Shown here: positions 1-60,734 of the stretch, in pieces | Numbering within the stretch: the stretch's first letter is position 1 | How the letters are laid out: every line of letters starts with the position of its first letter | Virus record (IMG/VR): IMGVR_UViG_3300046340_000069 | Length of the DNA stretch: 60,734 nt | DNA from: an uncultured virus (IMG/VR IMGVR_UViG_3300046340_000069) | Taxonomy: Duplodnaviria > Heunggongvirae > Uroviricota > Caudoviricetes | Reading direction: 5' to 3' (one strand) | Notes under the pieces: generated by a model | Seen by the model: only the letters and a program-made list of their open reading frames with translations | Database searches by the model: none | What the model was told of the DNA's origin: nothing | Program-made: the position numbers and the translations under genes

Positions 1-4
1 AGTA

Positions 5-649
5 ATGGAATTACAAAAATCTGGTTATACCGAAGAACAGATTTTAGAAGTAATCAAGAAAAGTACTCATAATTCTACTTCAGATAAAGCACCAGTACCA
101 CCAATAAATCCTGATTCTGATAAATTAAACCAATTGTTAGGCGACGATCATCCGATAGATGATAAAAATACATCTGGTGGTAAGCGGAAAGGTAGTAAAT
201 CTGGTGGTAAGCAGAAAGGTAGTAAATCTGGGGGTACGCGGAAAGGGGATGAACCCGTAGAAGAGGATCTGATTAATGCGGAATCCCTAGAAAACCCAGA
301 AGAGGATCTGATTAATGCGGAATCCCTAGAAAACTCAGAAGAGGATCTGATTAATGCGGAATCCCTAGAAAACTCAGAAGAGGATCTGATTAATGCGGAA
401 TCCCTAGAAAACTCAGAAGATTATGATGACGAAGAACTAAAAAAAGCGGTAATACTCAAAGATAGCGGTGTTGCTCCCAATAAACCAACTGCAACAGAGA
501 CTAGTATTAAAAAAGTTAATGTAAAATTGGTGTTGGTCAATTTCTTCATTGATGCCAAGATTGTTGATAATGGCGATGGTACTGTTTCATACAACATCAC
601 CCAAGAACAGCACGCTGAGTTTCAGCGTAATTGTATGAATATCCAGTAA
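5..649 (+). CDS. Hypothetical low-complexity protein with internal tandem repeats (possibly 5'-truncated by the window edge)
   Basis: 214-aa ORF with GGKxKGSKS x2-3 and EEDLINAESLENS x4. Confidence 0.7.
   Translation: MELQKSGYTEEQILEVIKKSTHNSTSDKAPVPPINPDSDKLNQLLGDDHPIDDKNTSGGKRKGSKSGGKQKGSKSGGTRKGDEPVEEDLINAESLENPEEDLINAESLENSEEDLINAESLENSEEDLINAESLENSEDYDDEELKKAVILKDSGVAPNKPTATETSIKKVNVKLVLVNFFIDAKIVDNGDGTVSYNITQEQHAEFQRNCMNIQ
259..420 (+). repeat. 39-bp tandem repeat, 4 units (coding VNTR)
   Basis: agaagaggatctgattaatgcggaatccctagaaaac(c/t)c at 259, 298, 337, 376. Confidence 0.95.
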
Positions 650-781
650 TTTAATAAGGGAACGCTTGATACCGATCCCTTTAATGACAAGAAGGTATTA
701 AGTCAAACTACTTCAATTTTAACCTTTTTTTAACCATTTACTACTTGACTTATTAACGTCGTATGTACTATACTAACTGTA

Positions 782-1048
782 ATGAGTCTAAAACTCACGT
801 CTTCTAACCCAAACAAGGAATATCGAAACATGAACGCTAAAGATATGATCATTTCATCGGTAGACTCTAATGGAGATGTCACTATTCTTGCCACTAAGTA
901 CGATCCCACAATTCTCCACCCTATCACGGTGTTTGCCAACACTGGATTTTACGGGTGGATTCTAAAAATCCACGACAACAAAACTACGATTAATAATGAT
1001 GCTCCTACCAGCATCTTAAATCGAGTATATAACTTAATCACTTGGTAG
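782..1048 (+). CDS. Hypothetical protein
   Basis: 88-aa ORF followed by a hairpin. Confidence 0.55.
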   Translation: MSLKLTSSNPNKEYRNMNAKDMIISSVDSNGDVTILATKYDPTILHPITVFANTGFYGWILKIHDNKTTINNDAPTSILNRVYNLITW

Positions 1049-1063
1049 ATTCTATGTCCAATC

Positions 1064-1098
1064 CAACTAAGTCCACACATTTGTGTGGACTTAGTTGA
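1064..1098 (+). terminator. Stem-loop, probable terminator
   Basis: caactaagtccacaca-tt-tgtgtggacttagttg inverted repeat. Confidence 0.55.
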
Positions 1099-1521
1099 TG
1101 CTACTTTAGTATTATAAACTTTCTTCTCTGTTTCTGTTTACCCACTTCAAAAAAAAAATATAACTAAAAAGTTATCTTTTTTTTGTTATTGGGATAAGCC
1201 AATTATGCTCTCAGATCCGTCTAGAGTGCCCCTCAACGCACGAAAACTAGAATAATGACTTACTATATCAAATTACAGCTGTCGTGCCTTACAGAGCATT
1301 CTAGAGGGATATTAAATTTGATATAGTAAGTCATCATATTAATATTGGGATATCCGCCATTGTGCTTAATCTGTTAAAATGGCTTGCAATTAGATCGGAT
1401 TAGTGAGATAGTTAAAACAGTTAAACAAGACAACCAAAATAATATGACATATCTTGAATTATACGATGTATTACACAAGCTGTTCCCAGATCTGGTAGGA
1501 GAACTCAACAATCTAGATTAT

Positions 1522-2860
1522 CGGAGATTTGGGTAAAAACCCCGTCCTGAAGGACGGCTTTCTTCTAATTGCTCCTTGACTTTCTATATTTTCTCCGCTA
1601 TACTATATACATATCCCATTAATCAATACAATGCTTTCTCGCTATAATTATCGATTTTATCCAACTCCTCACCAACAGTTGCGCCTTGCGCATACTTTTG
1701 GTTGCTGTCGTTTTGTTTATAATCATATTTTAGCGATTATTAAATCTAATACTCTCAAATTTACTTCTGCTTACGATCTAATTAAACTTGTTACTTTACT
1801 TAAATCTGAGCACACTTTTCTGAAAGATGTCTCGTCTGTTGCTCTTCAACAATCTGTTTCTAATTTAGGTAGTTCGTTTAAAAACTTTTTTGATTCCCTG
1901 AAAGGGAAACGCAAAGGTCAAAAAATAGGTTTCCCTAAATTTAAAAAACGTACTAATTCTCAAAGTTGTACATTTCAATCTAATGGGTATCAATTACTAG
2001 CAAATGGCGAAATATCTATAGCTAAAATCGGTACGATTAAACCTATATATTCTCGCGAATTGCCTTCTACCCCTACTTCTTGCACGATTACTAAAGATTG
2101 TGCAGATAGATATTTTATCAGTTTTGTCGTACAAGTAGAACCAGTACAAATATATAGCGAATCACCGAGTATCGGTATCGATTTAGGTATTCAAACTTTT
2201 GCTATTTGTTCTGATGGGACTGCATATAAATCTCCTAATACCTATAATAAACTCTATGACAAGATTGCTAAAGCACAACATAAACATGCTAAGTCACAAC
2301 CAGGATCTAAACGTAGAAACAATCTTAGGCTTTCGATAGCAAAATTACATAACAAAATTACTGATATTCGTAAGGATTTCCATCATAAAGTAAGTACTTT
2401 AATTTGCAGCAAAAACCAAACTGTAAGTTTAGAACATCTGAATGTAAAAGGAATGCTTGCTAATCGAAAATTGTCGAAAGCAATAAGTAGACAAGGGTGG
2501 AGTAATTTTGTAGTACTAATTAAAGCTAAATGTGATAAATTTGGGAGAGAATTTGTACAGATAGGGAGATTCTATCCAAGCAGTCAGATATGTAACGAGT
2601 GTGGATACCGATGGGGTTCGCTAGACTTGTCCATAAGGACGATTAAATGCGAAAGATGCGGAGTAATACACGATAGAGACATAAATGCAGCAAAGAATAT
2701 AGATAAAGTCGGCATCGGTCATGGGCACGACTATAAATGTGCGGTGAGAGCAGGTAAGACTAGATAGTAACCCTTACGGGGTAATTGTGTAGCAATTGTT
2801 CTGAGAAACGCAAAGGAATCCCTGAGAGAAGCGATGCTTTAGCACAGGGAGGTATGTCAA
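1522..2860 (+). mobile_element. IS200/IS605-family tnpB-only (IS1341-like) element inserted 3' of TTAT
   Basis: Left end cggagatttgggtaaaaacccc with subterminal hairpin ccgtcctgaaggacgg; right end ...gggaggtatgtcaa; both ends shared with the mini copy at 46485-46593; no tnpA in the window. Confidence 0.85.
1631..2767 (+). CDS. tnpB: RNA-guided endonuclease TnpB
   Basis: N-terminal YRFYPT..FGCCRFVYN HTH, RuvC motifs GIDLG / SLEHL / HDRDINAAKNI, zinc finger CNEC..CERC. Confidence 0.95.
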   Translation: MLSRYNYRFYPTPHQQLRLAHTFGCCRFVYNHILAIIKSNTLKFTSAYDLIKLVTLLKSEHTFLKDVSSVALQQSVSNLGSSFKNFFDSLKGKRKGQKIGFPKFKKRTNSQSCTFQSNGYQLLANGEISIAKIGTIKPIYSRELPSTPTSCTITKDCADRYFISFVVQVEPVQIYSESPSIGIDLGIQTFAICSDGTAYKSPNTYNKLYDKIAKAQHKHAKSQPGSKRRNNLRLSIAKLHNKITDIRKDFHHKVSTLICSKNQTVSLEHLNVKGMLANRKLSKAISRQGWSNFVVLIKAKCDKFGREFVQIGRFYPSSQICNECGYRWGSLDLSIRTIKCERCGVIHDRDINAAKNIDKVGIGHGHDYKCAVRAGKTR

Positions 2861-2876
2861 ATCTAACACAAATATC
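2700..2876 (+). ncRNA. TnpB omegaRNA (right-end RNA) with guide from the flank after 2860; 5' boundary approximate
   Basis: Structured right end (cccttacgggg; ccctgag...cacaggg) ending in TCAA; position as established for TnpB omegaRNAs. Confidence 0.65.
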
Positions 2877-2905
2877 TGTATTAACATTGAGGTTAGTATA
2901 GTAAG

Positions 2906-3442
2906 TTGAATAACATTCCTACCAGGCACATATTAATGTCATTCCCCAAAAATTGTTATCGAATTCGCGCTACCGTACCATCATTCGGCACTCATCTAAT
3001 TTCGGAATTACAAGAATTTTTTAATATTACCAGAGACATAATAAAAGCAGATCTATTACATTATGTCACAAATATTAAAAAAGAATACGAATTTATGCGG
3101 TTTAGTATATCAGAAATAGCCGAAGATGGCTATGATGAACAATTTAGTATTATAAAATATTTCAAGTTAGATGACGACAATCGAGTAATTTATGTAAAAG
3201 AATTATTCAATGATCCGCAAGCTATAATAGATTTTGCGGATAATACGATAGGTGTAACCGAGTTAGTAGATACACTTGCTGAGGTTCTATATAGGTATAT
3301 TTCCATACCACCAAAATTATTACTTTTTGTTGAGTATTTGAATGAAAATGAGTATTACACAATGTTTCCTTGGGAAACATTGTCAGAGTATTTTATTCGG
3401 CACCATCATATACTAGACCGATATCATTTAACTAGTAAATAA
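2906..3442 (+). CDS. Hypothetical protein (start may be ATG ~2936)
   Basis: 178-aa ORF in the co-oriented small-gene array. Confidence 0.65.
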   Translation: MNNIPTRHILMSFPKNCYRIRATVPSFGTHLISELQEFFNITRDIIKADLLHYVTNIKKEYEFMRFSISEIAEDGYDEQFSIIKYFKLDDDNRVIYVKELFNDPQAIIDFADNTIGVTELVDTLAEVLYRYISIPPKLLLFVEYLNENEYYTMFPWETLSEYFIRHHHILDRYHLTSK

Positions 3443-3540
3443 ACAAACATTCCTCAAAATAGCCTATAGACAATTCAGAACGGATCGAATAAAATACTAT
3501 ATGAGTTGAGCAAACATAATTCTACCAAAATGGAACTAAA

Positions 3541-3858
3541 ATGAATTACAGAATTTTAATTAAACCAGAGTATGATGGCGATACCGATCCTGGGCAGTTT
3601 GGGGATTGTACCGACGAAACTGTCCAATGGATTAAGGAACAATTATGGAATAATAATGTTTGGGCATGGTGTACCGTCACAGTTAGTATAGATTTTCCAT
3701 ATTTGGGGATTTTTTTGAGTGAGTCAATTCGTACATGTAGTTATGAGTCAGAAGAGGACTTCAAAAACAGTAGATGCTACGATAGTATGGTGGTTATGCT
3801 CAAACAACGTGTAGTGGATGCGTGTACCATACTCACAAACGAACTGGTAATACAATAA
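3541..3858 (+). CDS. Hypothetical phage protein
   Basis: 105-aa ORF with an upstream GGA RBS-like site. Confidence 0.7.
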   Translation: MNYRILIKPEYDGDTDPGQFGDCTDETVQWIKEQLWNNNVWAWCTVTVSIDFPYLGIFLSESIRTCSYESEEDFKNSRCYDSMVVMLKQRVVDACTILTNELVIQ

Positions 3859-4069
3859 TCAGCTATGATGTAAACATACTTAATTAGACCTAAACTATGT
3901 ATGACGGGATAAAAAATGAAAATTATTAATTGTGTAGTAGCGTGGATTGATTGGAGATTGTCTGATATACAGTGCGGATTTTGCAAAATTAAGTGGAAAT
4001 ATCAAGTCTGGAACTTGACTATTATAAAAAGGGACAATTTGGGTAGTTTGTTTGACTACATGTAAGTCA

Positions 4070-4135
4070 ATTGGCGGATAGACAACCATAGAATCTATCC
4101 GCTATGATGTAAACATACTAAATAGAGGTTAATAA
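4070..4135 (+). promoter_or_regulatory. Stem-loop-embedded sigma70-like promoter (type B module; related copies ~3858, 5311, 5713, 6061, 7498, 8931)
   Basis: ggcggatagaca...ctatccgc-tatgat-gtaaacatac; -35 TAGACA and -10 TATGAT sit in or next to an inverted repeat. Confidence 0.6.
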
Positions 4136-4136
4136 C

Positions 4137-4700
4137 ATGACGGACACAAAAGTAGTTTTGCTTCTTTTCTTTTCTGGCACATACGACACTATATGGGCAC
4201 CACCATATCCTACAGACGACAATGGTGACGAACTATTAGGCGATCTAGACTTTGGATTATATATGAATTATATATCACACGGTATTACATTAGAAGTAGA
4301 CAAATTGCTACCATTTGCTGATGGGGATGTAGTATTTCAGTCGTGTCACGTACCAAAAGAATACAATAGTGTCACTGACACTATTATAGTGACATTAAAG
4401 AACTACCGAAATAACATAAATTATCTACGTGGATATGCAGCATATCACAAAAAATACTTCCAAAAGTATCTCAACAGTAATTTTAAATCCTGTGATGGAT
4501 TTATTTCATACTACTCTGATAATTATGATTTTTGGGCACAACAATATTCTGAAGATCTTGATGAAGTGGAAGTTGGAACATACTTGTCATTCTATCTGAT
4601 AAGTGAAGTATCTGTAGATTTGAACGAATACATTTTTGATTCAGTGGCTACAGATGTAAGAGAATGGGTATCGGACAACTTCACTTATGAGTCTGAATAG
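4137..4700 (+). CDS. Hypothetical protein
   Basis: 187-aa acidic, Tyr-rich ORF with GAGG RBS. Confidence 0.75.
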   Translation: MTDTKVVLLLFFSGTYDTIWAPPYPTDDNGDELLGDLDFGLYMNYISHGITLEVDKLLPFADGDVVFQSCHVPKEYNSVTDTIIVTLKNYRNNINYLRGYAAYHKKYFQKYLNSNFKSCDGFISYYSDNYDFWAQQYSEDLDEVEVGTYLSFYLISEVSVDLNEYIFDSVATDVREWVSDNFTYESE

Positions 4701-4995
4701 ACTACAATTATTAAATTTAATAATCTTAGCCGATCTGATTAGATCGGCTATTTTTTATGCCAGATCGATCTCACTCCTCTCTACTGTGCCTAAAATGCCC
4801 TATAAGACGGATCTAACTGATTTTAGGTATATCTCACCTACACCAAAAATACAATGTATAAATTGTAGGTGAAAACAAATGGCTGAGACACAATGTAATC
4901 TCTAAGCCATTATGCCCAATCTCTTGAAATAGCTTGCTATTAGATTCGATTGGTGAGATAGTAAAGAGGTAAGCAACAAATCGAACCATATAAAA
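4701..4995 (+). repeat. Repeated intergenic cassette (type A): palindrome + terminator + CTAGAATGCCC-like motif + hairpin + promoter; copies ~1355-1440 (partial), 6978-7236, 8411-8740, 9650-9884, 10860-11122, 11610-11911
   Basis: Shared blocks agccgatc..gatcggct-T-run, gtataaattgtag, aaatggct..agccattatg, cttgcaattagatcggattagtgggatagt. Confidence 0.85.
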
Positions 4996-5386
4996 AATGA
5001 CTTGCCCCCTACGCCGCTCTAACGTTTACTCACTATCTGCAACAATTAATTTTGACAATATCGATTATGATCGGGGGAGAATTAGAGTCCAATTGGGTAT
5101 CATTTATATATGGGTGGCTAACTCATATCCGACAAAATTATACTATCAACAATGATATTGGATTTATTACTTTTGTTGGTAAAGATTATTATGGTCATAT
5201 AACTTATACTCGCACTCGCCGAATTTATTTAAATAGTTCCCGATTGTATATTAAAACGTTAATATAAAACCTATACTATCTATTAATAAACATCTCAGTA
5301 GTTAAGTAATTTGGCTGATGTGTATATATCCTCACATCAGCTACCATCTAATCAGTCAATCTAAACATATACAAAAGGTAAACAAA

Positions 5387-5701
5387 ATGAGTCTTGAAAC
5401 ATTAAATGATACTTTCGGATTGCCACAAGATGCTACATTAGAAGATATACAAGTATTTTTTAAACAAAATAGTGTGTCTTACCAGATATTTACCCGTCCG
5501 CACGATAAGAATGGTGATCGGTGCTACATAATAGCAGTATATATGACTACTGGTAAGGTATACGGCTTTAAAACTTATAACACTAGTATTTGTCTATCAA
5601 TGTTTAAATTTTGTAATAAACTACCAATACAATTAGAATTATCCCCAGCTAATTTTAAATTTTTAGATAAACATCAAATAGATTTTGTATTTCATTGTTA
5701 A
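5387..5701 (+). CDS. Hypothetical protein
   Basis: ORF; start moved to the ATG after aaaggtaaacaaa. Confidence 0.7.
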   Translation: MSLETLNDTFGLPQDATLEDIQVFFKQNSVSYQIFTRPHDKNGDRCYIIAVYMTTGKVYGFKTYNTSICLSMFKFCNKLPIQLELSPANFKFLDKHQIDFVFHC

Positions 5702-5777
5702 TCTCAGTCATCTGGCGGATTGAATATACCAAACCCAATCCGCTATCATGTAAACAACAAATAAATAGAGACATAAC

Positions 5778-6041
5778 ATGAAATTAACCGAATATATCAA
5801 TCCTTGGATCATATGGTATGCAGATGGCGAAATAATAGAAACGCAACATAACTCACGACCATTAGCTGAGTCTTTTCATAAAATATGTACGGTTTATCCT
5901 GGAATAAATATGAAGTATTTGCAACATATATTTGATTCGTACGATATAGAAAACTTAGCAGATCCTATCTATGTTGAAAACATTTTTTGCGAAAAATTAG
6001 CACTATATCACGACGAACTATACCCATACTCAGAGGATTAA
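5778..6041 (+). CDS. Hypothetical protein
   Basis: 87-aa ORF after a type B promoter module. Confidence 0.7.
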   Translation: MKLTEYINPWIIWYADGEIIETQHNSRPLAESFHKICTVYPGINMKYLQHIFDSYDIENLADPIYVENIFCEKLALYHDELYPYSED

Positions 6042-6137
6042 GTAGACTATATTGCGACAATTGGCTGATAGACAAATACTCACTCTATCAGTTAAAGTTG
6101 AAACATACCAAATCGAATCATAACTAGGTAAACAAAA

Positions 6138-6977
6138 ATGGCAACTGCAATCGAATCAATTACAGAATCTTACAATTTAGTCGATGGTAATATGGAGATA
6201 TGCCCTAAAAATAAAGGTAAGTGGATCACATCTGACATGTTGCGCATCGGTGACTATGACAATAGTACCGATGTACAGCGTGCTAATGTATCATACATTT
6301 TGGAACATTATGCGTCAAATCGTTATCATGAAACACATTTAGGGTATGGTCATCATCAAATATTTCTTAAATTTACCGAAGTAAACGCAGCATTGGTATG
6401 TGATCTAGAGGATTATCCTACCATCTGTGATTCGTACTACTATGACTGGCAACAAAAACATTCTAAGGAATACTTCAATGATAGTGATATATCATATTAT
6501 CCTGTAATCGAGCAAGCATTAAATCGACTACATGAAGATACAGATTGGACTGTATCAGATCGGATCTATGGTGCTATACTACATTTTTCTGACTTATGGT
6601 GTGGCGGAGAATCTTATCATTGGAGCGGTTCATCATACTACTTCACTCTGCAAGATAGTAATTATGCTTCTGATGACAATATAAATGAAGTAGTTTTATA
6701 CTTTATCGATAACCCACCATACTCAAAAAAAGATCTTAACCCAAATACAATTGATAACATAATACAAAATGTAACTCCTGGCATATATACCCTAGTTGCT
6801 ACTAGTTATAATGACTTAGAATTACATGGTGGTGGTATAGACTACATGACTACTCACGATTATCCTATGCAAGAGATTACAATATATGACGGCGATGACA
6901 TTAAATCCATAATACAAGACGCATACAATGAAATAGTCGAATACAATTTTGAATATCTCGATTATGCACCTATATAA
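6138..6977 (+). CDS. Hypothetical protein
   Basis: 279-aa ORF, aggt RBS. Confidence 0.8.
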   Translation: MATAIESITESYNLVDGNMEICPKNKGKWITSDMLRIGDYDNSTDVQRANVSYILEHYASNRYHETHLGYGHHQIFLKFTEVNAALVCDLEDYPTICDSYYYDWQQKHSKEYFNDSDISYYPVIEQALNRLHEDTDWTVSDRIYGAILHFSDLWCGGESYHWSGSSYYFTLQDSNYASDDNINEVVLYFIDNPPYSKKDLNPNTIDNIIQNVTPGIYTLVATSYNDLELHGGGIDYMTTHDYPMQEITIYDGDDIKSIIQDAYNEIVEYNFEYLDYAPI

Positions 6978-7236
6978 TTATTAAATTTAATATCTAGATC
7001 GATTATCCGATCTAGATATCATCTCTATGACCGCTAGAATGCCCCAGAACTGCTCTAATCATCAAACTAGACTCGTACTCGTCTCAATCATTACGACACT
7101 GTATAAATTGTAGTAGGAAACAAATGGCTTAGACACAACGTAATCTCTAAGCCATTATACTGAATCTCTTAAAATAGCTTGCAATTAGATCGGATTAGTG
7201 GGATAGTTAAGAAGTCGAGCAAACAACACAACAACA

Positions 7237-7485
7237 ATGATAACTCAACTGTATCTTATTAAACGAATCTGTTCAGACTATACCAAATCTAAATCAGTCT
7301 ACTATAATTATGGTAGTATCGATGATGCGATATCAACTACTAAGAATACTTGTGAGACTATATTTAATTATAACCATGTAGCAGAATCATCTATATTTGA
7401 AATATGGGCAGATGATAGTAAATTAGTGACAATAACAACTAATTTGGTAGATTTTTGTCCAGATACTATGGTTACTTTTCATTAA
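7237..7485 (+). CDS. Hypothetical protein
   Basis: 82-aa ORF directly after a type A cassette. Confidence 0.65.
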   Translation: MITQLYLIKRICSDYTKSKSVYYNYGSIDDAISTTKNTCETIFNYNHVAESSIFEIWADDSKLVTITTNLVDFCPDTMVTFH

Positions 7486-7573
7486 ACTTCCGCAATTTAG
7501 CTGATGTGTAACTATCCTCATATCAGCTACCATGTAAACATACTCAATCGAAACACATACAAGGTAAACACCA

Positions 7574-7936
7574 ATGTCCAATACCTCTAACAGTAAATTT
7601 GTCCTAGATTCTGTACGGAATCATGTTACACAATCTGTATCTATTGATGGTACTGTTCCATCATTCTCTGCTGCGGCTGTCTATGTTTGGCATGAATTCA
7701 TACGAGTTACAAATAATGATTATTATAAACATCATTTTCCCAACTTGCAAGATCGGTTTAGTAATTATCTCGATGGCTTACCTCACTCATTTTTAATTTA
7801 TTATAATGAGATGGAAACCTATCTAGATACACTCGGTCTTAACAATAATTCCAAGACTAAATTTAGTGAAGACAAAATACATAAAATGTATCACTTTCTT
7901 ATCTATAAAGTAATATATCGCGAAATTTCAAAATAA
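7574..7936 (+). CDS. Hypothetical phage protein
   Basis: 120-aa ORF, aaggt RBS. Confidence 0.75.
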   Translation: MSNTSNSKFVLDSVRNHVTQSVSIDGTVPSFSAAAVYVWHEFIRVTNNDYYKHHFPNLQDRFSNYLDGLPHSFLIYYNEMETYLDTLGLNNNSKTKFSEDKIHKMYHFLIYKVIYREISK

Positions 7937-8001
7937 TACATTATTGGCGATCTGATATTACAGATCGCCGTAACTACTCACTCACCTAACCTTAAAATAC
8001 A

Positions 8002-8409
8002 ATGAATCATTCTAAACTACAATCTATAGAATTTGACGGATCTATTGCATTTAATGATGCTACTGAATTACTAGAATACGTTCAATTACTTACTGGCATC
8101 ATACCAGATGATAATGAGCATTGTATTATTAATGGTGAGAAATACTACTACAATGATGTGATAACTCCACTATTCGATATCTTTGCCGCAATTTTACTAG
8201 CATTCCCTACACTCACATCAGAACAACAAAATACAATCTCACTACTTGAAGATTACAGTGACTTAAATAAATATCGTATCGGTAGCTGTGGTATTACATT
8301 AGATGACATTTATGATCATGACGAAAATAATTTTCATTATGGCATTCGCCATATCTATGAACTATTAGGGGGGATTGCCCCAACTACTGATGATGCTGAA
8401 GCTGAATAA
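8002..8409 (+). CDS. Hypothetical protein
   Basis: 135-aa ORF. Confidence 0.7.
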   Translation: MNHSKLQSIEFDGSIAFNDATELLEYVQLLTGIIPDDNEHCIINGEKYYYNDVITPLFDIFAAILLAFPTLTSEQQNTISLLEDYSDLNKYRIGSCGITLDDIYDHDENNFHYGIRHIYELLGGIAPTTDDAEAE

Positions 8410-8686
8410 CACTACAAATTATTAAATTTAATAATACAAAAGCCGTTCTCATCAGATCGGCTTTTTTGGTTTATAGCAGTTCTACTCGATCCTTAACATC
8501 ATCTCTAAGGTGCCCAGAATGCCCTATAACGAATCAAACACTCAAACTAGACTCATAATCACCTTACTAATTACGACACTGTATAAATTGTAGTGATACA
8601 CAAATGGCTTAGACCTATCGTAATCAATACGTCATTATGCTTAATCTCTTAAAATAGCTTGCAATTAGATCGCATTAGTGGGATAG

Positions 8687-8953
8687 TTGAGAGGTAAACA
8701 AATAGCCGCTAATCAAATGATTCCACTAATCCGACTTAAAAATATGATAGCTACCGAACAAAAGGTTTATGCTACCTGGAATAAACAAAGAATTACTATC
8801 AATAATGTATTACTTTCTGAAATATTTTTTAGTATACATGGTAGTTCTATATTCAATCAATTACATCATACTACAATAGATCACTTATCCGATATAAGTT
8901 ATGATATAGTCCCTAATAAATATCAGCCATTTGGCCGTTCCTATCTATCCTAA
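8687..8953 (+). CDS. Hypothetical protein (true start probably ATG at 8718 or 8744)
   Basis: ORF after a type A cassette. Confidence 0.5.
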   Translation: MRGKQIAANQMIPLIRLKNMIATEQKVYATWNKQRITINNVLLSEIFFSIHGSSIFNQLHHTTIDHLSDISYDIVPNKYQPFGRSYLS

Positions 8954-9007
8954 GATCGGCTACCATATAAACATAACAAGCAAACCGCCACTAAGGGAAC
9001 AGAGAAC

Positions 9008-9649
9008 ATGAATTTTCAAACCACTACAACTAATTTCAATCTATTTCTTACCACTAATGGGTACCCTACATCAGAAAATACAATGTATCTTTTGTCTAAG
9101 TCTTATGATGTTTTCCTGACAACTAATTCATACGATCATTTTGTAGATAAAATGCTACAATATGTCTCAGAATCCTATAATACAGAGTTAGATCGTATAG
9201 AACAATGTTTCGATATATTAGGTGATGAGGTATTACTATCTCCCACTATATTCATAGATCTATTGTATGGATTTTATAAGATCCAACAAATACTCGATCT
9301 TAACACTAGTGACAATCTATTACTAATGACTCAGTATGATATACTAACCTTAACTCTAAGTGTCCTTAATTTTTGTGAATATGGTAGCACTTTTATCGAT
9401 TTTGCAAAAATCATATCGATCTGTGATACAGCTTGTGACATAACTTTACTACAACATGACTTTATTGTGTGGTATACATTACAATTATATCCATATACTA
9501 CCCAAAAATTCACTTTATCCGAATTTCGTGATACAATGTGTAATCTAGATATAGTAGCATCTCGTAAAGTACCCTATGGATTAAATAATACACTTCTCAA
9601 TTTTGGCTGTTTCAAAAATATTAATGGTATATACATTCAACTACCATAA
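9008..9649 (+). CDS. Hypothetical protein
   Basis: 213-aa ORF. Confidence 0.75.
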   Translation: MNFQTTTTNFNLFLTTNGYPTSENTMYLLSKSYDVFLTTNSYDHFVDKMLQYVSESYNTELDRIEQCFDILGDEVLLSPTIFIDLLYGFYKIQQILDLNTSDNLLLMTQYDILTLTLSVLNFCEYGSTFIDFAKIISICDTACDITLLQHDFIVWYTLQLYPYTTQKFTLSEFRDTMCNLDIVASRKVPYGLNNTLLNFGCFKNINGIYIQLP

Positions 9650-9884
9650 CCCTACTATCTATTACCTTTAATAACACAGCCGATCTGATTAAGATCGGCT
9701 GTTTTTTTGTTCTTAATTTACGCGATCGTTCTCACTACTCTATTACTATCTTCTCTATTACCGCTATTATGCCATCAGATTACGACATTGTAGTGAGAAA
9801 CATAAGCTATTATGCTTAACTTCTGGCAGACTGCTAGATATCTCGTTATAATTTAAGAGTAAACAGATTTCGGAGATACGACTC

Positions 9885-10211
9885 ATGACTACTTCTACTC
9901 ATTATGTATTACTAACTCATTGTCTAGAATATTCCTATAATGACTACGAATCAGATGAATCAGATGAATCATACTACACATACGAATTGATTGTACCACA
10001 CTCATTCGCTGATGTGGTAGAAACTGCTTTAGATTATGGTAATGTAAGCTACAGTTGGAACTGCGAATATAATGATTGCCAACACTATGTTTTAGATGAG
10101 ACTCCAGCAGATGACAATGAATGGAAAAAAGTGACAGATCGATTATCGATGATAATGTCTGAATTTTGTATAGATTACCATCATGACCTAATCTGCTACC
10201 ATATTTATTAA
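9885..10211 (+). CDS. Hypothetical protein
   Basis: 108-aa ORF, ggag RBS, promoter variant with -10 TATAAT. Confidence 0.7.
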   Translation: MTTSTHYVLLTHCLEYSYNDYESDESDESYYTYELIVPHSFADVVETALDYGNVSYSWNCEYNDCQHYVLDETPADDNEWKKVTDRLSMIMSEFCIDYHHDLICYHIY

Positions 10212-10594
10212 CTTTAATACCACAGCCGATCTTAATCAGATCGGCTGTTTTTTTGTACCTGAATTCACCACAAAATACTACATTATTTGGTAGGCACACT
10301 CTATTATAACAATTTGTTATAACATCAAATATTAATGAATGTTATAATAAATTGTTATAACATTCATTTTGTAGTATTGTTTGGGTGGATATAGAAATCA
10401 CTCCAAACCCATACACAGCACTACATTCAGCCATTTCAAAAACTACAAAAGTGACACCACTTTGACACCACTTTTTGTAAGACTTATGGTAAAATCTACT
10501 ATAACTTCTTACATATTAGGCTACAAATCTACTACACATTATTAAATTTAATAGTCTACTGAGCGATCGTTCTCAATGCTAGGTCAACCCCTTA

Positions 10595-10820
10595 CAAAAA
10601 GTCATTAAAAGGACTACAAACCTATTGGATACGTCATTATGCACTACTGATTATGTATGTCTATCTTGCTACCTAATGTAATAAAATCCAGATCTGGAGA
10701 TTGTAACTCCCAAACACTATACTCTGTAATATGTGTAGCGGTGGTATATACATTATCTAGTCAGTCTTTTGTAGACAAAAAGTCATTAAAAGGACTACAA
10801 ACCCATTGGAGATCGATCGC
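10595..10820 (+). repeat. ~180-bp non-coding tandem unit, duplicated again at 12290-12590
   Basis: aaaaagtcattaaaaggactacaaacc...caaacactatactctgtaatatgtgtagc...tagtcagtcttttgtagac near-identical at both loci. Confidence 0.9.
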
Positions 10821-11122
10821 CACAAATTACAGTTTATTGCAGTATGTGGTATGACTGGAGATCGATCGCTACCACGCCGATCCCTAATATGCTCTGAGAG
10901 GTGCCTAGAATGCCCTCAGACAGTCCAGACAGTCAATCTAGACATATACTCACTTCACTCATTACGACAATGTAGAAATTGTAGTGAGAAACAAATGGCT
11001 GAGAGACAATGTAATCCCTCAGCCATTATGCCTAATATCTTAAAATTGCTTGGAATTGGATCGGGATTAGTGGGATAGTAGAGAGGTAAGCAAACAACAA
11101 CCGATAAGGGAACATAATACAA

Positions 11123-11557
11123 ATGAATATATTCACTATAGAATTACAACGTATTATTACTGCCAGAACCGGATGTACTAGTTTTAGTAGTGCTAAACTA
11201 GTCACATATCTAGATAGTCATATAGATACAGTTAATCTATATGATACAGTTGTAATTTTGGAGCATCTGATAATCTCAGATATTGCACCAGAACAATGTA
11301 TTATCTCTATAGTATGGCTAAAATTATGTAAGCTTTACCCTAAACAATCGATATTGTTTAGCTGGGATTATGTTACAGCATTGTATCATTTTTGTATTGA
11401 TGAATGTTGCTGTAACAATAACAACATTGATGATGTATTATACTCAATATTATCAATGTACTACATTGATGATGATAATGTATTTTGTGTTGCAAATACA
11501 CTTAATATGCTACAATGTCAGTTTGTCACATATTGGATTGATATACCTACTAGATAA
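11123..11557 (+). CDS. Hypothetical protein
   Basis: 144-aa ORF after a type A cassette. Confidence 0.65.
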   Translation: MNIFTIELQRIITARTGCTSFSSAKLVTYLDSHIDTVNLYDTVVILEHLIISDIAPEQCIISIVWLKLCKLYPKQSILFSWDYVTALYHFCIDECCCNNNNIDDVLYSILSMYYIDDDNVFCVANTLNMLQCQFVTYWIDIPTR

Positions 11558-11911
11558 TCAGTGGTTAGTTAATGGCGATAAAATATTAGTTTGTAAATTA
11601 GCATAACACTACAATCTAATTATTAACTTTAATAACACAGCCGATCTAGTGAGATCGGCTGTGTTATTTTGTTTATGCCAGATCGCCCGATCTGCTAATA
11701 TCCTCTCTATGGTGTTTAAAAATGCCATACAATCGATCGAACTGCCAAACTAGACATATACTCACTTCACTCATTACGACAATGTATAAACTGTAGGAGT
11801 TTTAAATGGCTGAGATACAGCGTAATCACTAAGCTATTATGCTTAACTTCTGACAAACTGCTAGATATCTCGTTATAATTAAAGAGTAAACAGATTCGAG
11901 GTTACGACATT

Positions 11912-12229
11912 ATGACTACTTCAACTACGACTTTAGAATTAATCGATCTACATGATGTGTATGGTGATAATTTAGCGGAATTGTTTGTAGACATACAAAA
12001 TGAGTCTTCTGGATCGATAGAGTACGAAAATGATACAATAGCGTATTATATATTACTTAGTGATGGTATATTGTATTACGACTATGCAGAAAACATCACA
12101 AACGGTGACAAAATGTTACCGTATGCTTATATATATCTACCTTGTAATCCTAGTGAGTTACTAGTAGTTAATACAGTTGTATCTGCTTATAATACACTAG
12201 TTGCTGAAAAATTACCATTAGTAAGTTAA
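11912..12229 (+). CDS. Hypothetical protein
   Basis: 105-aa ORF, gagg RBS; leader and N-terminus (MTTST) shared with the 9885 gene. Confidence 0.7.
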   Translation: MTTSTTTLELIDLHDVYGDNLAELFVDIQNESSGSIEYENDTIAYYILLSDGILYYDYAENITNGDKMLPYAYIYLPCNPSELLVVNTVVSAYNTLVAEKLPLVS

Positions 12230-12289
12230 CTACAACTATTAAATTTAATACCTTAGCCGATCTATTAGATCGGCTTTTTTTGTATCAGT

Positions 12290-12590
12290 CAAACACTATA
12301 CTCTGTAATATGTGTAGCTGTGGTATATACATTATCTAGTCAGTCTTTTGTAGGAGAAAAGTCATTAAAAGCACTTCAAACCTATTGGATACGTCAAAGA
12401 GTATTATTATGCACTACCGATTATGTATGTCTATCTTGCTACCTAATGTAATAAAATCCAGATCGGAGATTGTAACTCCCAAACACTATAGTCTGTAATA
12501 TATGTAGCTGTGGTATATACATTATCTAGTCAGTCTTTTGTAGACAAAAAGTCATTAAAAGGACTACAAACCCATTGGAGATCGATCGCT
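12290..12590 (+). repeat. Second locus of the ~180-bp non-coding repeat (~1.6 units)
   Basis: Direct match to 10595-10820. Confidence 0.9.
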
Positions 12591-12996
12591 ACCTACCTCA
12601 GCTTAGTTACTAACATCCTCTCAAACTGCGCTAGAATGCCCGATCGACAGTGTTTGTAGTGTAGTGGTAGTGAAGTGTAGTTGTTGCCTGTGTTGTCATG
12701 TAATATACTACATCAGGAAGGACAAAAAGACAGTGTGTGGTTGTAGTGTAGTGAAGTATGCTGGATATGCCTGACTTTTTTACTCATCGACTTCGCATGA
12801 TTTAAAATAGGGGGTAGGGGGTTTCCTATAAGAATTTGACTTCTAAGACAGTGCATTTGACGGATATATTTACCAATCTTTTTAAAATTTTTTTAGAATT
12901 TTTTTTTTTGAAAAGGTCTTTAGATTTGCCAGCTATATTTACAAATCTTTTAAAATTTTTTTTAATAATAAATAAATAAACAAATAAATTTATATT

Positions 12997-13800
12997 ATGA
13001 GAAAATTATATCAACAAATTACAGAATTTTATGAATTGCAAGAAGCATTGAGCAAAATGCCATCATCGGATATAATTTCCGATGAAGGATATCATCAAAC
13101 AAAACTTACGCATTATCAGGGAGATGCGGAATTTACACCAAGTAGATATCACCAAGATTATTCAGGGGTTACACATAGTGTAGCGTGGATGAATAAAAAA
13201 AAGGGTAACAGCAGTTCGATAACAGACAAAAAGAACACATTACATGATGCAGCACATTTACATAATCATTATATACAGAATAACACAGATATTGGAGATG
13301 TAGTCAGATCTGATACTATGCCAGATGCGGATGGCGAAGGAAACAAACGAGCAAGAATATATGGAAAAATGGCAGGATTTGGGGGACTAAATAAAGCGGG
13401 GGAACAATATGGAATCGTAAAAAAACACGCAGACGATCATCCAGAAGAACACAAACGAGGAAAAAAATATTTACATCCGTTAGAACATGATGAAATAAAC
13501 GCGCATGGAGATAAACCTAGTGCTGGTTCGACTGATGGAAAAATTCGTACTATGAGTAGAGATTATGGAGAAGGGGGGAAATTACATATCACTCGAAGAA
13601 ATAGAGTAATGCACGGAACTGCAATAAATGCAGATGGGAGCGAATCCGAACATATGACAGATACAGAATCCGATCATCCAGACAATGAAAAACATTTAGC
13701 AGAACTACATAGTCATCACAAAGATTATGTAAATTCTAAACAAAAATCTAAAACTCCAGCAATTGATGCGCTAATTACGAAGTTAAAAACTAAAAAATAG
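12997..13800 (+). CDS. His/Gly/Lys-rich protein, possible internal head protein
   Basis: 267 aa; ATAAATA late-promoter-like motif upstream; N-terminus MRKLYQQITEFYELQE resembles T4-type capsid-targeting leaders. Confidence 0.7.
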   Translation: MRKLYQQITEFYELQEALSKMPSSDIISDEGYHQTKLTHYQGDAEFTPSRYHQDYSGVTHSVAWMNKKKGNSSSITDKKNTLHDAAHLHNHYIQNNTDIGDVVRSDTMPDADGEGNKRARIYGKMAGFGGLNKAGEQYGIVKKHADDHPEEHKRGKKYLHPLEHDEINAHGDKPSAGSTDGKIRTMSRDYGEGGKLHITRRNRVMHGTAINADGSESEHMTDTESDHPDNEKHLAELHSHHKDYVNSKQKSKTPAIDALITKLKTKK

Positions 13801-13819
13801 AAAAATTATTAAATTTAAT

Positions 13820-13851
13820 AATGACCTTCTAAAATCAATTAGAAGGTCATT
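13820..13851. terminator. Bidirectional terminator hairpin family (also ~19361, 24851, 29839, 55203)
   Basis: aatgaccttctaa-aatcaa-ttagaaggtcatt, mostly between convergent genes or after minus-strand genes. Confidence 0.8.
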
Positions 13852-13942
13852 ATTTTTATAATTTGGTACTAGTAGTCATTATTTAGATTATCATTCGTTG
13901 TAGGGCATCCTAGAGGGGTCTGAGAGCATAATATAGGTTCCC

Positions 13943-14329
13943 CTAATATGTGTCATTATTAAAAAGAATATTATAAATTTGAATGAGTGGAATAAATCTG
14001 TGATAATATGTCACAGGGGTACTATTAATCACTTCTACCGTCTTCTGGGTTTGGATTGCCATAAATATCACCAACTCTTTGTAAATTATATCGCATTTCA
14101 ATCTATTTGGGTGTATACAACTTAGAATAGTTTCAAGAACATCAAATGGGGGGTTTGGTGACTGTTCATAGATACCATCTTCATTTTCAGTGAATGAGAT
14201 GAGATGTGAGTGATGAACATAATCGAAGTCTATTTTCTCATCAGCACAAAACTCATGAGGATCCCATATTGTTCCAATAGAACTGGTTAACAAATGCTGA
14301 AATTTGTTATAAAAATCTTGGTATGCCAT
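13943..14329 (-). CDS. Hypothetical protein, paralog of 14329-14709
   Basis: FYNKFxHLLT.S.GT.WDPHEF shared with its neighbour. Confidence 0.8.
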   Translation of the reverse strand: MAYQDFYNKFQHLLTSSIGTIWDPHEFCADEKIDFDYVHHSHLISFTENEDGIYEQSPNPPFDVLETILSCIHPNRLKCDIIYKELVIFMAIQTQKTVEVINSTPVTYYHRFIPLIQIYNILFNNDTY

Positions 14330-14709
14330 CAGTATAAAAATAGTAAATTGTAGAACTGTCTGATATGAATGAAGTGGTGCAAAATGGTAGTAGGTACACG
14401 ATTAACCCAACCAAGAGTTTTTTGATGTCGAATAGACATATAAACTTCAATTTCTTTAAGTTTTATATCATTGTTCATTCTTCTACCAGAATGGACAGCA
14501 TTAAATATTTCTTCTAGTTCATCAAATATAGGTTCGGGGGGTTGTGTAAGTATAGTATCAACTCCTTTAATAGTATAAATAGGATGGTTATGGTGGATAA
14601 AATCGAAGTTAATTTTCTCACTAGCATCGAATTCGTGAGGATCCCACAAAGTGCCGACAGAATTAGTGAGGAGGTGTTCAAATTTGTTATAAAATTCGGT
14701 GTAAGTCAT
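14329..14709 (-). CDS. Hypothetical protein, paralog of 13943-14329
   Basis: Tandem duplicate with overlapping stop/start. Confidence 0.8.
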   Translation of the reverse strand: MTYTEFYNKFEHLLTNSVGTLWDPHEFDASEKINFDFIHHNHPIYTIKGVDTILTQPPEPIFDELEEIFNAVHSGRRMNNDIKLKEIEVYMSIRHQKTLGWVNRVPTTILHHFIHIRQFYNLLFLY

Positions 14710-14713
14710 ATTT

Positions 14714-15076
14714 TTATAATCCTCGCAATAATGAGTTTAAATTAGACAAATCTTCAGAAGATAGTGTATATGTCTCAATATAAGTGTTGTTACAGTGTTC
14801 AATTTTGATGGTTATTTCGGCACCAAAACGAATAAGAGTTAATTTGTGGGGATAAGCATTACGACAGATTGTAATAGTCCGAGTATTTTTTACAAAAGAG
14901 CGTTTGTGAAAGTATTGAATTTTGCCGTTAGGTACAAGTTTATTATTACAACCAGGAACAGAATCTGTCAATACTTGATATACAGGAACTAGTAATACAT
15001 CACTAGTCATTTGTTCTGTTAAGTGGTACAATTTGGCATCAACAAGAGAATCAAAAATTTTAGTATCAGAAGACAT
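14714..15076 (-). CDS. Hypothetical protein
   Basis: 120-aa ORF. Confidence 0.65.
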   Translation of the reverse strand: MSSDTKIFDSLVDAKLYHLTEQMTSDVLLVPVYQVLTDSVPGCNNKLVPNGKIQYFHKRSFVKNTRTITICRNAYPHKLTLIRFGAEITIKIEHCNNTYIETYTLSSEDLSNLNSLLRGL

Positions 15077-15129
15077 AGTTAATTTGGTGAGAATATGTAA
15101 GTGGTGTAGTAAGGCATTCTATGGGCATC

Positions 15130-15828
15130 TCAGAACATAATCGGGGCATCCCAAGTAAGTTGATTCTCTAGATGTGCTTCGATCAATTGGTTTAGTTTTG
15201 ATTGATGTTCTGGAGTAAATTGTATAGTAGAATCAGGCAACCAATTAGGTACTTCTTTGAGGTATCGTTCGGGAGATACTACCCCTGATTTAGTGGCAAA
15301 CTGATAATGAATGTTTTGAAGGCAATTCTGATCTTTTGAACCAAAATTTATAAATTTGTCATGTATTCTTGGCATACGGATTATTGTTTGATAGCTAGTA
15401 CCACCACGATTATATTTTATACCTATAGGAAGTCCCGATGACTTTTTCATTAATGCTATATTGAACCAATTTGTCACTAATTCTAAATTAGATCTTGTAT
15501 TATTACTAGGATCGCCATCTATATGATTGATCACCCAATTTTGATTAGTCTTCAATCCAACTATTAATTCATAAATTTTTACATTTTTTCCATTTTTCTT
15601 TGTACTAAATCTGCCTTCACAATCCGGACACCAATTATATAGTTTTAATAGATCTACTTTATCAAGATCGATAGTATTAGTATATAATCTACCAGTATTA
15701 GTATTGAGTACATGTAAAGTTTCATCTACAAACAATTGATTAAAAATTAATTTATAATTACTTTTATTTACATTATGATGAGGTAGATCGAATTCCCATT
15801 TATTAGTAGTGTTGGTATAATGAATCAT
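15130..15828 (-). CDS. HNH homing endonuclease, repeated family copy 1
   Basis: INHIDGDPSNNTRSNLELVT HNH motif; closely similar to the other copies; start MIHY assigned by alignment. Confidence 0.85.
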   Translation of the reverse strand: MIHYTNTTNKWEFDLPHHNVNKSNYKLIFNQLFVDETLHVLNTNTGRLYTNTIDLDKVDLLKLYNWCPDCEGRFSTKKNGKNVKIYELIVGLKTNQNWVINHIDGDPSNNTRSNLELVTNWFNIALMKKSSGLPIGIKYNRGGTSYQTIIRMPRIHDKFINFGSKDQNCLQNIHYQFATKSGVVSPERYLKEVPNWLPDSTIQFTPEHQSKLNQLIEAHLENQLTWDAPIMF

Positions 15829-16169
15829 ACAGTTTGTCTCATTCGCAAATAAAGGATAGTAGGTAAGCATAAATGGCAATGAGGCGGCATACCAGCATTC
15901 CAGACAATAGGAGATTCTTTATCGTCGTCACATTCTAATCTGTAAGATATTTGAGTAGATTTGGGGAAAGATTTAGTGGTATGGTATAGTTCAAGAACCA
16001 TATTAGTGATTACATAATTTACAATTTCTTGGACAGAAGGGACTACGCAAATATAATCTTCGAGATTGATTGATCTTAGGTAATTATTGTCTTGATTGTT
16101 TATGTTTATTGAGTAAATCGTATCTTCGAGATTGATTTGTTTAATGAGTTGATAGATTTGTTGAGTCAT
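15825..16169 (-). CDS. Hypothetical protein
   Basis: 114-aa ORF overlapping the HNH start. Confidence 0.5.
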   Translation of the reverse strand: MTQQIYQLIKQINLEDTIYSININNQDNNYLRSINLEDYICVVPSVQEIVNYVITNMVLELYHTTKSFPKSTQISYRLECDDDKESPIVWNAGMPPHCHLCLPTILYLRMRQTV

Positions 16170-16313
16170 ATTTTGGCGAAAGAGATGAATAATAATTGAC
16201 TAATACTTTAGTAACATTGTCACACATAGATTGTTGTTCTTCTAGCGTCATTCCTTCCATAAGATTATTACACTCTTGAATGTAGGAATTGACATGATTA
16301 TTAAATTTAATAA

Positions 16314-17018
16314 TTAGTGAGTGAGTGGAGTAGGTTGTTCCCAAGTTGCTTGATTAGCTAGATGTGCTTCAATTAATTTATCTAGTTTTGATTGATGTTC
16401 TGGAGTGAATAGGATAGTATGATCTGGTAGCCAGTTTGGGACTGATAATAGATATCTTTCTGGCAATACTAAACCTGATTTAATAGCAAATTGGTAGTGC
16501 AAGTTTTGAAGATAGTTAAGATCTTCAGAACCAAAATTTATTTGTTTCTTTACTCTTGGCATAGCAATTTGTGTTTGATAGCTACTATCACCATGATGAT
16601 ACAGTATACCAATAGGAAGTCCAGATGACTTCTTCATTATTGCGGTGTTGAACCAATTAGTGACTAATTCTAAATTAGATCTTGTATTATTACTAGGATC
16701 GCCATTTATATGATTGATCACCCAATTCTTATTAGTCTTTGCACCATATACAGATTCATGAATTTTTACAGTTTGTCCATTTTTATATGTTAGAAATCTA
16801 CCTTTATTGTCAGGACACCAATTATATAGTTTAAGAAGATCTACTTTATCAAGATCGATAGAATTAGTATATAATTTACCAGTATTAGTATTGAGCAGAT
16901 GTAGTAGATCGTCTACAAATAATTGATTATATGTTAATGGCTTACAAGATCCATTATTTATATTATGATGAGGCTGAACGAACTGATAGAAATTGAGTAT
17001 TTTGCAGAAATGTATCAT
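16314..17018 (-). CDS. HNH homing endonuclease, repeated family copy 2
   Basis: INHINGDPSNNTRSNLELVT; start MIHFC assigned by alignment. Confidence 0.85.
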   Translation of the reverse strand: MIHFCKILNFYQFVQPHHNINNGSCKPLTYNQLFVDDLLHLLNTNTGKLYTNSIDLDKVDLLKLYNWCPDNKGRFLTYKNGQTVKIHESVYGAKTNKNWVINHINGDPSNNTRSNLELVTNWFNTAIMKKSSGLPIGILYHHGDSSYQTQIAMPRVKKQINFGSEDLNYLQNLHYQFAIKSGLVLPERYLLSVPNWLPDHTILFTPEHQSKLDKLIEAHLANQATWEQPTPLTH

Positions 17019-17052
17019 AATTAATCCCCTATAACAAAAATGGTGAGAAATG

Positions 17053-17553
17053 TCAACCAAATACTACCACCATTGAGTCGAAAGTACCTGAGTTTTTAGC
17101 TTTTGGTAGATGTTCTGTGTTGGGGATAGAATTTATACCAGTGCCAGGATTGATATGGGCGGGTTGTAGTACACCATTAACTTTAATCTTACCAATACCT
17201 TCAAATTTTAGTCTGCCTTCTATGAATAGAATTTGACTAGCATGAGGTTTAATTACATGGTGATAAAGTCTGGTAGACGTGCTGACAGGAAGTAGAAATA
17301 CAGATTTATTACCATTAATTTGCCATTCTGCTAACCCCTTCATAACAAATGCTTCTTTTTCTATTTTGCTGTATGGAGGATTGACAAAATTAACTTTTTT
17401 CCAAGGGACGATTAGTGCATCATTTTCTGGCGTGATTACTTCATTTATGGGGCAAACATCAAACATTTCACCATGTACATCAACTAATTGATCGTAGAAA
17501 TATTTTGGTGTCGTCCAATGATTACTTGGGTTGGAAATTCTAGGTTTAGTCAT
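17053..17553 (-). CDS. Phage DNA N6-adenine methyltransferase (phage Dam-like)
   Basis: W-T-T-P near the N-terminus, FDVC, catalytic NPPY, FIEGRLKF. Confidence 0.85.
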   Translation of the reverse strand: MTKPRISNPSNHWTTPKYFYDQLVDVHGEMFDVCPINEVITPENDALIVPWKKVNFVNPPYSKIEKEAFVMKGLAEWQINGNKSVFLLPVSTSTRLYHHVIKPHASQILFIEGRLKFEGIGKIKVNGVLQPAHINPGTGINSIPNTEHLPKAKNSGTFDSMVVVFG

Positions 17554-17846
17554 TTTTGATTAATTTCTATCTTTCATATAATTATAGCATCAATCACTAT
17601 AGAATGTCAACAAAAAAAGAGAGCAATTATTGCTCTCTTTCTTAATATTTTGAGTGGTGTTATCCAACAAAGAATTATCCAAGTGTATTAGGCTTCGATT
17701 TGCGAATTACTTTAACTGGTGGAAGAACATAATAATCAGTCACTAACCGAGTTGCGCCAGTTGTCGCTTTCATTAATTGTGCATTTCGTTCAGTGTTGGT
17801 CATAAAATTTTGGTGAGAGAGTGGAATATATCTATTATAACATTAT

Positions 17847-18119
17847 TTATTGATATTTGTAAAGTAATTTGCGAAGTTCTATTGACTTACCATTTACGAC
17901 AATCATCATTTTTTTCAATTGTTCTGACCAAAATATGTGTGGATTGTATATTCGTTCAAATCGAGGAAAATATTGTCTCAAGTTTTGTCCGTGTTTGCAA
18001 TCACAAAAATCTAGAACATTAAAAGATTTGAGAAATTTGCTACCTTCACTATGGTATAAACGCAAACCAAGATCTTTGCATTTACAATTTGACAACCAGC
18101 CAGACGAAATTATGCTCAT
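17847..18119 (-). CDS. Hypothetical protein
   Basis: 90-aa ORF starting right after the PAAR-like gene stop. Confidence 0.55.
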   Translation of the reverse strand: MSIISSGWLSNCKCKDLGLRLYHSEGSKFLKSFNVLDFCDCKHGQNLRQYFPRFERIYNPHIFWSEQLKKMMIVVNGKSIELRKLLYKYQ

Positions 18120-18120
18120 A

Positions 18121-18438
18121 TTAACTAATAAATGTGTTGCTAGGCGATCCGATGATTACCCCTCCGTATATACCTATATTATCACCAATTTTTAATTTTG
18201 GCAATCCTCCAGAGTACGAATTTGTAGCGGTGCCAGCAGCAAATAGTTGATCGGGCAAACACGGGGATGCACAGGTCAGATTAATATTACTTCTAATCCC
18301 ATAAAATCCCGCAGTTAGAACGGGATAACCATTTACGAAGTTGTTATTTTGTCTGACTAATGGTGTTTGGGGGTAAATGCAGCAGGGGGGTATTGCGGAC
18401 AGTGACACAAAACAGGATGAATTTGCTACTTGACTCAT
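18121..18438 (-). CDS. PAAR-like baseplate spike-tip protein (gp5.4-like)
   Basis: Cys-rich; NFVNGYPV, LKIGD, GSPSNTFI patterns; late promoter upstream. Confidence 0.65.
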   Translation of the reverse strand: MSQVANSSCFVSLSAIPPCCIYPQTPLVRQNNNFVNGYPVLTAGFYGIRSNINLTCASPCLPDQLFAAGTATNSYSGGLPKLKIGDNIGIYGGVIIGSPSNTFIS

Positions 18439-18533
18439 ATAAATTTATTTATTTATCACTTAATATTTATAATATTATAACATGCTTCCAGGTTTTTGCT
18501 AACTTTATATCATTAATAGTAGCCTTATGAACA

Positions 18534-19304
18534 TTATATTTTTTTGATATATATATATATATATACTCCAGTAAACCCATCTCTTAGTAATACTTTTATT
18601 TCTCGCACTTGTTGTTCATTTAACTTTGCATGTGGTGCCTTTTCGCCACACAAAGAAACTGACAAGTTTTTTTTATGTTCGTCGGTAAAAATTCGCCCAG
18701 CCATAACAACTGATAAATGTTTCTTCGCTTCTTCTGATAAAGTTTTTCCCTTTTGAGAAGCAGACATATTTTTCTTAGTTTGCTGCGTGTGTTTATATCC
18801 ATACAAAGGATGTTCTTCCCCAAATTTTCCATACATGGGATTATTACTACCAACTTTGCAATTTGATAGTTTTTGTTTAGTTTTTTCTGATGGAGTGTTA
18901 CCGATATGAGAATCAGACATTTTTTTCCTTGTTGATGTGGAAAAATCTTTTGCAAAATTAGGATGATTTTCACCAGATAACCCGTTACCACCACCAGAAA
19001 TTGGCGAAAAATTCATACAATATGGTTTGTGCAAATGTTCGGCGATCAATTCCGTCTCTGCTATCATCAATTCTTCTATGGTGTCATAGTAAGAAAGTAT
19101 TGTTCGTCGCAATAGATTCTTATCTTTAATAGACTTCACCCATTTACCAGATCCCAAATAAGGATCATTATCTGGATGTTTGTCTGATGAGTGCATACCG
19201 TAATATTTCTTATCACTACCCACTAGGATAGTTTCATACAAATAGTTATATTTTTTAGGGGTTCTGTTGGTCATAAAAATTAATGATAAAGACAGCATTA
19301 TCAT
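18534..19304 (-). CDS. GIY-YIG (Seg-like) homing endonuclease with NUMOD3 repeats; C-terminal HTH out of frame
   Basis: YLY..YYGMH..YLGSG; repeated (H/S)xxTxxKMS motifs; (TA)n run at 18547-18565. Confidence 0.85.
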   Translation of the reverse strand: MIMLSLSLIFMTNRTPKKYNYLYETILVGSDKKYYGMHSSDKHPDNDPYLGSGKWVKSIKDKNLLRRTILSYYDTIEELMIAETELIAEHLHKPYCMNFSPISGGGNGLSGENHPNFAKDFSTSTRKKMSDSHIGNTPSEKTKQKLSNCKVGSNNPMYGKFGEEHPLYGYKHTQQTKKNMSASQKGKTLSEEAKKHLSVVMAGRIFTDEHKKNLSVSLCGEKAPHAKLNEQQVREIKVLLRDGFTGVYIYIYIKKI

Positions 19305-19472
19305 ACTAACATATATTGGCGCAAAATACCACCACCAAATTCTAAATTATTAAATTTAATAATGACCTTCTAAAAATCAATTAGGAGGTCATTATTTTTA
19401 TGATTTGATGCTAGTGGTCATTATTTCAATTAAGACCTGCTACATGGCATTTTAGACCCCTCCCAGGGCATA

Positions 19473-22400
19473 TTAAACAATAATAGAAACATCAGACTCG
19501 ATCATACAATAATGTTCAGATTCAATTTGCCCATAATAGTACAATTTTGTAGTATAGTTGGTATTAGTTAACCCACTACCAGCATCAATAATTTTTGCTC
19601 TAACAATACTACCGTTCAAACATTCTAATAAGATCTTAGCAGGGTCAGCAACCCCCTCTACCGCTAACATCATGTAGCGGGGATAATGCAATCCAGCATA
19701 CACAATATCAACGCCAGTCAATTCGCCCCCAACAATATTAAATTTGAATTCAGCGGGGATCACGTCTTTATCATTATTACTATTATATACAATAGAATAT
19801 ACATCATCTACTCCAATAGTATCATCAACGATCCAAGCACTCAAATGAGTAATAAAATCAGTAGAATTAACAGTAAGTGTTGTACTAGTAGTAGTATAAT
19901 TTGCAGATGGTTGGATAACTCCATTTACAAATAGTATTATGTTTCTATTAGTGGGGTTATTGGTAATGGTATAGATTTTATTGGTAAGGCTGACTAAATT
20001 TAATGCAGTAAAATTATCACTATAGACCCCATATGCCGTACCAGTAATATTTTGTGTAAAGACAACATTATTACCAACAATACTAAATTCATTATTTGGT
20101 ACATTATTTACAAACATAATCAATTTTGAAACATCTACAGGGACAAAAAGGTTAGTATTTGTGGTGAGTGTGGTAGTATTGGAGTTCGTTAATACTTTTT
20201 TGTCCGTATAAGTTAAAAATGAACTCGGTAGGTTGAGTATAGAGACCCGGTCACTCAAATCATTTATTGTTTGATGAATAGTTACGTTATTGTTAGCCAC
20301 CGAATAATCATAAGATGGATGTTGTGTAACTCCATTGATGTACAAAATTGAATTACTGGCAATCCTACTAACCAAATTATTAAATTTAATAATACTATAG
20401 TCAGTTGCCAATACGGTATTAGAATTAATTTTTTCTAATATCAATCTGTTATGATTTTCTGTCAGCCATACTAGATCTCCGTAATCATAATTGATAAAGG
20501 ACGAGTAGTTGCTGTGAACATAATCATTATCATTCCAAATGTAGTCGAAATATTGTTTTTTGAATTTAGTATTTTTGTATAGATCTTCTGGTAATGAATC
20601 GATATTAATAACGAAATCAGTTTCGTTTTTTTCGGCTAATATACTTAAAATATTCTCGATATTGATCTTATAGTCAATAACATTGTTGATCTGTGTCTCT
20701 CTATGTAGGTACATCTTCACTATATTATCTATGCTGTATATGCTGTATATCTTATTACCGAGCATATGTACATTATCCACCACAAAATTTTTCCATTCTA
20801 TTAGTGAATGTGGGGATTTTATTGAATAAGAATATTGTTGATGAGTAAGGTTGTCTGCGATCACATTATTAGAAGTAATAATACTATCCAAATTATCAGT
20901 AAAATCTTGAATAGTTTTGTTGCTGGTTGGAGTACAAATTAGTTCTGCTGTACGGACATTATGAATTTTACCAATTTTTCGTCCAGATTCATCCCACAAA
21001 AAATAATCATTATTCACTACAAATTTTCCAAATAATGATTTCACTTGCAAAGTCGAAGCAATTTTATTATATAAATTAATTTTACCCTTTGCCACATAAT
21101 TATTTCTAGTTAATCCATAATAAACAATACTGGTATTGATATCAGATTTGCTTAATATTGGAATGATAGTTGCACCAATACCAATTGATATAGAAACAAT
21201 AGGAATACTTTCAAAATAATTATCACTTTCAATAATGTCAATTCTACTAATAACACTATTAGCAACCACTAAACTAGCAGAAAACTGATTATTTAATACT
21301 ACAGAATTTTCAGTATAGCCAATACCATTAGTGATAATTATAAAATCGGTGATGGTATTATTAAATTTAATATCTAAAATCACATCACTATCCACTGAAT
21401 AATTTATAGTAGGGTCGCCACCAAACCCATCTCCATTGGTAATATTTTTAATATTTTTAATAGTTCCAATAGTATCACTACGAAATATAATAACTGCACC
21501 AACTCCATATTGTGATAATATAGTATGTGGTGGGATGGATTCTAAATTAATGCCGTTATCAATTATGTTTACTCCAATAATCCCACCAGTATTAGATACT
21601 GCTGAAACGATTATTTTTATATTAACATCTTCAAATTTTATAATATCTCCTACTGCATAATTAATACCAGGAATCTCTATTAGGTAATCATCTATTGCCC
21701 CATAGCTAATATTATCCACCTTTGCCAAATATGGATAAATTTTATTATTTGGTGAAGGGAATTTAACTTCATCATTGTATATTCTGATTGAACCACTAGG
21801 AATATTGCAATTATTTTGCAATTTCAGATGATTATAGGAATCAAATTTGTATTTGTATTGATTACCGACAAAATAAGGAAATGCGTCGGTTGCAAAATAG
21901 CAATATCTACCTTCTGGAAATTCTGGGGTATACGCAAACACCCCATTATACTCATCCAAAACACCACCAATATACTCATAATCTTCAATAAATGTTCCTA
22001 ATGGTGCGGTTGGTCTATTAGTAGAAGTAGTAATCTTGAGTGTCCAACTAGAGTATAGTTTATCAACCCCCCCTCTTGGCGCATCTACATATGCTCCATA
22101 TATAGGCACACCATCAAATGCCCAACCAATTATGGGAGAATGTACTGTTCTTACTGGTTCAATGTGTACTAATTGTAAATATTGTGGCGAAAAATTAGTA
22201 TCAGGTAGATTAGATTCGCCGACCCCACTATCTCCTTGATTATATACATATCCACCAGTACTATCTATAGGGGCATTATTTGCAATATTGTACGTCCAGC
22301 TATTTATAGTCGCAGCAAATACCGCAGAGTTTGGAAAATAATTGACTACCAATGTTGGATTATTGAAGTAGCTAGAACCACCATTTATTACTTCTACAGA

Positions 22401-24779
22401 CACTACTCTACCGAATTCAACATTGACAGAAAATTTAGCACCACTACCAGTAGTATTGATTACCTTTAATTCTGGACTAGTGAAGTAGTTTATACCACTA
22501 TTTTCTACCGATACGGACACAATTACTCCCAATTCTACCACTATACTAAATACCACTCCACTACCAGATTTTAAATATACTTCTGGAGTGGCAGAATATA
22601 CATCGGTGTTTGGGATGGCTAATGATTTGTAGTTGATAGGATCAAAGTCAACATCTGATAGTTCTGTAGGTAGAAAATAATATTTACCTACAAAACCAGA
22701 TATATACACGTTTGTAGTGGGAATAGTTAATGGAGTTAGATATTTCCCACCATTAACTATTTTTATTTCTGGGATCTCTGTATACCATTTACCAGGATTT
22801 TTTATTATTATTCCATTAATTACTCCACTCACATCATAATCAACTTCCAACTCCATATCTATCCCAGTAACATCATTAATATTTCTGGTGACAATTACTT
22901 CTGGCTTTTTATTATATCCACTCAATAAATCTTGGCTGATACCATCCAATGTTATTCTCTTCAAACTTCCATATATTTTTATAATATTGCTGTAATTCTG
23001 AGTATTAACATACAACTCTGGAATAGATTCATTAATTCTATTCGGTAAAAAATAATCATCCCCATTACTAATAATATCGATATTAGTCAAGTTACCATAG
23101 TCAATAGTTGCCCCTTTATAACTACAAATTTCTACCCCATTGGTGGTTAAGCCAATACCTTTATTGGTTGGACTTGGTTCGACTATATTATTTTTGATAA
23201 ATCTTTTCAGGATAGTTTGTTCCGAAAATGATCTAGTATTCGTAGTACTTACTGGCTTACCATCAGCAGTAATATACATATAATCATCAGTATCATATAT
23301 ACCATAAATATTACTCCACACATTGTATTCGGTAGCATCTTTAGTGATTGGAGATATACTATCAAAGATACTATCATTTTTATACCCACTGGCACCATCT
23401 AAAATCACGGCACCCGACCCACTACTAATTACTGAAAACTGACATTTTTTGTTGCCGGAACTCAATTCAACGGTAGCTGTACGATATTGATTATCGCTAT
23501 AAATTCTATACAATTTTACCACATCTTCGCCAACCATACTATAATTTTGCGTACCAGGAATCAATACATTTCTCGTAATACCAATCAGTTTATTGATAGT
23601 CTTAGATGTATAATTTATATACTCACCATTTAGACTGACTGTACCAGCAGTAGGAAATCCAATAGTAGAATCAACAATAATATCAGTTCCTACTATTGGA
23701 ATTAATTTGGTAGTTGGTGGCACATATAGTGAGTTATTTTTATCAGTGATAATCTTGACTATTACTCTTTCATTATCCCGATAAACTACACTTAAATCCG
23801 AGGTATAAATACTTATTTTATTCTGTGTTAATACAATATTCTTCTCTGATCTGATCTGCTCAAAATTGGTAGTGGTATCATTTAATTCTAATAATATTTC
23901 AGAATATACACTGTTGTCAGAATTTGTTTTAATCGTATACTCGTACGGTAATATTACAGAAGGTTCTTCGGTAGTAATATCTATATTGTTTATTACTGCT
24001 GTACAATTGGTACTAGTTATAGACTCACCAATTCTAAAACTTTTATCAGTTTCGTTCAAATATAATTCATTTATATCGGGGTTCCAATATGTAATTTTAC
24101 CCTTCGCGCCACTAATACTGCCAGTAACAATAGAATTGATATCAAAATCACGTTCAAGAATTACTACATTATTATTGTTGTTGTATAGAGTACCAGGATT
24201 TACTATGGACACCGCAGTAATCACTCCAGCGACTATATTATCTATTTGCAAAACCGCATCAGTACCAGCACCAATCACATCAATTGTTGGTTTGAAATTG
24301 TTGTTATAGCCAGAACCGCCATTAATTATAGTAGCAGTAGCTACGCTGCCATTCAACACTTCTAACAATACTACCGCACCAGAACCTCTCAGCAGTACTT
24401 TAATTTTGGTGGTAGTGTCATCGAACAACAATTTGAATAACGTTTTGATCGATTCCTCAGTACCTTTGCTGGTGTTGAAATCTTTGATGTGGGGTATTAA
24501 TGTCGAGTAATTGATTTTAGGATTCAATTTTTGTGGTAGATTTCCTAGATATTTGTATCTAAACTGGTCTAAGATCAGGTTTTGTTTATCTGTAAGATCT
24601 TGTATTTTATAGTTTTGAATATTGTAGTACTCAATCAGATTGTTCATCAGATCCAAATTGCCCAACGGCTGTTCTTGAGACTTGTAGTATTCCTCAATGA
24701 ATTGTACAAATTTAGGGTAACTCTCTACAATGTGATCTGGTAATAGTGATGAGACGGTGAGACTACTAGTTACTTTCAT
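19473..24779 (-). CDS. Large baseplate wedge protein (cyanophage gp7-like) with YHYH-type domain
   Basis: N-terminal YPKFVQFIEEYY..SKGT..LFKLLF; GSGY repeats; HSPIIGWAFDGVPIYG...TPEFPEGRYCYF. Confidence 0.75.
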   Translation of the reverse strand: MKVTSSLTVSSLLPDHIVESYPKFVQFIEEYYKSQEQPLGNLDLMNNLIEYYNIQNYKIQDLTDKQNLILDQFRYKYLGNLPQKLNPKINYSTLIPHIKDFNTSKGTEESIKTLFKLLFDDTTTKIKVLLRGSGAVVLLEVLNGSVATATIINGGSGYNNNFKPTIDVIGAGTDAVLQIDNIVAGVITAVSIVNPGTLYNNNNNVVILERDFDINSIVTGSISGAKGKITYWNPDINELYLNETDKSFRIGESITSTNCTAVINNIDITTEEPSVILPYEYTIKTNSDNSVYSEILLELNDTTTNFEQIRSEKNIVLTQNKISIYTSDLSVVYRDNERVIVKIITDKNNSLYVPPTTKLIPIVGTDIIVDSTIGFPTAGTVSLNGEYINYTSKTINKLIGITRNVLIPGTQNYSMVGEDVVKLYRIYSDNQYRTATVELSSGNKKCQFSVISSGSGAVILDGASGYKNDSIFDSISPITKDATEYNVWSNIYGIYDTDDYMYITADGKPVSTTNTRSFSEQTILKRFIKNNIVEPSPTNKGIGLTTNGVEICSYKGATIDYGNLTNIDIISNGDDYFLPNRINESIPELYVNTQNYSNIIKIYGSLKRITLDGISQDLLSGYNKKPEVIVTRNINDVTGIDMELEVDYDVSGVINGIIIKNPGKWYTEIPEIKIVNGGKYLTPLTIPTTNVYISGFVGKYYFLPTELSDVDFDPINYKSLAIPNTDVYSATPEVYLKSGSGVVFSIVVELGVIVSVSVENSGINYFTSPELKVINTTGSGAKFSVNVEFGRVVSVEVINGGSSYFNNPTLVVNYFPNSAVFAATINSWTYNIANNAPIDSTGGYVYNQGDSGVGESNLPDTNFSPQYLQLVHIEPVRTVHSPIIGWAFDGVPIYGAYVDAPRGGVDKLYSSWTLKITTSTNRPTAPLGTFIEDYEYIGGVLDEYNGVFAYTPEFPEGRYCYFATDAFPYFVGNQYKYKFDSYNHLKLQNNCNIPSGSIRIYNDEVKFPSPNNKIYPYLAKVDNISYGAIDDYLIEIPGINYAVGDIIKFEDVNIKIIVSAVSNTGGIIGVNIIDNGINLESIPPHTILSQYGVGAVIIFRSDTIGTIKNIKNITNGDGFGGDPTINYSVDSDVILDIKFNNTITDFIIITNGIGYTENSVVLNNQFSASLVVANSVISRIDIIESDNYFESIPIVSISIGIGATIIPILSKSDINTSIVYYGLTRNNYVAKGKINLYNKIASTLQVKSLFGKFVVNNDYFLWDESGRKIGKIHNVRTAELICTPTSNKTIQDFTDNLDSIITSNNVIADNLTHQQYSYSIKSPHSLIEWKNFVVDNVHMLGNKIYSIYSIDNIVKMYLHRETQINNVIDYKINIENILSILAEKNETDFVINIDSLPEDLYKNTKFKKQYFDYIWNDNDYVHSNYSSFINYDYGDLVWLTENHNRLILEKINSNTVLATDYSIIKFNNLVSRIASNSILYINGVTQHPSYDYSVANNNVTIHQTINDLSDRVSILNLPSSFLTYTDKKVLTNSNTTTLTTNTNLFVPVDVSKLIMFVNNVPNNEFSIVGNNVVFTQNITGTAYGVYSDNFTALNLVSLTNKIYTITNNPTNRNIILFVNGVIQPSANYTTTSTTLTVNSTDFITHLSAWIVDDTIGVDDVYSIVYNSNNDKDVIPAEFKFNIVGGELTGVDIVYAGLHYPRYMMLAVEGVADPAKILLECLNGSIVRAKIIDAGSGLTNTNYTTKLYYYGQIESEHYCMIESDVSIIV

Positions 24780-24810
24780 TTAATAAATTTGATACTTTTA
24801 TTCATATTCA

Positions 24811-24818
24811 TATTTATA
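24811..24818 (-). promoter_or_regulatory. T4-type late promoter TATAAATA (also 27906, 43040, 47613 on -; 35956, 35968, 58430 on +; CATAAATA at 40637; CTAAATA variants)
   Basis: Exact T4 gp55 late consensus a short distance upstream of structural gene starts. Confidence 0.75.
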
Positions 24819-24951
24819 GTTATCATGCGTGTAATTATTAAATTTAATAAATGACCTTCTAAAATCAATTAGAAGGTCATTATTTTTATGATTTGGTACT
24901 AGTAGTGATTATTTAAATTATCGTGCCTTACAGGGCATTCTAGACCCCCCC

Positions 24952-25376
24952 TCAGTGTATGTATGATGTGTTTAAGATATCTAACAATAGACAAAATTGA
25001 TGGAATGATAATTTCAACATATCATTTAAAATAAACCAACTATGTCTTTTTTTGGGGTCACTAATCCACTTCACTTCACTTGTTTTTTAGTCAATTCTAA
25101 TTCTGTTTGATATTTTAATAAAAACTCACCAGATATAAATTCTGGCAAGTTTAATTCTGTATATGCCTTATCAGAGATATTATTATAATAATATCTCCAT
25201 TTAAAATACAAAGAATTCATTCCATTGTCCTCATTCTTCTTAATAGAATACCCAGTAGTAATTCCTAGTATTCCCTCTGCACATAGGCAAGTTTGATCAT
25301 TTTTATCAACCAAACTACAAAACCCTTGTTTATATTTTGCGAAGTTGTCTTTCAGTTCTTGTAATTTGTTAATCAT
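24952..25376 (-). pseudogene. Fourth paralog of the tandem MINKL family, frameshifted by an extra 5-bp unit
   Basis: (cactt)x3 at 25067-25081; removing one unit restores ...QVKWISDPKKRHSWFILNDMLKLSFHQFCLLLDILN, matching the paralog C-termini. Confidence 0.8.
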
Positions 25377-25445
25377 GATAATTTACTCAAAAAAATTAGT
25401 TTATGTGACTTGAGGGACACTCTAGAACTAGTAGGGGGAGCATAT

Positions 25446-25856
25446 TTATTGTTCATTCAATAAATCTAGCAGCAAAGAAAATTGGGAGAAGGTTAAGTTA
25501 ATATAATCATTAATATCATGCCAAAAAAATGAATCAAATTCTTTATTAATGCTAACAATTTGAAATTTTGTTAATTTTAATTGTTTTTGATGAGTTAATA
25601 ATAAAGTTTTAGGAATGGGGTTGGGTAAATTTAATTGTTGATACACACTGCCAGGTATAGTACTATAATAGTATCCTCCATCCAATAGTATCATTTTTAT
25701 ATTATTGTGCATAGGAACATTAGCAATTGTTCCCCCCACAGTAATTGCTAATACCCCTTCAGCACATAGAGAACACCCATCAAGAGACACCAATCTTCGG
25801 TGATATTGATTATATTTGGCGAAATTCTCTTTTAATTGTTCTAATTTATTAATCAT
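25446..25856 (-). CDS. Hypothetical protein, tandem paralog family
   Basis: MINKLEQLKENFAKY..LCAEG..LNLP..LTF.QF.LLLD. Confidence 0.8.
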   Translation of the reverse strand: MINKLEQLKENFAKYNQYHRRLVSLDGCSLCAEGVLAITVGGTIANVPMHNNIKMILLDGGYYYSTIPGSVYQQLNLPNPIPKTLLLTHQKQLKLTKFQIVSINKEFDSFFWHDINDYINLTFSQFSLLLDLLNEQ

Positions 25857-25873
25857 GATATATATATATCTAT

Positions 25874-26281
25874 CTATAATTTGTTCAGGATGTCCAGCAG
25901 TAAAATAAATTGTGGAAAGGTTAATCTGACAATATCGTTTAGATTTGCCCAAGAAATGAGAGAATTAAGACTTTGTAGCATATCTATTTGTCTCGAAGTT
26001 AGTTGTAATTTTTTTGCCCACCAAAGAAGTTCAATTTTTGTTATATATTTGGGTAAATTTAACTCTGTATAATGGTAGCTGGGTATAGAAAACTCAAAAT
26101 AGCAACTATTTTCTTCTTCGTAAACCATATCGTCAGAAAATGAATATTGTTTTTTGATAATTAAACCATTAGATATAGCCAAAATAGCCTCTGCACACAG
26201 GCATTCGCCAGTCACTAATTTACAAAATCCTTGTTCATATTTGGCAAAATTCTCTTTTAATTGTTCTAATTTATTAATCAT
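25874..26281 (-). CDS. Hypothetical protein, tandem paralog family
   Basis: Same motifs as neighbours. Confidence 0.8.
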   Translation of the reverse strand: MINKLEQLKENFAKYEQGFCKLVTGECLCAEAILAISNGLIIKKQYSFSDDMVYEEENSCYFEFSIPSYHYTELNLPKYITKIELLWWAKKLQLTSRQIDMLQSLNSLISWANLNDIVRLTFPQFILLLDILNKL

Positions 26282-26705
26282 GATATATATATAGTTTGTC
26301 CAGAATGTCCAGCAGTAAAATAAATTGGGAAAAAGTTAATCTGACCCCATCGTTCAAAGATGCCCAACAAATTTGTTCGCCTTCCTGCATAATAGCCTTA
26401 ATTTGCTTTTTTGTCAACTTTAATTGTTCCCCCCATCCTATTAATTTTGATGTAGATATAAGCAACGGCAAATCTAAATTATCATAGATATTATGAGGAA
26501 TATTCAAATATAGATATACCCCATTAATACAAAACATGGAGACGTTATGTTCTGGATGAATTTTGATGTCAAGACCAGCAGTAAGTCCTAAAATTCCTTC
26601 TGCACAAAACTCGTATCCATCTTCATCTGTATTTCTCATCAACCTGCCGTATGTTTGTTCAAATGTGGCGAAGTTTTCTTTTAATTTGGTTATTTTTTCA
26701 ATCAT
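26274..26705 (-). CDS. Hypothetical protein, tandem paralog family
   Basis: Same motifs as neighbours. Confidence 0.8.
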   Translation of the reverse strand: MIEKITKLKENFATFEQTYGRLMRNTDEDGYEFCAEGILGLTAGLDIKIHPEHNVSMFCINGVYLYLNIPHNIYDNLDLPLLISTSKLIGWGEQLKLTKKQIKAIMQEGEQICWASLNDGVRLTFSQFILLLDILDKLYIYHD

Positions 26706-26749
26706 GATGCTTTCCTCAAAAAATTAATTTTCGTGCGTTGTAGGGCATT

Positions 26750-26956
26750 CTAGCGGTGTTTGGGAAGATATTCTCGCAGTCTGTCCATCTGTTTTAGTTC
26801 TTCTTTGTTTAATGTTGGTTGTAGCACATTAAAAAACTCTACCATTGCTGTTGCTTGTTGTGCTGCACTCTTAGCTGGTAGATCATCTTCGTAATATGCG
26901 ATTTCACTTGCTAGGAGTAGTTTAAAGATATTTTCTGCCAGTTGTTTGTCAATCAT
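26750..26956 (-). CDS. Hypothetical protein
   Basis: 68-aa ORF. Confidence 0.6.
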   Translation of the reverse strand: MIDKQLAENIFKLLLASEIAYYEDDLPAKSAAQQATAMVEFFNVLQPTLNKEELKQMDRLREYLPKHR

Positions 26957-27006
26957 ATATTAATAATGTTGGCTTATTACTAGTATATAACAGATTCTCG
27001 TTTTTG

Positions 27007-27345
27007 TCAAGATAAATCACGAAAAAACTCACCAATTTCTATTTTTTTCCTTTTTATTGAACTAAATAATTTAGGGACTACCCAACCTTGTCTATATCTG
27101 GAATGTATTGTATTGTAGCTTAGATTAAATGCAATGCACCATTCGCGCAAAGTTTGTTTTTTTTTAATTGGTACGAATTCCCTGTTGCAATATTCACATA
27201 CTTTTGATTTCTTTTGATATATATATATATTATGAAATTTTTTATAATCTGATAAATTTTGATATCCATGAGATTTAACATGAAATCTTAAATTATATTT
27301 GTCATAGAAGTTATTACAATTAACACATATTACACTATTTAACAT
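27007..27345 (-). CDS. Small zinc-finger/DNA-binding protein, probably an endonuclease relic
   Basis: CVNC..H..H and CEYC motifs; TLREWC..LSYNTIHSR..GW C-terminus; TGTTATAAT extended -10 upstream. Confidence 0.55.
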   Translation of the reverse strand: MLNSVICVNCNNFYDKYNLRFHVKSHGYQNLSDYKKFHNIYIYQKKSKVCEYCNREFVPIKKKQTLREWCIAFNLSYNTIHSRYRQGWVVPKLFSSIKRKKIEIGEFFRDLS

Positions 27346-27448
27346 AACAGTTAATTTATAAGATAATATAATTATTATAACACAAATCCCCAGAGTTATC
27401 CAGGGATTTGTGTTATGTGTTATTCAGTTTTACATGATGAGGCTTATA

Positions 27449-27870
27449 CTATATGGAGTTGAAATATTCTGCAATAGTTATAATTTTTACTTCATCGGTA
27501 ATTCGGTTTTTGATGGTGATTGCGGTGTCACCTGTAACACATTTCCCGCTTTGACGAGGTTGTCCCCAATATTAGCTAACCAGTTTATTGATTATGCGGC
27601 AATCGGGGACAAAAAAGGATACTTAACGACAACGAAGCGGTTGCGGTCAAACGTCTTCAGCAATTTTTCCTGATATTTATAAAGTTTTATATTTGTCAAC
27701 CCTTTATCCAATGTAACGATTTTGATGTAATTATTTGCAAAATAATTTATATCTTTTTTGCACTTCATAAATTCGTTTACATTATCCTCATCAAATTCTA
27801 TGTCTACACCAATTCTTTTTAGGAGCGGATTCGATTGAAAAGAGTTTTCCAGTTCTTTTTTTCTTGCCAT
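27449..27870 (-). CDS. gp17: Large terminase gp17 fragment 1 (N-terminus to Walker A) plus 30-aa split-intein N-fragment; interrupted by a 56-nt gap at 27560-27615
   Basis: NPLLKR..YFANNYIKIVTLDKGL..LYKYQEKLL..NRFVVVKYP then, after the gap, RQSGK|CVTGDTAITIKNRITDEVKIITIAEYFNSI*. Confidence 0.85.
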
Positions 27871-27954
27871 TTTTATTTTTGCTTGGATAAGTGTTTGAGT
27901 AATAATATTTATACGCAATATAAATAAAAATAAAATATGGCAACATATAAAAAT

Positions 27955-28752
27955 TTAGCCTATCATGAATATAGGATATTCCTCCCATTCTGATGACATT
28001 TTCGCCAAAAATGCTTCTTTTTCTCGAACACCGTCGTTGTATAGTGAGTCAGCGTTAAACATCACCCCACTAGGAAGTTGTATATTAGAAAATTTTCTTA
28101 GATTTTGCCCAAATTGTATTTTGACAAGTATTGCGAAATATTCTTTGACGAATCTATCATTATATATCTTCGCAAATTGAACAGGATCGAGTGCGCGTTG
28201 ACACTGAATAATTATAAAACGATCTAACATTGATTCAATATCAAAATCTAGATATAATCTACCATTATTTCTATTAAATTTAATAGCAGTTTCCGCATTC
28301 AATATATTTATAATGTTTTCAATGCTTTGACGTAGTAGATAAATATCAGTCAGATCTAACATCTGACCACCATAAAAGTTAAACTGTTCCATTATGAAGA
28401 ATTCGGGGGATCGACCGAACATGTCATGTAGGTAATTATTATTTGTTCTGGCAACACTAGTAATGCCAATTATATAGTCAGGAACTATTAAAAAGTTTTG
28501 ATTGTCAAAGAATGACAATCCACCAGGATTCAATATTTGTGTGTGTGTCTTTTTGTTATCAATATCTTGCTGTGTAATTTTATATTTAAGATACACCTCT
28601 TCTGTGCCGTCATACACACGATCCTGGTATAGTTGGAGTACGTCATCAAGAAGTTGTTCTAACTGGGAATTCTCTACATTTATTTCTATTAGTGGCGCAC
28701 CTAATTTCTTTTTTGCGTAATCAAACAATGCTGTGCGAGAATTTATTGACAT
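27955..28752 (-). CDS. gp13: Neck protein gp13
   Basis: KLGAPLIEINV..QFGQNLRKFSNIQLPSGVMFN. Confidence 0.9.
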   Translation of the reverse strand: MSINSRTALFDYAKKKLGAPLIEINVENSQLEQLLDDVLQLYQDRVYDGTEEVYLKYKITQQDIDNKKTHTQILNPGGLSFFDNQNFLIVPDYIIGITSVARTNNNYLHDMFGRSPEFFIMEQFNFYGGQMLDLTDIYLLRQSIENIINILNAETAIKFNRNNGRLYLDFDIESMLDRFIIIQCQRALDPVQFAKIYNDRFVKEYFAILVKIQFGQNLRKFSNIQLPSGVMFNADSLYNDGVREKEAFLAKMSSEWEEYPIFMIG

Positions 28753-28780
28753 TTTATTAAATTTAATAATTTTGTGTTAG

Positions 28781-29188
28781 TTAGGGAAAATTTCCCCCGT
28801 CTATAAAATAGTCATTATCACCATCATTAGTTGGTGGTATAGCTGTATTTAATATGTCAGTCACCCCTTGAGTCACGGTTATTGTGCCAGAATATAATCT
28901 GTATACTGTGTTTGTATCTACTAATGTCGATATATCATATACATATTGCCCAGTCGCCATACTAGAGGTAGTAAGATTAGTCAACTCTATAGTAAATTCT
29001 CCTAATAATGGATTAGTTTTATTACATAATATATATATAGTTTCTGAAGAATTGTACACTCCTTGTATTGCTCCAGAAATTGCCCAACTGGTAATGTCTT
29101 TTGGTGAGCGATTATCATTCAATATCTTGATTGTTTCTAGAAACGTTGAAAACTGTTTAACTTCATAATTCTTTATAATGGTTTTCAT
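28781..29188 (-). CDS. Putative virion structural protein
   Basis: GQYVYDI..RLYSGTITVTQGVT, typical of Ig-like cyanophage virion proteins. Confidence 0.6.
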   Translation of the reverse strand: MKTIIKNYEVKQFSTFLETIKILNDNRSPKDITSWAISGAIQGVYNSSETIYILCNKTNPLLGEFTIELTNLTTSSMATGQYVYDISTLVDTNTVYRLYSGTITVTQGVTDILNTAIPPTNDGDNDYFIDGGNFP

Positions 29189-29400
29189 TTTTGTAGTAAT
29201 TGTTTTAATAGTGTTGTTATTTCTAATAAACTTTCTGACAACTCTATTACAGAAATTTCTAAATTAACTAATCTGAGATTATTGTTTTGAATATTAGCAA
29301 GATTATCTATATATTGTTTATACATATCACTATCTTGTAATAGTATAGCACCAGTAATAGGGTCTTTACATAATGATGGTTCAGAGATTATCTTGTACAT
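29185..29400 (-). CDS. Small hypothetical protein of T4-like cyanophages
   Basis: LCKDPITGAIL plus coiled-coil C-terminus; late promoter upstream. Confidence 0.6.
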   Translation of the reverse strand: MYKIISEPSLCKDPITGAILLQDSDMYKQYIDNLANIQNNNLRLVNLEISVIELSESLLEITTLLKQLLQK

Positions 29401-29481
29401 AGTTATAATGCTGTATTTATTATATATTTATGTTATAATGATTATATCGTTTATTATTAGTATGGCAAAACTTCGATAAAT

Positions 29482-29769
29482 ATAACATATGCCAATGGCA
29501 GTAGCTATAAAACACAAGTTATTATGCCAAGAGTAAATGGTAAGCAAATAAATTTTACTTCTAAAGATCTTAATTCCCTCCAGAATATTCATTTTCAGTT
29601 TGGTACAGAATCAGGATTAGTGTCTCCAGAACGATACCTCAAAGAAACTCCTAACTGGTTGCCCGATTCTACTATCCAATTCTCACTAGAACAGCAGAAT
29701 AAACTAGACCAATTAATTGAAGCACATTTAGAAAATCAGGCATCTTGGGATAAGCCTATTAGATTCTAA
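29482..29769 (+). pseudogene. HNH family relic (C-terminal part only)
   Basis: GSSYKTQVIMPRVNGK..ERYLKETPNWLPD..LIEAHLENQASW; HNH domain missing. Confidence 0.8.
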
Positions 29770-29881
29770 GAGGGGTCTGGAATGCCCCACAATGCACGAT
29801 AACTATAAATACGAGTGCTAGTGTCATAATCATAAAAATATGACCTTCTAAAAATCAATTAGAAGGTCATATTTTTGTATA

Positions 29882-32800
29882 TTAAGAAGCAGTACTGATA
29901 ATTCTAAGATTTTTTATGGTTGGGTACGATGCTTGATTGTCAGATTTACAAACAATCTTGATTTGAAATTTTTTGTATTGTGGTATGTTTCGTAATTCAA
30001 ATCTAAACTCTTTAAAATCACTATTGGCTGGGTATACAATAGATGGAACCAATACAAAGTTATTATTATCAAAATTAGGAGAATTGTCTTCTCTGGATAA
30101 CTTTAGATATACTTCAATACTCTCACTGGCGTTTCTAGTTGCATCCAATATGATAGTAATTGCTTGCGACGGAAGAATTAATGATATAGGTTTAGTGATG
30201 TATACGAATGATGACATAATATAATTAGGTAACAACTCATTCCCAGCAACATTATTAATTATATTGGTGGTAGCTACTACAGAACATTTATCATAGTCAA
30301 TAATTGGTGAGATATTTTCGTTACTGGTGGACATATCTATATTTAATTTCATAGATTTGGTGCCCAATATCGCTTCATTATCGGTAGATGCCACCAATAA
30401 TGGTTTGTTGAAATTAGTAGTTTTATCTATAGACAGATCAGAAGTAAATGGAATATATGATGGTTGGATTAGATTAGTACTAGAAATACTAGTTCCAGTA
30501 GTGGCGATTAATGATAAATTAACATTAGTTTCTGGGAAATATTTATAAGATATGTTTGGTGTGACTGATTCATATTGGTGATTGACAGAAACACTAATAT
30601 TATCCCCACCACAAACATTCGTATAATTGGCACTAGAAATAGCGTATACCCCAAAATTATCTAAATCAATTGGTACAATCGAAGTAAAGGTTTTATTTAA
30701 TTCTACTAGTGGAATACCATTTATAGAATAAATCTCTACTACACTATTTGTTAAATGCTGAATGATTGAAGTGTTATTCTTACCTCTACCACCAGCAGGG
30801 ATAGTGATTAATTTTGTGCCATTATTCACATTAATATATGATAGGATCTCATCATCTATTTTGATATAACCTGGATTGGTGATAGATATTGGTAGATTAT
30901 TTATAAATTGAGGTACCAATTCAGGAGTTTCTACTGGTATCGTTGTAGCCACTGTATACTGAGTGTCAGAAATAATATCAGTCAATATAGTTGGAATATA
31001 ATTAGACACTATATTCTTTATAGTCACACTGTTATTAGTGGTGTGCATCCCATGATTTTTGGAATATACACTAACTAAGTTGCTATTTTTTGTTGTGGTT
31101 ATATAATTTCCAATAATTTCTGGGAGATTGTCTTCATTATTAAAATTAATATTTCCAGTCAAACTAAATTTTGCTTTATTCAACTTGAATTTTATCGATT
31201 TCTTATTGTCTGCGATCCAATTTTTATAGTTTTGTGGGACGTATAGATTGGAAATATTAGGATTTTTGATTGAAACTATATCAGTTGTATTTTTTACTTC
31301 AAAGTCATTACTGAATATTTCATAATTATTTGAGTTAGATAGTACACAAATACAATATTGAGTATTGTCCTTTAAGTATACCATATTATTAAATTTAATA
31401 ATAGTAGGCGTATTTCCATCACTACTGGTAACTATATCTTTTGTATTTACGCTTATTTCTGAGTATGGTAGAATAGTTTCAGTAGGATAGTTATTTTCAA
31501 CAGTTCTCAACTGAACTATTAAAGGGATGAAATTATCTTTTTTGTTGAAGAATAGTTCTAATGAGGTGATAAAGCAGCCACCAACAATATTGTTATTAAA
31601 TGATTGAGTTATTGGACTATTCCAACCATTATTGTTGATGATATTACCATTGATCTGATTTTGAATTATGTTAGTGTCATTATTTTCAGGAATGCTTAGT
31701 GAGATGATGTCTTTAGTTTCGATGTTAGAATTGCCACCACACTGAAATATGGTTTTAGCAAATGTAGTATTACCAATTGCGGATAACACTAGTGTTCCTA
31801 CTGAAAATTTGTAATCGCTTTTAGTTGGGTTGGGAATAAATACATTTCCTGCAAAATTACCATTGTCATCACTAATGATATCAGTGTTTGTCAAAATTGC
31901 AATTGCCCCCGAAGTTTGTCCAATGATGTATGTGCCGACTCCAATATCCTCCACATTAAACTGATACCCGTCATTCCAATTTATTTTTATGGTGTTAGTG
32001 GTGCCAGTGTACACTCCACTAGATAAACTATCTACTTTGGCGGATATATAATTTGATAGTACTGTTGGCTGATATCTTGAACCTGTTAATACTCTAGTAT
32101 TGACATTTCTCCACAACAATTTTTCACCAACTACAAATGATATAGTATTAGTGCCATTAGTACCATCCTTTTTAATTACACAAGTAGAGGGTACTACTAG
32201 ATCTGTAATATTTTTTGAATTTATATATACATCCAGTTTAGTGTTTGGTTTTAGTGCATCTATATTTATTTTTATAGTTTGTTGTTTTAAGTAATTGTTG
32301 GTGTTAGTATTTTTCTTAGTAGATTTGTTGCTGGTGATAGGCAACCAATTTTCTTTGTCAGAGTAATCTCCATAAAACCAATTGTCAGAACTAGGATGAG
32401 TGTTTATAACACCTTCCCAATTATTCAACGCATATGGATTGACCTTCAATACATAATTTTTGTTATTTTGTTCGATAAATGTTGCCTCAGTATATGGTAG
32501 ACTGATTAAATTATTGCTTATTTTGTAACTACCATTATTAATTTTCAATTTTATATTTTTACTTGCAGTCTTTGGTACTAAAGTTTGATCATCGGGATTT
32601 ATGCTGCTTTTATATGCTAAATTACTTATGTCGGATAATTGGTAATTTAAAAATTCATCTACCACAAATCCAGTCTTTAGTCGAACTATTCCAGTATTGT
32701 CTAGTAATACTGTATTATTGGCAGTAGATTCTAATTTGTTTAATGCTATTTCATTTTCTGTATTTTTTATTCTTTTTTCTAAATTTCCAATATCTTCCAT

Positions 32801-35800
32801 AGTGTATCTCTTGTTTGGATACACCACAGTTTTAATGTCACTAATAGCTTTAACTACTGGTGGGATTTGTAATGTTGCTATCGCCAAACAATCTTGTGGC
32901 AGATCGGGATTATTTGGATTGTTTGCCGAAATACCACTAATTATTCTACATTTACCAGTAGTATCTATTATTAGTAAATCTGTTCTAGGAGTGTAATAAT
33001 TATAATCACCTTTTAGTATGGTGCTTGGTGCAGGAAATGATCTTAGTTTTAATAGTCTGGTGCTGGGGTTTAGACCACTATACAACAAACTATATGGGGA
33101 TAGGAGATTGCCTAGTCCAACAATTGTTGGAGATTTAGCATAGTATCTCAAATCGATTATATTAGTCTCTATATCATCAGTTGGGTTGATGTAAGAATCA
33201 ATACTCGTTATATCTCCTATACTAGTGTTAAAATAATCAAACACCACTACTAAATGATTGGTGGGTATGTTACTATTATTGATTATGGTCAATTTGTCGA
33301 TGTCATGAATGTTATTATTACTATTTTTTATTAATTTGTAATTGCCAGTTACATCAATATAATTTCCTCTATATACATTTGTCACTGTACTAGTAGTTGC
33401 AGTATTCCAATTGAACGCTGTATCAGCAATATTAAAATGATTGCTACTGTAATATATTAAATTTAATATATTACCAGTTATGCCTATTATTTTGGCTTTT
33501 ATATTCTTGTTATAAACAATATCACCTACATTAAATAATGAATTGTTGGATATAGTGATATTGTCGAAACATTCATTAGTGTAGTTGTTATTGGTATTGT
33601 CATTGTTAGAATATCTGACTGCCAATACATTACTCACATTACTATATCCTAAAGATAGTTCAGGATCATCATAACGAATACCATAGTCAGAAGGAACTAC
33701 ATCAGTTTTTGACTTAATGTACTTTATTACTTTATTTTGTATTAAAGTATTAGTAGTAATGGTTGGGGTGAGTAATTCTACGGTATAAGAAACTAACCCA
33801 TTCCCAGTAAAGGGCACTCCTAGATTTACTAAAGTTATTGTGTTAATCCCTGTAAATGTACCAACAAAACTTCCTACACTGGTCTGCACTAGCGTATCTC
33901 CACTATAAATTTCATTAATATTTTGATTTGGCAGTACGCCCACATTATTTGTGAACGATATTGAACTGTTTCTTATAATAGAAATAGTTTTGTTGGTGGT
34001 GTCTTTGATATTCTTATCTGTTAATGGCACATATAAGTTTTTGTTATTACTTTTTAGTATAGTAACAGATTTGTAGATGGTATCAATATTTTGAGAAGTA
34101 AAGCTATTGGATAAAGAAAGAGTAGTATTATTTAAAATGCCATCAACTGTGGTAATAACCCCAGCCAAATTTATATTACTTCCAACATGTAATTCTGATA
34201 TAAATTTAGAATTAATACCCGTTAAGGTTGTGCCATTGACATTGAAGTTGCTACCAGTCAAAACAAATTCTGTTTTTAATGTTGATGCCGCAAATCCGAC
34301 TCTACCAATACTTCTAATATCATCAATCAAGTAATCTCTTATTTCCAATATATTGTTGATGATATTGTTTTTTGAGTTAATAATTGGTTCGTTCAAAATA
34401 AATGTACCTGTATTGTTCTCCAACGTAATCATATCACCAACTACTGAATATACATATCCAGAAGAACCAGAAATTGTTCCAGTCACATGATCGCCATAGA
34501 CGATATTAGTTAATGCCCCACTTACTCTTAAATCGGTGTGAGTGGATAAATCTATCACATACAGTCTCACCGAATTTTGAAGATAATTAATCGATACGGC
34601 TTTGGCTACCCCAATAATCTTCGATGGGGTAGCTACAGTGCTAGTACTATATAAATTTATATTTTGTGGTGATGATGATACATCTAACATACCGCCTATG
34701 CCACTAATTTCAAGATAAGACCCACAATCTATGAATGATTGGTGATTTATTCTTCGGTTTGTTTTGGTGGGTAGGTCTACGGTTATTAATTGTTTATCTG
34801 GAAACTTGTAATTGTACCCCTTTACTACAGCATCGCCAGCAGACAATTCCACAGAAAAGTAATCATTTCCATTGATCTTATTTGGTTCACTCACCAATGG
34901 ATCTACATTGATTACTGTTCTATTTTGATCGTCTACCTCATTTACTTTATATACACCATTATTAAATAAATTATCTAGTGTTGGGTATACATTAATGTCA
35001 AAATCCTTGAGTACATAATTGCCAGCTTGTTTGTAAGTCTGAACCGCAATTGCATCAATAATTTGAGTATTTACACTTACATCGATTTTGTAATTGATAT
35101 TTCCATTCAATATTTGTACTAACTCTGTGTAATTAGTAGGAATGGCGGAACCATAAGTAAGTTTTACTACATTTGCTAATATTTGTAATCTGTCTGCTCC
35201 AACAGCAGCACAATTATTGAATCCATTCGCATTATCTGTTAAAGTTGCGTCATCTACAGCAGTGACAAATTTAGGAGTAAATTGTATCCCAATACTATAA
35301 TTACCTGTGTTGGTGTATTGATCTAATACCACACTAGTATTGTTCAGGTTGGTATAGTACCCGTCCCAATAAAATGTGCCCTGATTTACGTGTACTATAC
35401 TTGAATTATATAGTGTACTATTCGTGCTAATAGTTGTGGCAAATTTAATATTATTGAATGACAATATTTCATTATCTGCAAATTTGTTATATTGTACTCC
35501 CATCAATACAGTACCACCACTAACATATTTTACATATAATGATGGTTTGGATATAGTACTATTCTTTTTGCTTACATATGCAACTACTATGGCTTGTACG
35601 TTTGTAGTATTACCTTTAATAGTTTTGCCAATTAGTTTATTTATTTCTACATCGGGTGTATTGCCATTAAATAGATCATTTAATAATACTACATCTACCT
35701 CTTTGTCATGAGTAATCTCACCACCAGAAATCAAATCTCCATTTTGGTATTGTACATCAGATAAAGATTTTATTTGATTCTGAGCAATACTTTGTAGATT

Positions 35801-35917
35801 ATTTAATTCTCTAGCTTGGATCGGATATCCTGGTTTAAATAATACTTGGTGATAATTTTTGGATTTGCCAAAATCATCATGATACGGTGGGATGTTTGTG
35901 TTGATTTTGTCGGTCAT
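29882..35917 (-). CDS. Large virion structural protein (DUF4815 / VrlC-like of T4-like cyanophages)
   Basis: PPYHDDF..KNYHQVLFKPGYPIQARELNNLQS; RYTMEDIGNLEKRI; GFVVDEF. Confidence 0.85.
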   Translation of the reverse strand: MTDKINTNIPPYHDDFGKSKNYHQVLFKPGYPIQARELNNLQSIAQNQIKSLSDVQYQNGDLISGGEITHDKEVDVVLLNDLFNGNTPDVEINKLIGKTIKGNTTNVQAIVVAYVSKKNSTISKPSLYVKYVSGGTVLMGVQYNKFADNEILSFNNIKFATTISTNSTLYNSSIVHVNQGTFYWDGYYTNLNNTSVVLDQYTNTGNYSIGIQFTPKFVTAVDDATLTDNANGFNNCAAVGADRLQILANVVKLTYGSAIPTNYTELVQILNGNINYKIDVSVNTQIIDAIAVQTYKQAGNYVLKDFDINVYPTLDNLFNNGVYKVNEVDDQNRTVINVDPLVSEPNKINGNDYFSVELSAGDAVVKGYNYKFPDKQLITVDLPTKTNRRINHQSFIDCGSYLEISGIGGMLDVSSSPQNINLYSTSTVATPSKIIGVAKAVSINYLQNSVRLYVIDLSTHTDLRVSGALTNIVYGDHVTGTISGSSGYVYSVVGDMITLENNTGTFILNEPIINSKNNIINNILEIRDYLIDDIRSIGRVGFAASTLKTEFVLTGSNFNVNGTTLTGINSKFISELHVGSNINLAGVITTVDGILNNTTLSLSNSFTSQNIDTIYKSVTILKSNNKNLYVPLTDKNIKDTTNKTISIIRNSSISFTNNVGVLPNQNINEIYSGDTLVQTSVGSFVGTFTGINTITLVNLGVPFTGNGLVSYTVELLTPTITTNTLIQNKVIKYIKSKTDVVPSDYGIRYDDPELSLGYSNVSNVLAVRYSNNDNTNNNYTNECFDNITISNNSLFNVGDIVYNKNIKAKIIGITGNILNLIYYSSNHFNIADTAFNWNTATTSTVTNVYRGNYIDVTGNYKLIKNSNNNIHDIDKLTIINNSNIPTNHLVVVFDYFNTSIGDITSIDSYINPTDDIETNIIDLRYYAKSPTIVGLGNLLSPYSLLYSGLNPSTRLLKLRSFPAPSTILKGDYNYYTPRTDLLIIDTTGKCRIISGISANNPNNPDLPQDCLAIATLQIPPVVKAISDIKTVVYPNKRYTMEDIGNLEKRIKNTENEIALNKLESTANNTVLLDNTGIVRLKTGFVVDEFLNYQLSDISNLAYKSSINPDDQTLVPKTASKNIKLKINNGSYKISNNLISLPYTEATFIEQNNKNYVLKVNPYALNNWEGVINTHPSSDNWFYGDYSDKENWLPITSNKSTKKNTNTNNYLKQQTIKINIDALKPNTKLDVYINSKNITDLVVPSTCVIKKDGTNGTNTISFVVGEKLLWRNVNTRVLTGSRYQPTVLSNYISAKVDSLSSGVYTGTTNTIKINWNDGYQFNVEDIGVGTYIIGQTSGAIAILTNTDIISDDNGNFAGNVFIPNPTKSDYKFSVGTLVLSAIGNTTFAKTIFQCGGNSNIETKDIISLSIPENNDTNIIQNQINGNIINNNGWNSPITQSFNNNIVGGCFITSLELFFNKKDNFIPLIVQLRTVENNYPTETILPYSEISVNTKDIVTSSDGNTPTIIKFNNMVYLKDNTQYCICVLSNSNNYEIFSNDFEVKNTTDIVSIKNPNISNLYVPQNYKNWIADNKKSIKFKLNKAKFSLTGNINFNNEDNLPEIIGNYITTTKNSNLVSVYSKNHGMHTTNNSVTIKNIVSNYIPTILTDIISDTQYTVATTIPVETPELVPQFINNLPISITNPGYIKIDDEILSYINVNNGTKLITIPAGGRGKNNTSIIQHLTNSVVEIYSINGIPLVELNKTFTSIVPIDLDNFGVYAISSANYTNVCGGDNISVSVNHQYESVTPNISYKYFPETNVNLSLIATTGTSISSTNLIQPSYIPFTSDLSIDKTTNFNKPLLVASTDNEAILGTKSMKLNIDMSTSNENISPIIDYDKCSVVATTNIINNVAGNELLPNYIMSSFVYITKPISLILPSQAITIILDATRNASESIEVYLKLSREDNSPNFDNNNFVLVPSIVYPANSDFKEFRFELRNIPQYKKFQIKIVCKSDNQASYPTIKNLRIISTAS

Positions 35918-35989
35918 ACTAGAAATTTTTGTATTCTTTTTAATATTTAGTTTAATATAAATATCTGTATAAATATTAAATTTAATAAA

Positions 35990-37465
35990 ATGAGTTCAAT
36001 CATTACAAATCAATTTCGTACTGCTATTGCAAAGAATTTTTTATCTCTTGCCGCCACTGACAATTTATATCTCTTCATCTCTAGACCACAACAATGGCAG
36101 TCTGAAGAGTATGCTGGTAATCCTGCCGTCAGTGAATTAACCCCCCCAGTGCCTAATGACAATTCTGCTGAATTTGTGAATAGTCACAATAATATGATCG
36201 GGATTAAGAAAATTAATTCTACCGATCTCTCGCTTGTGATTAAGAAAATTGTATGGCAACCAGGCGTAATTTATGATATGTATAAGCATAATTACTCTCA
36301 AAATAATCCTACCGCCACTGGTTCTACTATTTTGGCGGATAGTAATTTTTACATAGTCAACAGCCAATTTCAAGTTTTTAAATGTATATATAACGGACAA
36401 ACCCCAGAAACTCCATTAGGGATACCAACTACTATCGGGTCGGAACCTACTGTAATAGGTTCTTCTACCGCTATTGTCACTACGTCAGATGGATATAAAT
36501 GGAAATATTTATTCTCTCTGACCACTAATCAAGTATTGAAATTTGCAAATAACAATTATATTCCTGTACTAGTAGATAGTGTTGTTAGCATTGCTGCTGC
36601 TCCTGGTTCAATTTCTCAATTGAATATCCTTAATAGAGGTACAAACCTGACTCCAGGTACATATTACTCCAGAATTATTGGTAATGGTGAAGGTGGGATT
36701 ATTAGAATTATTGTTCCCAATGATACTTTAGACCCATTTAATCAAAAAATTGGTAGTGTATCTGTTATTTCTGGTGGTACTGATTATACTTATGCTAAAG
36801 TTAATTTGGGTGCTGTCTTTAGTGACATTCTGTGTACCATTCCTTCTAATATTGGCACTATTAATAATTCAGTACAGTATTTGGAAGTAATTATTCCACC
36901 AATATTAGGGCATGGGAGCGATCCGGAAAAAGAATTGTTCGCTCATCGCGTAGTTATCGCTCCCAAATTAGAATCTATCGATCAAGATATTCCCGTAAAT
37001 ATCCAGTATCGTCAGTTTGGTTTGTTCATAAATCCAAAAGTTGCTGGCACGGATACATTATTTGATGCTGCTACTGGTAATTGTACCACTCGTATCAAAT
37101 TTCCTAATACTTTCGTAGGTACGTTTGTGTTAGGTGAGCGAGTTGTGCAAGCTATAACTGGCGCAATTGGTAATGTAGTGGCGTGGGATGTAGTTAATAA
37201 GATATTGTCTGTGTATCAGAATCAGTTTCAAAACAATTTTGTTGTTGATGACTTTGCTGGCGCAAATACTGTAACTGCTGGTGGGTTGACTGGAGTTCCT
37301 GAAATTGCTTTTAATGGTGTATTGAATTACAATACTTTCATTAATGGATATTCCACTAGCGAGATCGAAAAATATTCTGGTGAAATACTTTACATAGAAA
37401 ACAGGGGGGCGATCAATAGAAGTCTCGATCAAACAGAGCAGATACTTCTCATAATTGAACTCTGA
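35990..37465 (+). CDS. gp8: Baseplate wedge subunit gp8
   Basis: IITNQFR, YDMY, VFKCIYNG, DGYKWKYLF, SGEILYIENR. Confidence 0.9.
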   Translation: MSSIITNQFRTAIAKNFLSLAATDNLYLFISRPQQWQSEEYAGNPAVSELTPPVPNDNSAEFVNSHNNMIGIKKINSTDLSLVIKKIVWQPGVIYDMYKHNYSQNNPTATGSTILADSNFYIVNSQFQVFKCIYNGQTPETPLGIPTTIGSEPTVIGSSTAIVTTSDGYKWKYLFSLTTNQVLKFANNNYIPVLVDSVVSIAAAPGSISQLNILNRGTNLTPGTYYSRIIGNGEGGIIRIIVPNDTLDPFNQKIGSVSVISGGTDYTYAKVNLGAVFSDILCTIPSNIGTINNSVQYLEVIIPPILGHGSDPEKELFAHRVVIAPKLESIDQDIPVNIQYRQFGLFINPKVAGTDTLFDAATGNCTTRIKFPNTFVGTFVLGERVVQAITGAIGNVVAWDVVNKILSVYQNQFQNNFVVDDFAGANTVTAGGLTGVPEIAFNGVLNYNTFINGYSTSEIEKYSGEILYIENRGAINRSLDQTEQILLIIEL

Positions 37466-37498
37466 TGACAAATAATTAAAATTTGTGTTATAATAGGA

Positions 37499-37726
37499 AT
37501 GTTGTCATTCCTATTATTTTTTATGGATAAAAATAAGAAATACTATTACACTTATATCATTCGACACAAAAATGGGCAATATTATGTAGGCAGAAGGACT
37601 TCTAAAGTAGAACCACAATTAGATTCGTACATGGGATCTGGCGTGTGGGTAACTGCAATTAAAGATAGGGACTCTATTGAAAAATATATAATTGCTGAGT
37701 ACAATTATGCTATAAGAACATCATAA
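37499..37726 (+). pseudogene. Truncated GIY-YIG endonuclease
   Basis: YTY..YYVGR..YMGSG, ends after ~70 aa; similar to the N-terminus of 18534-19304. Confidence 0.7.
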
Positions 37727-37734
37727 CACAGATA

Positions 37735-39438
37735 TCAAATAAATGGGAAAATCTGCACCACCTCAGCAAACCAATTATTTATTTCGTTAGAACCTATTTC
37801 TTCGTAGCTATATTGAGTATTCGCATCAATCCAAAAAGATGTTAAAGTTTTCATAGAATAATATACTATTTCACTTCCTACATATTCATAATTTCTAATT
37901 TCATTAGAACCACTAGTGGTAAAGGTTACATTAAATTTGTTCAATTGTAAATAACCAGAACTCATGAATTCACTAGTGTCAACAACATTAATGACTCTTT
38001 GACCAATTAGCAAATCGGTAGTCATCGTAGTAATGGCAGGAGTGGGGTATTCATAATTACCACCAATATCGTTAACTAATTTTATTTTTTCTGCACCAAA
38101 GCTGTATTTTGTAGAAATATCGATCTGATTTTGGATGTCGCGCAAATTAGTAACATTAGACGAACCATATGGTTCGATATCGTAGTCTAATACATGAGTA
38201 GTAGTTTCATAAACTACATCATTACCAGCAAATAATACATTAGTGGTAGTGTTATTAGTATATCCTACAAAATTGACATAATTATTGGCATCTTTATTGT
38301 ATCTTATAGATGGAGGTGCAGAATATGTAATATCATCAGGTACTTGTGGATCTATATTTGGAGTGACAGTAGTGGTATAGTTATAAGTATGTAACAGCCA
38401 GCCATCAATGACACGAGAATTAAGAGTAGTAGCAGGAGGGTTAGTGATAGGAATTGGTGAATAGAACCTATTAAATTTAATAGTTATTGCCCCAAAACTA
38501 GGAGAAACATAAGTAAAATCGTTATTTTTGGGGGTAATGTTACTAACGCCGAAACCAACAATATTAGTTTTGATGGGGATATCCAGCCAAGAAGTCACTA
38601 CTATAGGATTATCTATATTACTGATACCATCTACAGGACTATCATTTTTGACAAATGTTGCACCATTGAGATCTGCAATAGATGAGATGTGACTATTAGC
38701 AGTAGATAATATACTATTAGCAGTAGATAATCTGTTATTTGGGGTGGAGATGGGGACAATTTGCGAATTATCCACATATTTGGTATTATTTTGTTCAGTA
38801 TAGGGATTTGGCAATTTTAGATCATAATTACTAAAATTACTCACCGAATCTGAATTTGTAGGTAAATTTGGTGTAAATTTGGCATAATACGATATATTTT
38901 TATAATCTGTGGAATATTTACCAACTACTCCAGCACGATCTAATATTCCTTTTCCAGCTAATATTATGACTTGAATTCCATTAACTGTGATAACCTGATT
39001 GACAGTAAAAGTAGCAGTGCCAGTATATTCAAAATATGAATATTTGTCAAACAAATTAACCACTTTTGTAATAATTCCATTATTAAATGTATCACCCAAT
39101 TTTAGTAAGTTTTTATTAGACCTTGGGTTTATAATGTAGTCAAATATGACTGCATTAGTAGTCATATCTGCATAATAAATGGTAGCATTAGGATTAGGTA
39201 TTACAGATATAGCAGTAGCAACTAATTGAATAGTGCCTTGTAAATCTAATGTATAGTTATCTACGTTTTCTGGGGTAGATTCTGTTCGAGTATCTGCTTT
39301 ATTAGCCGTGGACAGATTAAGAGTTAATTGATTTGATGGGATGACGAAAACATGGGCAAATGTGGTGTCGTCAGTATAAAATATGGGTAGGGGTGGGTTA
39401 ATTGTTAAAGTTTTTTTGTAACTATTCTGGAGCGTCAT
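37735..39438 (-). CDS. Hypothetical protein, probably virion-associated, downstream of gp25
   Basis: 567 aa; co-oriented with and immediately after gp25. Confidence 0.7.
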   Translation of the reverse strand: MTLQNSYKKTLTINPPLPIFYTDDTTFAHVFVIPSNQLTLNLSTANKADTRTESTPENVDNYTLDLQGTIQLVATAISVIPNPNATIYYADMTTNAVIFDYIINPRSNKNLLKLGDTFNNGIITKVVNLFDKYSYFEYTGTATFTVNQVITVNGIQVIILAGKGILDRAGVVGKYSTDYKNISYYAKFTPNLPTNSDSVSNFSNYDLKLPNPYTEQNNTKYVDNSQIVPISTPNNRLSTANSILSTANSHISSIADLNGATFVKNDSPVDGISNIDNPIVVTSWLDIPIKTNIVGFGVSNITPKNNDFTYVSPSFGAITIKFNRFYSPIPITNPPATTLNSRVIDGWLLHTYNYTTTVTPNIDPQVPDDITYSAPPSIRYNKDANNYVNFVGYTNNTTTNVLFAGNDVVYETTTHVLDYDIEPYGSSNVTNLRDIQNQIDISTKYSFGAEKIKLVNDIGGNYEYPTPAITTMTTDLLIGQRVINVVDTSEFMSSGYLQLNKFNVTFTTSGSNEIRNYEYVGSEIVYYSMKTLTSFWIDANTQYSYEEIGSNEINNWFAEVVQIFPFI

Positions 39439-39444
39439 GTCTGT

Positions 39445-39813
39445 TTATCTATCTCTCACTAAGTTTACAGTGAATGAATCTGTTTCTTCCAGTTGTTTAA
39501 TAGTGTATTCTAGATAAACAGATAATGTAATATTATCATCTTCTAAAATAACTTCTATTTTTTCTATAATAACACGATTCTCCCATAACGTCAAGGAGGT
39601 TCTGATCTCTTCAAGTATTTCGTTCCCAAGATTGTTGTCTGCAACTTCAAATAAATATTTTGATAGTGATGTACCGTAATAAGGTTGGAAAATTGCACTA
39701 CCTCTTTCGGTGAGTATAATATTTTTTACTGATGCTTTTACGGCTGCTTTTGTATTTAAGATTGTGATATCGTGACTATTAGTTTGGCTGAATGATAAAT
39801 CCAAGTCTGGCAT
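39445..39813 (-). CDS. gp25: Baseplate wedge protein gp25
   Basis: DLDLSF..AVKASVKNIILT..F.P..G..LFE..WENRV. Confidence 0.9.
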   Translation of the reverse strand: MPDLDLSFSQTNSHDITILNTKAAVKASVKNIILTERGSAIFQPYYGTSLSKYLFEVADNNLGNEILEEIRTSLTLWENRVIIEKIEVILEDDNITLSVYLEYTIKQLEETDSFTVNLVRDR

Positions 39814-39853
39814 AATTTTTATGTTTTGATACTAATAGTCATATTTAGAGTTT

Positions 39854-40582
39854 CTATGCGGTGTAGGGCATTCTAGACCCCTCTGGGAGCATAATAGGTT
39901 GTTCCCAAGATGCTTGATTTTCTAAATGTGCTTCAATTAATTGGTCTAGTTTTATCTGATGTTTTGGTGAGAATTGGATAGTATGATCTGGCAACCAATT
40001 AGGAGTTTCTTTGAGGTATCGTTCTGGCAATACTAAACCTGATTTGATGCCGAACTGATAGTGAATATTTTGAAGGTAATTTATTGATTGTGAACCAAAA
40101 CTTATTCTCTCACCATTTACTCTTGGCATACGAATTTGTGTTTTATAGCTACTACTACCACCATTAGCACATTTTATACCAATAGGGAGTCCAGATGACT
40201 TCTTCATTAATGCTATATTAAACCATTGAGTGACTACTTCTAAATTAGATAATTTGTTATTACTAGGATCTCCGTCGATATGATTGATCACCCAATTATT
40301 ATTAGTCTTCAATCCAACTATTAATTCATGAATTTTTACAGTTTGTCCATTTTTATATGTTAGAAATCTACCTGTATTATTAGGATTAAAATTATATAGT
40401 TTTAATAGATCTACTTTATCAAGATCTATAGAATTAGTATATAATATACCAGTATTAGTATTGAGTACATACAGTTGGTCATAAGTAAAGAATTGATTAT
40501 ATATTAAATTGTAACCATTGTCTACATTATGATGAGGTTGATTGAACTGCCATAAATCCAGCGTTGTGTCGTAGTAAATCAT
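39854..40582 (-). CDS. HNH homing endonuclease, repeated family copy 3
   Basis: INHIDGDPSNNKLSNLEVVT; reads past the usual stop into the CTAGAATGCCC element. Confidence 0.85.
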   Translation of the reverse strand: MIYYDTTLDLWQFNQPHHNVDNGYNLIYNQFFTYDQLYVLNTNTGILYTNSIDLDKVDLLKLYNFNPNNTGRFLTYKNGQTVKIHELIVGLKTNNNWVINHIDGDPSNNKLSNLEVVTQWFNIALMKKSSGLPIGIKCANGGSSSYKTQIRMPRVNGERISFGSQSINYLQNIHYQFGIKSGLVLPERYLKETPNWLPDHTIQFSPKHQIKLDQLIEAHLENQASWEQPIMLPEGSRMPYTA

Positions 40583-40670
40583 TTTAATATAATAAAGTAT
40601 ATAATCATCATAACACAGATATTGATGTATCGCAATCATAAATATCTATAGAATTATTAAATTTAATAGA

Positions 40671-42527
40671 ATGAAGATCTCCCCGTTGACTAATCTCGAC
40701 TACGAAAGCATTAAAACAGATCTAAAGCTATTTTTGAAAGATAACACTACATTTAGTGATTATGACTATAATGGTTCAAATATCACTCAACTGATAAATT
40801 TGCTTGCGTATAATACATTTCTAAGTCAGTTTCAACTCAACTTAGCATTAAATGAATTATCGTTAGAAACTGCAACATTACGAGATAATGTCACAGCTAA
40901 AGCGAATGAACTCGGATACACACCTAACAACTATTCTTCAGCACTTCTAGATTTGCCACTCACGTTCACCGTTCCCGCTGGTGCAAAATTTGTAGAGATT
41001 CCATCAGGAATAATGTTTGTCGGCACTAAATCTACAGACAACATTGGTTACACATTCAATAATGTAGATAGAAAGATCTTGCCAGCAACAAATGGTAATG
41101 TAACAACTACATTAACGCTAAGTGAAGGTGTATTGCTAACAAATTCTTACATTTATGGTGAAGAAGATGCAGATCGAATCATTCTGTTCAATGACAAAAT
41201 CGACATCAACACAATTCGAGTTACATCAAATGGGATAAATTATACTAAATTTGACCGAAATAACGCTACAGATACAACATTCTATGTCTCTTTAATACAA
41301 GATCAAAACATAGAAATTCAATTTGGTGGTAATATTTTGGGAAAATCTCCGAATATTGGTGATACGGTAACAGTATCATACCTCACTAATAATGGTTCTA
41401 ATGGTAATAATATTAATCAAGGTACATTTGTAGGAAACATCAAATACTACTTTGACAACAATGCAATTGGTATAATAGTACCATTAGGAGATATTACAGT
41501 AGGAACAATTGCTGTTAGTAGTGGTGGGACAGATAGCCAGCCGCTTAAACAGATCAAATTTAATGCTAGAAATTTGTATACTGCACAGGATAGAGCAGTA
41601 GTAGCTAGTGACTATCAAGCGTTGTTGATAGAACATTTCCCTTTTATCAACTCAGTGATGGTCATTGGTGGAGAAACATTAGTACCACCAAGATACGGTC
41701 ATGTGAAGCTAATTATACAAAATAAAGATGGAAATAAGCTGAATCAAGTACAGAAAAACAATATATTACAATTTTTGAAGCGATACAACTTAACAAATAT
41801 AATCATCATAGAGGACGCAAAGTATACCAAATTGAAGATCCGATCTTATATCAAATATGATCTGAAGAAATTGCCTACTTATATCGATAAACTAATAGAA
41901 AAAATTAGTACTGCAATAAACGATTACGTCGCCACAGAAGACTTTGCTAATGGTTTTTATGGTAATAGGTTAGAATCAATCATTTATAATTTGGACAAAT
42001 CCATCCTATCGGCAAAAATTAAACTAGTGCTAGTGGATGAGTTGAGTAGTAATAATGGTAATTATAAGGGAAATATTGGCAACAAGATTAAATCAGATAA
42101 CTGCAAATTATTTTCCCTGATGAGTAAATCCTATAATCAGAATGGGACAAACTATAGAATTGTGTCTGTAGGAGATAGTGGAATAGTAGAGAAGCAGAAG
42201 TATACATCGGATGGGGATGTATATTCTTGGAATATGGATTCCAATGTAGGTACGATAGATCCTAAAACTGGCGAATTTGATCTAAATGTGGATACTAACG
42301 ATCTAACTATTGTGACTATACCAGATACGCTAGACATAGATAATACTGGGGGTATATTAGTGCCAGTAGTATTGCCCCCAGTGGTGTCTGTTGATGATAT
42401 TGTAATCATTGATGATATTTCCATAGAGGAAGAAGTAGTCGATCCAGTAGTGATAGATGTGGTAACGCCAATCGATACGGTAGTGATTAGCGATATTATT
42501 CCAATTTTGTCCAATATTGTTTGTTAA
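40671..42527 (+). CDS. gp6: Baseplate wedge subunit gp6
   Basis: LDYESIK..FSDYDYNGSN..LLAYNT..ATLRDNV; QDRAVVASDY. Confidence 0.92.
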   Translation: MKISPLTNLDYESIKTDLKLFLKDNTTFSDYDYNGSNITQLINLLAYNTFLSQFQLNLALNELSLETATLRDNVTAKANELGYTPNNYSSALLDLPLTFTVPAGAKFVEIPSGIMFVGTKSTDNIGYTFNNVDRKILPATNGNVTTTLTLSEGVLLTNSYIYGEEDADRIILFNDKIDINTIRVTSNGINYTKFDRNNATDTTFYVSLIQDQNIEIQFGGNILGKSPNIGDTVTVSYLTNNGSNGNNINQGTFVGNIKYYFDNNAIGIIVPLGDITVGTIAVSSGGTDSQPLKQIKFNARNLYTAQDRAVVASDYQALLIEHFPFINSVMVIGGETLVPPRYGHVKLIIQNKDGNKLNQVQKNNILQFLKRYNLTNIIIIEDAKYTKLKIRSYIKYDLKKLPTYIDKLIEKISTAINDYVATEDFANGFYGNRLESIIYNLDKSILSAKIKLVLVDELSSNNGNYKGNIGNKIKSDNCKLFSLMSKSYNQNGTNYRIVSVGDSGIVEKQKYTSDGDVYSWNMDSNVGTIDPKTGEFDLNVDTNDLTIVTIPDTLDIDNTGGILVPVVLPPVVSVDDIVIIDDISIEEEVVDPVVIDVVTPIDTVVISDIIPILSNIVC

Positions 42528-42589
42528 TAAGTCGTTTGTCCATAAAAAATAATAGTAATGACAACATTACTATTATAACATAAATATTT

Positions 42590-43015
42590 TTATATATCAG
42601 ATTTCTTATTTATAAATTTTAATAACTGCGCCGTACTTCCAACGAAAATACTATTATTAGTAGTATTGTTAGTATTGCCGCCATTCAATCCTTTGACCTT
42701 TTTGACTTCATTCGCCAATTTGATCAAAGATAAATTCAGTTCAACCGCCTCTCTCACCAACCCACCAGCGACTTCATATGCGCGGGGAGTTTCTGATGCT
42801 TGGGCGACATCTATTGCATTGTCGATCAATCCGTTTAGTTTTTCTGAAAGAGCATGTAAATTGCTTCTGGTACGAACATAATCTACATCTAGATTAGTAT
42901 TTATAGATGTGTCACCAATAGTAGTAGTAATAGGTTCGGCATCTACAACCTCTACTGGGGTAATAGACACATTTTCTATGTCCAATGATTCTGTAAGTTT
43001 ATCAAATATTGACAT
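42590..43015 (-). CDS. gp16: Small terminase gp16
   Basis: DY..RSNL..SETPRAYEVAG..TTNNSIFVGSTAQL. Confidence 0.9.
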   Translation of the reverse strand: MSIFDKLTESLDIENVSITPVEVVDAEPITTTIGDTSINTNLDVDYVRTRSNLHALSEKLNGLIDNAIDVAQASETPRAYEVAGGLVREAVELNLSLIKLANEVKKVKGLNGGNTNNTTNNSIFVGSTAQLLKFINKKSDI

Positions 43016-43205
43016 TTTATTTTTTTTTGAATCTGACTATATTTATATCAAATTGTTACATGTTTCCATGTTCTGCCGACTGTGATTCCAATCACTACCG
43101 CGACCGCGGTAGTAGTATCAAATTATTCAAATATGCTAATTAAAATCATTTTGGATATATCATTGGTGACAGCTGCTTTGCAGCATTTCTCACCAATGAT
43201 ATGCC

Positions 43206-45521
43206 TCATACATCAATTATACTGATACTCACTGGGTCAGGAGTAGCTATTAAATAATTATTACCAGAAACCAAAGTAAGAGTAACCGTCTTATTACCTT
43301 CTACAAAAGCACCAGTAATAGGAGTAATTATTAATTCTGTGGTAAGAATATTATTATTATCAAATGTAATAACTGTGTCAACTAATTCATAATCAATACC
43401 ATTAACCGCAATACCACCTAATATATAATTAACGCTCATAATACTAGTATTACCATCAGTCCTCGTAAAAGTAAATCCAGTGTTATTAGCATTAGCAACC
43501 ACACTAACATCAGTAGGATCAATAATAGTCATAATAAATATGTCTGGTGTAAGTATTTCGTATCCACCTCCAGCAACTAATGTAATAGTAACTGTCTCAG
43601 AACCATCATTAAGCGCATCAAGAATAGGACGTATAGTTATAAAGGCATATTCAGAACCACGAGTAAATGTGACGGTATTATCCAGTAATTCATAATCAAC
43701 ACCATTAACCGCAGTACCACCTAATGTGTAATTAATAGTTAGAGGATTAGTATTGGAACCAGTTCTTTGTAATGTGAACGTCCCAATGAAGTCATCATTT
43801 TCCACAACAACAGGAAAATTAGCTGCATTCATAATCACACCAGCAAGAGAATCGTTAAGATTAATAGTAACGGGATTAGGAGTAATAACGGTATATTCGC
43901 TACTGCCTAGCACAGTTAATTGAATATTTTCAGTTGGTTCTGCTACGTTATCAATAGTAGGATCAATTATTAATTCAGCAGTGGCAGAACCAGCAGCAAT
44001 TATGACAGAAGAATTAATTACTGTATAATCAACCCCATCAGTAGCAGTACCACCTAATGTGTAATTAATAGTTAAAGGATTAGTAGTGGAACCACTTCTT
44101 GTGAATGTATATGTAGCATTTACTACTTCATTTTCAACAATGCTCGTAGTACTAGCAACAGTGGTGATTTCAGGAAGTGCAGTAGTACTATCTAAAATAT
44201 TAATACTTACCGGATCGGGAGTAATAGACACATATCCACTACCATCGACTAATGTAATAGAAACGGTTTCCGTTGCTTCGCTGTCTGCATCCACAATAGG
44301 AACGATTACCAAAGTAGAAGTAGCAGAATTGGCACCAAAAATAATAGAATTACCTACCGCAACATAATCTGCACTAGTGGTAGCAGTACCACCCAATATA
44401 TAATTAACCGTCAATGGATTAGTAATATCGCCATTTCTTGTAAATGTATATACGGAATTGGTGTTTCCATCTTCAGTGATATTAGTATTAGTCGCAAATA
44501 AACTAACATCAACGGGAATAGTATTACTTAATAAATTAATAATTACCGGATTAATACTAATAGAAATATATCCGCTACCATTTATTAAATTTAATGATAT
44601 TGTTTCTGTTTCCTCTTCAACATTATCAACAATAGGATTGATTACTAGTGTGGTGGTAGAAGAATTGGTAGCAAATATAGCTGAGGTACTAATTAATTCA
44701 TAATCAACACCATTAACCGCAGTACCACCTAATGTGTAATTAATAGTTAGAGGATTAGCAGTGGAACCACTTCTTGTGAATGTATATGTAGCATTTAATA
44801 CTTCATTTTCAACAATAGTTGCCGTAGATGCAGTAACACTAACCTGAATATTACTTACCAACTCAAAATTAATAATATTTACAACAACTGGATTAACAGT
44901 ATTTTTAATATATTCTGTATCATCAAGTAATTCTACAGAAATCGTTTCTGTAAATTCTACAATATTATCAGAAGTAGGATCGATTATCAGGGTGGCAGTA
45001 TCAGATCCCGCAGGTATTATAATATTATCAGGTAATAACGCATAATCAAAACCATTAGTACAAGAACCGCTTAATATATAATTTACCACCAAGTCATAAT
45101 TGTTATACCCAGTTCTAGTAAATGTATATACTAGATTGGTAGCACTATTTTCATCAGCAGTAGAAATAGTGGCAGATACACTGACCCCGACATCTTTAAT
45201 TATATTTACTATAATTGGGGTAATAGTATCTACAGCATAATCAGCACTATCCACTAATGTTAAAGAAATAGCCTCATACAATTGAGTAAGATTAGTTGTG
45301 CGAGGATTAATAGTTAATGTAGTAGTATTAGATCCGGCGGGGATGACGATGGGAATTTTGGCAGAAATCGCACCAACATTATTACTATCAGTAAATCTAT
45401 AAAAAATAGTCAATGGATTGTCTGTACTACCAGTTCTAATAAATGTAAATTCGATATAATGTATAGTATTTACCGAATTATAAACTCTAACTCTAGTATC
45501 ATCAGAAATTAATATTGGCAT
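43206..45521 (-). CDS. Calx-beta repeat protein (~7 Ig-like repeats), probable virion surface or adhesion protein
   Basis: Repeats YTFTRSG..PLTINYTLGGTA..G.DY...D...E..ET; ctaaata late-type motif upstream. Confidence 0.8.
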   Translation of the reverse strand: MPILISDDTRVRVYNSVNTIHYIEFTFIRTGSTDNPLTIFYRFTDSNNVGAISAKIPIVIPAGSNTTTLTINPRTTNLTQLYEAISLTLVDSADYAVDTITPIIVNIIKDVGVSVSATISTADENSATNLVYTFTRTGYNNYDLVVNYILSGSCTNGFDYALLPDNIIIPAGSDTATLIIDPTSDNIVEFTETISVELLDDTEYIKNTVNPVVVNIINFELVSNIQVSVTASTATIVENEVLNATYTFTRSGSTANPLTINYTLGGTAVNGVDYELISTSAIFATNSSTTTLVINPIVDNVEEETETISLNLINGSGYISISINPVIINLLSNTIPVDVSLFATNTNITEDGNTNSVYTFTRNGDITNPLTVNYILGGTATTSADYVAVGNSIIFGANSATSTLVIVPIVDADSEATETVSITLVDGSGYVSITPDPVSINILDSTTALPEITTVASTTSIVENEVVNATYTFTRSGSTTNPLTINYTLGGTATDGVDYTVINSSVIIAAGSATAELIIDPTIDNVAEPTENIQLTVLGSSEYTVITPNPVTINLNDSLAGVIMNAANFPVVVENDDFIGTFTLQRTGSNTNPLTINYTLGGTAVNGVDYELLDNTVTFTRGSEYAFITIRPILDALNDGSETVTITLVAGGGYEILTPDIFIMTIIDPTDVSVVANANNTGFTFTRTDGNTSIMSVNYILGGIAVNGIDYELVDTVITFDNNNILTTELIITPITGAFVEGNKTVTLTLVSGNNYLIATPDPVSISIIDV

Positions 45522-45556
45522 AAAATTATTAAATTTAATATTTATATTTAGTTCAG

Positions 45557-46354
45557 CTAATTTATTGCCAATGCGAATCCAAAATCACTAGTAGCAGTTA
45601 ATAAATTATTATCTAATTGATTTATTGCCCCATCATTATTCAGATCGGTCTTAGCTACTGGCGTTACTACTAATGTAGATGCAGGCACGACACTATTATT
45701 GACTGTATTTATATTTACGGTTACATGTTTAATCAACTTATTACTGTTATCAGTAATTGCTCCAAATATATTACCACTAGCCGTAAATCTTAATGTATAT
45801 ATAATTTCTCTAGTGGAATCCATATAATTCCCCGCATAACTATCACTATAATTAATATTATTCAGGGTGATTGGTACTTCTGTACTTGGGAATCCTGCCG
45901 TACTGACTATATTTATAGTGAATGTGGGAGTAAAGTATGGTAATATTTGTTCGACTATTTGTAGAACATCATCATTAGAAATAGTGAGTATATTGACTTC
46001 AAAATCTAAATTGTAGGGCACTGGTACTAAAGTTGAGGACTTCCCATCAATACTGCAATTGTAGAGTTTGTTTAAGGTATTCAGTTTTCGTTCTGGATCG
46101 TATTGGAGCGAGATCATCTCAAAAACGATCTGAGGATACTTCATTCCAATCAAAGTAGTATCTTCCAGATCTGGTACTTCTAGTGCCCTCGCTAGAAGGC
46201 GGTCTCTGTTCGAGTAGTGGATCGGGACTTTGATAGTTTGGATCAATGTGTTGGTCTTGTCATATCTTCGTAATTCAATGTTCGAGAATAGAGTGCCGAA
46301 TGCTATAATAATTCGTTTAATTGATTCGTTATAAAACCATCTATTTCCTAACAT
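45557..46354 (-). CDS. gp15: Tail completion / sheath stabilizer gp15
   Basis: FYNESIKR.IIAFGTLF..VPVPYN..QIVEQILPYFTP. Confidence 0.92.
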   Translation of the reverse strand: MLGNRWFYNESIKRIIIAFGTLFSNIELRRYDKTNTLIQTIKVPIHYSNRDRLLARALEVPDLEDTTLIGMKYPQIVFEMISLQYDPERKLNTLNKLYNCSIDGKSSTLVPVPYNLDFEVNILTISNDDVLQIVEQILPYFTPTFTINIVSTAGFPSTEVPITLNNINYSDSYAGNYMDSTREIIYTLRFTASGNIFGAITDNSNKLIKHVTVNINTVNNSVVPASTLVVTPVAKTDLNNDGAINQLDNNLLTATSDFGFALAIN

Positions 46355-46421
46355 TTTTATATTTTGATACTTGTATTCATATTTAGAGTTATGGTGCGTT
46401 GTGGGGCATCCTAGACCTCTC

Positions 46422-46685
46422 TCAGAGCAGAATAGGTTTACCCCATGTTGCTTGATTCTCTAGATGTGCTTCAATTAATTGATTTTGACATACCTCCCTG
46501 TGCTAAAGCATCGCTTCGCTCAGGGATTCCTCTGCGTTTCTCAGAACAATTGCTATCTAATTACCCCGTAAGGGGTTTTTACCCAAATCTCCGATAAACT
46601 ATCTTTTTATTAGCATTTTTTTATATACATTATGATTAGGTTGATCGAACTGCCAAAGATTTAATATTTTACAGAAATGAATCAT
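46422..46685 (-). pseudogene. Collapsed HNH family copy carrying a mini-IS insertion
   Basis: MIHFCKILNLWQFDQP... N-terminus joined to NQLIEAHLENQATW C-terminus. Confidence 0.8.
46485..46593 (-). mobile_element. 109-bp non-autonomous derivative of the tnpB element (left end + omegaRNA right end)
   Basis: Matches 1522-1541 and ~2769-2860; preceded by TTAT, ends GTCAA. Confidence 0.9.
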
Positions 46686-46727
46686 AATTTGCTAATATAA
46701 AGTATATAATCATTATAACACAAAAAA

Positions 46728-47588
46728 TTAAAAGTTATTCATAAAATTACTTGTCACGATTTTGCCTAAAGCATTGACTTCGCTCTGATCTACAATAGTA
46801 TCTGCCTTCTTCTCTAGTAAATCATTTATATCCATCAAAATATTAGTATCATCAGTGGTCTTAAATTTGGCAATACTCCAGACAGTAGAACCACTAATTA
46901 TAGGTAAAATCTCATTCACCGCACCATTCATATCAATTAATTTCAATTCTCTAGTGACTATATTCCAGTCAACTACCTTACCATTAACAGTTCCATTATT
47001 TGCCGCTTCGCCAATAATAAAATCACCAACTCCAGCATCTAATGTGATAGTAAGTGCAGTGCTAAACCCGTTTGCTTCTCGTTCCACAATGTCAGTATTA
47101 ATACGTTGATTGCTATATTTGTAAGCTTCACAACTTAATTTGTACGTTTGTATCTTACCGAACTGTCTATAGGGGTTCTCTTCTTCAACAAACTTTATTT
47201 GAAACAGTTCTCTAGAAACGATAGAATATATAAGATCCCCTTCCAATGGTCTGGTTAGTGATGAAAGATTGTTGTCCAATACCACTTGCTCAAACTTAGT
47301 TTTAGAGATGGTGTATATTGCTTCATCCTTAACTTCTATCCCAAACTTACCAAAAATGTTAGCTTGATTCCCAAACCCAGAGTTTTGATTGTCCATATAT
47401 GCTTCTAATAAAAAAGATTCCGTGTATTTGGACAGAATATCCTCACCAAATAAAGTATCAAAATTGACAATTGTGCGAGGAAGATATAGAATGTCCTCAC
47501 CCATGATATAGATGGATTCAGTGATGATGTTTTCATATAATCTCTGCTCATTTTCCGAAGAATTTCTAAAGTACGGTGATTTAGCCAT
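46728..47588 (-). CDS. gp14: Neck protein gp14
   Basis: EQRLYENIITESI..YLPR..FGED..KFG..RPLEGDLIY..FQIKFVE. Confidence 0.92.
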   Translation of the reverse strand: MAKSPYFRNSSENEQRLYENIITESIYIMGEDILYLPRTIVNFDTLFGEDILSKYTESFLLEAYMDNQNSGFGNQANIFGKFGIEVKDEAIYTISKTKFEQVVLDNNLSSLTRPLEGDLIYSIVSRELFQIKFVEEENPYRQFGKIQTYKLSCEAYKYSNQRINTDIVEREANGFSTALTITLDAGVGDFIIGEAANNGTVNGKVVDWNIVTRELKLIDMNGAVNEILPIISGSTVWSIAKFKTTDDTNILMDINDLLEKKADTIVDQSEVNALGKIVTSNFMNNF

Positions 47589-47656
47589 TGTAACCCCAAA
47601 TATTGGTATTAATATTTATAAAAAAACTCCCCATTATTAACAGGGAGTTATTAAAT

Positions 47657-47806
47657 TTAATAATTATATTCTTCCAAAGTTTGTCTAGCTGCATCTTCTG
47701 CGGTTAACCCATTATTAATTAAATACCTGCGGCGCGATACTAGTTTACAAATCATTTGCTTATCGTTTTTTATACTAAAAATCAGTGTTTTTAATTTGGT
47801 GTCCAT
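47657..47806 (-). CDS. Small hypothetical protein (49 aa, not in the ORF track)
   Basis: MDTKLKTLIF...TLEEYNY*; start overlaps the upstream stop. Confidence 0.45.
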   Translation of the reverse strand: MDTKLKTLIFSIKNDKQMICKLVSRRRYLINNGLTAEDAARQTLEEYNY

Positions 47807-48198
47807 TATAGTTTATGTAGTGATGTGAACATAGTTTCTCCAGCAATTGATAACTCTAATAAAAATTCGGAAACAGTTGGCAATTTTGATAAATTATTAA
47901 GGTAGTATTCAACTTTGTTGAATATAAAATCAAAATCTGCATCGTCTGATATTAATACAGTTTCTGCTGACCAATCACCATCATCAATGTTATTAATAGT
48001 CACATTAACTGCCGCACCATTTTGTTTAATATTTTTTACATATTTTATAGACTGACGTAATTTGATCGATAGTAATCCACTATCATAATCAAACATTGGA
48101 AAATCACCAGTGGGTATATAACGAATGAGGTTATATTTAGACATTTCTCGAAATTTAAAATATTCTCGATAGACTGCGGACAAACTTTTATAGTTCAT
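47806..48198 (-). CDS. Hypothetical protein
   Basis: 130-aa ORF; no IscB PLMP or RRXRR motifs. Confidence 0.65.
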   Translation of the reverse strand: MNYKSLSAVYREYFKFREMSKYNLIRYIPTGDFPMFDYDSGLLSIKLRQSIKYVKNIKQNGAAVNVTINNIDDGDWSAETVLISDDADFDFIFNKVEYYLNNLSKLPTVSEFLLELSIAGETMFTSLHKL

Positions 48199-48224
48199 TG
48201 TTATTAATATTTGAATGACCCGTA

Positions 48225-48447
48225 CTTACTAATAAAGTTACAAGTTCCTTAGACCAACATATCCAAGATGTCCTATTTAATAGAATCTAAACAATTAGAT
48301 TTATAGAGGTACAGCCTAGGAAAATATCTGAACGTATGTGCCAGGATATGTATTGTAGATGTGGTCAGACCACAAATGATCTAGACAAGACTTGAGTTAG
48401 ATATATTGTTATACCCAAGCCACGGGGTTAACCCCGTGGTTCTTGAC
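48225..48447 (-). ncRNA. Orphan IscB/IsrB-type omegaRNA (HEARO-like); 3' end approximate
   Basis: Minus strand begins GTCAAGAACCACGGGGTTAACCCCGTGGCTTG, then cttgtctaga, ttcctag..acctcta, aggacatc..gatatgttggtctaaggaact, resembling the cyanobacterial IscB omegaRNA layout. Confidence 0.7.
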
Positions 48448-48526
48448 AATTAATCTTTCGCTACTTATATATTATGACACCATCTCCATAAAATGGTTAT
48501 CCGCCATTTGGCGGATAACCAATACA

Positions 48527-51013
48527 CTAGAACAGCAAATCTTCTAGTGTATTGGATTCAGTTAATTCCCATCCTACAACATTTAGAACGCCCTCTAGGG
48601 GAGTTAAGAAACATTTCTCTAGCATTAAGTCGTGATCCACATACTGCTCTAACCCCATTTCTGGCGGTATGCTGCCAAAAAAGGCAATAATATTCTCGTG
48701 GATGGGATTGGGCATCTTTAGATATACCGTTTTAATTTTATCACCATTTTTGATTAATTGATATTTTTTTTCCAAATTATTAACAAGAATATATCCATTA
48801 TATACAATTGCAGACCTTGCACCAATAGGTGTCCCTTTTATGTATCCATTACTATACGGATCCGTATACTTGTTCACATCAGACACTCCACGCGCAACAC
48901 CAATTTCGGCAGAAGTTAGCTTTTTGCTATCAGACCGTACCCGATCTACATATTCAATCAATTCTGAATTATTAGAATTGATGATAACAGAATATGCAGA
49001 GTTCAACTTATCTCGAAAACACTTAGGAGTAGACGAACGTACTACTTCTAATCCAACTACCTTTAATTTTGGTTCTTTGTAGCGCACCCCTTCTGCATCA
49101 TAAACATTAGATATGTATCGTTTTTTACCAGTAATCAAGAATTTACTAGAAATCGTGTCCCGAACCATCGTAAGACACTGCTTATACACATGCAAATATT
49201 CTCCCAGTTCGTCATATATTTCTGATATCTTTGGACTGATAATAGCTTGACAATATTCGTCCAAATAATCAACTATTTGCTCATTATTCATACCTTCACA
49301 TTTAGCCAATACTAAATCGTTAAAATCAATAAACATAGAATCTGTATCGTTAGCAATAATACGGTCTTTACTCTTGCCTACTAGTTCAGAAATAAATATG
49401 TTAATTCTGTCACTCGCGCAACGAATAGCGACTTGTCCAGTATGCGTAATTGAAGTAGCGTTTGCTAAGTTATAATACCTGAAATATGGCGATCCTAGAA
49501 CACCATAAGCACTATTCATGGCAATTTTTTTGGCAAGCTGTATGTTATTGTAGGTAGATATATCTATCGCTAATTGCTCGGTAGGATTAATTTGATATTC
49601 CTTTTCTGCTTCTTTTTGTAATTTTTTATAATGTTTTCGTTCACTATAGTACTTTGACATTAGTTGAGATAACATACCTTCACTAGTACGATCATACAAC
49701 GTACCAGAAGGAGAAATACAATAATCGGTGTATCGAGAGAAGTCTAAACTTTCATTCAATACCTTTTCTATTGTTATTTGTGGGTCAAATCCTCGTATAG
49801 TCTCTGGGGAGATATTAAGCAGTTGGATAATGTGAGGATACAGAGATGCCAAATCGAATGACACAACCCAACTATACATACCAGGGTTAGGTTCTTTGAC
49901 AAATGCACCATCAAATTTGTCATCTTTGGTATTATAAGCTTTAGAAGGAACTACTATATTTCTTTCTTTGAGGTAATTATAGATAATATTATCCCAGCAA
50001 CATACTTGAGAATATACATCAGAGAAATTAATTTTGGCATCATATGATACTACTAATGCTAAGTCTAGTAGACCCATCTTTTCTTCTAATCGCCGGAGTA
50101 ATCGTACATCTTGTAAATTATAAGAAGTAAATTTGAAAATGTTTTCAGTGTAGAATGAAATCCAACTACCATACTCGCTATGATCTAACTTTTCTGCCCC
50201 CAATTCCACATTAGCAATATGATCCAATGAATAACTTTCTTGATTCTTATATGTAAACTTTTTGTAAAGCTGCATATAATCTAAGTGAGATACCCCTACG
50301 ATCTCATACACAGTATATTCATTACCAAAATCATAATCCTTTTTAGTATGAATCCTACCCCAAGGTGACAACTTCTTGCTATATGATTCACCCAAGACTA
50401 GATTGATTCGATTAATTATATAGGGAATATCAAATTTTATACCATTCCAACTAGAAAGAACATCTGGATAATTATCTTTCCAATAATTAAGAAACCCAAT
50501 CAGCATATCAGGTTCAGTGCTATATTGGTGATACACCGTATCTACTTCTTCTAAAGTTATATCTGCAATACCATACACATTGTATATCTTTGTATATGAA
50601 TCGTATAAAGTAAGACAAATTATACTCTCTTGTGGATCGTTTACATTGGGAAATCCATATTCGCTGGTAGTTTCGATATCCAAATAGAACTTCCTGACCA
50701 GTTCATTATTAAATTTAATAATTTCTGGAAACTTTTCTGATAACCATATATAGTTAAATTTCTCATAACCATACACTTTGAAATCAGTTACATACTCGTA
50801 CTCCTTAATAAAATCCTTTGCTTCTTTGACGGTATTGAAGGATTTTGGTGATACAAATTCGCCAGATAAAGTTTTATAATCAGTGGGAGTATTTGATTTT
50901 AGATATAAAGATGGGGAAATTGGTTCTTTGAATTGAACCCTTTTCCCATCCTGATACCCAATATAATATATAATATTTCCGAAAAGTTTGCAGCTAACAT
51001 ACTGTGCAGACAT
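48527..51013 (-). CDS. gp43: Family B DNA polymerase gp43
   Basis: LDIETT exonuclease, WNG..FDIPY, SFDLASLYP, KIAMNSAYG, NDTDS, KKRY. Confidence 0.97.
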   Translation of the reverse strand: MSAQYVSCKLFGNIIYYIGYQDGKRVQFKEPISPSLYLKSNTPTDYKTLSGEFVSPKSFNTVKEAKDFIKEYEYVTDFKVYGYEKFNYIWLSEKFPEIIKFNNELVRKFYLDIETTSEYGFPNVNDPQESIICLTLYDSYTKIYNVYGIADITLEEVDTVYHQYSTEPDMLIGFLNYWKDNYPDVLSSWNGIKFDIPYIINRINLVLGESYSKKLSPWGRIHTKKDYDFGNEYTVYEIVGVSHLDYMQLYKKFTYKNQESYSLDHIANVELGAEKLDHSEYGSWISFYTENIFKFTSYNLQDVRLLRRLEEKMGLLDLALVVSYDAKINFSDVYSQVCCWDNIIYNYLKERNIVVPSKAYNTKDDKFDGAFVKEPNPGMYSWVVSFDLASLYPHIIQLLNISPETIRGFDPQITIEKVLNESLDFSRYTDYCISPSGTLYDRTSEGMLSQLMSKYYSERKHYKKLQKEAEKEYQINPTEQLAIDISTYNNIQLAKKIAMNSAYGVLGSPYFRYYNLANATSITHTGQVAIRCASDRINIFISELVGKSKDRIIANDTDSMFIDFNDLVLAKCEGMNNEQIVDYLDEYCQAIISPKISEIYDELGEYLHVYKQCLTMVRDTISSKFLITGKKRYISNVYDAEGVRYKEPKLKVVGLEVVRSSTPKCFRDKLNSAYSVIINSNNSELIEYVDRVRSDSKKLTSAEIGVARGVSDVNKYTDPYSNGYIKGTPIGARSAIVYNGYILVNNLEKKYQLIKNGDKIKTVYLKMPNPIHENIIAFFGSIPPEMGLEQYVDHDLMLEKCFLTPLEGVLNVVGWELTESNTLEDLLF

Positions 51014-51063
51014 GTTTCAATTTCCTTATTTTAATACTATCGTATCACTAAAATTAATTATTG

Positions 51064-51285
51064 TCAATCATCGATTTCTATATATCCTTCACCTACTAAT
51101 GAAAAGTGATCGTAACCTAATGGCAATTGCATCCTCAATCGATTCCTTAATTGTATAGTGGCTGTCTGTAATATGGTTTCATATGGTTGTTTATAAACAA
51201 TCACTACACCAGATAATAAGGGTAGCTGATATTGAAAACAATAATATTTTAGTTTAGTATTCATAGCTTCACATATCCCACACAA
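51064..51285 (-). CDS. Hypothetical protein (start likely ATG at 51264)
   Basis: Short ORF in the operon upstream of gp43. Confidence 0.5.
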   Translation of the reverse strand: MCGICEAMNTKLKYYCFQYQLPLLSGVVIVYKQPYETILQTATIQLRNRLRMQLPLGYDHFSLVGEGYIEIDD

Positions 51286-51662
51286 GTTTGATATAATGCA
51301 GTAAATTCCGCACCATTCGCAGTAACCATAATGTCTTCATATATTTTTTGAGACAATTCTTCTAATTTACCTTCTGGTAAGTCTTTCCAGACTTCATCTG
51401 GTTTTGTATTAACTACCAGATCTACTTTTTTAATTTGTGAATAATTATTAGCAGGATCGACTCCTCTCAACTCACGAACTTTATGGTTCGGCATATAATG
51501 AAGTTGTTTGTTTAGTATCCCATATTCTTTAATCAAATCACAAATTTCTGGTACTGTAATACCTAACTGCATAGCCATATCTGTACGACTACAACTTGTT
51601 TTTGCTAATAAAATTATTTCTTCTTTTGTTGGTTTCATGTTCTTAATTAAATATGTTTCCAA
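51261..51662 (-). CDS. Hypothetical HTH-like protein
   Basis: SRTDMAMQLGIT..I motif. Confidence 0.6.
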   Translation of the reverse strand: METYLIKNMKPTKEEIILLAKTSCSRTDMAMQLGITVPEICDLIKEYGILNKQLHYMPNHKVRELRGVDPANNYSQIKKVDLVVNTKPDEVWKDLPEGKLEELSQKIYEDIMVTANGAEFTALYQTCVGYVKL

Positions 51663-52687
51663 GTACGTCTTTCTACCATATCCGAAACAGTTTTTCTATC
51701 CAAACTATAACGTCTAGATAATTCTCCTTTACTTACTCCTTCACTCCATAATCTTCTTATTTCTAATACTTGTTCGTCAGATACTTTACTATTCTTGTGC
51801 GAACTTCCAACCATTGTACGAGATTTGATGACAACACCTGGGAATATTTTACGCTCCACATGTTTAAAGCATTCTCGTCTCAATATTCTCCCTACTTGTA
51901 CTTGACTGATTTGGAATTTCTCACCAATTTCTTTTTGTGTCCATTTATGTATATCATACAATTCTACAATATGGAGAATATCTTCTTCACTTAAATCAGA
52001 ATTAGTTCGGAATTTCTCGGCTTTATCATTATTATTGTCTATTCTGGAACCTTCAAATAAATTATCTGGGTGAACATTTAATTTATTATCATCTTTATGA
52101 CATAAACATATATCTGAAGTTAATACTACCTTTGTTAGTTGATATATGATTCTATGTATTTTATGAGATGATGGTTTTCCATTTTTACATAAAGTGATTT
52201 TAGGATAGCCATTAGTGGTACTATACTTACACAACCAAGTATTTTCATCTATTACATCTATCTTACCTTCCAATTTTTCGATCATATCTTGCAAATATAT
52301 ATCACTCAATCCTAATTTATTTACAATTGGCACACCAAAAATATTAAAATTAATATCTAATTCAATATATGCACGAACTACTCGCACAATATTATATTTA
52401 TCAATTAATCGATTTATTGTAGATGGCGAACTATTAAGTAATTTAGCTGCTTCTGATTGATGCCAATTACATTCTTCCAATGCTTCCATCAACTGTTCTC
52501 GACTAATGCTGCTGAATTTAGGTTTTTGTAGAAATATTAGTTCCTTTTTATTAATCCCCAATCGTTTAATGTGAAGATGAATACCAGTTACACTGTATCC
52601 TAATTGTTTAGCTATATCAGAACCACTATGTACAGTTTTAGCAATATCAAGCAATTCTTTTTTCGTTAAAGTTATTTTATTAGCCAT
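51647..52687 (-). CDS. HNH endonuclease with multiple HTH domains
   Basis: GYP..HRIIY..CHKDDNKLNVHPDNLFEG..DN; HTH motifs; TWKHI end; directly downstream of terminase fragment 2. Confidence 0.85.
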   Translation of the reverse strand: MANKITLTKKELLDIAKTVHSGSDIAKQLGYSVTGIHLHIKRLGINKKELIFLQKPKFSSISREQLMEALEECNWHQSEAAKLLNSSPSTINRLIDKYNIVRVVRAYIELDINFNIFGVPIVNKLGLSDIYLQDMIEKLEGKIDVIDENTWLCKYSTTNGYPKITLCKNGKPSSHKIHRIIYQLTKVVLTSDICLCHKDDNKLNVHPDNLFEGSRIDNNNDKAEKFRTNSDLSEEDILHIVELYDIHKWTQKEIGEKFQISQVQVGRILRRECFKHVERKIFPGVVIKSRTMVGSSHKNSKVSDEQVLEIRRLWSEGVSKGELSRRYSLDRKTVSDMVERRTWKHI

Positions 52688-52727
52688 CTATACATCTTAA
52701 TTCAATAAATTAATCATAACATCCACA

Positions 52728-55139
52728 TCATTCTTTGTCAAGTACTATTTCTGAATCAATATCTATGCACTCTTGCTTCTGCTCTAATATGTTCTGTTCT
52801 TTTAATAAATTGTATAATTCTCCTAATTGTATGTCTCTCTCAACCCCCTCTAGATCGATGATACGAACAATACTACAAGATGAAAGCGACTCAAACTCCT
52901 GCTCGAATTGTTTAGCACTCGTATTCGCGATGGTCATTCGTTTAAATTCCGCATCTCTTCCTGGAATCATATCCCATGTAATCTCTACTGGCACATACTC
53001 ATTCTTACCATTCTTTGCATCAACAAAAATACGATAAAATAAGTTTAGCCCACGGGGGGTTTGTTCACCAACAAATCCATTATAGATAACGGAATGACAC
53101 CAAGGATCGTTAGGAACATTATCTAGAGAAAAATCATATAACTGTTCGATGTGGTCGTCATTAATCCGACGAATTTTAGTCCACAACAAATCCGGTCTAA
53201 CATTCAATTCAACAAATTCGCTAACACTACTATTAATTACAGATTGAATGATTGGTAATTTTTTAAGAGCATTTTGTCGATTCATGTGTACATATTTGTG
53301 TTGTCCCTCCCCATTAAAAGCAAAATATTGTTTAATATATTTCTTTTGTGTTTCTAATGGGAGATGTTGTTTAATGAATGGAATAAAAAATGGAATAGAA
53401 TCACTCTGTTTACGAAATTTTCTGATATTAGTCTGATAGCAATTCCATTGTTGTTTGTGAGGATGTTTAAAATTAATTATTTCAAAAAATTCTGGGGTGT
53501 AGCAATTTGGTATCTTCAGCAAAGTGCGACGAGAGTATCTCATTTTTCTTCTCATATGCCAATAATATCTTCGTTGTTCATATAACCCCTTTTTGATAGA
53601 ATTAACCACACCAATATTCAATAATAATAGGTGTATTTGTTCCAATAGGTCTTCATTAGTATTAGTGATGTATATATCACCATAATTGTTATTTTTTTTA
53701 CGATGATTCACTAGTGCCATACTATCGAAGCATCCTTGGAGAAAGGTAACAGTATTAATTTTAGACCACCGAAGGGGAATATCAGTTAGACCATTTCCAA
53801 AAGTAGTATACTTATCAGGAGAAGTGTACTTCAATTTTTTTAATACACTGGCTAGTTCAATTGAATCTATAATGTAATTAACCCCATCAAACTCATAATC
53901 CAGTCCAATATTTTTTATGGCATCATCATAACAATCCTCATCCAAATATCCACTATCCGTAATACGAAGAGTCAGAGTAATAAATCTGCCATCAGTTATA
54001 TAACCACTACCAGCATATATACCAAAAAAATAAGCAAATTCTGGAGTAACTATTGGGAATTTTTCAGAATCTAATGTATCCAAATTACCAAATATTTGAG
54101 TATTATATCTGACTGCAATAAAATCATTAGGTTCCAACTCAGATGCCCTAAACCAACCATATTTGCCTTGCTTACAGGCATAAAGTTTATGAGTAGTCGA
54201 ACACTCCAATTCAGTAAAATTAGTATATATTTTTCTAACGTTTGATTTACCGTTATTACACATAACAGTACCTTTATTATTTCCCTTCATACCCACTAAT
54301 TCATATGGTGGGATATGATATGATTTTTTCTCTAATTGATCTTTAATAAAAGTTTCGATGCGAGTATAACCTTTAGTGGTGAGAATATATGTATTTTTCA
54401 CTACACAAGAAGTGATAATTAATTTAGATTCTTTAGATGACGAAATAGTAGGATATACCGAGGTCATAAACTCTTCTTGGATACCATTAGGGACGAATGC
54501 GAATTCGTCGCAAAATACGATATTGAAGGTAGACCCGCGAACAGAGGTGGCACTGGTGGATGAGGCTAATATTTGAGAACCATTTTCAAGTTCGATATGT
54601 GTTTTATTCCATTGTATTACTCCTTGTTGTAACCACATTGGCAAATTTTCATATGCCATTTGTAGTCTACCTAATAGTTCCATAGATAGATCTCTTTTGT
54701 TTGCTAATATTGCAATATTTTGATGAGGTTTAAATAGTGCGACCCAGAGGGCATAGCAAATCATCGTAGTCGAGTTATGTGAAACTATATTATTGGTGAT
54801 GTAGAGGTCATCTTCTACATTCAATAAATCATACATATTTTCAATATTATCTGATTCATTAATAGCAAGAATTATATCAGGATACAAATATCCACCATCA
54901 TCCATTACCAATATCTCGTCCCCAACTATTAAATCTACTAGTTTAGTTTCTTCATACTCATCTTTATCATTCAATCTAATTAGAATATGATCGTCAGCAC
55001 AAGATAGATGATATTGGGTGGTGTATACGTTCCAAACATTATATTTAATAGTTTGCCCTACTCCAGCAAAATCTTTATATCCAGTAGGCGTTAGTACTTG
55101 CCAATCATTAGTATATTTTTCTTGTACAAACTCAGCCAT
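52728..55139 (-). CDS. gp17: Large terminase gp17 fragment 2: IntC1 (aa 1-122), ATPase extein, cis-intein, extein, IntN2 (last 53 aa)
   Basis: ..ITNNIVSHN|STT; ILANK, ELENGS, Walker B IVFCDEFAF; ITS|CVV...GEQ|TPRG; FEQEFE|SLS..LGELY. Confidence 0.93.
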   Translation of the reverse strand: MAEFVQEKYTNDWQVLTPTGYKDFAGVGQTIKYNVWNVYTTQYHLSCADDHILIRLNDKDEYEETKLVDLIVGDEILVMDDGGYLYPDIILAINESDNIENMYDLLNVEDDLYITNNIVSHNSTTMICYALWVALFKPHQNIAILANKRDLSMELLGRLQMAYENLPMWLQQGVIQWNKTHIELENGSQILASSTSATSVRGSTFNIVFCDEFAFVPNGIQEEFMTSVYPTISSSKESKLIITSCVVKNTYILTTKGYTRIETFIKDQLEKKSYHIPPYELVGMKGNNKGTVMCNNGKSNVRKIYTNFTELECSTTHKLYACKQGKYGWFRASELEPNDFIAVRYNTQIFGNLDTLDSEKFPIVTPEFAYFFGIYAGSGYITDGRFITLTLRITDSGYLDEDCYDDAIKNIGLDYEFDGVNYIIDSIELASVLKKLKYTSPDKYTTFGNGLTDIPLRWSKINTVTFLQGCFDSMALVNHRKKNNNYGDIYITNTNEDLLEQIHLLLLNIGVVNSIKKGLYEQRRYYWHMRRKMRYSRRTLLKIPNCYTPEFFEIINFKHPHKQQWNCYQTNIRKFRKQSDSIPFFIPFIKQHLPLETQKKYIKQYFAFNGEGQHKYVHMNRQNALKKLPIIQSVINSSVSEFVELNVRPDLLWTKIRRINDDHIEQLYDFSLDNVPNDPWCHSVIYNGFVGEQTPRGLNLFYRIFVDAKNGKNEYVPVEITWDMIPGRDAEFKRMTIANTSAKQFEQEFESLSSCSIVRIIDLEGVERDIQLGELYNLLKEQNILEQKQECIDIDSEIVLDKE
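53061..54407 (-). mobile_element. Contiguous 449-aa intein with LAGLIDADG-like endonuclease domain, ending in Gln
   Basis: Starts CVVKNT; block B CSTTH; FAYFFGIYAGSG and FLQGCFDS motifs; LYDFSL; ends YNGFVGEQ before Thr. Confidence 0.88.
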
Positions 55140-55304
55140 TTTATTAAATTTAATAATTCTATACTGATATTTATTGGTGTGTTTTTAATTATTAAATTTA
55201 ATAATGACCTCCTAAAATCAATTAGGAGGTCATTATTTTATGATTTGATACTAGTAGTCATATTTGTGATTTTTATGCTCTGAGAGGGGCATCCTAGACC
55301 CCTC

Positions 55305-56003
55305 TCAGAGCATAATAGGTTTATCCCAAGTAGCTTGATTTTCTAGATGCGTTTCAATAAGTTGTTCTAGTTTTGATTGATGTTCTGCTGTGAATACAAT
55401 ATTAGGATCTGGCAACCAATTAGGTACTTCTTGTAAGTATCTTTCGGGAGTGACTAATCCAGATTTTACTCCAAACTGATAATGCAAGTTTTGTAAGTAA
55501 TTGAGATCTTTATAACAAAAATTTATATGTTTACCATTTACTCTTGGCATAGCAATTTGTGTTATATAGCTACCATTATTATATGTTGCACCAATAGGGA
55601 GTCCAGATGACTTCTTTTGTATTAATATGTTAAACCATTGAGTAACTACTTCTAAATTAGAACGTTTATTATTACTAGGATCGCCATCTATATGATTAAT
55701 TACCCAATTAGCATTAGTTTTATATCCATATACTAACTCATGAATTCTTACAGTTTGTCCATCTTTTTTTGTACTAAATCTACCTCCACTATTATGATAC
55801 CAATTATATAGTTTTAACAATTCTACTTTATCAAGATCTATTGTGTTAGTATATATTTTACCAGATTTAGTATTCAGTACATGTAACGTTTCATCTACAA
55901 ATAGTTGATTGTAAGTAAGTTTACCTGCATATAGTTTATTGAGATTATGGTGAGGTTGATCGAATTGATAGAAATTGAGTATTTTGTCGCAGAAATGTAT
56001 CAT
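55305..56003 (-). CDS. HNH homing endonuclease, repeated family copy 4
   Basis: INHIDGDPSNNKRSNLEVVT. Confidence 0.88.
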   Translation of the reverse strand: MIHFCDKILNFYQFDQPHHNLNKLYAGKLTYNQLFVDETLHVLNTKSGKIYTNTIDLDKVELLKLYNWYHNSGGRFSTKKDGQTVRIHELVYGYKTNANWVINHIDGDPSNNKRSNLEVVTQWFNILIQKKSSGLPIGATYNNGSYITQIAMPRVNGKHINFCYKDLNYLQNLHYQFGVKSGLVTPERYLQEVPNWLPDPNIVFTAEHQSKLEQLIETHLENQATWDKPIML

Positions 56004-56005
56004 TT

Positions 56006-56377
56006 TTAATAATAATATATAGAATATATCTCAATCTGACGCATCCGATTTAGAAAATAGGTTTTTTCATTTTCAGTTTCAACTATCGCAACCGACGCAT
56101 AAAATTCAACACAATTCCCTAAGTCAATTCTTTCAACTTCTATATATTCTTTTAGTCCCGAACCAATTTTAAATATTTGATCTTTTAATATTATACCAGA
56201 TTCACCATTAACACTGATATTAATAATTTTGATATATTTTTCGTTTAAATCTTCAACAATTCCAGAGTATCTTTGAGATCTATTTTTGTACTTAACTAAG
56301 TTGCCATTAATAATGTTCAATATATTTTTTCTCGATGTGTATTCTAATAATATAACATTATTGGTGAGATATGTCAA
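56006..56377 (-). CDS. Hypothetical protein
   Basis: 123-aa ORF, start codon uncertain. Confidence 0.5.
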   Translation of the reverse strand: MTYLTNNVILLEYTSRKNILNIINGNLVKYKNRSQRYSGIVEDLNEKYIKIINISVNGESGIILKDQIFKIGSGLKEYIEVERIDLGNCVEFYASVAIVETENEKTYFLNRMRQIEIYSIYYY

Positions 56378-56414
56378 GTATATCTAAATATCAATATAAA
56401 AATTCAGTTTTTAC

Positions 56415-57638
56415 ATGTTAAAATTACTTCCGTCATTACAGCAAAATATAGGAAATTTGGTAGAAACACCAGATGGTTTCGAGAAATTTATGGGAGTGCA
56501 GAAAATTTATAGAAATAAATATATAGAATTAGAATTCTTAGACGACAATAAATTAGTTTGCTCACTTAATCATCCGATAAACACCACAGAAGGTATAATA
56601 TTAGCTAAAGATCTCACTAAAACTATAGAAATAATTGGAAAAGTAAATAATACTTTTCTTAAAACAAAAAAAACTATAAGAAAAAAAATAGAATTATATG
56701 ATATTGTTAATTCTGGCAAGAATCATTGGTATTATGCGAACGATATATTAAATAAAAACTGTAGCTTCATAGGTTCATCGCTCACCCTTCTTAATGCCAA
56801 TAAATTAGCAGCATTAACCCATAAAGAACCAATAGAAAGAAATGACAATATAGTTGTCTACGCAAAACCAAATCCTACGCATAGATATATGATTTGTGCA
56901 GACACCGCAGAAGGTGTTGAAAAGGATTATTCAGTAGCAATGGTGTTTGACATCACTACTGTACCATACACCATAACAGCTATTTATAAAAACAATAATA
57001 TTGCACCAATAGTATTCCCCAACATAATATTGAAATTGGCGAATGAATATAATAAAGCTTACGTTCTTGTAGAGTTAAACAGCATTGGATCACAAGTAGG
57101 AGATATTCTACATTACGATCTAGAATATAGCAACCTACTTATGACAGCCACCGTGGGACGAAACGGGTTAATTCTAGGTCAAGGATTCGGTAATAAGTGC
57201 AAATTTGGATTACAAATTACTAAAACTACAAAACGACTAGGTTATAGTAACATGAAATCTTTGATTGAAGATGATAAATTACTAATAGAAGATTTTGGTA
57301 TTATTAGTGAATTATCAACATATGTAGAAAAAGGGGATTCTTATGCAGCAGATGATGGTAGTAATGATGATCTAGTAGCTTGTATCGTATTATTTTCTTG
57401 GTGTGTTACCCAGCCGTATTTCAAAGAACTTACAGATTTAGACGTAGCAAAAGATATTCGGGAATTACACAGACAAGAAATAGAAGACGACATGGCGGTA
57501 TTAGGTGCTTTATTGATAAATGGAGAAGAATTAGAAGATGGTATTGTGGAAGAAGGTGGAGATCTGTGGTGGAATGCTAAGTTAACTGACAGTTATTATG
57601 AGTACGGGTACGAGGTGCCAGTTATTTATTACTTTTAA
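56415..57638 (+). CDS. gp17: Large terminase gp17 fragment 3: IntC2 (aa 1-115) plus nuclease domain
   Basis: TPDGF..F.GVQK..CSLNH..LYDIVN..YYANDILNKN|CSFIGSS.TL; nuclease motifs ADTAEG..DYS, ELNSIG, NDDLV. Confidence 0.93.
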   Translation: MLKLLPSLQQNIGNLVETPDGFEKFMGVQKIYRNKYIELEFLDDNKLVCSLNHPINTTEGIILAKDLTKTIEIIGKVNNTFLKTKKTIRKKIELYDIVNSGKNHWYYANDILNKNCSFIGSSLTLLNANKLAALTHKEPIERNDNIVVYAKPNPTHRYMICADTAEGVEKDYSVAMVFDITTVPYTITAIYKNNNIAPIVFPNIILKLANEYNKAYVLVELNSIGSQVGDILHYDLEYSNLLMTATVGRNGLILGQGFGNKCKFGLQITKTTKRLGYSNMKSLIEDDKLLIEDFGIISELSTYVEKGDSYAADDGSNDDLVACIVLFSWCVTQPYFKELTDLDVAKDIRELHRQEIEDDMAVLGALLINGEELEDGIVEEGGDLWWNAKLTDSYYEYGYEVPVIYYF

Positions 57639-57690
57639 TTGCTTACTATAATTATAGTTTTCGTGCGTTGTAGGGCATTTTAGCCATCTC

Positions 57691-58095
57691 TCAGAGTATA
57701 ATTGGCTGCTCCCAAGTAGATTGATTCTCTAGATGTGCTTCAATTAATTGATCTAATTTTGTTTGATGTTTTGGTGAGCATTGTATGGTAGAATCGGGTA
57801 GCCAATTAGGAACTTCTCTGAGGTATCTTTCTGGAGTAACTAATCCTGACTTTACTGCAAAATGATAATGTATGTTTTGTAAGTAATTTATATATTTAGA
57901 ACCAAAAGTCATAGCTTTACTATTTTTTCTTGGCATAGCAATATTTGTTAGATAACTACCGCCACTAACAATTATTTATAGATCGTCTATAAATAATTGA
58001 TTATATGTTAATTTTAATTTTTATTTTCCATTATCTACATTATGATTAGGCAGATTGAACTGATAGAGATTTAATGTTTTGCAGAAGTGGATCAT
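57691..58095 (-). pseudogene. HNH family copy with internal deletion
   Basis: N-terminal MIHFCK..YNQLFIDDL (58095-57980) adjoins C-terminal AMPR..LIEAHLENQSTW; HNH core missing. Confidence 0.8.
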
Positions 58096-58134
58096 TTTTA
58101 CCAATATAAAGTATATAATAATTATAACACATAA

Positions 58135-58434
58135 ATGCAAAAAAAACAGGTTTATATTATCTTTAATGAATTATTAAATTTAATAAAAATAGGAGTCACC
58201 AACAACATTCCTCGCAGACTAAGGCAACTTGAGTGCAGTTCTGGATGCAAACTAGAACTATACTATCATACTGAACCGATATATAACGCAACCAAAATAG
58301 AAAAGTCACTGCATCAGTATTTTAATTTAAAACGAAAAGAAGGCGAGTACTTTTTTATAAGCGCAGAAGAAGCAAAAGAAAAATTGTTATTTATGATATC
58401 TAACTTGACTAAAGTATATACAGACAATTTATAA
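58135..58434 (+). CDS. GIY-YIG-related T5orf172/MUG113-domain protein
   Basis: VYII..IKIGVT..RRLRQL..IEKSLHQYF..GEYF. Confidence 0.8.
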   Translation: MQKKQVYIIFNELLNLIKIGVTNNIPRRLRQLECSSGCKLELYYHTEPIYNATKIEKSLHQYFNLKRKEGEYFFISAEEAKEKLLFMISNLTKVYTDNL

Positions 58435-58469
58435 ATATAAATAATAGTAATAACAATAAGTATAATAAA

Positions 58470-60446
58470 ATGCCTATAAATTTATCCTCGCCTGGTGTGT
58501 CGATTCAAGAAATAGATAAGTCCGCAACAATCAATACAGAAAATAGCAAAATTGCAATTATTGCATTACCCGCATCTAAAGGCGTAACTAATAAAGTAAC
58601 ATACATTTCTAATGAAGCAGAATTAGTAGAGCAATTTGGTAAACCAGATGATAATAATTACATTGAATGGTTTAGCGCATTAGAAGTAATGCGTTATGGA
58701 GTACTAGCAGGGGTAATTCGCCCAAATGATAGTACCACTGCACTAAAAACAGCAAACGTAACTAGCAATGGATTTGATAGTACATTATCTGTATCAGGAA
58801 TGTCAGAATACGAATTAAACACCAATAACTATATTTTTTCTGCACAAAGTCAATCTGATTTATACAATGGGGTGACAGTAGCGGTAATCGATCATGGAGC
58901 AGATCAAATTCTGACAATAAATGTTGGTACAAATCCAGTACCAACAATTGCAGTTGGGGATATTGTAAAAACGATAACTAGTTTTGGATGGGTGTATTCT
59001 ATTAATACAAATGGATATACAGTTACAATAAATGACCCCACCAAAAAATTTAATTTGGGGGAAACTATTTATCTAGTAGATGGTATTACACCTATTGGGG
59101 TAATCACTGGCATTACTGATTTTTATAATACACAAAATATATTACCAGGACTTCCTTGGTCAACTATTGCACCACAACCAGGAACTAGTCAAAAAGCTAA
59201 AGATTTGAATAGCAAATTTGATGAATTTCATGCAGTAATTATTGATACTACTGGTAAAATTAGTGGTAATATTAATGCAATTTTAGAATCATACACATAC
59301 CTATCCAAAGCATCAGATGGAACTAGTGCGGAAGGAGTAGACACTTATTGGAAACGAGCAATTTTAAATCGTTCAAAATATATTTTCCCTGGTTCACAAA
59401 AATTTAATATTGGTACTACATTAACTCCAGTAATCCCAGCAAATGCTACATATATTGGAGCAGATATTGGAGATCAAATTGCCGGAAAAATATTTAGACT
59501 ATTTCGGAATAGTTCGAGTGGAGCAACATTAAAATTACATTTACAAGGTGGTACATCTTACAATTGGCTATTACCTACAGTTGTCGAAAGCAGTATTAGT
59601 TCTGCCTATGATATTGTAGAAGATTCCGAAGTATTTGGTGATATCGATTTTTTAATCCCTGGTAAAATTACTACACAGAGAATATTAAAATTACTCAGTA
59701 TTTGCGAACGTCGTAGAGACTGTAGAATGGCGGTCGCGCCTGCACAAGCAGATGTTTTAAATAGTTTCAGTAGTAACAATAAAGTTAACAGAATTATTAA
59801 TTTCTTTGATACACTACCTAGTAGTTCATTCATGATTTTCTGTGATAATTATAAATACATTTATGACAAGTACAATAATACTTTTAGATATATTCCATGC
59901 TCTGCTGATGTGGCTGGATTAACTTTATCTACATTAAATTCTTGGCAATCTCCCGCAGGAGTTACACATGGGGTAATAAAAAATGCAATTAAACTAGCAT
60001 ATAGTCCAAAACGTTCTGAAAGAGATCAACTATATAGTCATAGAGTAAATTCGATCATTAGCTACCCAGGTAGAGGGGTAATTCTAAATGGTGACAAAAC
60101 TGCATTATCTTCACCATCGGCATTCGATCGAATTGGTGTAAGAGGATTGATGATTGAATTACAACGAGTAATTTCTCAATTTGCAGAAAATCAATTATTT
60201 GAAATCAATGACGATAACAGCAGAAAGAATTTTCTAGATAACGTAACACCTTATCTACAGAATATTCAAGCAAATCGCGGAATTTACGAATACCAAGTGA
60301 TTGCCGACACTACTAATAATAGTGTTCAAGATATTGATGCCAATAAGTTTACTGCGGATATCTACATCAAACCTGCACGTAGTATAAACTTTATCGTATT
60401 GAATTTTATTGTTACTGCTACTGGTGCAAGTTTCACAGAAACTTAA
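58470..60446 (+). CDS. gp18: Tail sheath protein gp18
   Basis: LSSPGVSIQEID..FGKP..SPAG..GDKT..FDRIGVR.L..IYIKPARSINFI.LNF. Confidence 0.95.
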   Translation: MPINLSSPGVSIQEIDKSATINTENSKIAIIALPASKGVTNKVTYISNEAELVEQFGKPDDNNYIEWFSALEVMRYGVLAGVIRPNDSTTALKTANVTSNGFDSTLSVSGMSEYELNTNNYIFSAQSQSDLYNGVTVAVIDHGADQILTINVGTNPVPTIAVGDIVKTITSFGWVYSINTNGYTVTINDPTKKFNLGETIYLVDGITPIGVITGITDFYNTQNILPGLPWSTIAPQPGTSQKAKDLNSKFDEFHAVIIDTTGKISGNINAILESYTYLSKASDGTSAEGVDTYWKRAILNRSKYIFPGSQKFNIGTTLTPVIPANATYIGADIGDQIAGKIFRLFRNSSSGATLKLHLQGGTSYNWLLPTVVESSISSAYDIVEDSEVFGDIDFLIPGKITTQRILKLLSICERRRDCRMAVAPAQADVLNSFSSNNKVNRIINFFDTLPSSSFMIFCDNYKYIYDKYNNTFRYIPCSADVAGLTLSTLNSWQSPAGVTHGVIKNAIKLAYSPKRSERDQLYSHRVNSIISYPGRGVILNGDKTALSSPSAFDRIGVRGLMIELQRVISQFAENQLFEINDDNSRKNFLDNVTPYLQNIQANRGIYEYQVIADTTNNSVQDIDANKFTADIYIKPARSINFIVLNFIVTATGASFTET

Positions 60447-60572
60447 TTTAAATTATTAAATTTAATAAAATGCCCTCAACTATGAGGGCATTTTATTGTA
60501 TTAGATGCTAGTAGTCATTATTCTAGTTATCATGCGTTGAGGGGCATTCTACACCCCTCTCAGCGCATAATA

Positions 60573-60734
60573 TTAGATATCAGGAAAATTTAAGTGTGCA
60601 AATTGTTTATGATGTATTTTCGCAGCATCATCATAAGCTTTAGCTGCTTCAATTTCAGTTTTAAACCTTCCTAATCGGTACTTGGTCTTATTTGCAATTA
60701 TTGTTGCCATCCAGGTATTATTACGAGAATCTAA
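60573..60734 (-). CDS. C-terminal AP2 domain of a probable HNH-AP2 endonuclease (runs off the window)
   Basis: WMATI...YRLGRFKTEIEAAKAYDDAA..FAHLNFP*. Confidence 0.8.
   Translation of the reverse strand, partial: LDSRNNTWMATIIANKTKYRLGRFKTEIEAAKAYDDAAKIHHKQFAHLNFPDI

What the first reader, a model, noticed from the sequence alone, without database searches (positions are those of the whole stretch)
27557..27618. Candidate translational bypass (ribosome hop) at the terminase Walker A: CCT - 56-nt hairpin - CCT
Seen: on the minus strand gp17 reads ..VVK-Y-CCT(27618-27616), then a 56-nt gap (tttttgtccccgattgccgcataatcaataaactggttagctaatattggggacaa), then CCT(27559-27557)-CGT-CAA-AGC-GGG-AAA = PRQSGK. 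This is the missing P-loop. All three frames of the gap contain TAA, so a simple frameshift cannot bridge it, and there is no start codon for the downstream part. The gap folds into an 11-bp stem (UUGUCCCCGAU/AUUGGGGACAA, one G-U pair) with an inner UAAUCA/UGGUUA stem covering the in-frame stop. A GGGGA SD-like element lies 3 nt before the second CCT. Established: T4 gene 60 bypasses 50 nt between matched take-off and landing codons, and the terminase is essential. Inference: Pro-CCU take-off/landing bypass over 59 nt, or an unknown RNA or DNA excision. It differs from gene 60 in that the stop lies 7 sense codons past the take-off site. The ends do not fit group I (terminal G) or group II (GUGYG..AY) introns.
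Basis: partly seen in the sequence, partly recalled or inferred. Interest (0 to 1): 0.95.

Follow-up and report, generated by a model that had tools for sequence, protein, structure and literature searches.

The report
Conserved untranslated gap in phage terminase
A freshwater T4-like phage carries a conserved, hairpin-forming 59-base interruption just before the ATP-binding loop of its essential DNA-packaging enzyme, which ribosomes most likely jump over, a trick firmly established so far in one phage gene family.

Summary
On the minus strand the terL N-terminal frame ends at CCT (27618-27616). A 56-nt hairpin follows, then CCT-CGT-CAA-AGC-GGG-AAA in another frame. Every frame of the gap has a stop, and no start codon precedes PRQSGK.

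PRQSGK runs straight into the 30-aa N-half of an atypical split intein, and terL is scattered in three pieces.

- None of 84 more distant relatives whose DNA I read has a gap; their sequence aligns with the joined VVKYP-RQSGK without an indel.
- Seven other database proteins (43-79% identical) break at the same spot with a similar 7-codon tail.
- DNA was obtainable for one of them, L169. Its gap is 62 nt and far better conserved than the flanking coding sequence (46/52 against 68%).
- All substitutions in its hairpin keep the pairing, and two are compensatory pairs.
- RQSGK differs at 5 of 5 codons, all synonymously.
- L169 has no matching Pro codon at the landing site (TCA), and its -1 frame is open.

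Translational bypass is the best reading (about 0.5). A frameshift-based route, RNA excision or a defective allele are not excluded. No RNA or protein data exist.

The parts
27616..27870 (-). terL N-extein, first part: 85 codons, MARKK...RFVVVKYP, ending in the proposed take-off codon CCT (27618-27616)
   Evidence: 53-59% identical to TerL N-termini of T4-like cyanophages.
27560..27615 (-). 56-nt non-coding gap. Together with the second CCT it is a 59-nt insertion relative to gapless homologues.
   Evidence: Stops in all three frames.
27602..27612 (-). 5' arm of the outer stem (UUGUCCCCGAU)
   Evidence: Pairing is kept in L169 with 2 double changes.
27575..27597 (-). Inner hairpin core, GC-A-UAAUCA / loop AUAAAC / UGGUUA-GC. 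It is 23 nt, identical in L169, and contains the frame-0 stop TAA at 27594-27592.
27572..27574 (-). TAA in the PRQSGK (-1) frame. This is the only stop of that frame within the gap. L169 has CAA here.
27560..27570 (-). 3' arm of the outer stem (AUUGGGGACAA). It includes the G-run 27567-27564, a possible mini-SD that ends 4 nt before the landing codon.
   Evidence: The 4-nt spacing is the same in L169.
27557..27559 (-). Second CCT, the proposed landing codon. Decoding would resume at CGT 27556-27554.
   Evidence: Not conserved in L169, which has TCA.
27542..27556 (-). RQSGK, the first half of the Walker A loop and the end of the N-extein
   Evidence: 5 of 5 codons differ synonymously from L169.
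27452..27541 (-). IntN: 30-aa N-half of an atypical split intein (CVTGDT...YFNSI), with stop TAG at 27451-27449
   Evidence: many relatives end the same way; complex with IntC scores 0.91 against best control 0.04
27007..27345 (-). 112-aa ORF with zinc-finger-like cysteines. It resembles part of an HNH homing endonuclease and is a possible remnant of the endonuclease that fractured the gene.
   Evidence: zf-C2H2_4, below cut-off; phrog_3377 HNH endonuclease, E 2e-6, partial
54774..55139 (-). IntC: 122-aa C-half of the same split intein, ending ...IVSHN, followed by +1 Ser (STTMICYALW...)
   Evidence: (PDB 6dsl_B CatC, E 4e-8)
52728..54773 (-). terL middle piece. It holds the ATPase core (residues 123-244 and 694-750 of P0001), interrupted by a contiguous LAGLIDADG intein (about residues 245-693). 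It ends in a second short IntN (about residues 751-803). The boundaries are inferred.
56415..57638 (+). terL C-terminal piece: second IntC (residues 1-115, ...ILNKN), then CSFIGSS... and the nuclease domain
   Evidence: (CatC, E 5.5e-11)

Best explanation
The 59 nt (56-nt hairpin plus the second CCT) form a programmed coding gap in the mRNA of the first terL piece. Ribosomes translate MARKK...VVKYP. The peptidyl-tRNA(Pro) leaves the CCU at 27618-27616. The mRNA is threaded past the two-tier hairpin without decoding. The G-run in the 3' arm acts as a small Shine-Dalgarno-like anchor. The tRNA re-pairs 4 nt downstream of the G-run, at CCU in this phage and at near-cognate UCA in the L169 lineage. 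Decoding resumes at the Arg codon and gives ...VVKYP-RQSGK fused to a 30-aa IntN. That product then trans-splices with the IntC-STT... piece encoded 25 kb away and completes the Walker A loop.

Shown: the gap, its structure, its conservation, the selection on both flanking frames, and the split-intein context.

Inferred: that the joining is done by the ribosome, and the exact take-off and landing sites.

Likely origin (inferred): an insertion tied to the split-intein and HNH cassette at this homing hot spot, as with the gene 60 / MobE cassette of T4.
For: (1) The joint is exact. 79 of 80 relatives in viral contigs read ...RFxIxKxPRQxGK[ST] without interruption, and 1 of 80 has an intein after GK. 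All 4 genome-contig loci are also gapless. VVKYP+RQSGK aligns to these with no indel.

(2) Both sides are coding. The N-ORF is conserved in 7 other gap-type proteins at 43-79% identity. RQSGK differs from L169 at 5 of 5 codons, all synonymously. The IntN is modelled onto its IntC at 0.91 against a best control of 0.04. That mark was reached by 51 of 78 solved complexes and 2 of 108 mismatched pairs. The runs agree in at least 90% of contacts and the partner pLDDT is 86. A like complex is solved (6dsl), so the pass may reflect likeness to it.

(3) No other route exists in this phage. All frames are stopped, and no start codon lies after the last stop. The 109-kb record holds no second N-piece or P-loop/IntN copy.

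(4) The gap behaves as a functional RNA. The first 52 nt are 46/52 identical to L169, against 249/367 for the flanking coding DNA (binomial P 5e-4). A 23-nt core is identical (P 1e-4). Every substitution in the hairpin keeps or adds a pair, and 2 pairs change on both sides. 97% of cells are paired, against 22-55% when the partner is slid. Fold z is -3.46 for the window and -2.12 for L169.

(5) Several features match those reported for gene 60 cassettes in Manning and Atkins, bioRxiv 10.1101/2022.08.31.505936 (sections 10 and 16 read). A G-rich mini-SD lies a few nt 5' of the landing site, with the same 4-nt spacing in both lineages although the gap lengths differ by 3 nt. The gap has an in-frame stop and a frame change. 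The take-off position shifts by one or two codons among homologues (tails after P, PR or PRQ). The take-off and landing codons match in the window.

(6) There is a precedent in a terminase gene: the two 10-nt gaps of phage Hau3 (PMC10732093, passages read).
Against: - L169 has no Pro codon at the landing position. It has CCU before the gap and UCA before AGA. It needs a first-position G-U re-pairing or another rule.
- The codon after the take-off codon is UUU, a common codon here (29 per 1000). It is neither a stop nor a rare codon, unlike gene 60 and its homologues.
- The hairpin starts 4 nt after the take-off codon rather than at it.
- CCU UUU UUG is a U_UUU_UUG shift-prone heptamer present in both lineages. 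The L169 -1 frame is open for the 21 codons to RQSGK. Its chance openness is about 0.05 at this genome's off-frame stop rate.
- Covariation rests on two sequences only; 112 of 500 shuffles reach the observed score.
- There is no RNA, proteomic or reporter evidence, and no RNA run is listed.
Confidence: 0.5

Rival explanations
1. A -1 ribosomal frameshift occurs at the heptamer U_UUU_UUG (CCU UUU UUG), stimulated by the downstream hairpin. The gap is then translated in the -1 frame as a roughly 20-aa insert before RQSGK.
For: The heptamer is present in both DNA variants. It is compatible with 6 of 8 frame-0 tails, which begin F-L or F-F. The -1 frame is the PRQSGK frame. In L169 it is open from the heptamer to RQSGK (FLAPGCGIINKLVSQYWGGVS), with a chance of about 0.05. 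A conserved hairpin lies downstream.
Against: In the window the -1 frame has TAA at 27574-27572, four codons before PRQSGK, in all 3 IMG/VR copies and both spanning run contigs. No suppressor tRNA, or any tRNA, is found in the 109-kb record. 0 of 84 relatives whose DNA I read carry any insert at this point. An insert between strand beta-1 and the P-loop should wreck the ATPase (inference). The core shows 0 changes in 23 nt, with no synonymous change, while 20 of 36 flanking codons differ. That is RNA-level constraint, not coding constraint. The T-to-C change that opens the L169 frame also creates a new G-C pair in the stem. Two tails (PRQ-FSS..., PRQ-CVP...) have no slippery run. The spacer to the outer stem is 0-1 nt.
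Confidence: 0.1
2. The 59-62 nt are removed from the mRNA by an unknown cleavage-and-ligation or tiny-intron mechanism that uses the conserved hairpin as the recognition element.
For: The hairpin is more conserved than the coding flanks and shows pairing-preserving changes. The landing codon is not matched in L169, which excision would not require. T4-like phages are known to carry RNA ligases and end-healing enzymes (recalled, not tested here).
Against: Nothing in Rfam matches: the best hit overlapping the gap has E 0.33 and lies on the other strand. The size and ends do not fit group I or II introns. The distances from the stem to the two junctions differ between the lineages: 3 and 3 nt in the window, about 6 and 9 nt in L169. 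This argues against a structure-measured cut. No such mRNA splicing is known in bacteria or phages (recalled).
Confidence: 0.15
3. The gap is simply a disruptive insertion. This terL N-piece is dead, and packaging depends on another copy, a minor gapless allele in the population, or a helper phage.
For: The record is only about 59% complete, so a second copy cannot be excluded. Contigs hide minor alleles. The gap has inverted-repeat ends, and in the window it is flanked by CCT on both sides, like a small insertion element.
Against: The same break is kept in 8 distinct proteins down to 43% identity, with intact, conserved N-ORFs and an intact downstream RQSGK-IntN under synonymous-only change. 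The window type is seen on 12 contigs in the protein collection and in many runs. The 109-kb record has no second N-piece or IntN. The IntC piece has no other partner. The gap core has no other copy in the genome, and only 3 of 30 core-motif hits in IMG/VR are this element, all at this site.
Confidence: 0.1

Closest known systems
Phage T4 gene 60 50-nt bypass cassette and its homologues in Myoviridae topoisomerase genes (Manning and Atkins, bioRxiv 10.1101/2022.08.31.505936; abstract and sections 10 and 16 read)
   Same: A gap of about 50-60 nt lies in an essential gene of a T4-like phage, at an invariant motif. The gap is structured, with changes that keep the pairing. It has an in-gap stop and a frame change, and a G-rich mini-SD a few nt before the landing site. 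The take-off position drifts by a codon among homologues. It lies next to a gene fracture associated with a homing endonuclease. The gap is more conserved than synonymous sites.
   Different: The host gene is different (terL, not topoisomerase) and I saw no sequence likeness. The codon after take-off is a common Phe codon rather than a stop or rare codon, and the stop comes 7 codons later. The hairpin is two-tiered and starts 4 nt downstream of the take-off codon. [quoted passage not shown] The fracture is bridged by a split intein rather than by two subunits.
Streptomyces phage Hau3 large terminase, two 10-nt gaps after UUA (PMC10732093; passages read)
   Same: Frame-disrupting non-coding blocks sit inside a large terminase gene at conserved junctions. 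The flanks match adjacent sequence in gapless relatives. The paper gives the same argument that a frameshift would add residues at an invariant junction. Local structure brings the landing site close.
   Different: The gaps are 10 nt, not 59-62 nt. They are triggered by a rare, regulated codon in the A site. The terminase family and host group are unrelated. The paper reports a junction peptide by mass spectrometry in E. coli; there is none here.
Mitochondrial 'byp' elements of a yeast (massive programmed translational jumping; recalled, and mentioned as tolerating larger take-off/landing deviations)
   Same: Short structured inserts of tens of nt are skipped by ribosomes. Take-off and landing pairs are not always identical. 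The elements behave as mobile insertions.
   Different: Those are many copies per genome in mitochondria, with unassigned codons in the A site. This is a single-site element with no other copy in the record or in IMG/VR.
Atypical TerL split inteins (AceL-TerL, GOS-TerL, consensus Cat) and 'fractured genes' (PMC2677866 and PMC11766414; passages read)
   Same: A short IntN of 30 aa (25-37 aa in the literature) and a long IntC of 122 aa, the same length as the terminase case of PMC2677866. Both IntC halves here match PDB 6dsl_B CatC (E 4e-8 and 5.5e-11). An endonuclease-like ORF lies beside the break.
   Different: This concerns the context, not the gap. None of the passages I read mentions a coding gap upstream of the intein. 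Here the halves lie 25 kb apart, and a second split intein and a LAGLIDADG intein sit in the same gene.

Membership tests
Programmed translational bypass (gene 60 type) | Two coding segments in different frames, separated by non-coding nt, whose junction reconstitutes the homologous protein exactly | tested here: met
   VVKYP+RQSGK aligns without an indel to 84 of 84 gapless relatives. Stops in all frames.
Programmed translational bypass (gene 60 type) | Matched (same-tRNA) take-off and landing codons | tested here: inconclusive
   Window CCT/CCT. L169 CCT/TCA, a match only with a first-position G-U. n = 2.
Programmed translational bypass (gene 60 type) | [quoted passage not shown] | tested here: not met
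   The next codon is TTT, at 29 per 1000 in 9533 codons of 12 ORFs. The frame-0 stop is 7 codons further on, at a constant distance in 8 of 8 tails.
Programmed translational bypass (gene 60 type) | Conserved stem-loop at or after the take-off site, with pairing-preserving substitutions | tested here: met
   But it starts 4 nt after the take-off codon and rests on two sequences.
Programmed translational bypass (gene 60 type) | SD-like triplet a few nt 5' of the landing codon | tested here: met
   The G-run ends 4 nt before the landing codon in both lineages. GGG triplets lie 4-5 nt away in the window and 4-6 nt away in L169. The literature range is 5-7 nt.
Programmed translational bypass (gene 60 type) | Nascent-peptide signal; junction peptide or full-length product | not testable with these tools
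   No proteomic or reporter data. No RNA run listed.
-1 programmed ribosomal frameshift | Slippery X_XXY_YYZ heptamer | tested here: met
   U_UUU_UUG in the window and L169. 2 of 8 tails are incompatible.
-1 programmed ribosomal frameshift | -1 frame open from the shift site into the downstream coding segment | tested here: not met
   Window: TAA at 27574-27572. Met in L169 only.
Group I / group II or other catalogued RNA element | Match to a curated covariance model; canonical ends and size | tested here: not met
   Rfam E-value search of 26500-28500: 6 weak hits, none credible. 59-62 nt is too small.
MITE-like or other repeated mobile insertion | Further copies at other sites; target-site duplication | tested here: not met
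   No other copy of the core in the 109-kb record at up to 5 mismatches in 27 nt. 27 of 30 IMG/VR hits to the 17-nt core are unrelated, and the other 3 are at this site. The CCT repeat is absent in L169.
Atypical split intein of TerL (context) | Cys1 and a short IntN; long IntC ending in HN with a +1 nucleophile; likeness to solved atypical intein halves | tested here: met
   Splicing activity itself was not tested.

The most novel reading that the evidence does not exclude
This is a second, independently evolved family of long-range (59-62 nt) programmed translational bypass elements. It sits at the Walker A codons of the large terminase of uncultured freshwater T4-like phages. It has its own rules: a two-tier hairpin, no A-site stop or hungry codon, a G-run anchor at fixed spacing, and tolerance of a near-cognate landing codon. 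It arose at a split-intein and homing-endonuclease hot spot. There it may also break up the endonuclease target and so protect the genome, as proposed for gene 60 and MobE. The enzyme would then be made by ribosome hopping followed by two protein trans-splicing events and one cis-splicing event.
Probability: 0.45. Interest if true: 0.9.

Novelty: new variant of a known kind. Interest (0 to 1): 0.8.

Why it matters
Efficient long-range bypass is known in detail from the T4 gene 60 family. A non-homologous element of similar length would show which features of hopping are general: structure, an SD-like anchor and tRNA re-pairing. It would also show which are particular to gene 60: the A-site stop and the nascent peptide. 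This element is kept across a clade in an essential gene, and it lacks the A-site stop. It would also show that gene callers lose essential phage genes to such gaps. Here the large terminase needs one recoding event and three protein-splicing events to be assembled from three loci. Finally, it gives a compact 59-nt cassette that can be tested directly in reporters.

Tried and rejected
- DNA of the other six gap-type lineages (P0004, P0005, P0007, P0159, P0161, P0162) could not be obtained. Two metagenome-contig scans with degenerate junction patterns found 0 loci. A viral-contig scan with P0007 found none. The look-up of encoding contigs is closed. So the test of Arg/Arg or Gln/Gln landing codons, and a real covariation test, remain undone.
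- The genome-contig scan gave 4 gapless loci.
- The GenBank phage collection has no relative above 60% and no match to the gap at E below 2.
- A search with the L169 -1-frame peptide found no protein.
- Sequencing runs: no RNA holder is listed. Contigs of 4 runs showed no variant and no joint. Runs X17 and X24 did not cover the gap usefully.
- No tRNA was found in the record, so no suppressor was found.
- Take-off at the Ala codon just before the frame-0 TAA, the gene 60-like position, was rejected. The only Ala codons downstream keep frame 0, whose downstream peptide is not conserved between the lineages.
- A frameshift followed by a hop from AGC-TAA to the AGC of RQSGK was rejected. It would delete the conserved R and Q.
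- Independent initiation of PRQSGK-IntN was rejected for the window. No canonical or near-cognate start lies after the last stop.
- Earlier findings of the scan were not open.
- Literature: 'translational bypassing' + 'terminase' gave 4 papers. 'coding gap' + 'terminase large subunit' gave 2 listed papers that look unrelated by title and abstract start; I did not open them. 'ribosome hopping' + 'split intein' gave 0. None describes this element.

Full report
**Observation.** On the minus strand an 85-codon frame runs from ATG 27870-27868 (MARKK...) to ...RFVVVKY and CCT at 27618-27616. If read on, it gives FLSPIAA and stops at TAA 27594-27592. Fifty-nine nt after the first CCT, a second CCT (27559-27557) opens PRQSGK in the -1 (+2) frame. 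Upstream of PRQSGK that frame is closed by TAA at 27574-27572, and no ATG, GTG or TTG lies in between. The third frame has TAA and TAG. There is an 11-bp outer stem, and an inner stem UAAUCA/UGGUUA, closed by two G-C pairs, that carries the frame-0 stop. MFE is -31 kcal/mol, z -3.46, and 1 of 200 shuffles folds as well. Two other IMG/VR contigs are identical over 501 of 501 columns. Contigs of two further runs span the gap with no difference. All listed holders are freshwater metagenomes of one year and may be one campaign.

PRQSGK is followed at once by CVTGDTAITIKNRITDEVKIITIAEYFNSI and a stop. This is the short N-half of an atypical split intein.

- The matching C-half is the first 122 residues of an 803-aa ORF 25 kb away (55139-52728, minus strand). 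It ends ...IVSHN and is followed by STTMICYALW..., which supplies the missing S/T of the Walker A loop.
- It matches the solved consensus atypical intein half CatC (6dsl_B, E 4e-8).
- It is as long as the unusual terminase IntC of the 'fractured genes' paper (122 residues; PMC2677866, passages read).
- A complex model of the 36-aa P-loop/IntN peptide with residues 1-135 of that ORF scored 0.91, against a best control of 0.04. That mark was reached by 51 of 78 solved complexes and 2 of 108 mismatched pairs. The runs agree in at least 90% of contacts and the partner pLDDT is 86. Because a like complex is solved, this shows likeness rather than binding.
- The same ORF also holds a contiguous LAGLIDADG intein and ends in a second short IntN. 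Its partner IntC (CatC, E 5.5e-11) and the nuclease domain are on the plus strand at 56415-57638.
- An HNH ORF lies between these two pieces.
- A 112-aa ORF resembling part of an HNH endonuclease follows the first IntN (27345-27007; phrog_3377, E 2e-6).

So terL is in three pieces, and the gap lies 18 nt upstream of an intein insertion point.

**Why the two frames must be joined.** The 109-kb record is about 59% complete. It has no second copy of the N-piece or of the P-loop/IntN and no other copy of the gap core. I read the DNA of 80 relatives from viral contigs (45-59% identical in the N-piece). Of these, 79 read ...NRFxIxKxPRQxGK[ST]TT... without interruption, and one has an intein after GK. 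Four loci from genome contigs are also gapless. VVKYP followed by RQSGK aligns to all of them without an indel, so the window has a 59-nt insertion exactly at the Pro codon.

**The gap is kept in a clade.** Protein searches (tails read) found seven other N-piece ORFs of 92-94 aa that break at the same place. Each has a 7-codon tail and then a stop.

| Break follows | Proteins | Tail after the break |
|---|---|---|
| P | window (P0003) | FLSPIAA |
| P | P0007, P0157 | FLPLVAA |
| P | P0161 | FLPLVLV |
| P | P0162 | FLPPIAA |
| PR | P0005 | FFPLVLV |
| PRQ | P0004 | FSSLVPA |
| PRQ | P0159 | CVPLTNV |

These proteins are 43-79% identical to the window's. Two members of the same subclade (P0158, P0160) have no gap and run straight from ...VK[YF]PRQSGK into the IntN. 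A random lesion would not be kept with intact flanking frames over this divergence.

**The one other DNA variant.** Only P0157's contig is in the collections I could scan (L169). Its record has the same IntC-STT piece (63% identical, 810 aa open). In L169 the gap between CCT and the Arg codon is 62 nt.

- *Conservation.* The first 52 nt are 46/52 identical to the window, and a 23-nt core is identical. The N-ORF is 169/256 identical and the P-loop/IntN 80/111. The binomial probabilities at the flank rate are 5e-4 and 1e-4.
- *Pairing.* Every substitution inside the hairpin keeps or adds a pair. Two pairs change on both sides (U-A to C-G, A-U to G-C), one changes C-G to U-G, and one mismatch becomes G-C. 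97% of cells pair, against 22-55% when the partner is slid. With two sequences the shuffle control is weak (112 of 500).
- *Downstream frame.* RQSGK differs at 5 of 5 codons, all synonymously. That frame is therefore translated from the Arg codon onward, while the gap evolves as a structure rather than as codons.

**Points against the simple model.**

1. L169 has TCA, not a Pro codon, before its Arg codon. The matched pair is seen in one of two variants. A Pro tRNA could re-pair with TCA only through a first-position G-U. Such re-pairing is used in the RF2 frameshift (recalled). Latitude at landing sites is reported for gene 60 and for yeast mitochondria.
2. The codon after the take-off codon is TTT, which is common here at 29 per 1000. 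Gene 60 homologues have a stop or a rare codon there.
3. CCU UUU UUG is a shift-prone heptamer in both variants, and the -1 frame is the PRQSGK frame. In L169 that frame is open for 21 codons. The chance of this is about 0.05 at this genome's off-frame stop rate of 0.132.

Against a frameshift route stand five points. The window has a TAA in that frame in every copy. No tRNA gene is in the record. No relative tolerates an insert there. The core lacks any synonymous change. And the T-to-C change that opens the L169 frame is explained by the new stem pair.

**Points that fit bypass.** The run of G in the 3' arm ends exactly 4 nt before the codon that precedes the resume codon in both lineages (GGGG-ACAA-CCU and GGGGGGG-UGUU-UCA). 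The gap lengths differ by 3 nt, and the extra length is absorbed by the G-run. Gene 60 homologues have GAG, GGG, GGA or AGG 5-7 nt before the landing codon. Their take-off codon also shifts by a codon between clades, as the P, PR and PRQ tails suggest here. The distances from the stem to the two junctions differ between the lineages, which argues against a structure-measured RNA cut. Rfam gives nothing.

**Comparison with what is known.** The closest system by working principle is the gene 60 cassette, but this is not a member of it. The host gene is different, I saw no sequence likeness, and the A-site stop feature is not met. A terminase precedent exists in phage Hau3, with two 10-nt gaps and a junction peptide shown in E. 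coli (PMC10732093). My searches of the paper library found no description of a gap at the terminase Walker A or beside a split intein. The library lacks most subscription journals.

**Verdict.** The feature is real, conserved and functional-looking, and the two frames must be joined.

| Reading | Odds |
|---|---|
| Translational bypass from the last N-ORF sense codon to a site set by the G-run | about 0.5 |
| RNA excision | about 0.15 |
| Frameshift-based decoding | about 0.1 |
| Dead or complemented allele | about 0.1 |
| Something not thought of | the rest |

The decisive data are cDNA across the gap, a junction peptide, and the DNA of the six other lineages.

Noticed in passing
window 27452-27870 (-), 52728-55139 (-), 56415-57638 (+): The large terminase is encoded in three separate pieces on both strands, spread over 30 kb. 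They are bridged by two atypical (short-IntN) split inteins, and the middle piece carries a contiguous LAGLIDADG intein as well. The second split intein appears to start with Ser and have Cys at +1, like GOS-TerL as described in PMC11766414. Its boundaries are inferred from relatives' tails.
   Followed up: partly
window 25071-26705 (-): Four tandem paralogous ORFs of 101-168 aa all begin MI[NE]K[LI]..LKENFAKY.. and end ..LTFSQFxLLLDILN... They have no Pfam or PHROG match. They lie between the terL N-piece and a 1768-aa ORF.
   Followed up: no
window 27380-27413 (-): An 11-bp perfect hairpin (ACACAAATCCC ... GGGATTTGTGT) followed by a T-rich run lies about 40 nt after the IntN stop. It looks like a terminator for the N-piece transcript. 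The scan tool did not list it, probably because its loop is longer than 8 nt.
   Followed up: no
L070; proteins P0059, P0073, P0083, P0107, P0112, P0138: The same GK|S/T site of TerL carries a different, contiguous intein in other T4-like phages. It begins with Ala, Pro or Ser (GKALSLDT.., GKALDI.., GKPLFIQT.., GKSLKLDT..). The Walker A loop is therefore an intein hot spot with at least two intein types.
   Followed up: no
proteins P0019, P0200, P0231, P0233, P0238, P0263: Several database ORFs of cyanophage-like TerL N-termini run into the P-loop region in a wrong frame (for example ..NRFNICKI[NL]DRLVS..). They could be assembly frameshifts or further recoding sites. I did not examine their DNA.
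   Followed up: no
window 19473-24779 (-) and 29882-35917 (-): Two giant ORFs of 1768 and 2011 aa flank the terL N-piece region. They are Asn/Ile/Thr-rich and are probably virion or fibre proteins. The neighbour at 27955-28752 matches the head-tail adaptor Ad2 (phrog_211, E 2e-33).
   Followed up: no

Follow-up and report, generated by a model that had tools for sequence, protein, structure and literature searches.

The window analysed here is a stretch of 60,734 nucleotides from an uncultured virus (IMG/VR record IMGVR_UViG_3300046340_000069). The source phage is an uncultured freshwater T4-like myovirus. Three pieces of a large terminase (TerL) gene, interspersed with intein parts and bordered by other genes, are found at the following positions of the window (a slash marks a splice junction).

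27007–27345, minus strand: 112-aa ORF, weak homing-endonuclease-related remnant, just 3′ of piece 1
27449–27541, minus strand: IntN1, 30 aa (CVTGDT...EYFNSI) and stop, short N half of the P-loop split intein
27542–27559, minus strand: piece 1b, N-extein PRQSGK, start of Walker A, equivalent to gp17 residues 82/83–87
27559–27557, minus strand: candidate landing codon CCT
27560–27615, minus strand: coding gap of 56 nt (59 nt counting one CCT), between two CCT codons
27618–27616, minus strand: candidate take-off codon CCT, last of piece 1a
27616–27870, minus strand: piece 1a, TerL N-extein codons 1–85 (M...NRFVVVKYP), matching gp17 1–82
51647–52687, minus strand: 346-aa multi-HTH protein, directly 3′ of piece 2
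52728–52889, minus strand: IntN2, 53 aa from Ser751 (SLSSCSIVRII...) and stop, short N half of the EFE/C intein
52890–53060, minus strand: piece 2 extein, aa 694–750 (TPRGLN...QEFE), aligning to gp17 residues 210–266
53061–54407, minus strand: contiguous LAGLIDADG intein, aa 245–693 (CVVKN...NGFVGEQ), 449 aa, KLIITS/C...GEQ/TPRG
54408–54773, minus strand: piece 2 extein, aa 123–244 (STT...KLIITS), ATPase core with Walker B
54774–55139, minus strand: IntC1, 122 aa, ending NIVSHN, Ser at +1, long C half of the P-loop split intein
55305–56003, minus strand: HNH_3 endonuclease gene, between pieces 2 and 3
56415–56759, plus strand: IntC2, 115 aa, ending DILNKN, Cys at +1, long C half of the EFE/C intein
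56760–57638, plus strand: piece 3 C-extein, aa 116–407 (CSFIGS...), nuclease/translocation domain, and stop
58135–58434, plus strand: 99-aa ORF resembling GIY-YIG/T5orf172 endonucleases, with piece 3 on one side and the tail sheath gene on the other

The exteins were aligned to gp17 of cyanophage P-SSM4. Five extein segments tile this reference residue for residue (1–82, 83–87, 88–209, 210–266 and 267–550), with zero gap or overlap. Identity is 62% between piece 2 aa 123–244 and gp17 residues 88–209, and 49% between the piece 3 C-extein and gp17 residues 267–550. Piece 2 matches Terminase_6N with 40.2 bits (cut-off 22) and piece 3 matches Terminase_6C with 37.1 bits (cut-off 22.6). The 109-kb record, estimated to be 59% complete, has one Terminase_6N match and only the five tiling segments; no second terL and no intact gp17 were found in it. 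The original prediction had read the locus as one gp17-type TerL with two split inteins, at GK/S and EFE/C, and sequence analysis supports this reading. It holds for pieces 2 and 3 and for the layout, but not for piece 1 as a single ORF. Indeed, piece 2 (55139–52728, minus strand) is an 803-aa ORF with, as described, a 122-aa IntC ending SHN/STT and a 53-aa tail at EFE/SLSS..., and piece 3 (56415–57638, plus strand) is an ORF of 407 aa, of which the first 115 form an IntC ending NKN/CSFIGS. Overall, the large terminase is probably encoded by three dispersed genes, whose products two atypically split inteins would join into one protein.

At both joints a short IntN is combined with a long IntC, and the catalytic positions are present (Cys1 or Ser1, C-terminal Asn, Ser or Cys at +1). 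Pair 1 is inserted at the P-loop, GK/S, and carries Cys1/Ser+1. IntC1 matches the solved IntC of Cat-TerL (CatC, PDB 6DSL_B) with an E-value of 7.6e-8. A complex model of IntC1 (aa 1–140) and PRQSGK+IntN1 gave a score of 0.90 as compared to 0.02 for the best control. Of 157 solved complexes, 116 attained that mark, as did 2 of 215 mismatched pairs. In this model, contacts agreed to 90% or more and the partner had a pLDDT of 86 or higher. Because a similar complex (6DSL) is already solved, the model shows likeness only. P-loop atypical split inteins are widespread. Pair 2 has Ser1/Cys+1, the GOS-TerL type of chemistry. IntC2 matches CatC (E-value 5.2e-10), and IntN2 aligns gaplessly to CatN (6DSL_A) from EFE/Ser1 onward (E-value 0.13). 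The usual penultimate His is absent from IntC2, which ends KN in the window and NN in a relative, G001.

Piece 2 also contains a contiguous intein of 449 aa that had been overlooked. Its C-terminal residue is Gln (EQ), not Asn (HN), followed by Thr at +1. Pfam Intein_splicing scored 35.2 bits on this intein, just under the cut-off of 35.8. The G001 homologue ends GHN/T, other protein clusters show a GHQ/T ending at the same site, and a Gln-ending intein is also found in the RNR of the source phage.

Piece 1 had been described as one ORF (27870–27449, minus strand). However, the frame from ATG 27870 reads ...NRFVVVKYP, then FLSPIAA, and hits a stop at 27594–27592. The sequence PRQSGK/CVTGDT...EYFNSI with its stop is real (27559–27449, minus strand) but lies in the –1 frame, not in the same ORF. 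This frame is opened only by TAA 27574–27572, with no start codon ahead of the Cys. The 56-nt coding gap is closed in all three frames (TAA 27594–27592 in the zero frame, TAA 27574–27572 in the –1 frame), and once it is skipped, the NRF-x6-RQSGK spacing of the family is regained. The original reading was thus incomplete, in that removal of the contiguous intein and skipping of the gap are also required. The gap RNA folds into a predicted hairpin (z –3.4) with an 11-bp outer stem (27612–27602 with 27570–27560) and an inner stem, and a GGGG run (27567–27564) lies 4 nt ahead of the landing codon. The gap is identical in two IMG/VR contigs from two other samples (L004 and L005). Contigs from runs X19 and X24 bridge it with 0 differences, and identical phage DNA, gap included, is present in 24 runs among the matches listed. 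Another locus, L023, has a homologous gap with a stem covarying with the window hairpin; the gap core is 87–93% identical between the two, as compared to 57–73% for the flanking N-extein.

Ribosomal bypass is the most likely way of skipping the gap, though we give it only about an even chance. The ribosome would take off at CCU and land on the second CCU, 4 nt past the G-run. Against hopping, the landing place in L023 is UCA, not CCU, and the break falls after PRQ, not P, in relatives P0006 and P0007. In addition, take-off is followed by UUU, neither a stop nor a known rare codon, with the in-frame stop 7 codons later. No nascent-peptide signal is known. Alternatively, the mRNA itself could lose the hairpin, through a new mini-intron or through cutting and religation, the three-piece model being otherwise kept. 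The hairpin indeed juxtaposes the two gap ends, the gap core is more conserved than its coding flanks, L023 is without matched take-off and landing codons, and lineages differ in where the break falls with respect to the PRQ codons. We nevertheless regard excision as rather unlikely: an Rfam search of the gap returned zero families at E-values up to 10, the gap is far below the size of group I or II introns, and the window and L023 differ in 3′ boundary sequence. To our knowledge, RNA excision of such a mini-hairpin has no precedent. A third possibility is –1 frameshifting on a U_UUU_UUG heptamer, which would give piece 1 about 20 extra residues before the P-loop. Both the window and L023 carry this heptamer exactly where the frame breaks, closely followed by the hairpin, and the –1 frame of L023 is open across the gap. 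Such a frameshift is very unlikely, as the window's –1 frame carries TAA 27574–27572, kept in every assembly, and the search of the record found no suppressor tRNA and no tRNA whatever. Moreover, the heptamer is impossible in P0006 (PRQ FSS...), and the insert would fall between strand 1 and the P-loop.

For bypass, the closest comparison is T4 gene 60, whose cassette is 50 nt long and whose homologues are described as all lying in topoisomerase genes (Manning & Atkins, 10.1101/2022.08.31.505936). As described for that gene, an untranslatable insert of some 50–60 nt interrupts an essential phage gene, with matched flanking codons, a take-off-side stem-loop, an in-frame stop, a G-run resembling an SD sequence a little ahead of the landing codon, conservation above that of the coding flanks and homing-endonuclease genes nearby. 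Unlike in that description, the host gene is terL, the stop lies 7 codons past take-off and is not adjacent to it, and the landing codon of L023 is mismatched; the likeness drawn here is one of features. In the large terminase of Streptomyces phage Hau3, a coding gap has been proposed to be hopped (PMC10732093). The Hau3 gaps, as presented there, are short and tied to the rare UUA codon, whereas that of the window is a conserved 56-nt hairpin.

The three-piece TerL is also found elsewhere. G001, with 63% amino-acid identity, has the three pieces, the gap and the contiguous intein, in the same relative order and on the same strands as the window but with different spacing. In the distant phage G004, TerL is likewise in three pieces and split at the same two sites, and among the matches listed, 7 of 120 clusters of piece 2 homologues have an IntC at the start and an IntN at the end, as counted by our own motif rules. 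Therefore, the architecture is a recurrent natural design and not a one-off. The predicted layout, with pieces about 25 kb apart, scrambled in order and on opposite strands, is likewise borne out by G003, an independent IMG/VR contig from another sample, where pieces 3, 2 and 1 are found at 100% identity with the 24.9-kb spacing kept. Since the contig was assembled from a metagenome, a chimera could be suspected, but this repetition in G003 and the order and strands of G001 make it hardly credible. Two splits in one TerL are indeed unusual, though the claim of uniqueness is weakened by further three-piece forms in other uncultured phages. Between the window and G001, synonymous sites are near saturation (pS 0.65–0.87) and pN is 0.24–0.30 in IntC1, IntC2, IntN2 and the contiguous intein, which indicates purifying selection on every intein part.

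Four interruptions within a single essential gene could also be read as decay of terL in a defective or satellite-dependent phage, the pieces being relics from which no spliced terminase is made. The EQ end of the contiguous intein, LAGLIDADG motifs that look degenerate by eye and the incomplete record point the same way. Nevertheless, each extein and intein part, when compared with G001, has a pN much lower than its pS, diverged lineages retain the architecture, catalytic residues are intact and the identical sequence occurs in the 24 runs among the matches listed. As for the Gln end, it is shared by inteins at the same site in other phages (GHQ/T) and in the phage's own RNR, and decay is altogether improbable. 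We consider it just as doubtful that the pieces assemble non-covalently via the intein halves, or that one pair does not splice, TerL functioning without ligation. Split-intein halves bind each other tightly and IntC2 is without its penultimate His. However, both joints interrupt conserved active-site motifs (P-loop GK/S and EFE/C), and the nucleophiles and terminal Asn are all under selection in diverged relatives. GOS-TerL, also of Ser1/Cys+1 chemistry, is reported to splice in vitro (PMC11766414).

For the trans-spliced terminase, we infer the following scheme. Mature TerL, of about 561 aa, would derive from three separately encoded polypeptides. Piece 1 would supply N-extein residues 1–90 with the 30-aa IntN at its end, after exact skipping of the 56-nt hairpin between KYP and RQSGK in its mRNA. 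Piece 2 would contribute the 122-aa IntC, the ATPase core and then the 53-aa Ser-initiated IntN, and piece 3 the 115-aa IntC followed by the nuclease domain. IntN1 and IntC1 would dock and trans-splice at RQSGK/STT, and IntN2 and IntC2 at EFE/CSF, a joint of the GOS-TerL type. The 449-aa contiguous LAGLIDADG intein of piece 2 would cis-splice at ITS/TPRG via its C-terminal Gln. Mutual orthogonality of the two pairs is a reasonable supposition: IntN1 and IntN2 share 4 of 30 positions in a manual alignment, and IntC1 and IntC2 align only at 32% over 41 aa. It is not guaranteed, because AceL and GOS can reportedly exchange their IntN parts (PMC11766414) and both pairs belong to the AceL/GOS family. 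The locus would represent extreme fragmentation of an essential gene (three genes, two split inteins, a third intein and a 56-nt hairpin), and TerL intein pairs may be a natural source of paired protein-ligation tools.

As in GOS-TerL, AceL-TerL and Cat-TerL (PDB 6DSL), both inteins are split between blocks A and B into a short IntN and a long IntC; IntC1 and IntC2 match CatC and IntN2 matches CatN. These systems were reportedly described in Thiel 2014, Bachmann & Mootz 2015 and Stevens 2017. The AceL/GOS insertion site is presumably EFE/C(EFL), consistent with EFE opening the CatN chain. Pair 2 shares the values given for GOS-TerL, Ser1/Cys+1 and a 115-aa IntC (PMC11766414). Unlike GOS-TerL and AceL-TerL, with one split and two pieces, the window TerL is cut by two atypical inteins, pair 1 sits at the P-loop (GK/S, Cys1/Ser+1), and both pairs are predicted from sequence. 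The P-loop joint is also found in Delftia phage PhiW-14 (GQ357915.1), whose annotated gp17 has at its N-terminus an IntC from the IntC1 family (...NGVASHN/TTT); an unannotated 155-aa ORF just upstream ends ...ARQMGK/C followed by about 45 aa. As PhiW-14 is cultured, this joint type is used by a viable phage. Unlike the window TerL, it has two adjacent pieces and no second split, gap or contiguous intein. Among the papers searched, none was found to deal with a terminase intein of Delftia phage W-14.

In 'fractured genes', a split intein cuts a phage housekeeping gene and a free-standing endonuclease gene adjoins the halves (Dassa et al. 2009, PMC2677866). The same account mentions a freshwater gp17-like terminase from Lake Gatun, whose break is unusual and whose C part has 122 residues. 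The arrangement it describes is one split, with three consecutive ORFs on a single strand, in contrast to the two splits of the window, where the pieces lie 25 kb apart, scrambled in order and divided between the two strands. Such homing-endonuclease fracturing of two intein alleles, with rearrangements afterwards, is the probable origin of the scattering. Endonuclease-like genes border all three TerL pieces. The 346-aa protein next to piece 2 matches the HNH homing-endonuclease PHROG 59 (E-value 7.5e-31) and, in Pfam, HTH domains only; the 112-aa ORF next to piece 1 matches PHROG 3377, 'HNH endonuclease' (E-value 2e-6), and in Pfam only a below-cut-off zinc finger.

The large terminase subunit (TerL) of this phage appears to be encoded in pieces by three separate genes, whose products would be joined by two split inteins. 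The segments concerned are listed here in window coordinates.

27870-27616, minus strand, piece 1a, the N-terminal TerL fragment from its ATG, in a frame that runs on to a TAA at 27594-27592
27615-27560, minus strand, the gap, an untranslatable 56-nt stretch with a hairpin
27559-27449, minus strand, piece 1b, PRQSGK followed by the 30-aa intein start IntN1 and a stop codon
55139-52728, minus strand, piece 2, IntC1, the central TerL fragment with its contiguous intein, and IntN2
54407-53061, minus strand, the contiguous intein within piece 2
56415-57638, plus strand, piece 3, IntC2 followed by the C-terminal TerL fragment

The translations of pieces 2 and 3 match exactly the description in the original prediction. 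Piece 1 had been mis-described as a single ORF: the PRQSGK-IntN1 stretch is in the -1 frame, and 56 nt are closed in all three frames. A third intein, inside piece 2, had been overlooked. The central proposal, one TerL assembled from three genes by two split inteins, is supported by a gapless tiling of the predicted translations on gp17 of cyanophage P-SSM4.

Tiling of the terminase pieces on P-SSM4 gp17 (550 aa)
Piece 1a, residues 1-85: gp17 1-82, 38% identity
RQSGK: gp17 83-87
Piece 2, residues 123-244: gp17 88-209, 62% identity
Piece 2, residues 694-750: gp17 210-266
Piece 3, residues 116-400: gp17 267-550, 49% identity

At the four junctions no gp17 residue is duplicated or missing, with identities of 36-62% over the whole tiling. 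Pfam domains were collinear with gp17 (Terminase_6N, 40.2 bits for a cut-off of 22; Terminase_6C, 37.1 bits for a cut-off of 22.6). Once all insertions are removed, the calculated product has about 561 aa. A six-frame search of the whole 109-kb record with gp17 retrieved these segments only, and Terminase_6N has a single match in the record. We consider three-piece trans-splicing highly probable.

Both split inteins have the atypical layout, in which the HINT fold is cut after block A to give an IntN of about 25-40 aa and an IntC of more than 100 aa with blocks B, F and G. Pair 1 splits the Walker A loop (RQSGK/STT); IntN1 has 30 aa and starts with Cys1, and IntC1 has 122 aa, ends in SHN and is followed by Ser+1. 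Pair 2 splits EFE/CSF; IntN2 has 53 aa, of which a core of about 32 aa could be aligned to CatN, the remainder being an acidic tail, and IntC2 has 115 aa, ends in KN and is followed by Cys+1. The catalytic residues are therefore C1...HN/S for pair 1, with a block B CADDH in IntC1, and S1...KN/C for pair 2, where IntC2 has no penultimate His. Cat-TerL (PDB 6DSL), a consensus atypical TerL intein, was the structural reference: its CatC chain (6DSL_B) is matched by IntC2 at E 5.2e-10 and by IntC1 at E 7.6e-8. The alignment of IntN2 with CatN is weak (E 0.13) but covers the full length and is gapless from the EFE extein residues, which identifies Ser751, and not the Cys four residues on, as intein residue 1. 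IntN1 had no match in the PDB.

According to PMC11766414, GOS-TerL is a Ser1/Cys+1 intein with an IntN of 37 aa and an IntC of 115 aa, AceL-TerL is a Cys1/Cys+1 intein of 25 and 104 aa, and the IntN parts of AceL and GOS are interchangeable. With Ser1/Cys+1 and a 115-aa IntC at EFE/C, pair 2 can be ascribed to the GOS-TerL type. Pair 1 shares the structural family of AceL-TerL and GOS-TerL but is inserted in the P-loop, at RQSGK/S instead of EFE/C, and thus represents a new insertion-site allele of the AceL/GOS/Cat-TerL family. Single atypical TerL splits were already known, namely AceL-TerL, GOS-TerL (both in PMC11766414) and one Lake Gatun terminase (in Dassa et al. 2009, PMC2677866). A description of a P-loop atypical split TerL intein was not found in open-access papers and bioRxiv.

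The two pairs are strongly diverged from each other. Their IntC parts align over 41 residues only, with 32% identity, and IntN1 and IntN2 share 4 of 30 positions in our own positional alignment. Modelled as a complex, IntC1 (aa 1-140) and PRQSGK-IntN1 scored 0.90 (best of three controls, 0.02), a mark that 116 of 157 solved complexes attain and that 2 of 215 mismatched pairs attain as well. The runs agreed in at least 90% of contacts, and the partner had a pLDDT of 86 or more. Because the similar complex 6DSL has been solved, the model indicates likeness to a working split intein rather than binding by this particular copy. Since piece 2 begins with IntC1 and finishes with IntN2, a cross-reaction between these two would cyclise or concatenate it, and reaction of IntN1 with IntC2 would delete the ATPase core. 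From the harm expected of such cross-reactions, it is sound to infer that the pairs have probably been selected to be orthogonal and to work side by side, although the interchangeable IntN parts of AceL and GOS, members of the same family, leave orthogonality less than certain.

The third, a probable contiguous intein, interrupts piece 2 exactly between S244 and T694 (KLIITS and TPRGLN), with Cys1 and a +1 Thr. Pfam identified in these 449 aa a LAGLIDADG domain (LAGLIDADG_3, 34.1 bits, cut-off 22.5), and Intein_splicing scored 35.2, just below its cut-off of 35.8. The intein ends in GEQ in the window, not in HN, and in GHN in the diverged relative G001; several other protein clusters have GHQ/T at the same insertion site, and a mini-intein in the ribonucleotide reductase (RNR) of the same phage ends in SGQ/C. 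Judging from these endings, the terminal Gln is not necessarily a defect. Gln-terminated inteins are said to splice, as reportedly observed by Amitai et al. in 2004. In the window as in G001, neither LAGLIDADG motif (GIYAGSGYI and LQGCFDSMA) has its usual acidic residue, so that the homing endonuclease may be inactive. The intein carrying these motifs is still conserved (pN 0.28 for a pS of 0.65).

In piece 1, the frame opened at the ATG gives 85 residues up to NRFVVVKYP, then seven unrelated residues and a TAA (27594-27592). The frame of piece 1b is closed just upstream by another TAA (27574-27572). A start of its own for piece 1b was rejected: neither ATG, GTG, TTG nor a near-cognate start codon occurs between the TAA and the Cys codon. 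The 56 nt lie between two CCT codons, and skipping exactly these nucleotides, at the level of the ribosome or of the RNA, restores KYP-RQSGK, the spacing of ordinary relatives (NRF, six residues, RQxGK). The predicted fold of the gap RNA is a hairpin of two stems, an inner one and an outer one of 11 bp; a 121-nt stretch containing it has a folding energy of -36.3 kcal/mol (z -3.4), and none of 200 shuffled sequences was equally stable.

In G001, a homologous gap of 62 nt (locus L023) occurs at the same place, with a core identical to that of the window over 23 nt. The outer stem is altered on both sides with its pairing kept (CCCCUGGU with ACUGGGGG). In a sliding comparison of the two phages, identity is 87-93% over the gap core and 57-73% over the flanking N-extein coding sequence. 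Three more protein clusters end in the same manner, P0012 (...KFP FLPLVAA and stop), P0006 (...KYPRQ FSSLVPA and stop) and P0007 (...KFPRQ CVPLTNV and stop). The break is thus present in at least five lineages, and in two of them (P0006 and P0007) it comes after PRQ instead of P. No second copy of the gap was found in the 109-kb record by blastn-short, and its 20-nt core retrieved no IMG/VR contigs beyond the three already known. Four low-share runs (80% likeness) yielded no gapless DNA form and no variants, the contigs being fragmentary and identical. A metagenome scan with the piece 1a alignment gave no relative above 47% identity, and an Rfam search of 27300-28000 with E up to 10 gave nothing meaningful.

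Features of the T4 gene 60 bypass were taken for comparison from the Manning & Atkins preprint (10.1101/2022.08.31.505936). The gap resembles it by CCU codons that match at its two ends in the window, a stem-loop on the take-off side, beginning 3 nt past CCU, an in-frame stop, a G-run separated by 4 nt from the landing place in the window as well as in L023, where gene 60-type elements have an SD-like triplet 5-7 nt ahead of landing, and conservation above neutral. It differs in that the DNA of the two lineages predicts CCU/CCU as take-off and landing codons in the window and CCU/UCA in L023. Moreover, take-off is followed by UUU and the in-frame UAA comes seven codons later, so that neither a stop nor a hungry codon stands right after take-off. 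The host gene also differs, since the known gene 60-type elements are all in topoisomerase genes according to that preprint; candidate short bypasses in Streptomyces phage terminases are described in PMC10732093. Weighing these likenesses and differences, ribosomal hopping over the gap is a reading that could fall either way. Excision of the gap from the RNA, by which the same KYP-RQSGK junction would arise, seems unlikely to us. For a -1 frameshift at U_UUU_UUG, the frame is open in G001, but in the window it runs into a TAA, and for the window this reading was rejected. No tRNA gene was found in the record, which leaves no suppressor explanation.

The most inclusive reading is that, in a lineage of uncultured T4-like phages, four repairs act on the one gene for the packaging motor: two co-evolved, mutually orthogonal atypical split inteins (the new P-loop Cys1/Ser+1 pair with its 30-aa IntN, and the GOS-type Ser1/Cys+1 pair) ligating three dispersed polypeptides in order, a Gln-terminated cis-intein, and a new, terL-specific class of ribosomal bypass in which landing is set by G-run and hairpin geometry and not by a matched codon. 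Taken jointly, we put this forward as a tentative and somewhat doubtful proposal.

An unusually high similarity between the window and G001 extends over IntN1 (pS 0.34) and the next 50 nt or so. The gap and IntN1 could move together as a cassette, or a constraint could act at the nucleotide level. The non-coding stretch just past the IntN1 stop (27412-27440, minus strand) is 83% identical to that of G001, above the coding N-extein. Beyond it, both phages have unrelated GC-rich hairpins resembling terminators.

The G001 contig, 30 kb long, has all of these parts. Its piece 1, with the gap and IntN1, directly follows the small terminase gene; piece 2 is 7 kb away on the same strand, carries the contiguous intein and has an IntN2 again starting SLSSCS; piece 3 is oriented divergently. 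Synonymous sites between the window and G001 are near saturation (pS 0.65-0.87). With pN far below these values, purifying selection is indicated for every intein part.

pN between the window and G001 (at IntN2, the region limits used are shifted by one residue)
Exteins: 0.09-0.24
IntC1: 0.27
IntC2: 0.24
IntN2: 0.30
Contiguous intein: 0.28

A distant phage (G004, 146 kb) also has three TerL pieces with the same two split sites (L047; L071 1393-3120, minus strand; L073 1324-2598, minus strand). Its contiguous intein is elsewhere, in the Walker B region (DV/C...SHN/CILDEA), and its pieces 2 and 3 are separated by two large endonuclease genes. A match of phage B23 to piece 3 residues 49-381 was set aside: B23 has no intein at that site and carries a contiguous intein in the P-loop. 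To survey the combination more widely, homologues of piece 2 were classified by our own motif rules.

Classes among the best 120 of 3992 piece 2 homologues (E <= 1e-10)
IntC start and IntN end after EFE, middle piece of a three-piece TerL: 7 of 120
IntC start and normal C-terminus, two-piece TerL split in the P-loop: 48 of 120
Normal N-terminus and IntN end after EFE, two-piece TerL of AceL/GOS type: 13 of 120
Whole-looking at both ends: 44 of 120
Unclassified: 8 of 120

Piece 2 residues 694-803, searched among shorter proteins, gave 2 matches only, neither of them informative. We examined 24 of 26 RQSGK/C-type loci in IMG/VR, two identical to the window being omitted. Seventeen of the 24 (one of them at a different site and several near-duplicates) stop at most 41 residues past the matched stretch, the mark of a split intein, and the other 7 continue for more than 240 residues, the mark of a contiguous one. 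At least 17 of the best 150 piece 1a representatives are short N-pieces ending in RQxGK/C plus a short IntN. These counts argue that the P-loop atypical split intein is common, and by its motifs the three-piece form is a recurrent combination of two common alleles. Among cultured phages, the annotated gp17 of Delftia phage PhiW-14 (GQ357915.1) starts with an IntC of the IntC1 family, and an unannotated 155-aa ORF between gp16 and gp17 (L084 2431-2898, plus strand) corresponds to a TerL N-extein ending in ARQMGK/C plus a short IntN. The predicted products of PhiW-14 make up a TerL in two pieces, divided in the P-loop by an atypical split intein, a case of which we found no description in open-access papers and bioRxiv.

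All three pieces have endonuclease or endonuclease-like genes beside them: pieces 1 and 2 are each directly followed by one, and others are found in the interval from piece 2 to piece 3 and past piece 3. This fits the 'fractured gene' model of Dassa et al. 2009 (PMC2677866). The small terminase gene is 15 kb from piece 1 in the window whereas it adjoins piece 1 in G001, suggesting further rearrangement after fracturing. Fracturing of terL would thus have come first, and later rearrangement would have scattered the pieces.

Overall, the locus reads as a recurrent natural three-piece terminase that two unlike atypical split inteins would assemble, and to which a cis-intein ending in Gln and a conserved hairpin gap are added. 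Open-access papers and bioRxiv gave no account of a natural protein interrupted by two split inteins. With its Cys1/Ser+1 pair and 30-aa IntN in the P-loop, the locus would represent a second insertion-site allele that is widespread, and a natural use of two atypical split pairs within one protein. Natural split inteins are workhorses of protein ligation, and pairs that would work side by side make a candidate kit for one-pot ligation of three fragments. Selfish elements burden this essential gene to an extreme degree, since it bears a coding gap as well as three inteins and has endonuclease genes at its flanks; fracturing and rearrangement would be able to scatter a core gene over 30 kb without killing the phage. 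Such splits may be why terL is called as 'truncated' or missing in metagenomic phages and in at least one phage in culture. Should ribosomes hop the hairpin gap, long-range translational bypassing would extend beyond T4 gene 60.

The record, of which the window covers bases 48130-108863, is linear, 109,315 bp long, with a CheckV completeness estimate of 59%, and carries T4-like myovirus genes by PHROGs (baseplate, neck, sheath, small terminase, DNA polymerase). DNA of this phage was found in freshwater metagenomes, with no RNA run among the 24 runs listed, and the same phage occurs at 100% identity in IMG/VR contigs from two other samples; one of these (G003) carries pieces 3, 2 and 1 with the 24.9-kb spacing of the window. 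Piece 3 is just 5' of the tail sheath gene, the place of gp17 in T4-like genomes. An exact T4-type late-promoter-like sequence, TATAAATA, is located at 27906-27913 (minus strand), 36 nt upstream of the piece 1 start, and also 20-40 nt upstream of structural genes starting at 24779, 35990, 43015, 45521, 47588 and 58470. Overall it is not enriched (28 observed, 22.9 expected), and only near-matches precede pieces 2 and 3.

Other intein sites were seen along the way. The RNR large subunit gene, outside the window (L080, G000:C1:4897-8109), has two inteins, a LAGLIDADG intein (NFSS/C...VHN/C) and the mini-intein with a C-terminal Gln, inserted ahead of the catalytic Cys in the NLC.EI motif. A distant TerL N-piece (L009 1988-2600) reads ...GLLPRQ/CCSADTMINT..., with a stop about 40 residues later and then many stops; an intein, split or not, may be inserted here after RQ, one step nearer the start of the P-loop. 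The end of a TerL fragment in another locus (L054 2501-2593), ...LLIIDE/CVAGDTKITIKNKNT... and some 30 aa more, suggests that atypical splitting has a third site, in Walker B. Finally, a TerL gene in L026 (1565-2400) has an intein start in the Walker B region, GGSYN/CISGDSIITIKDRLTGE..., whose sequence resembles IntN1.
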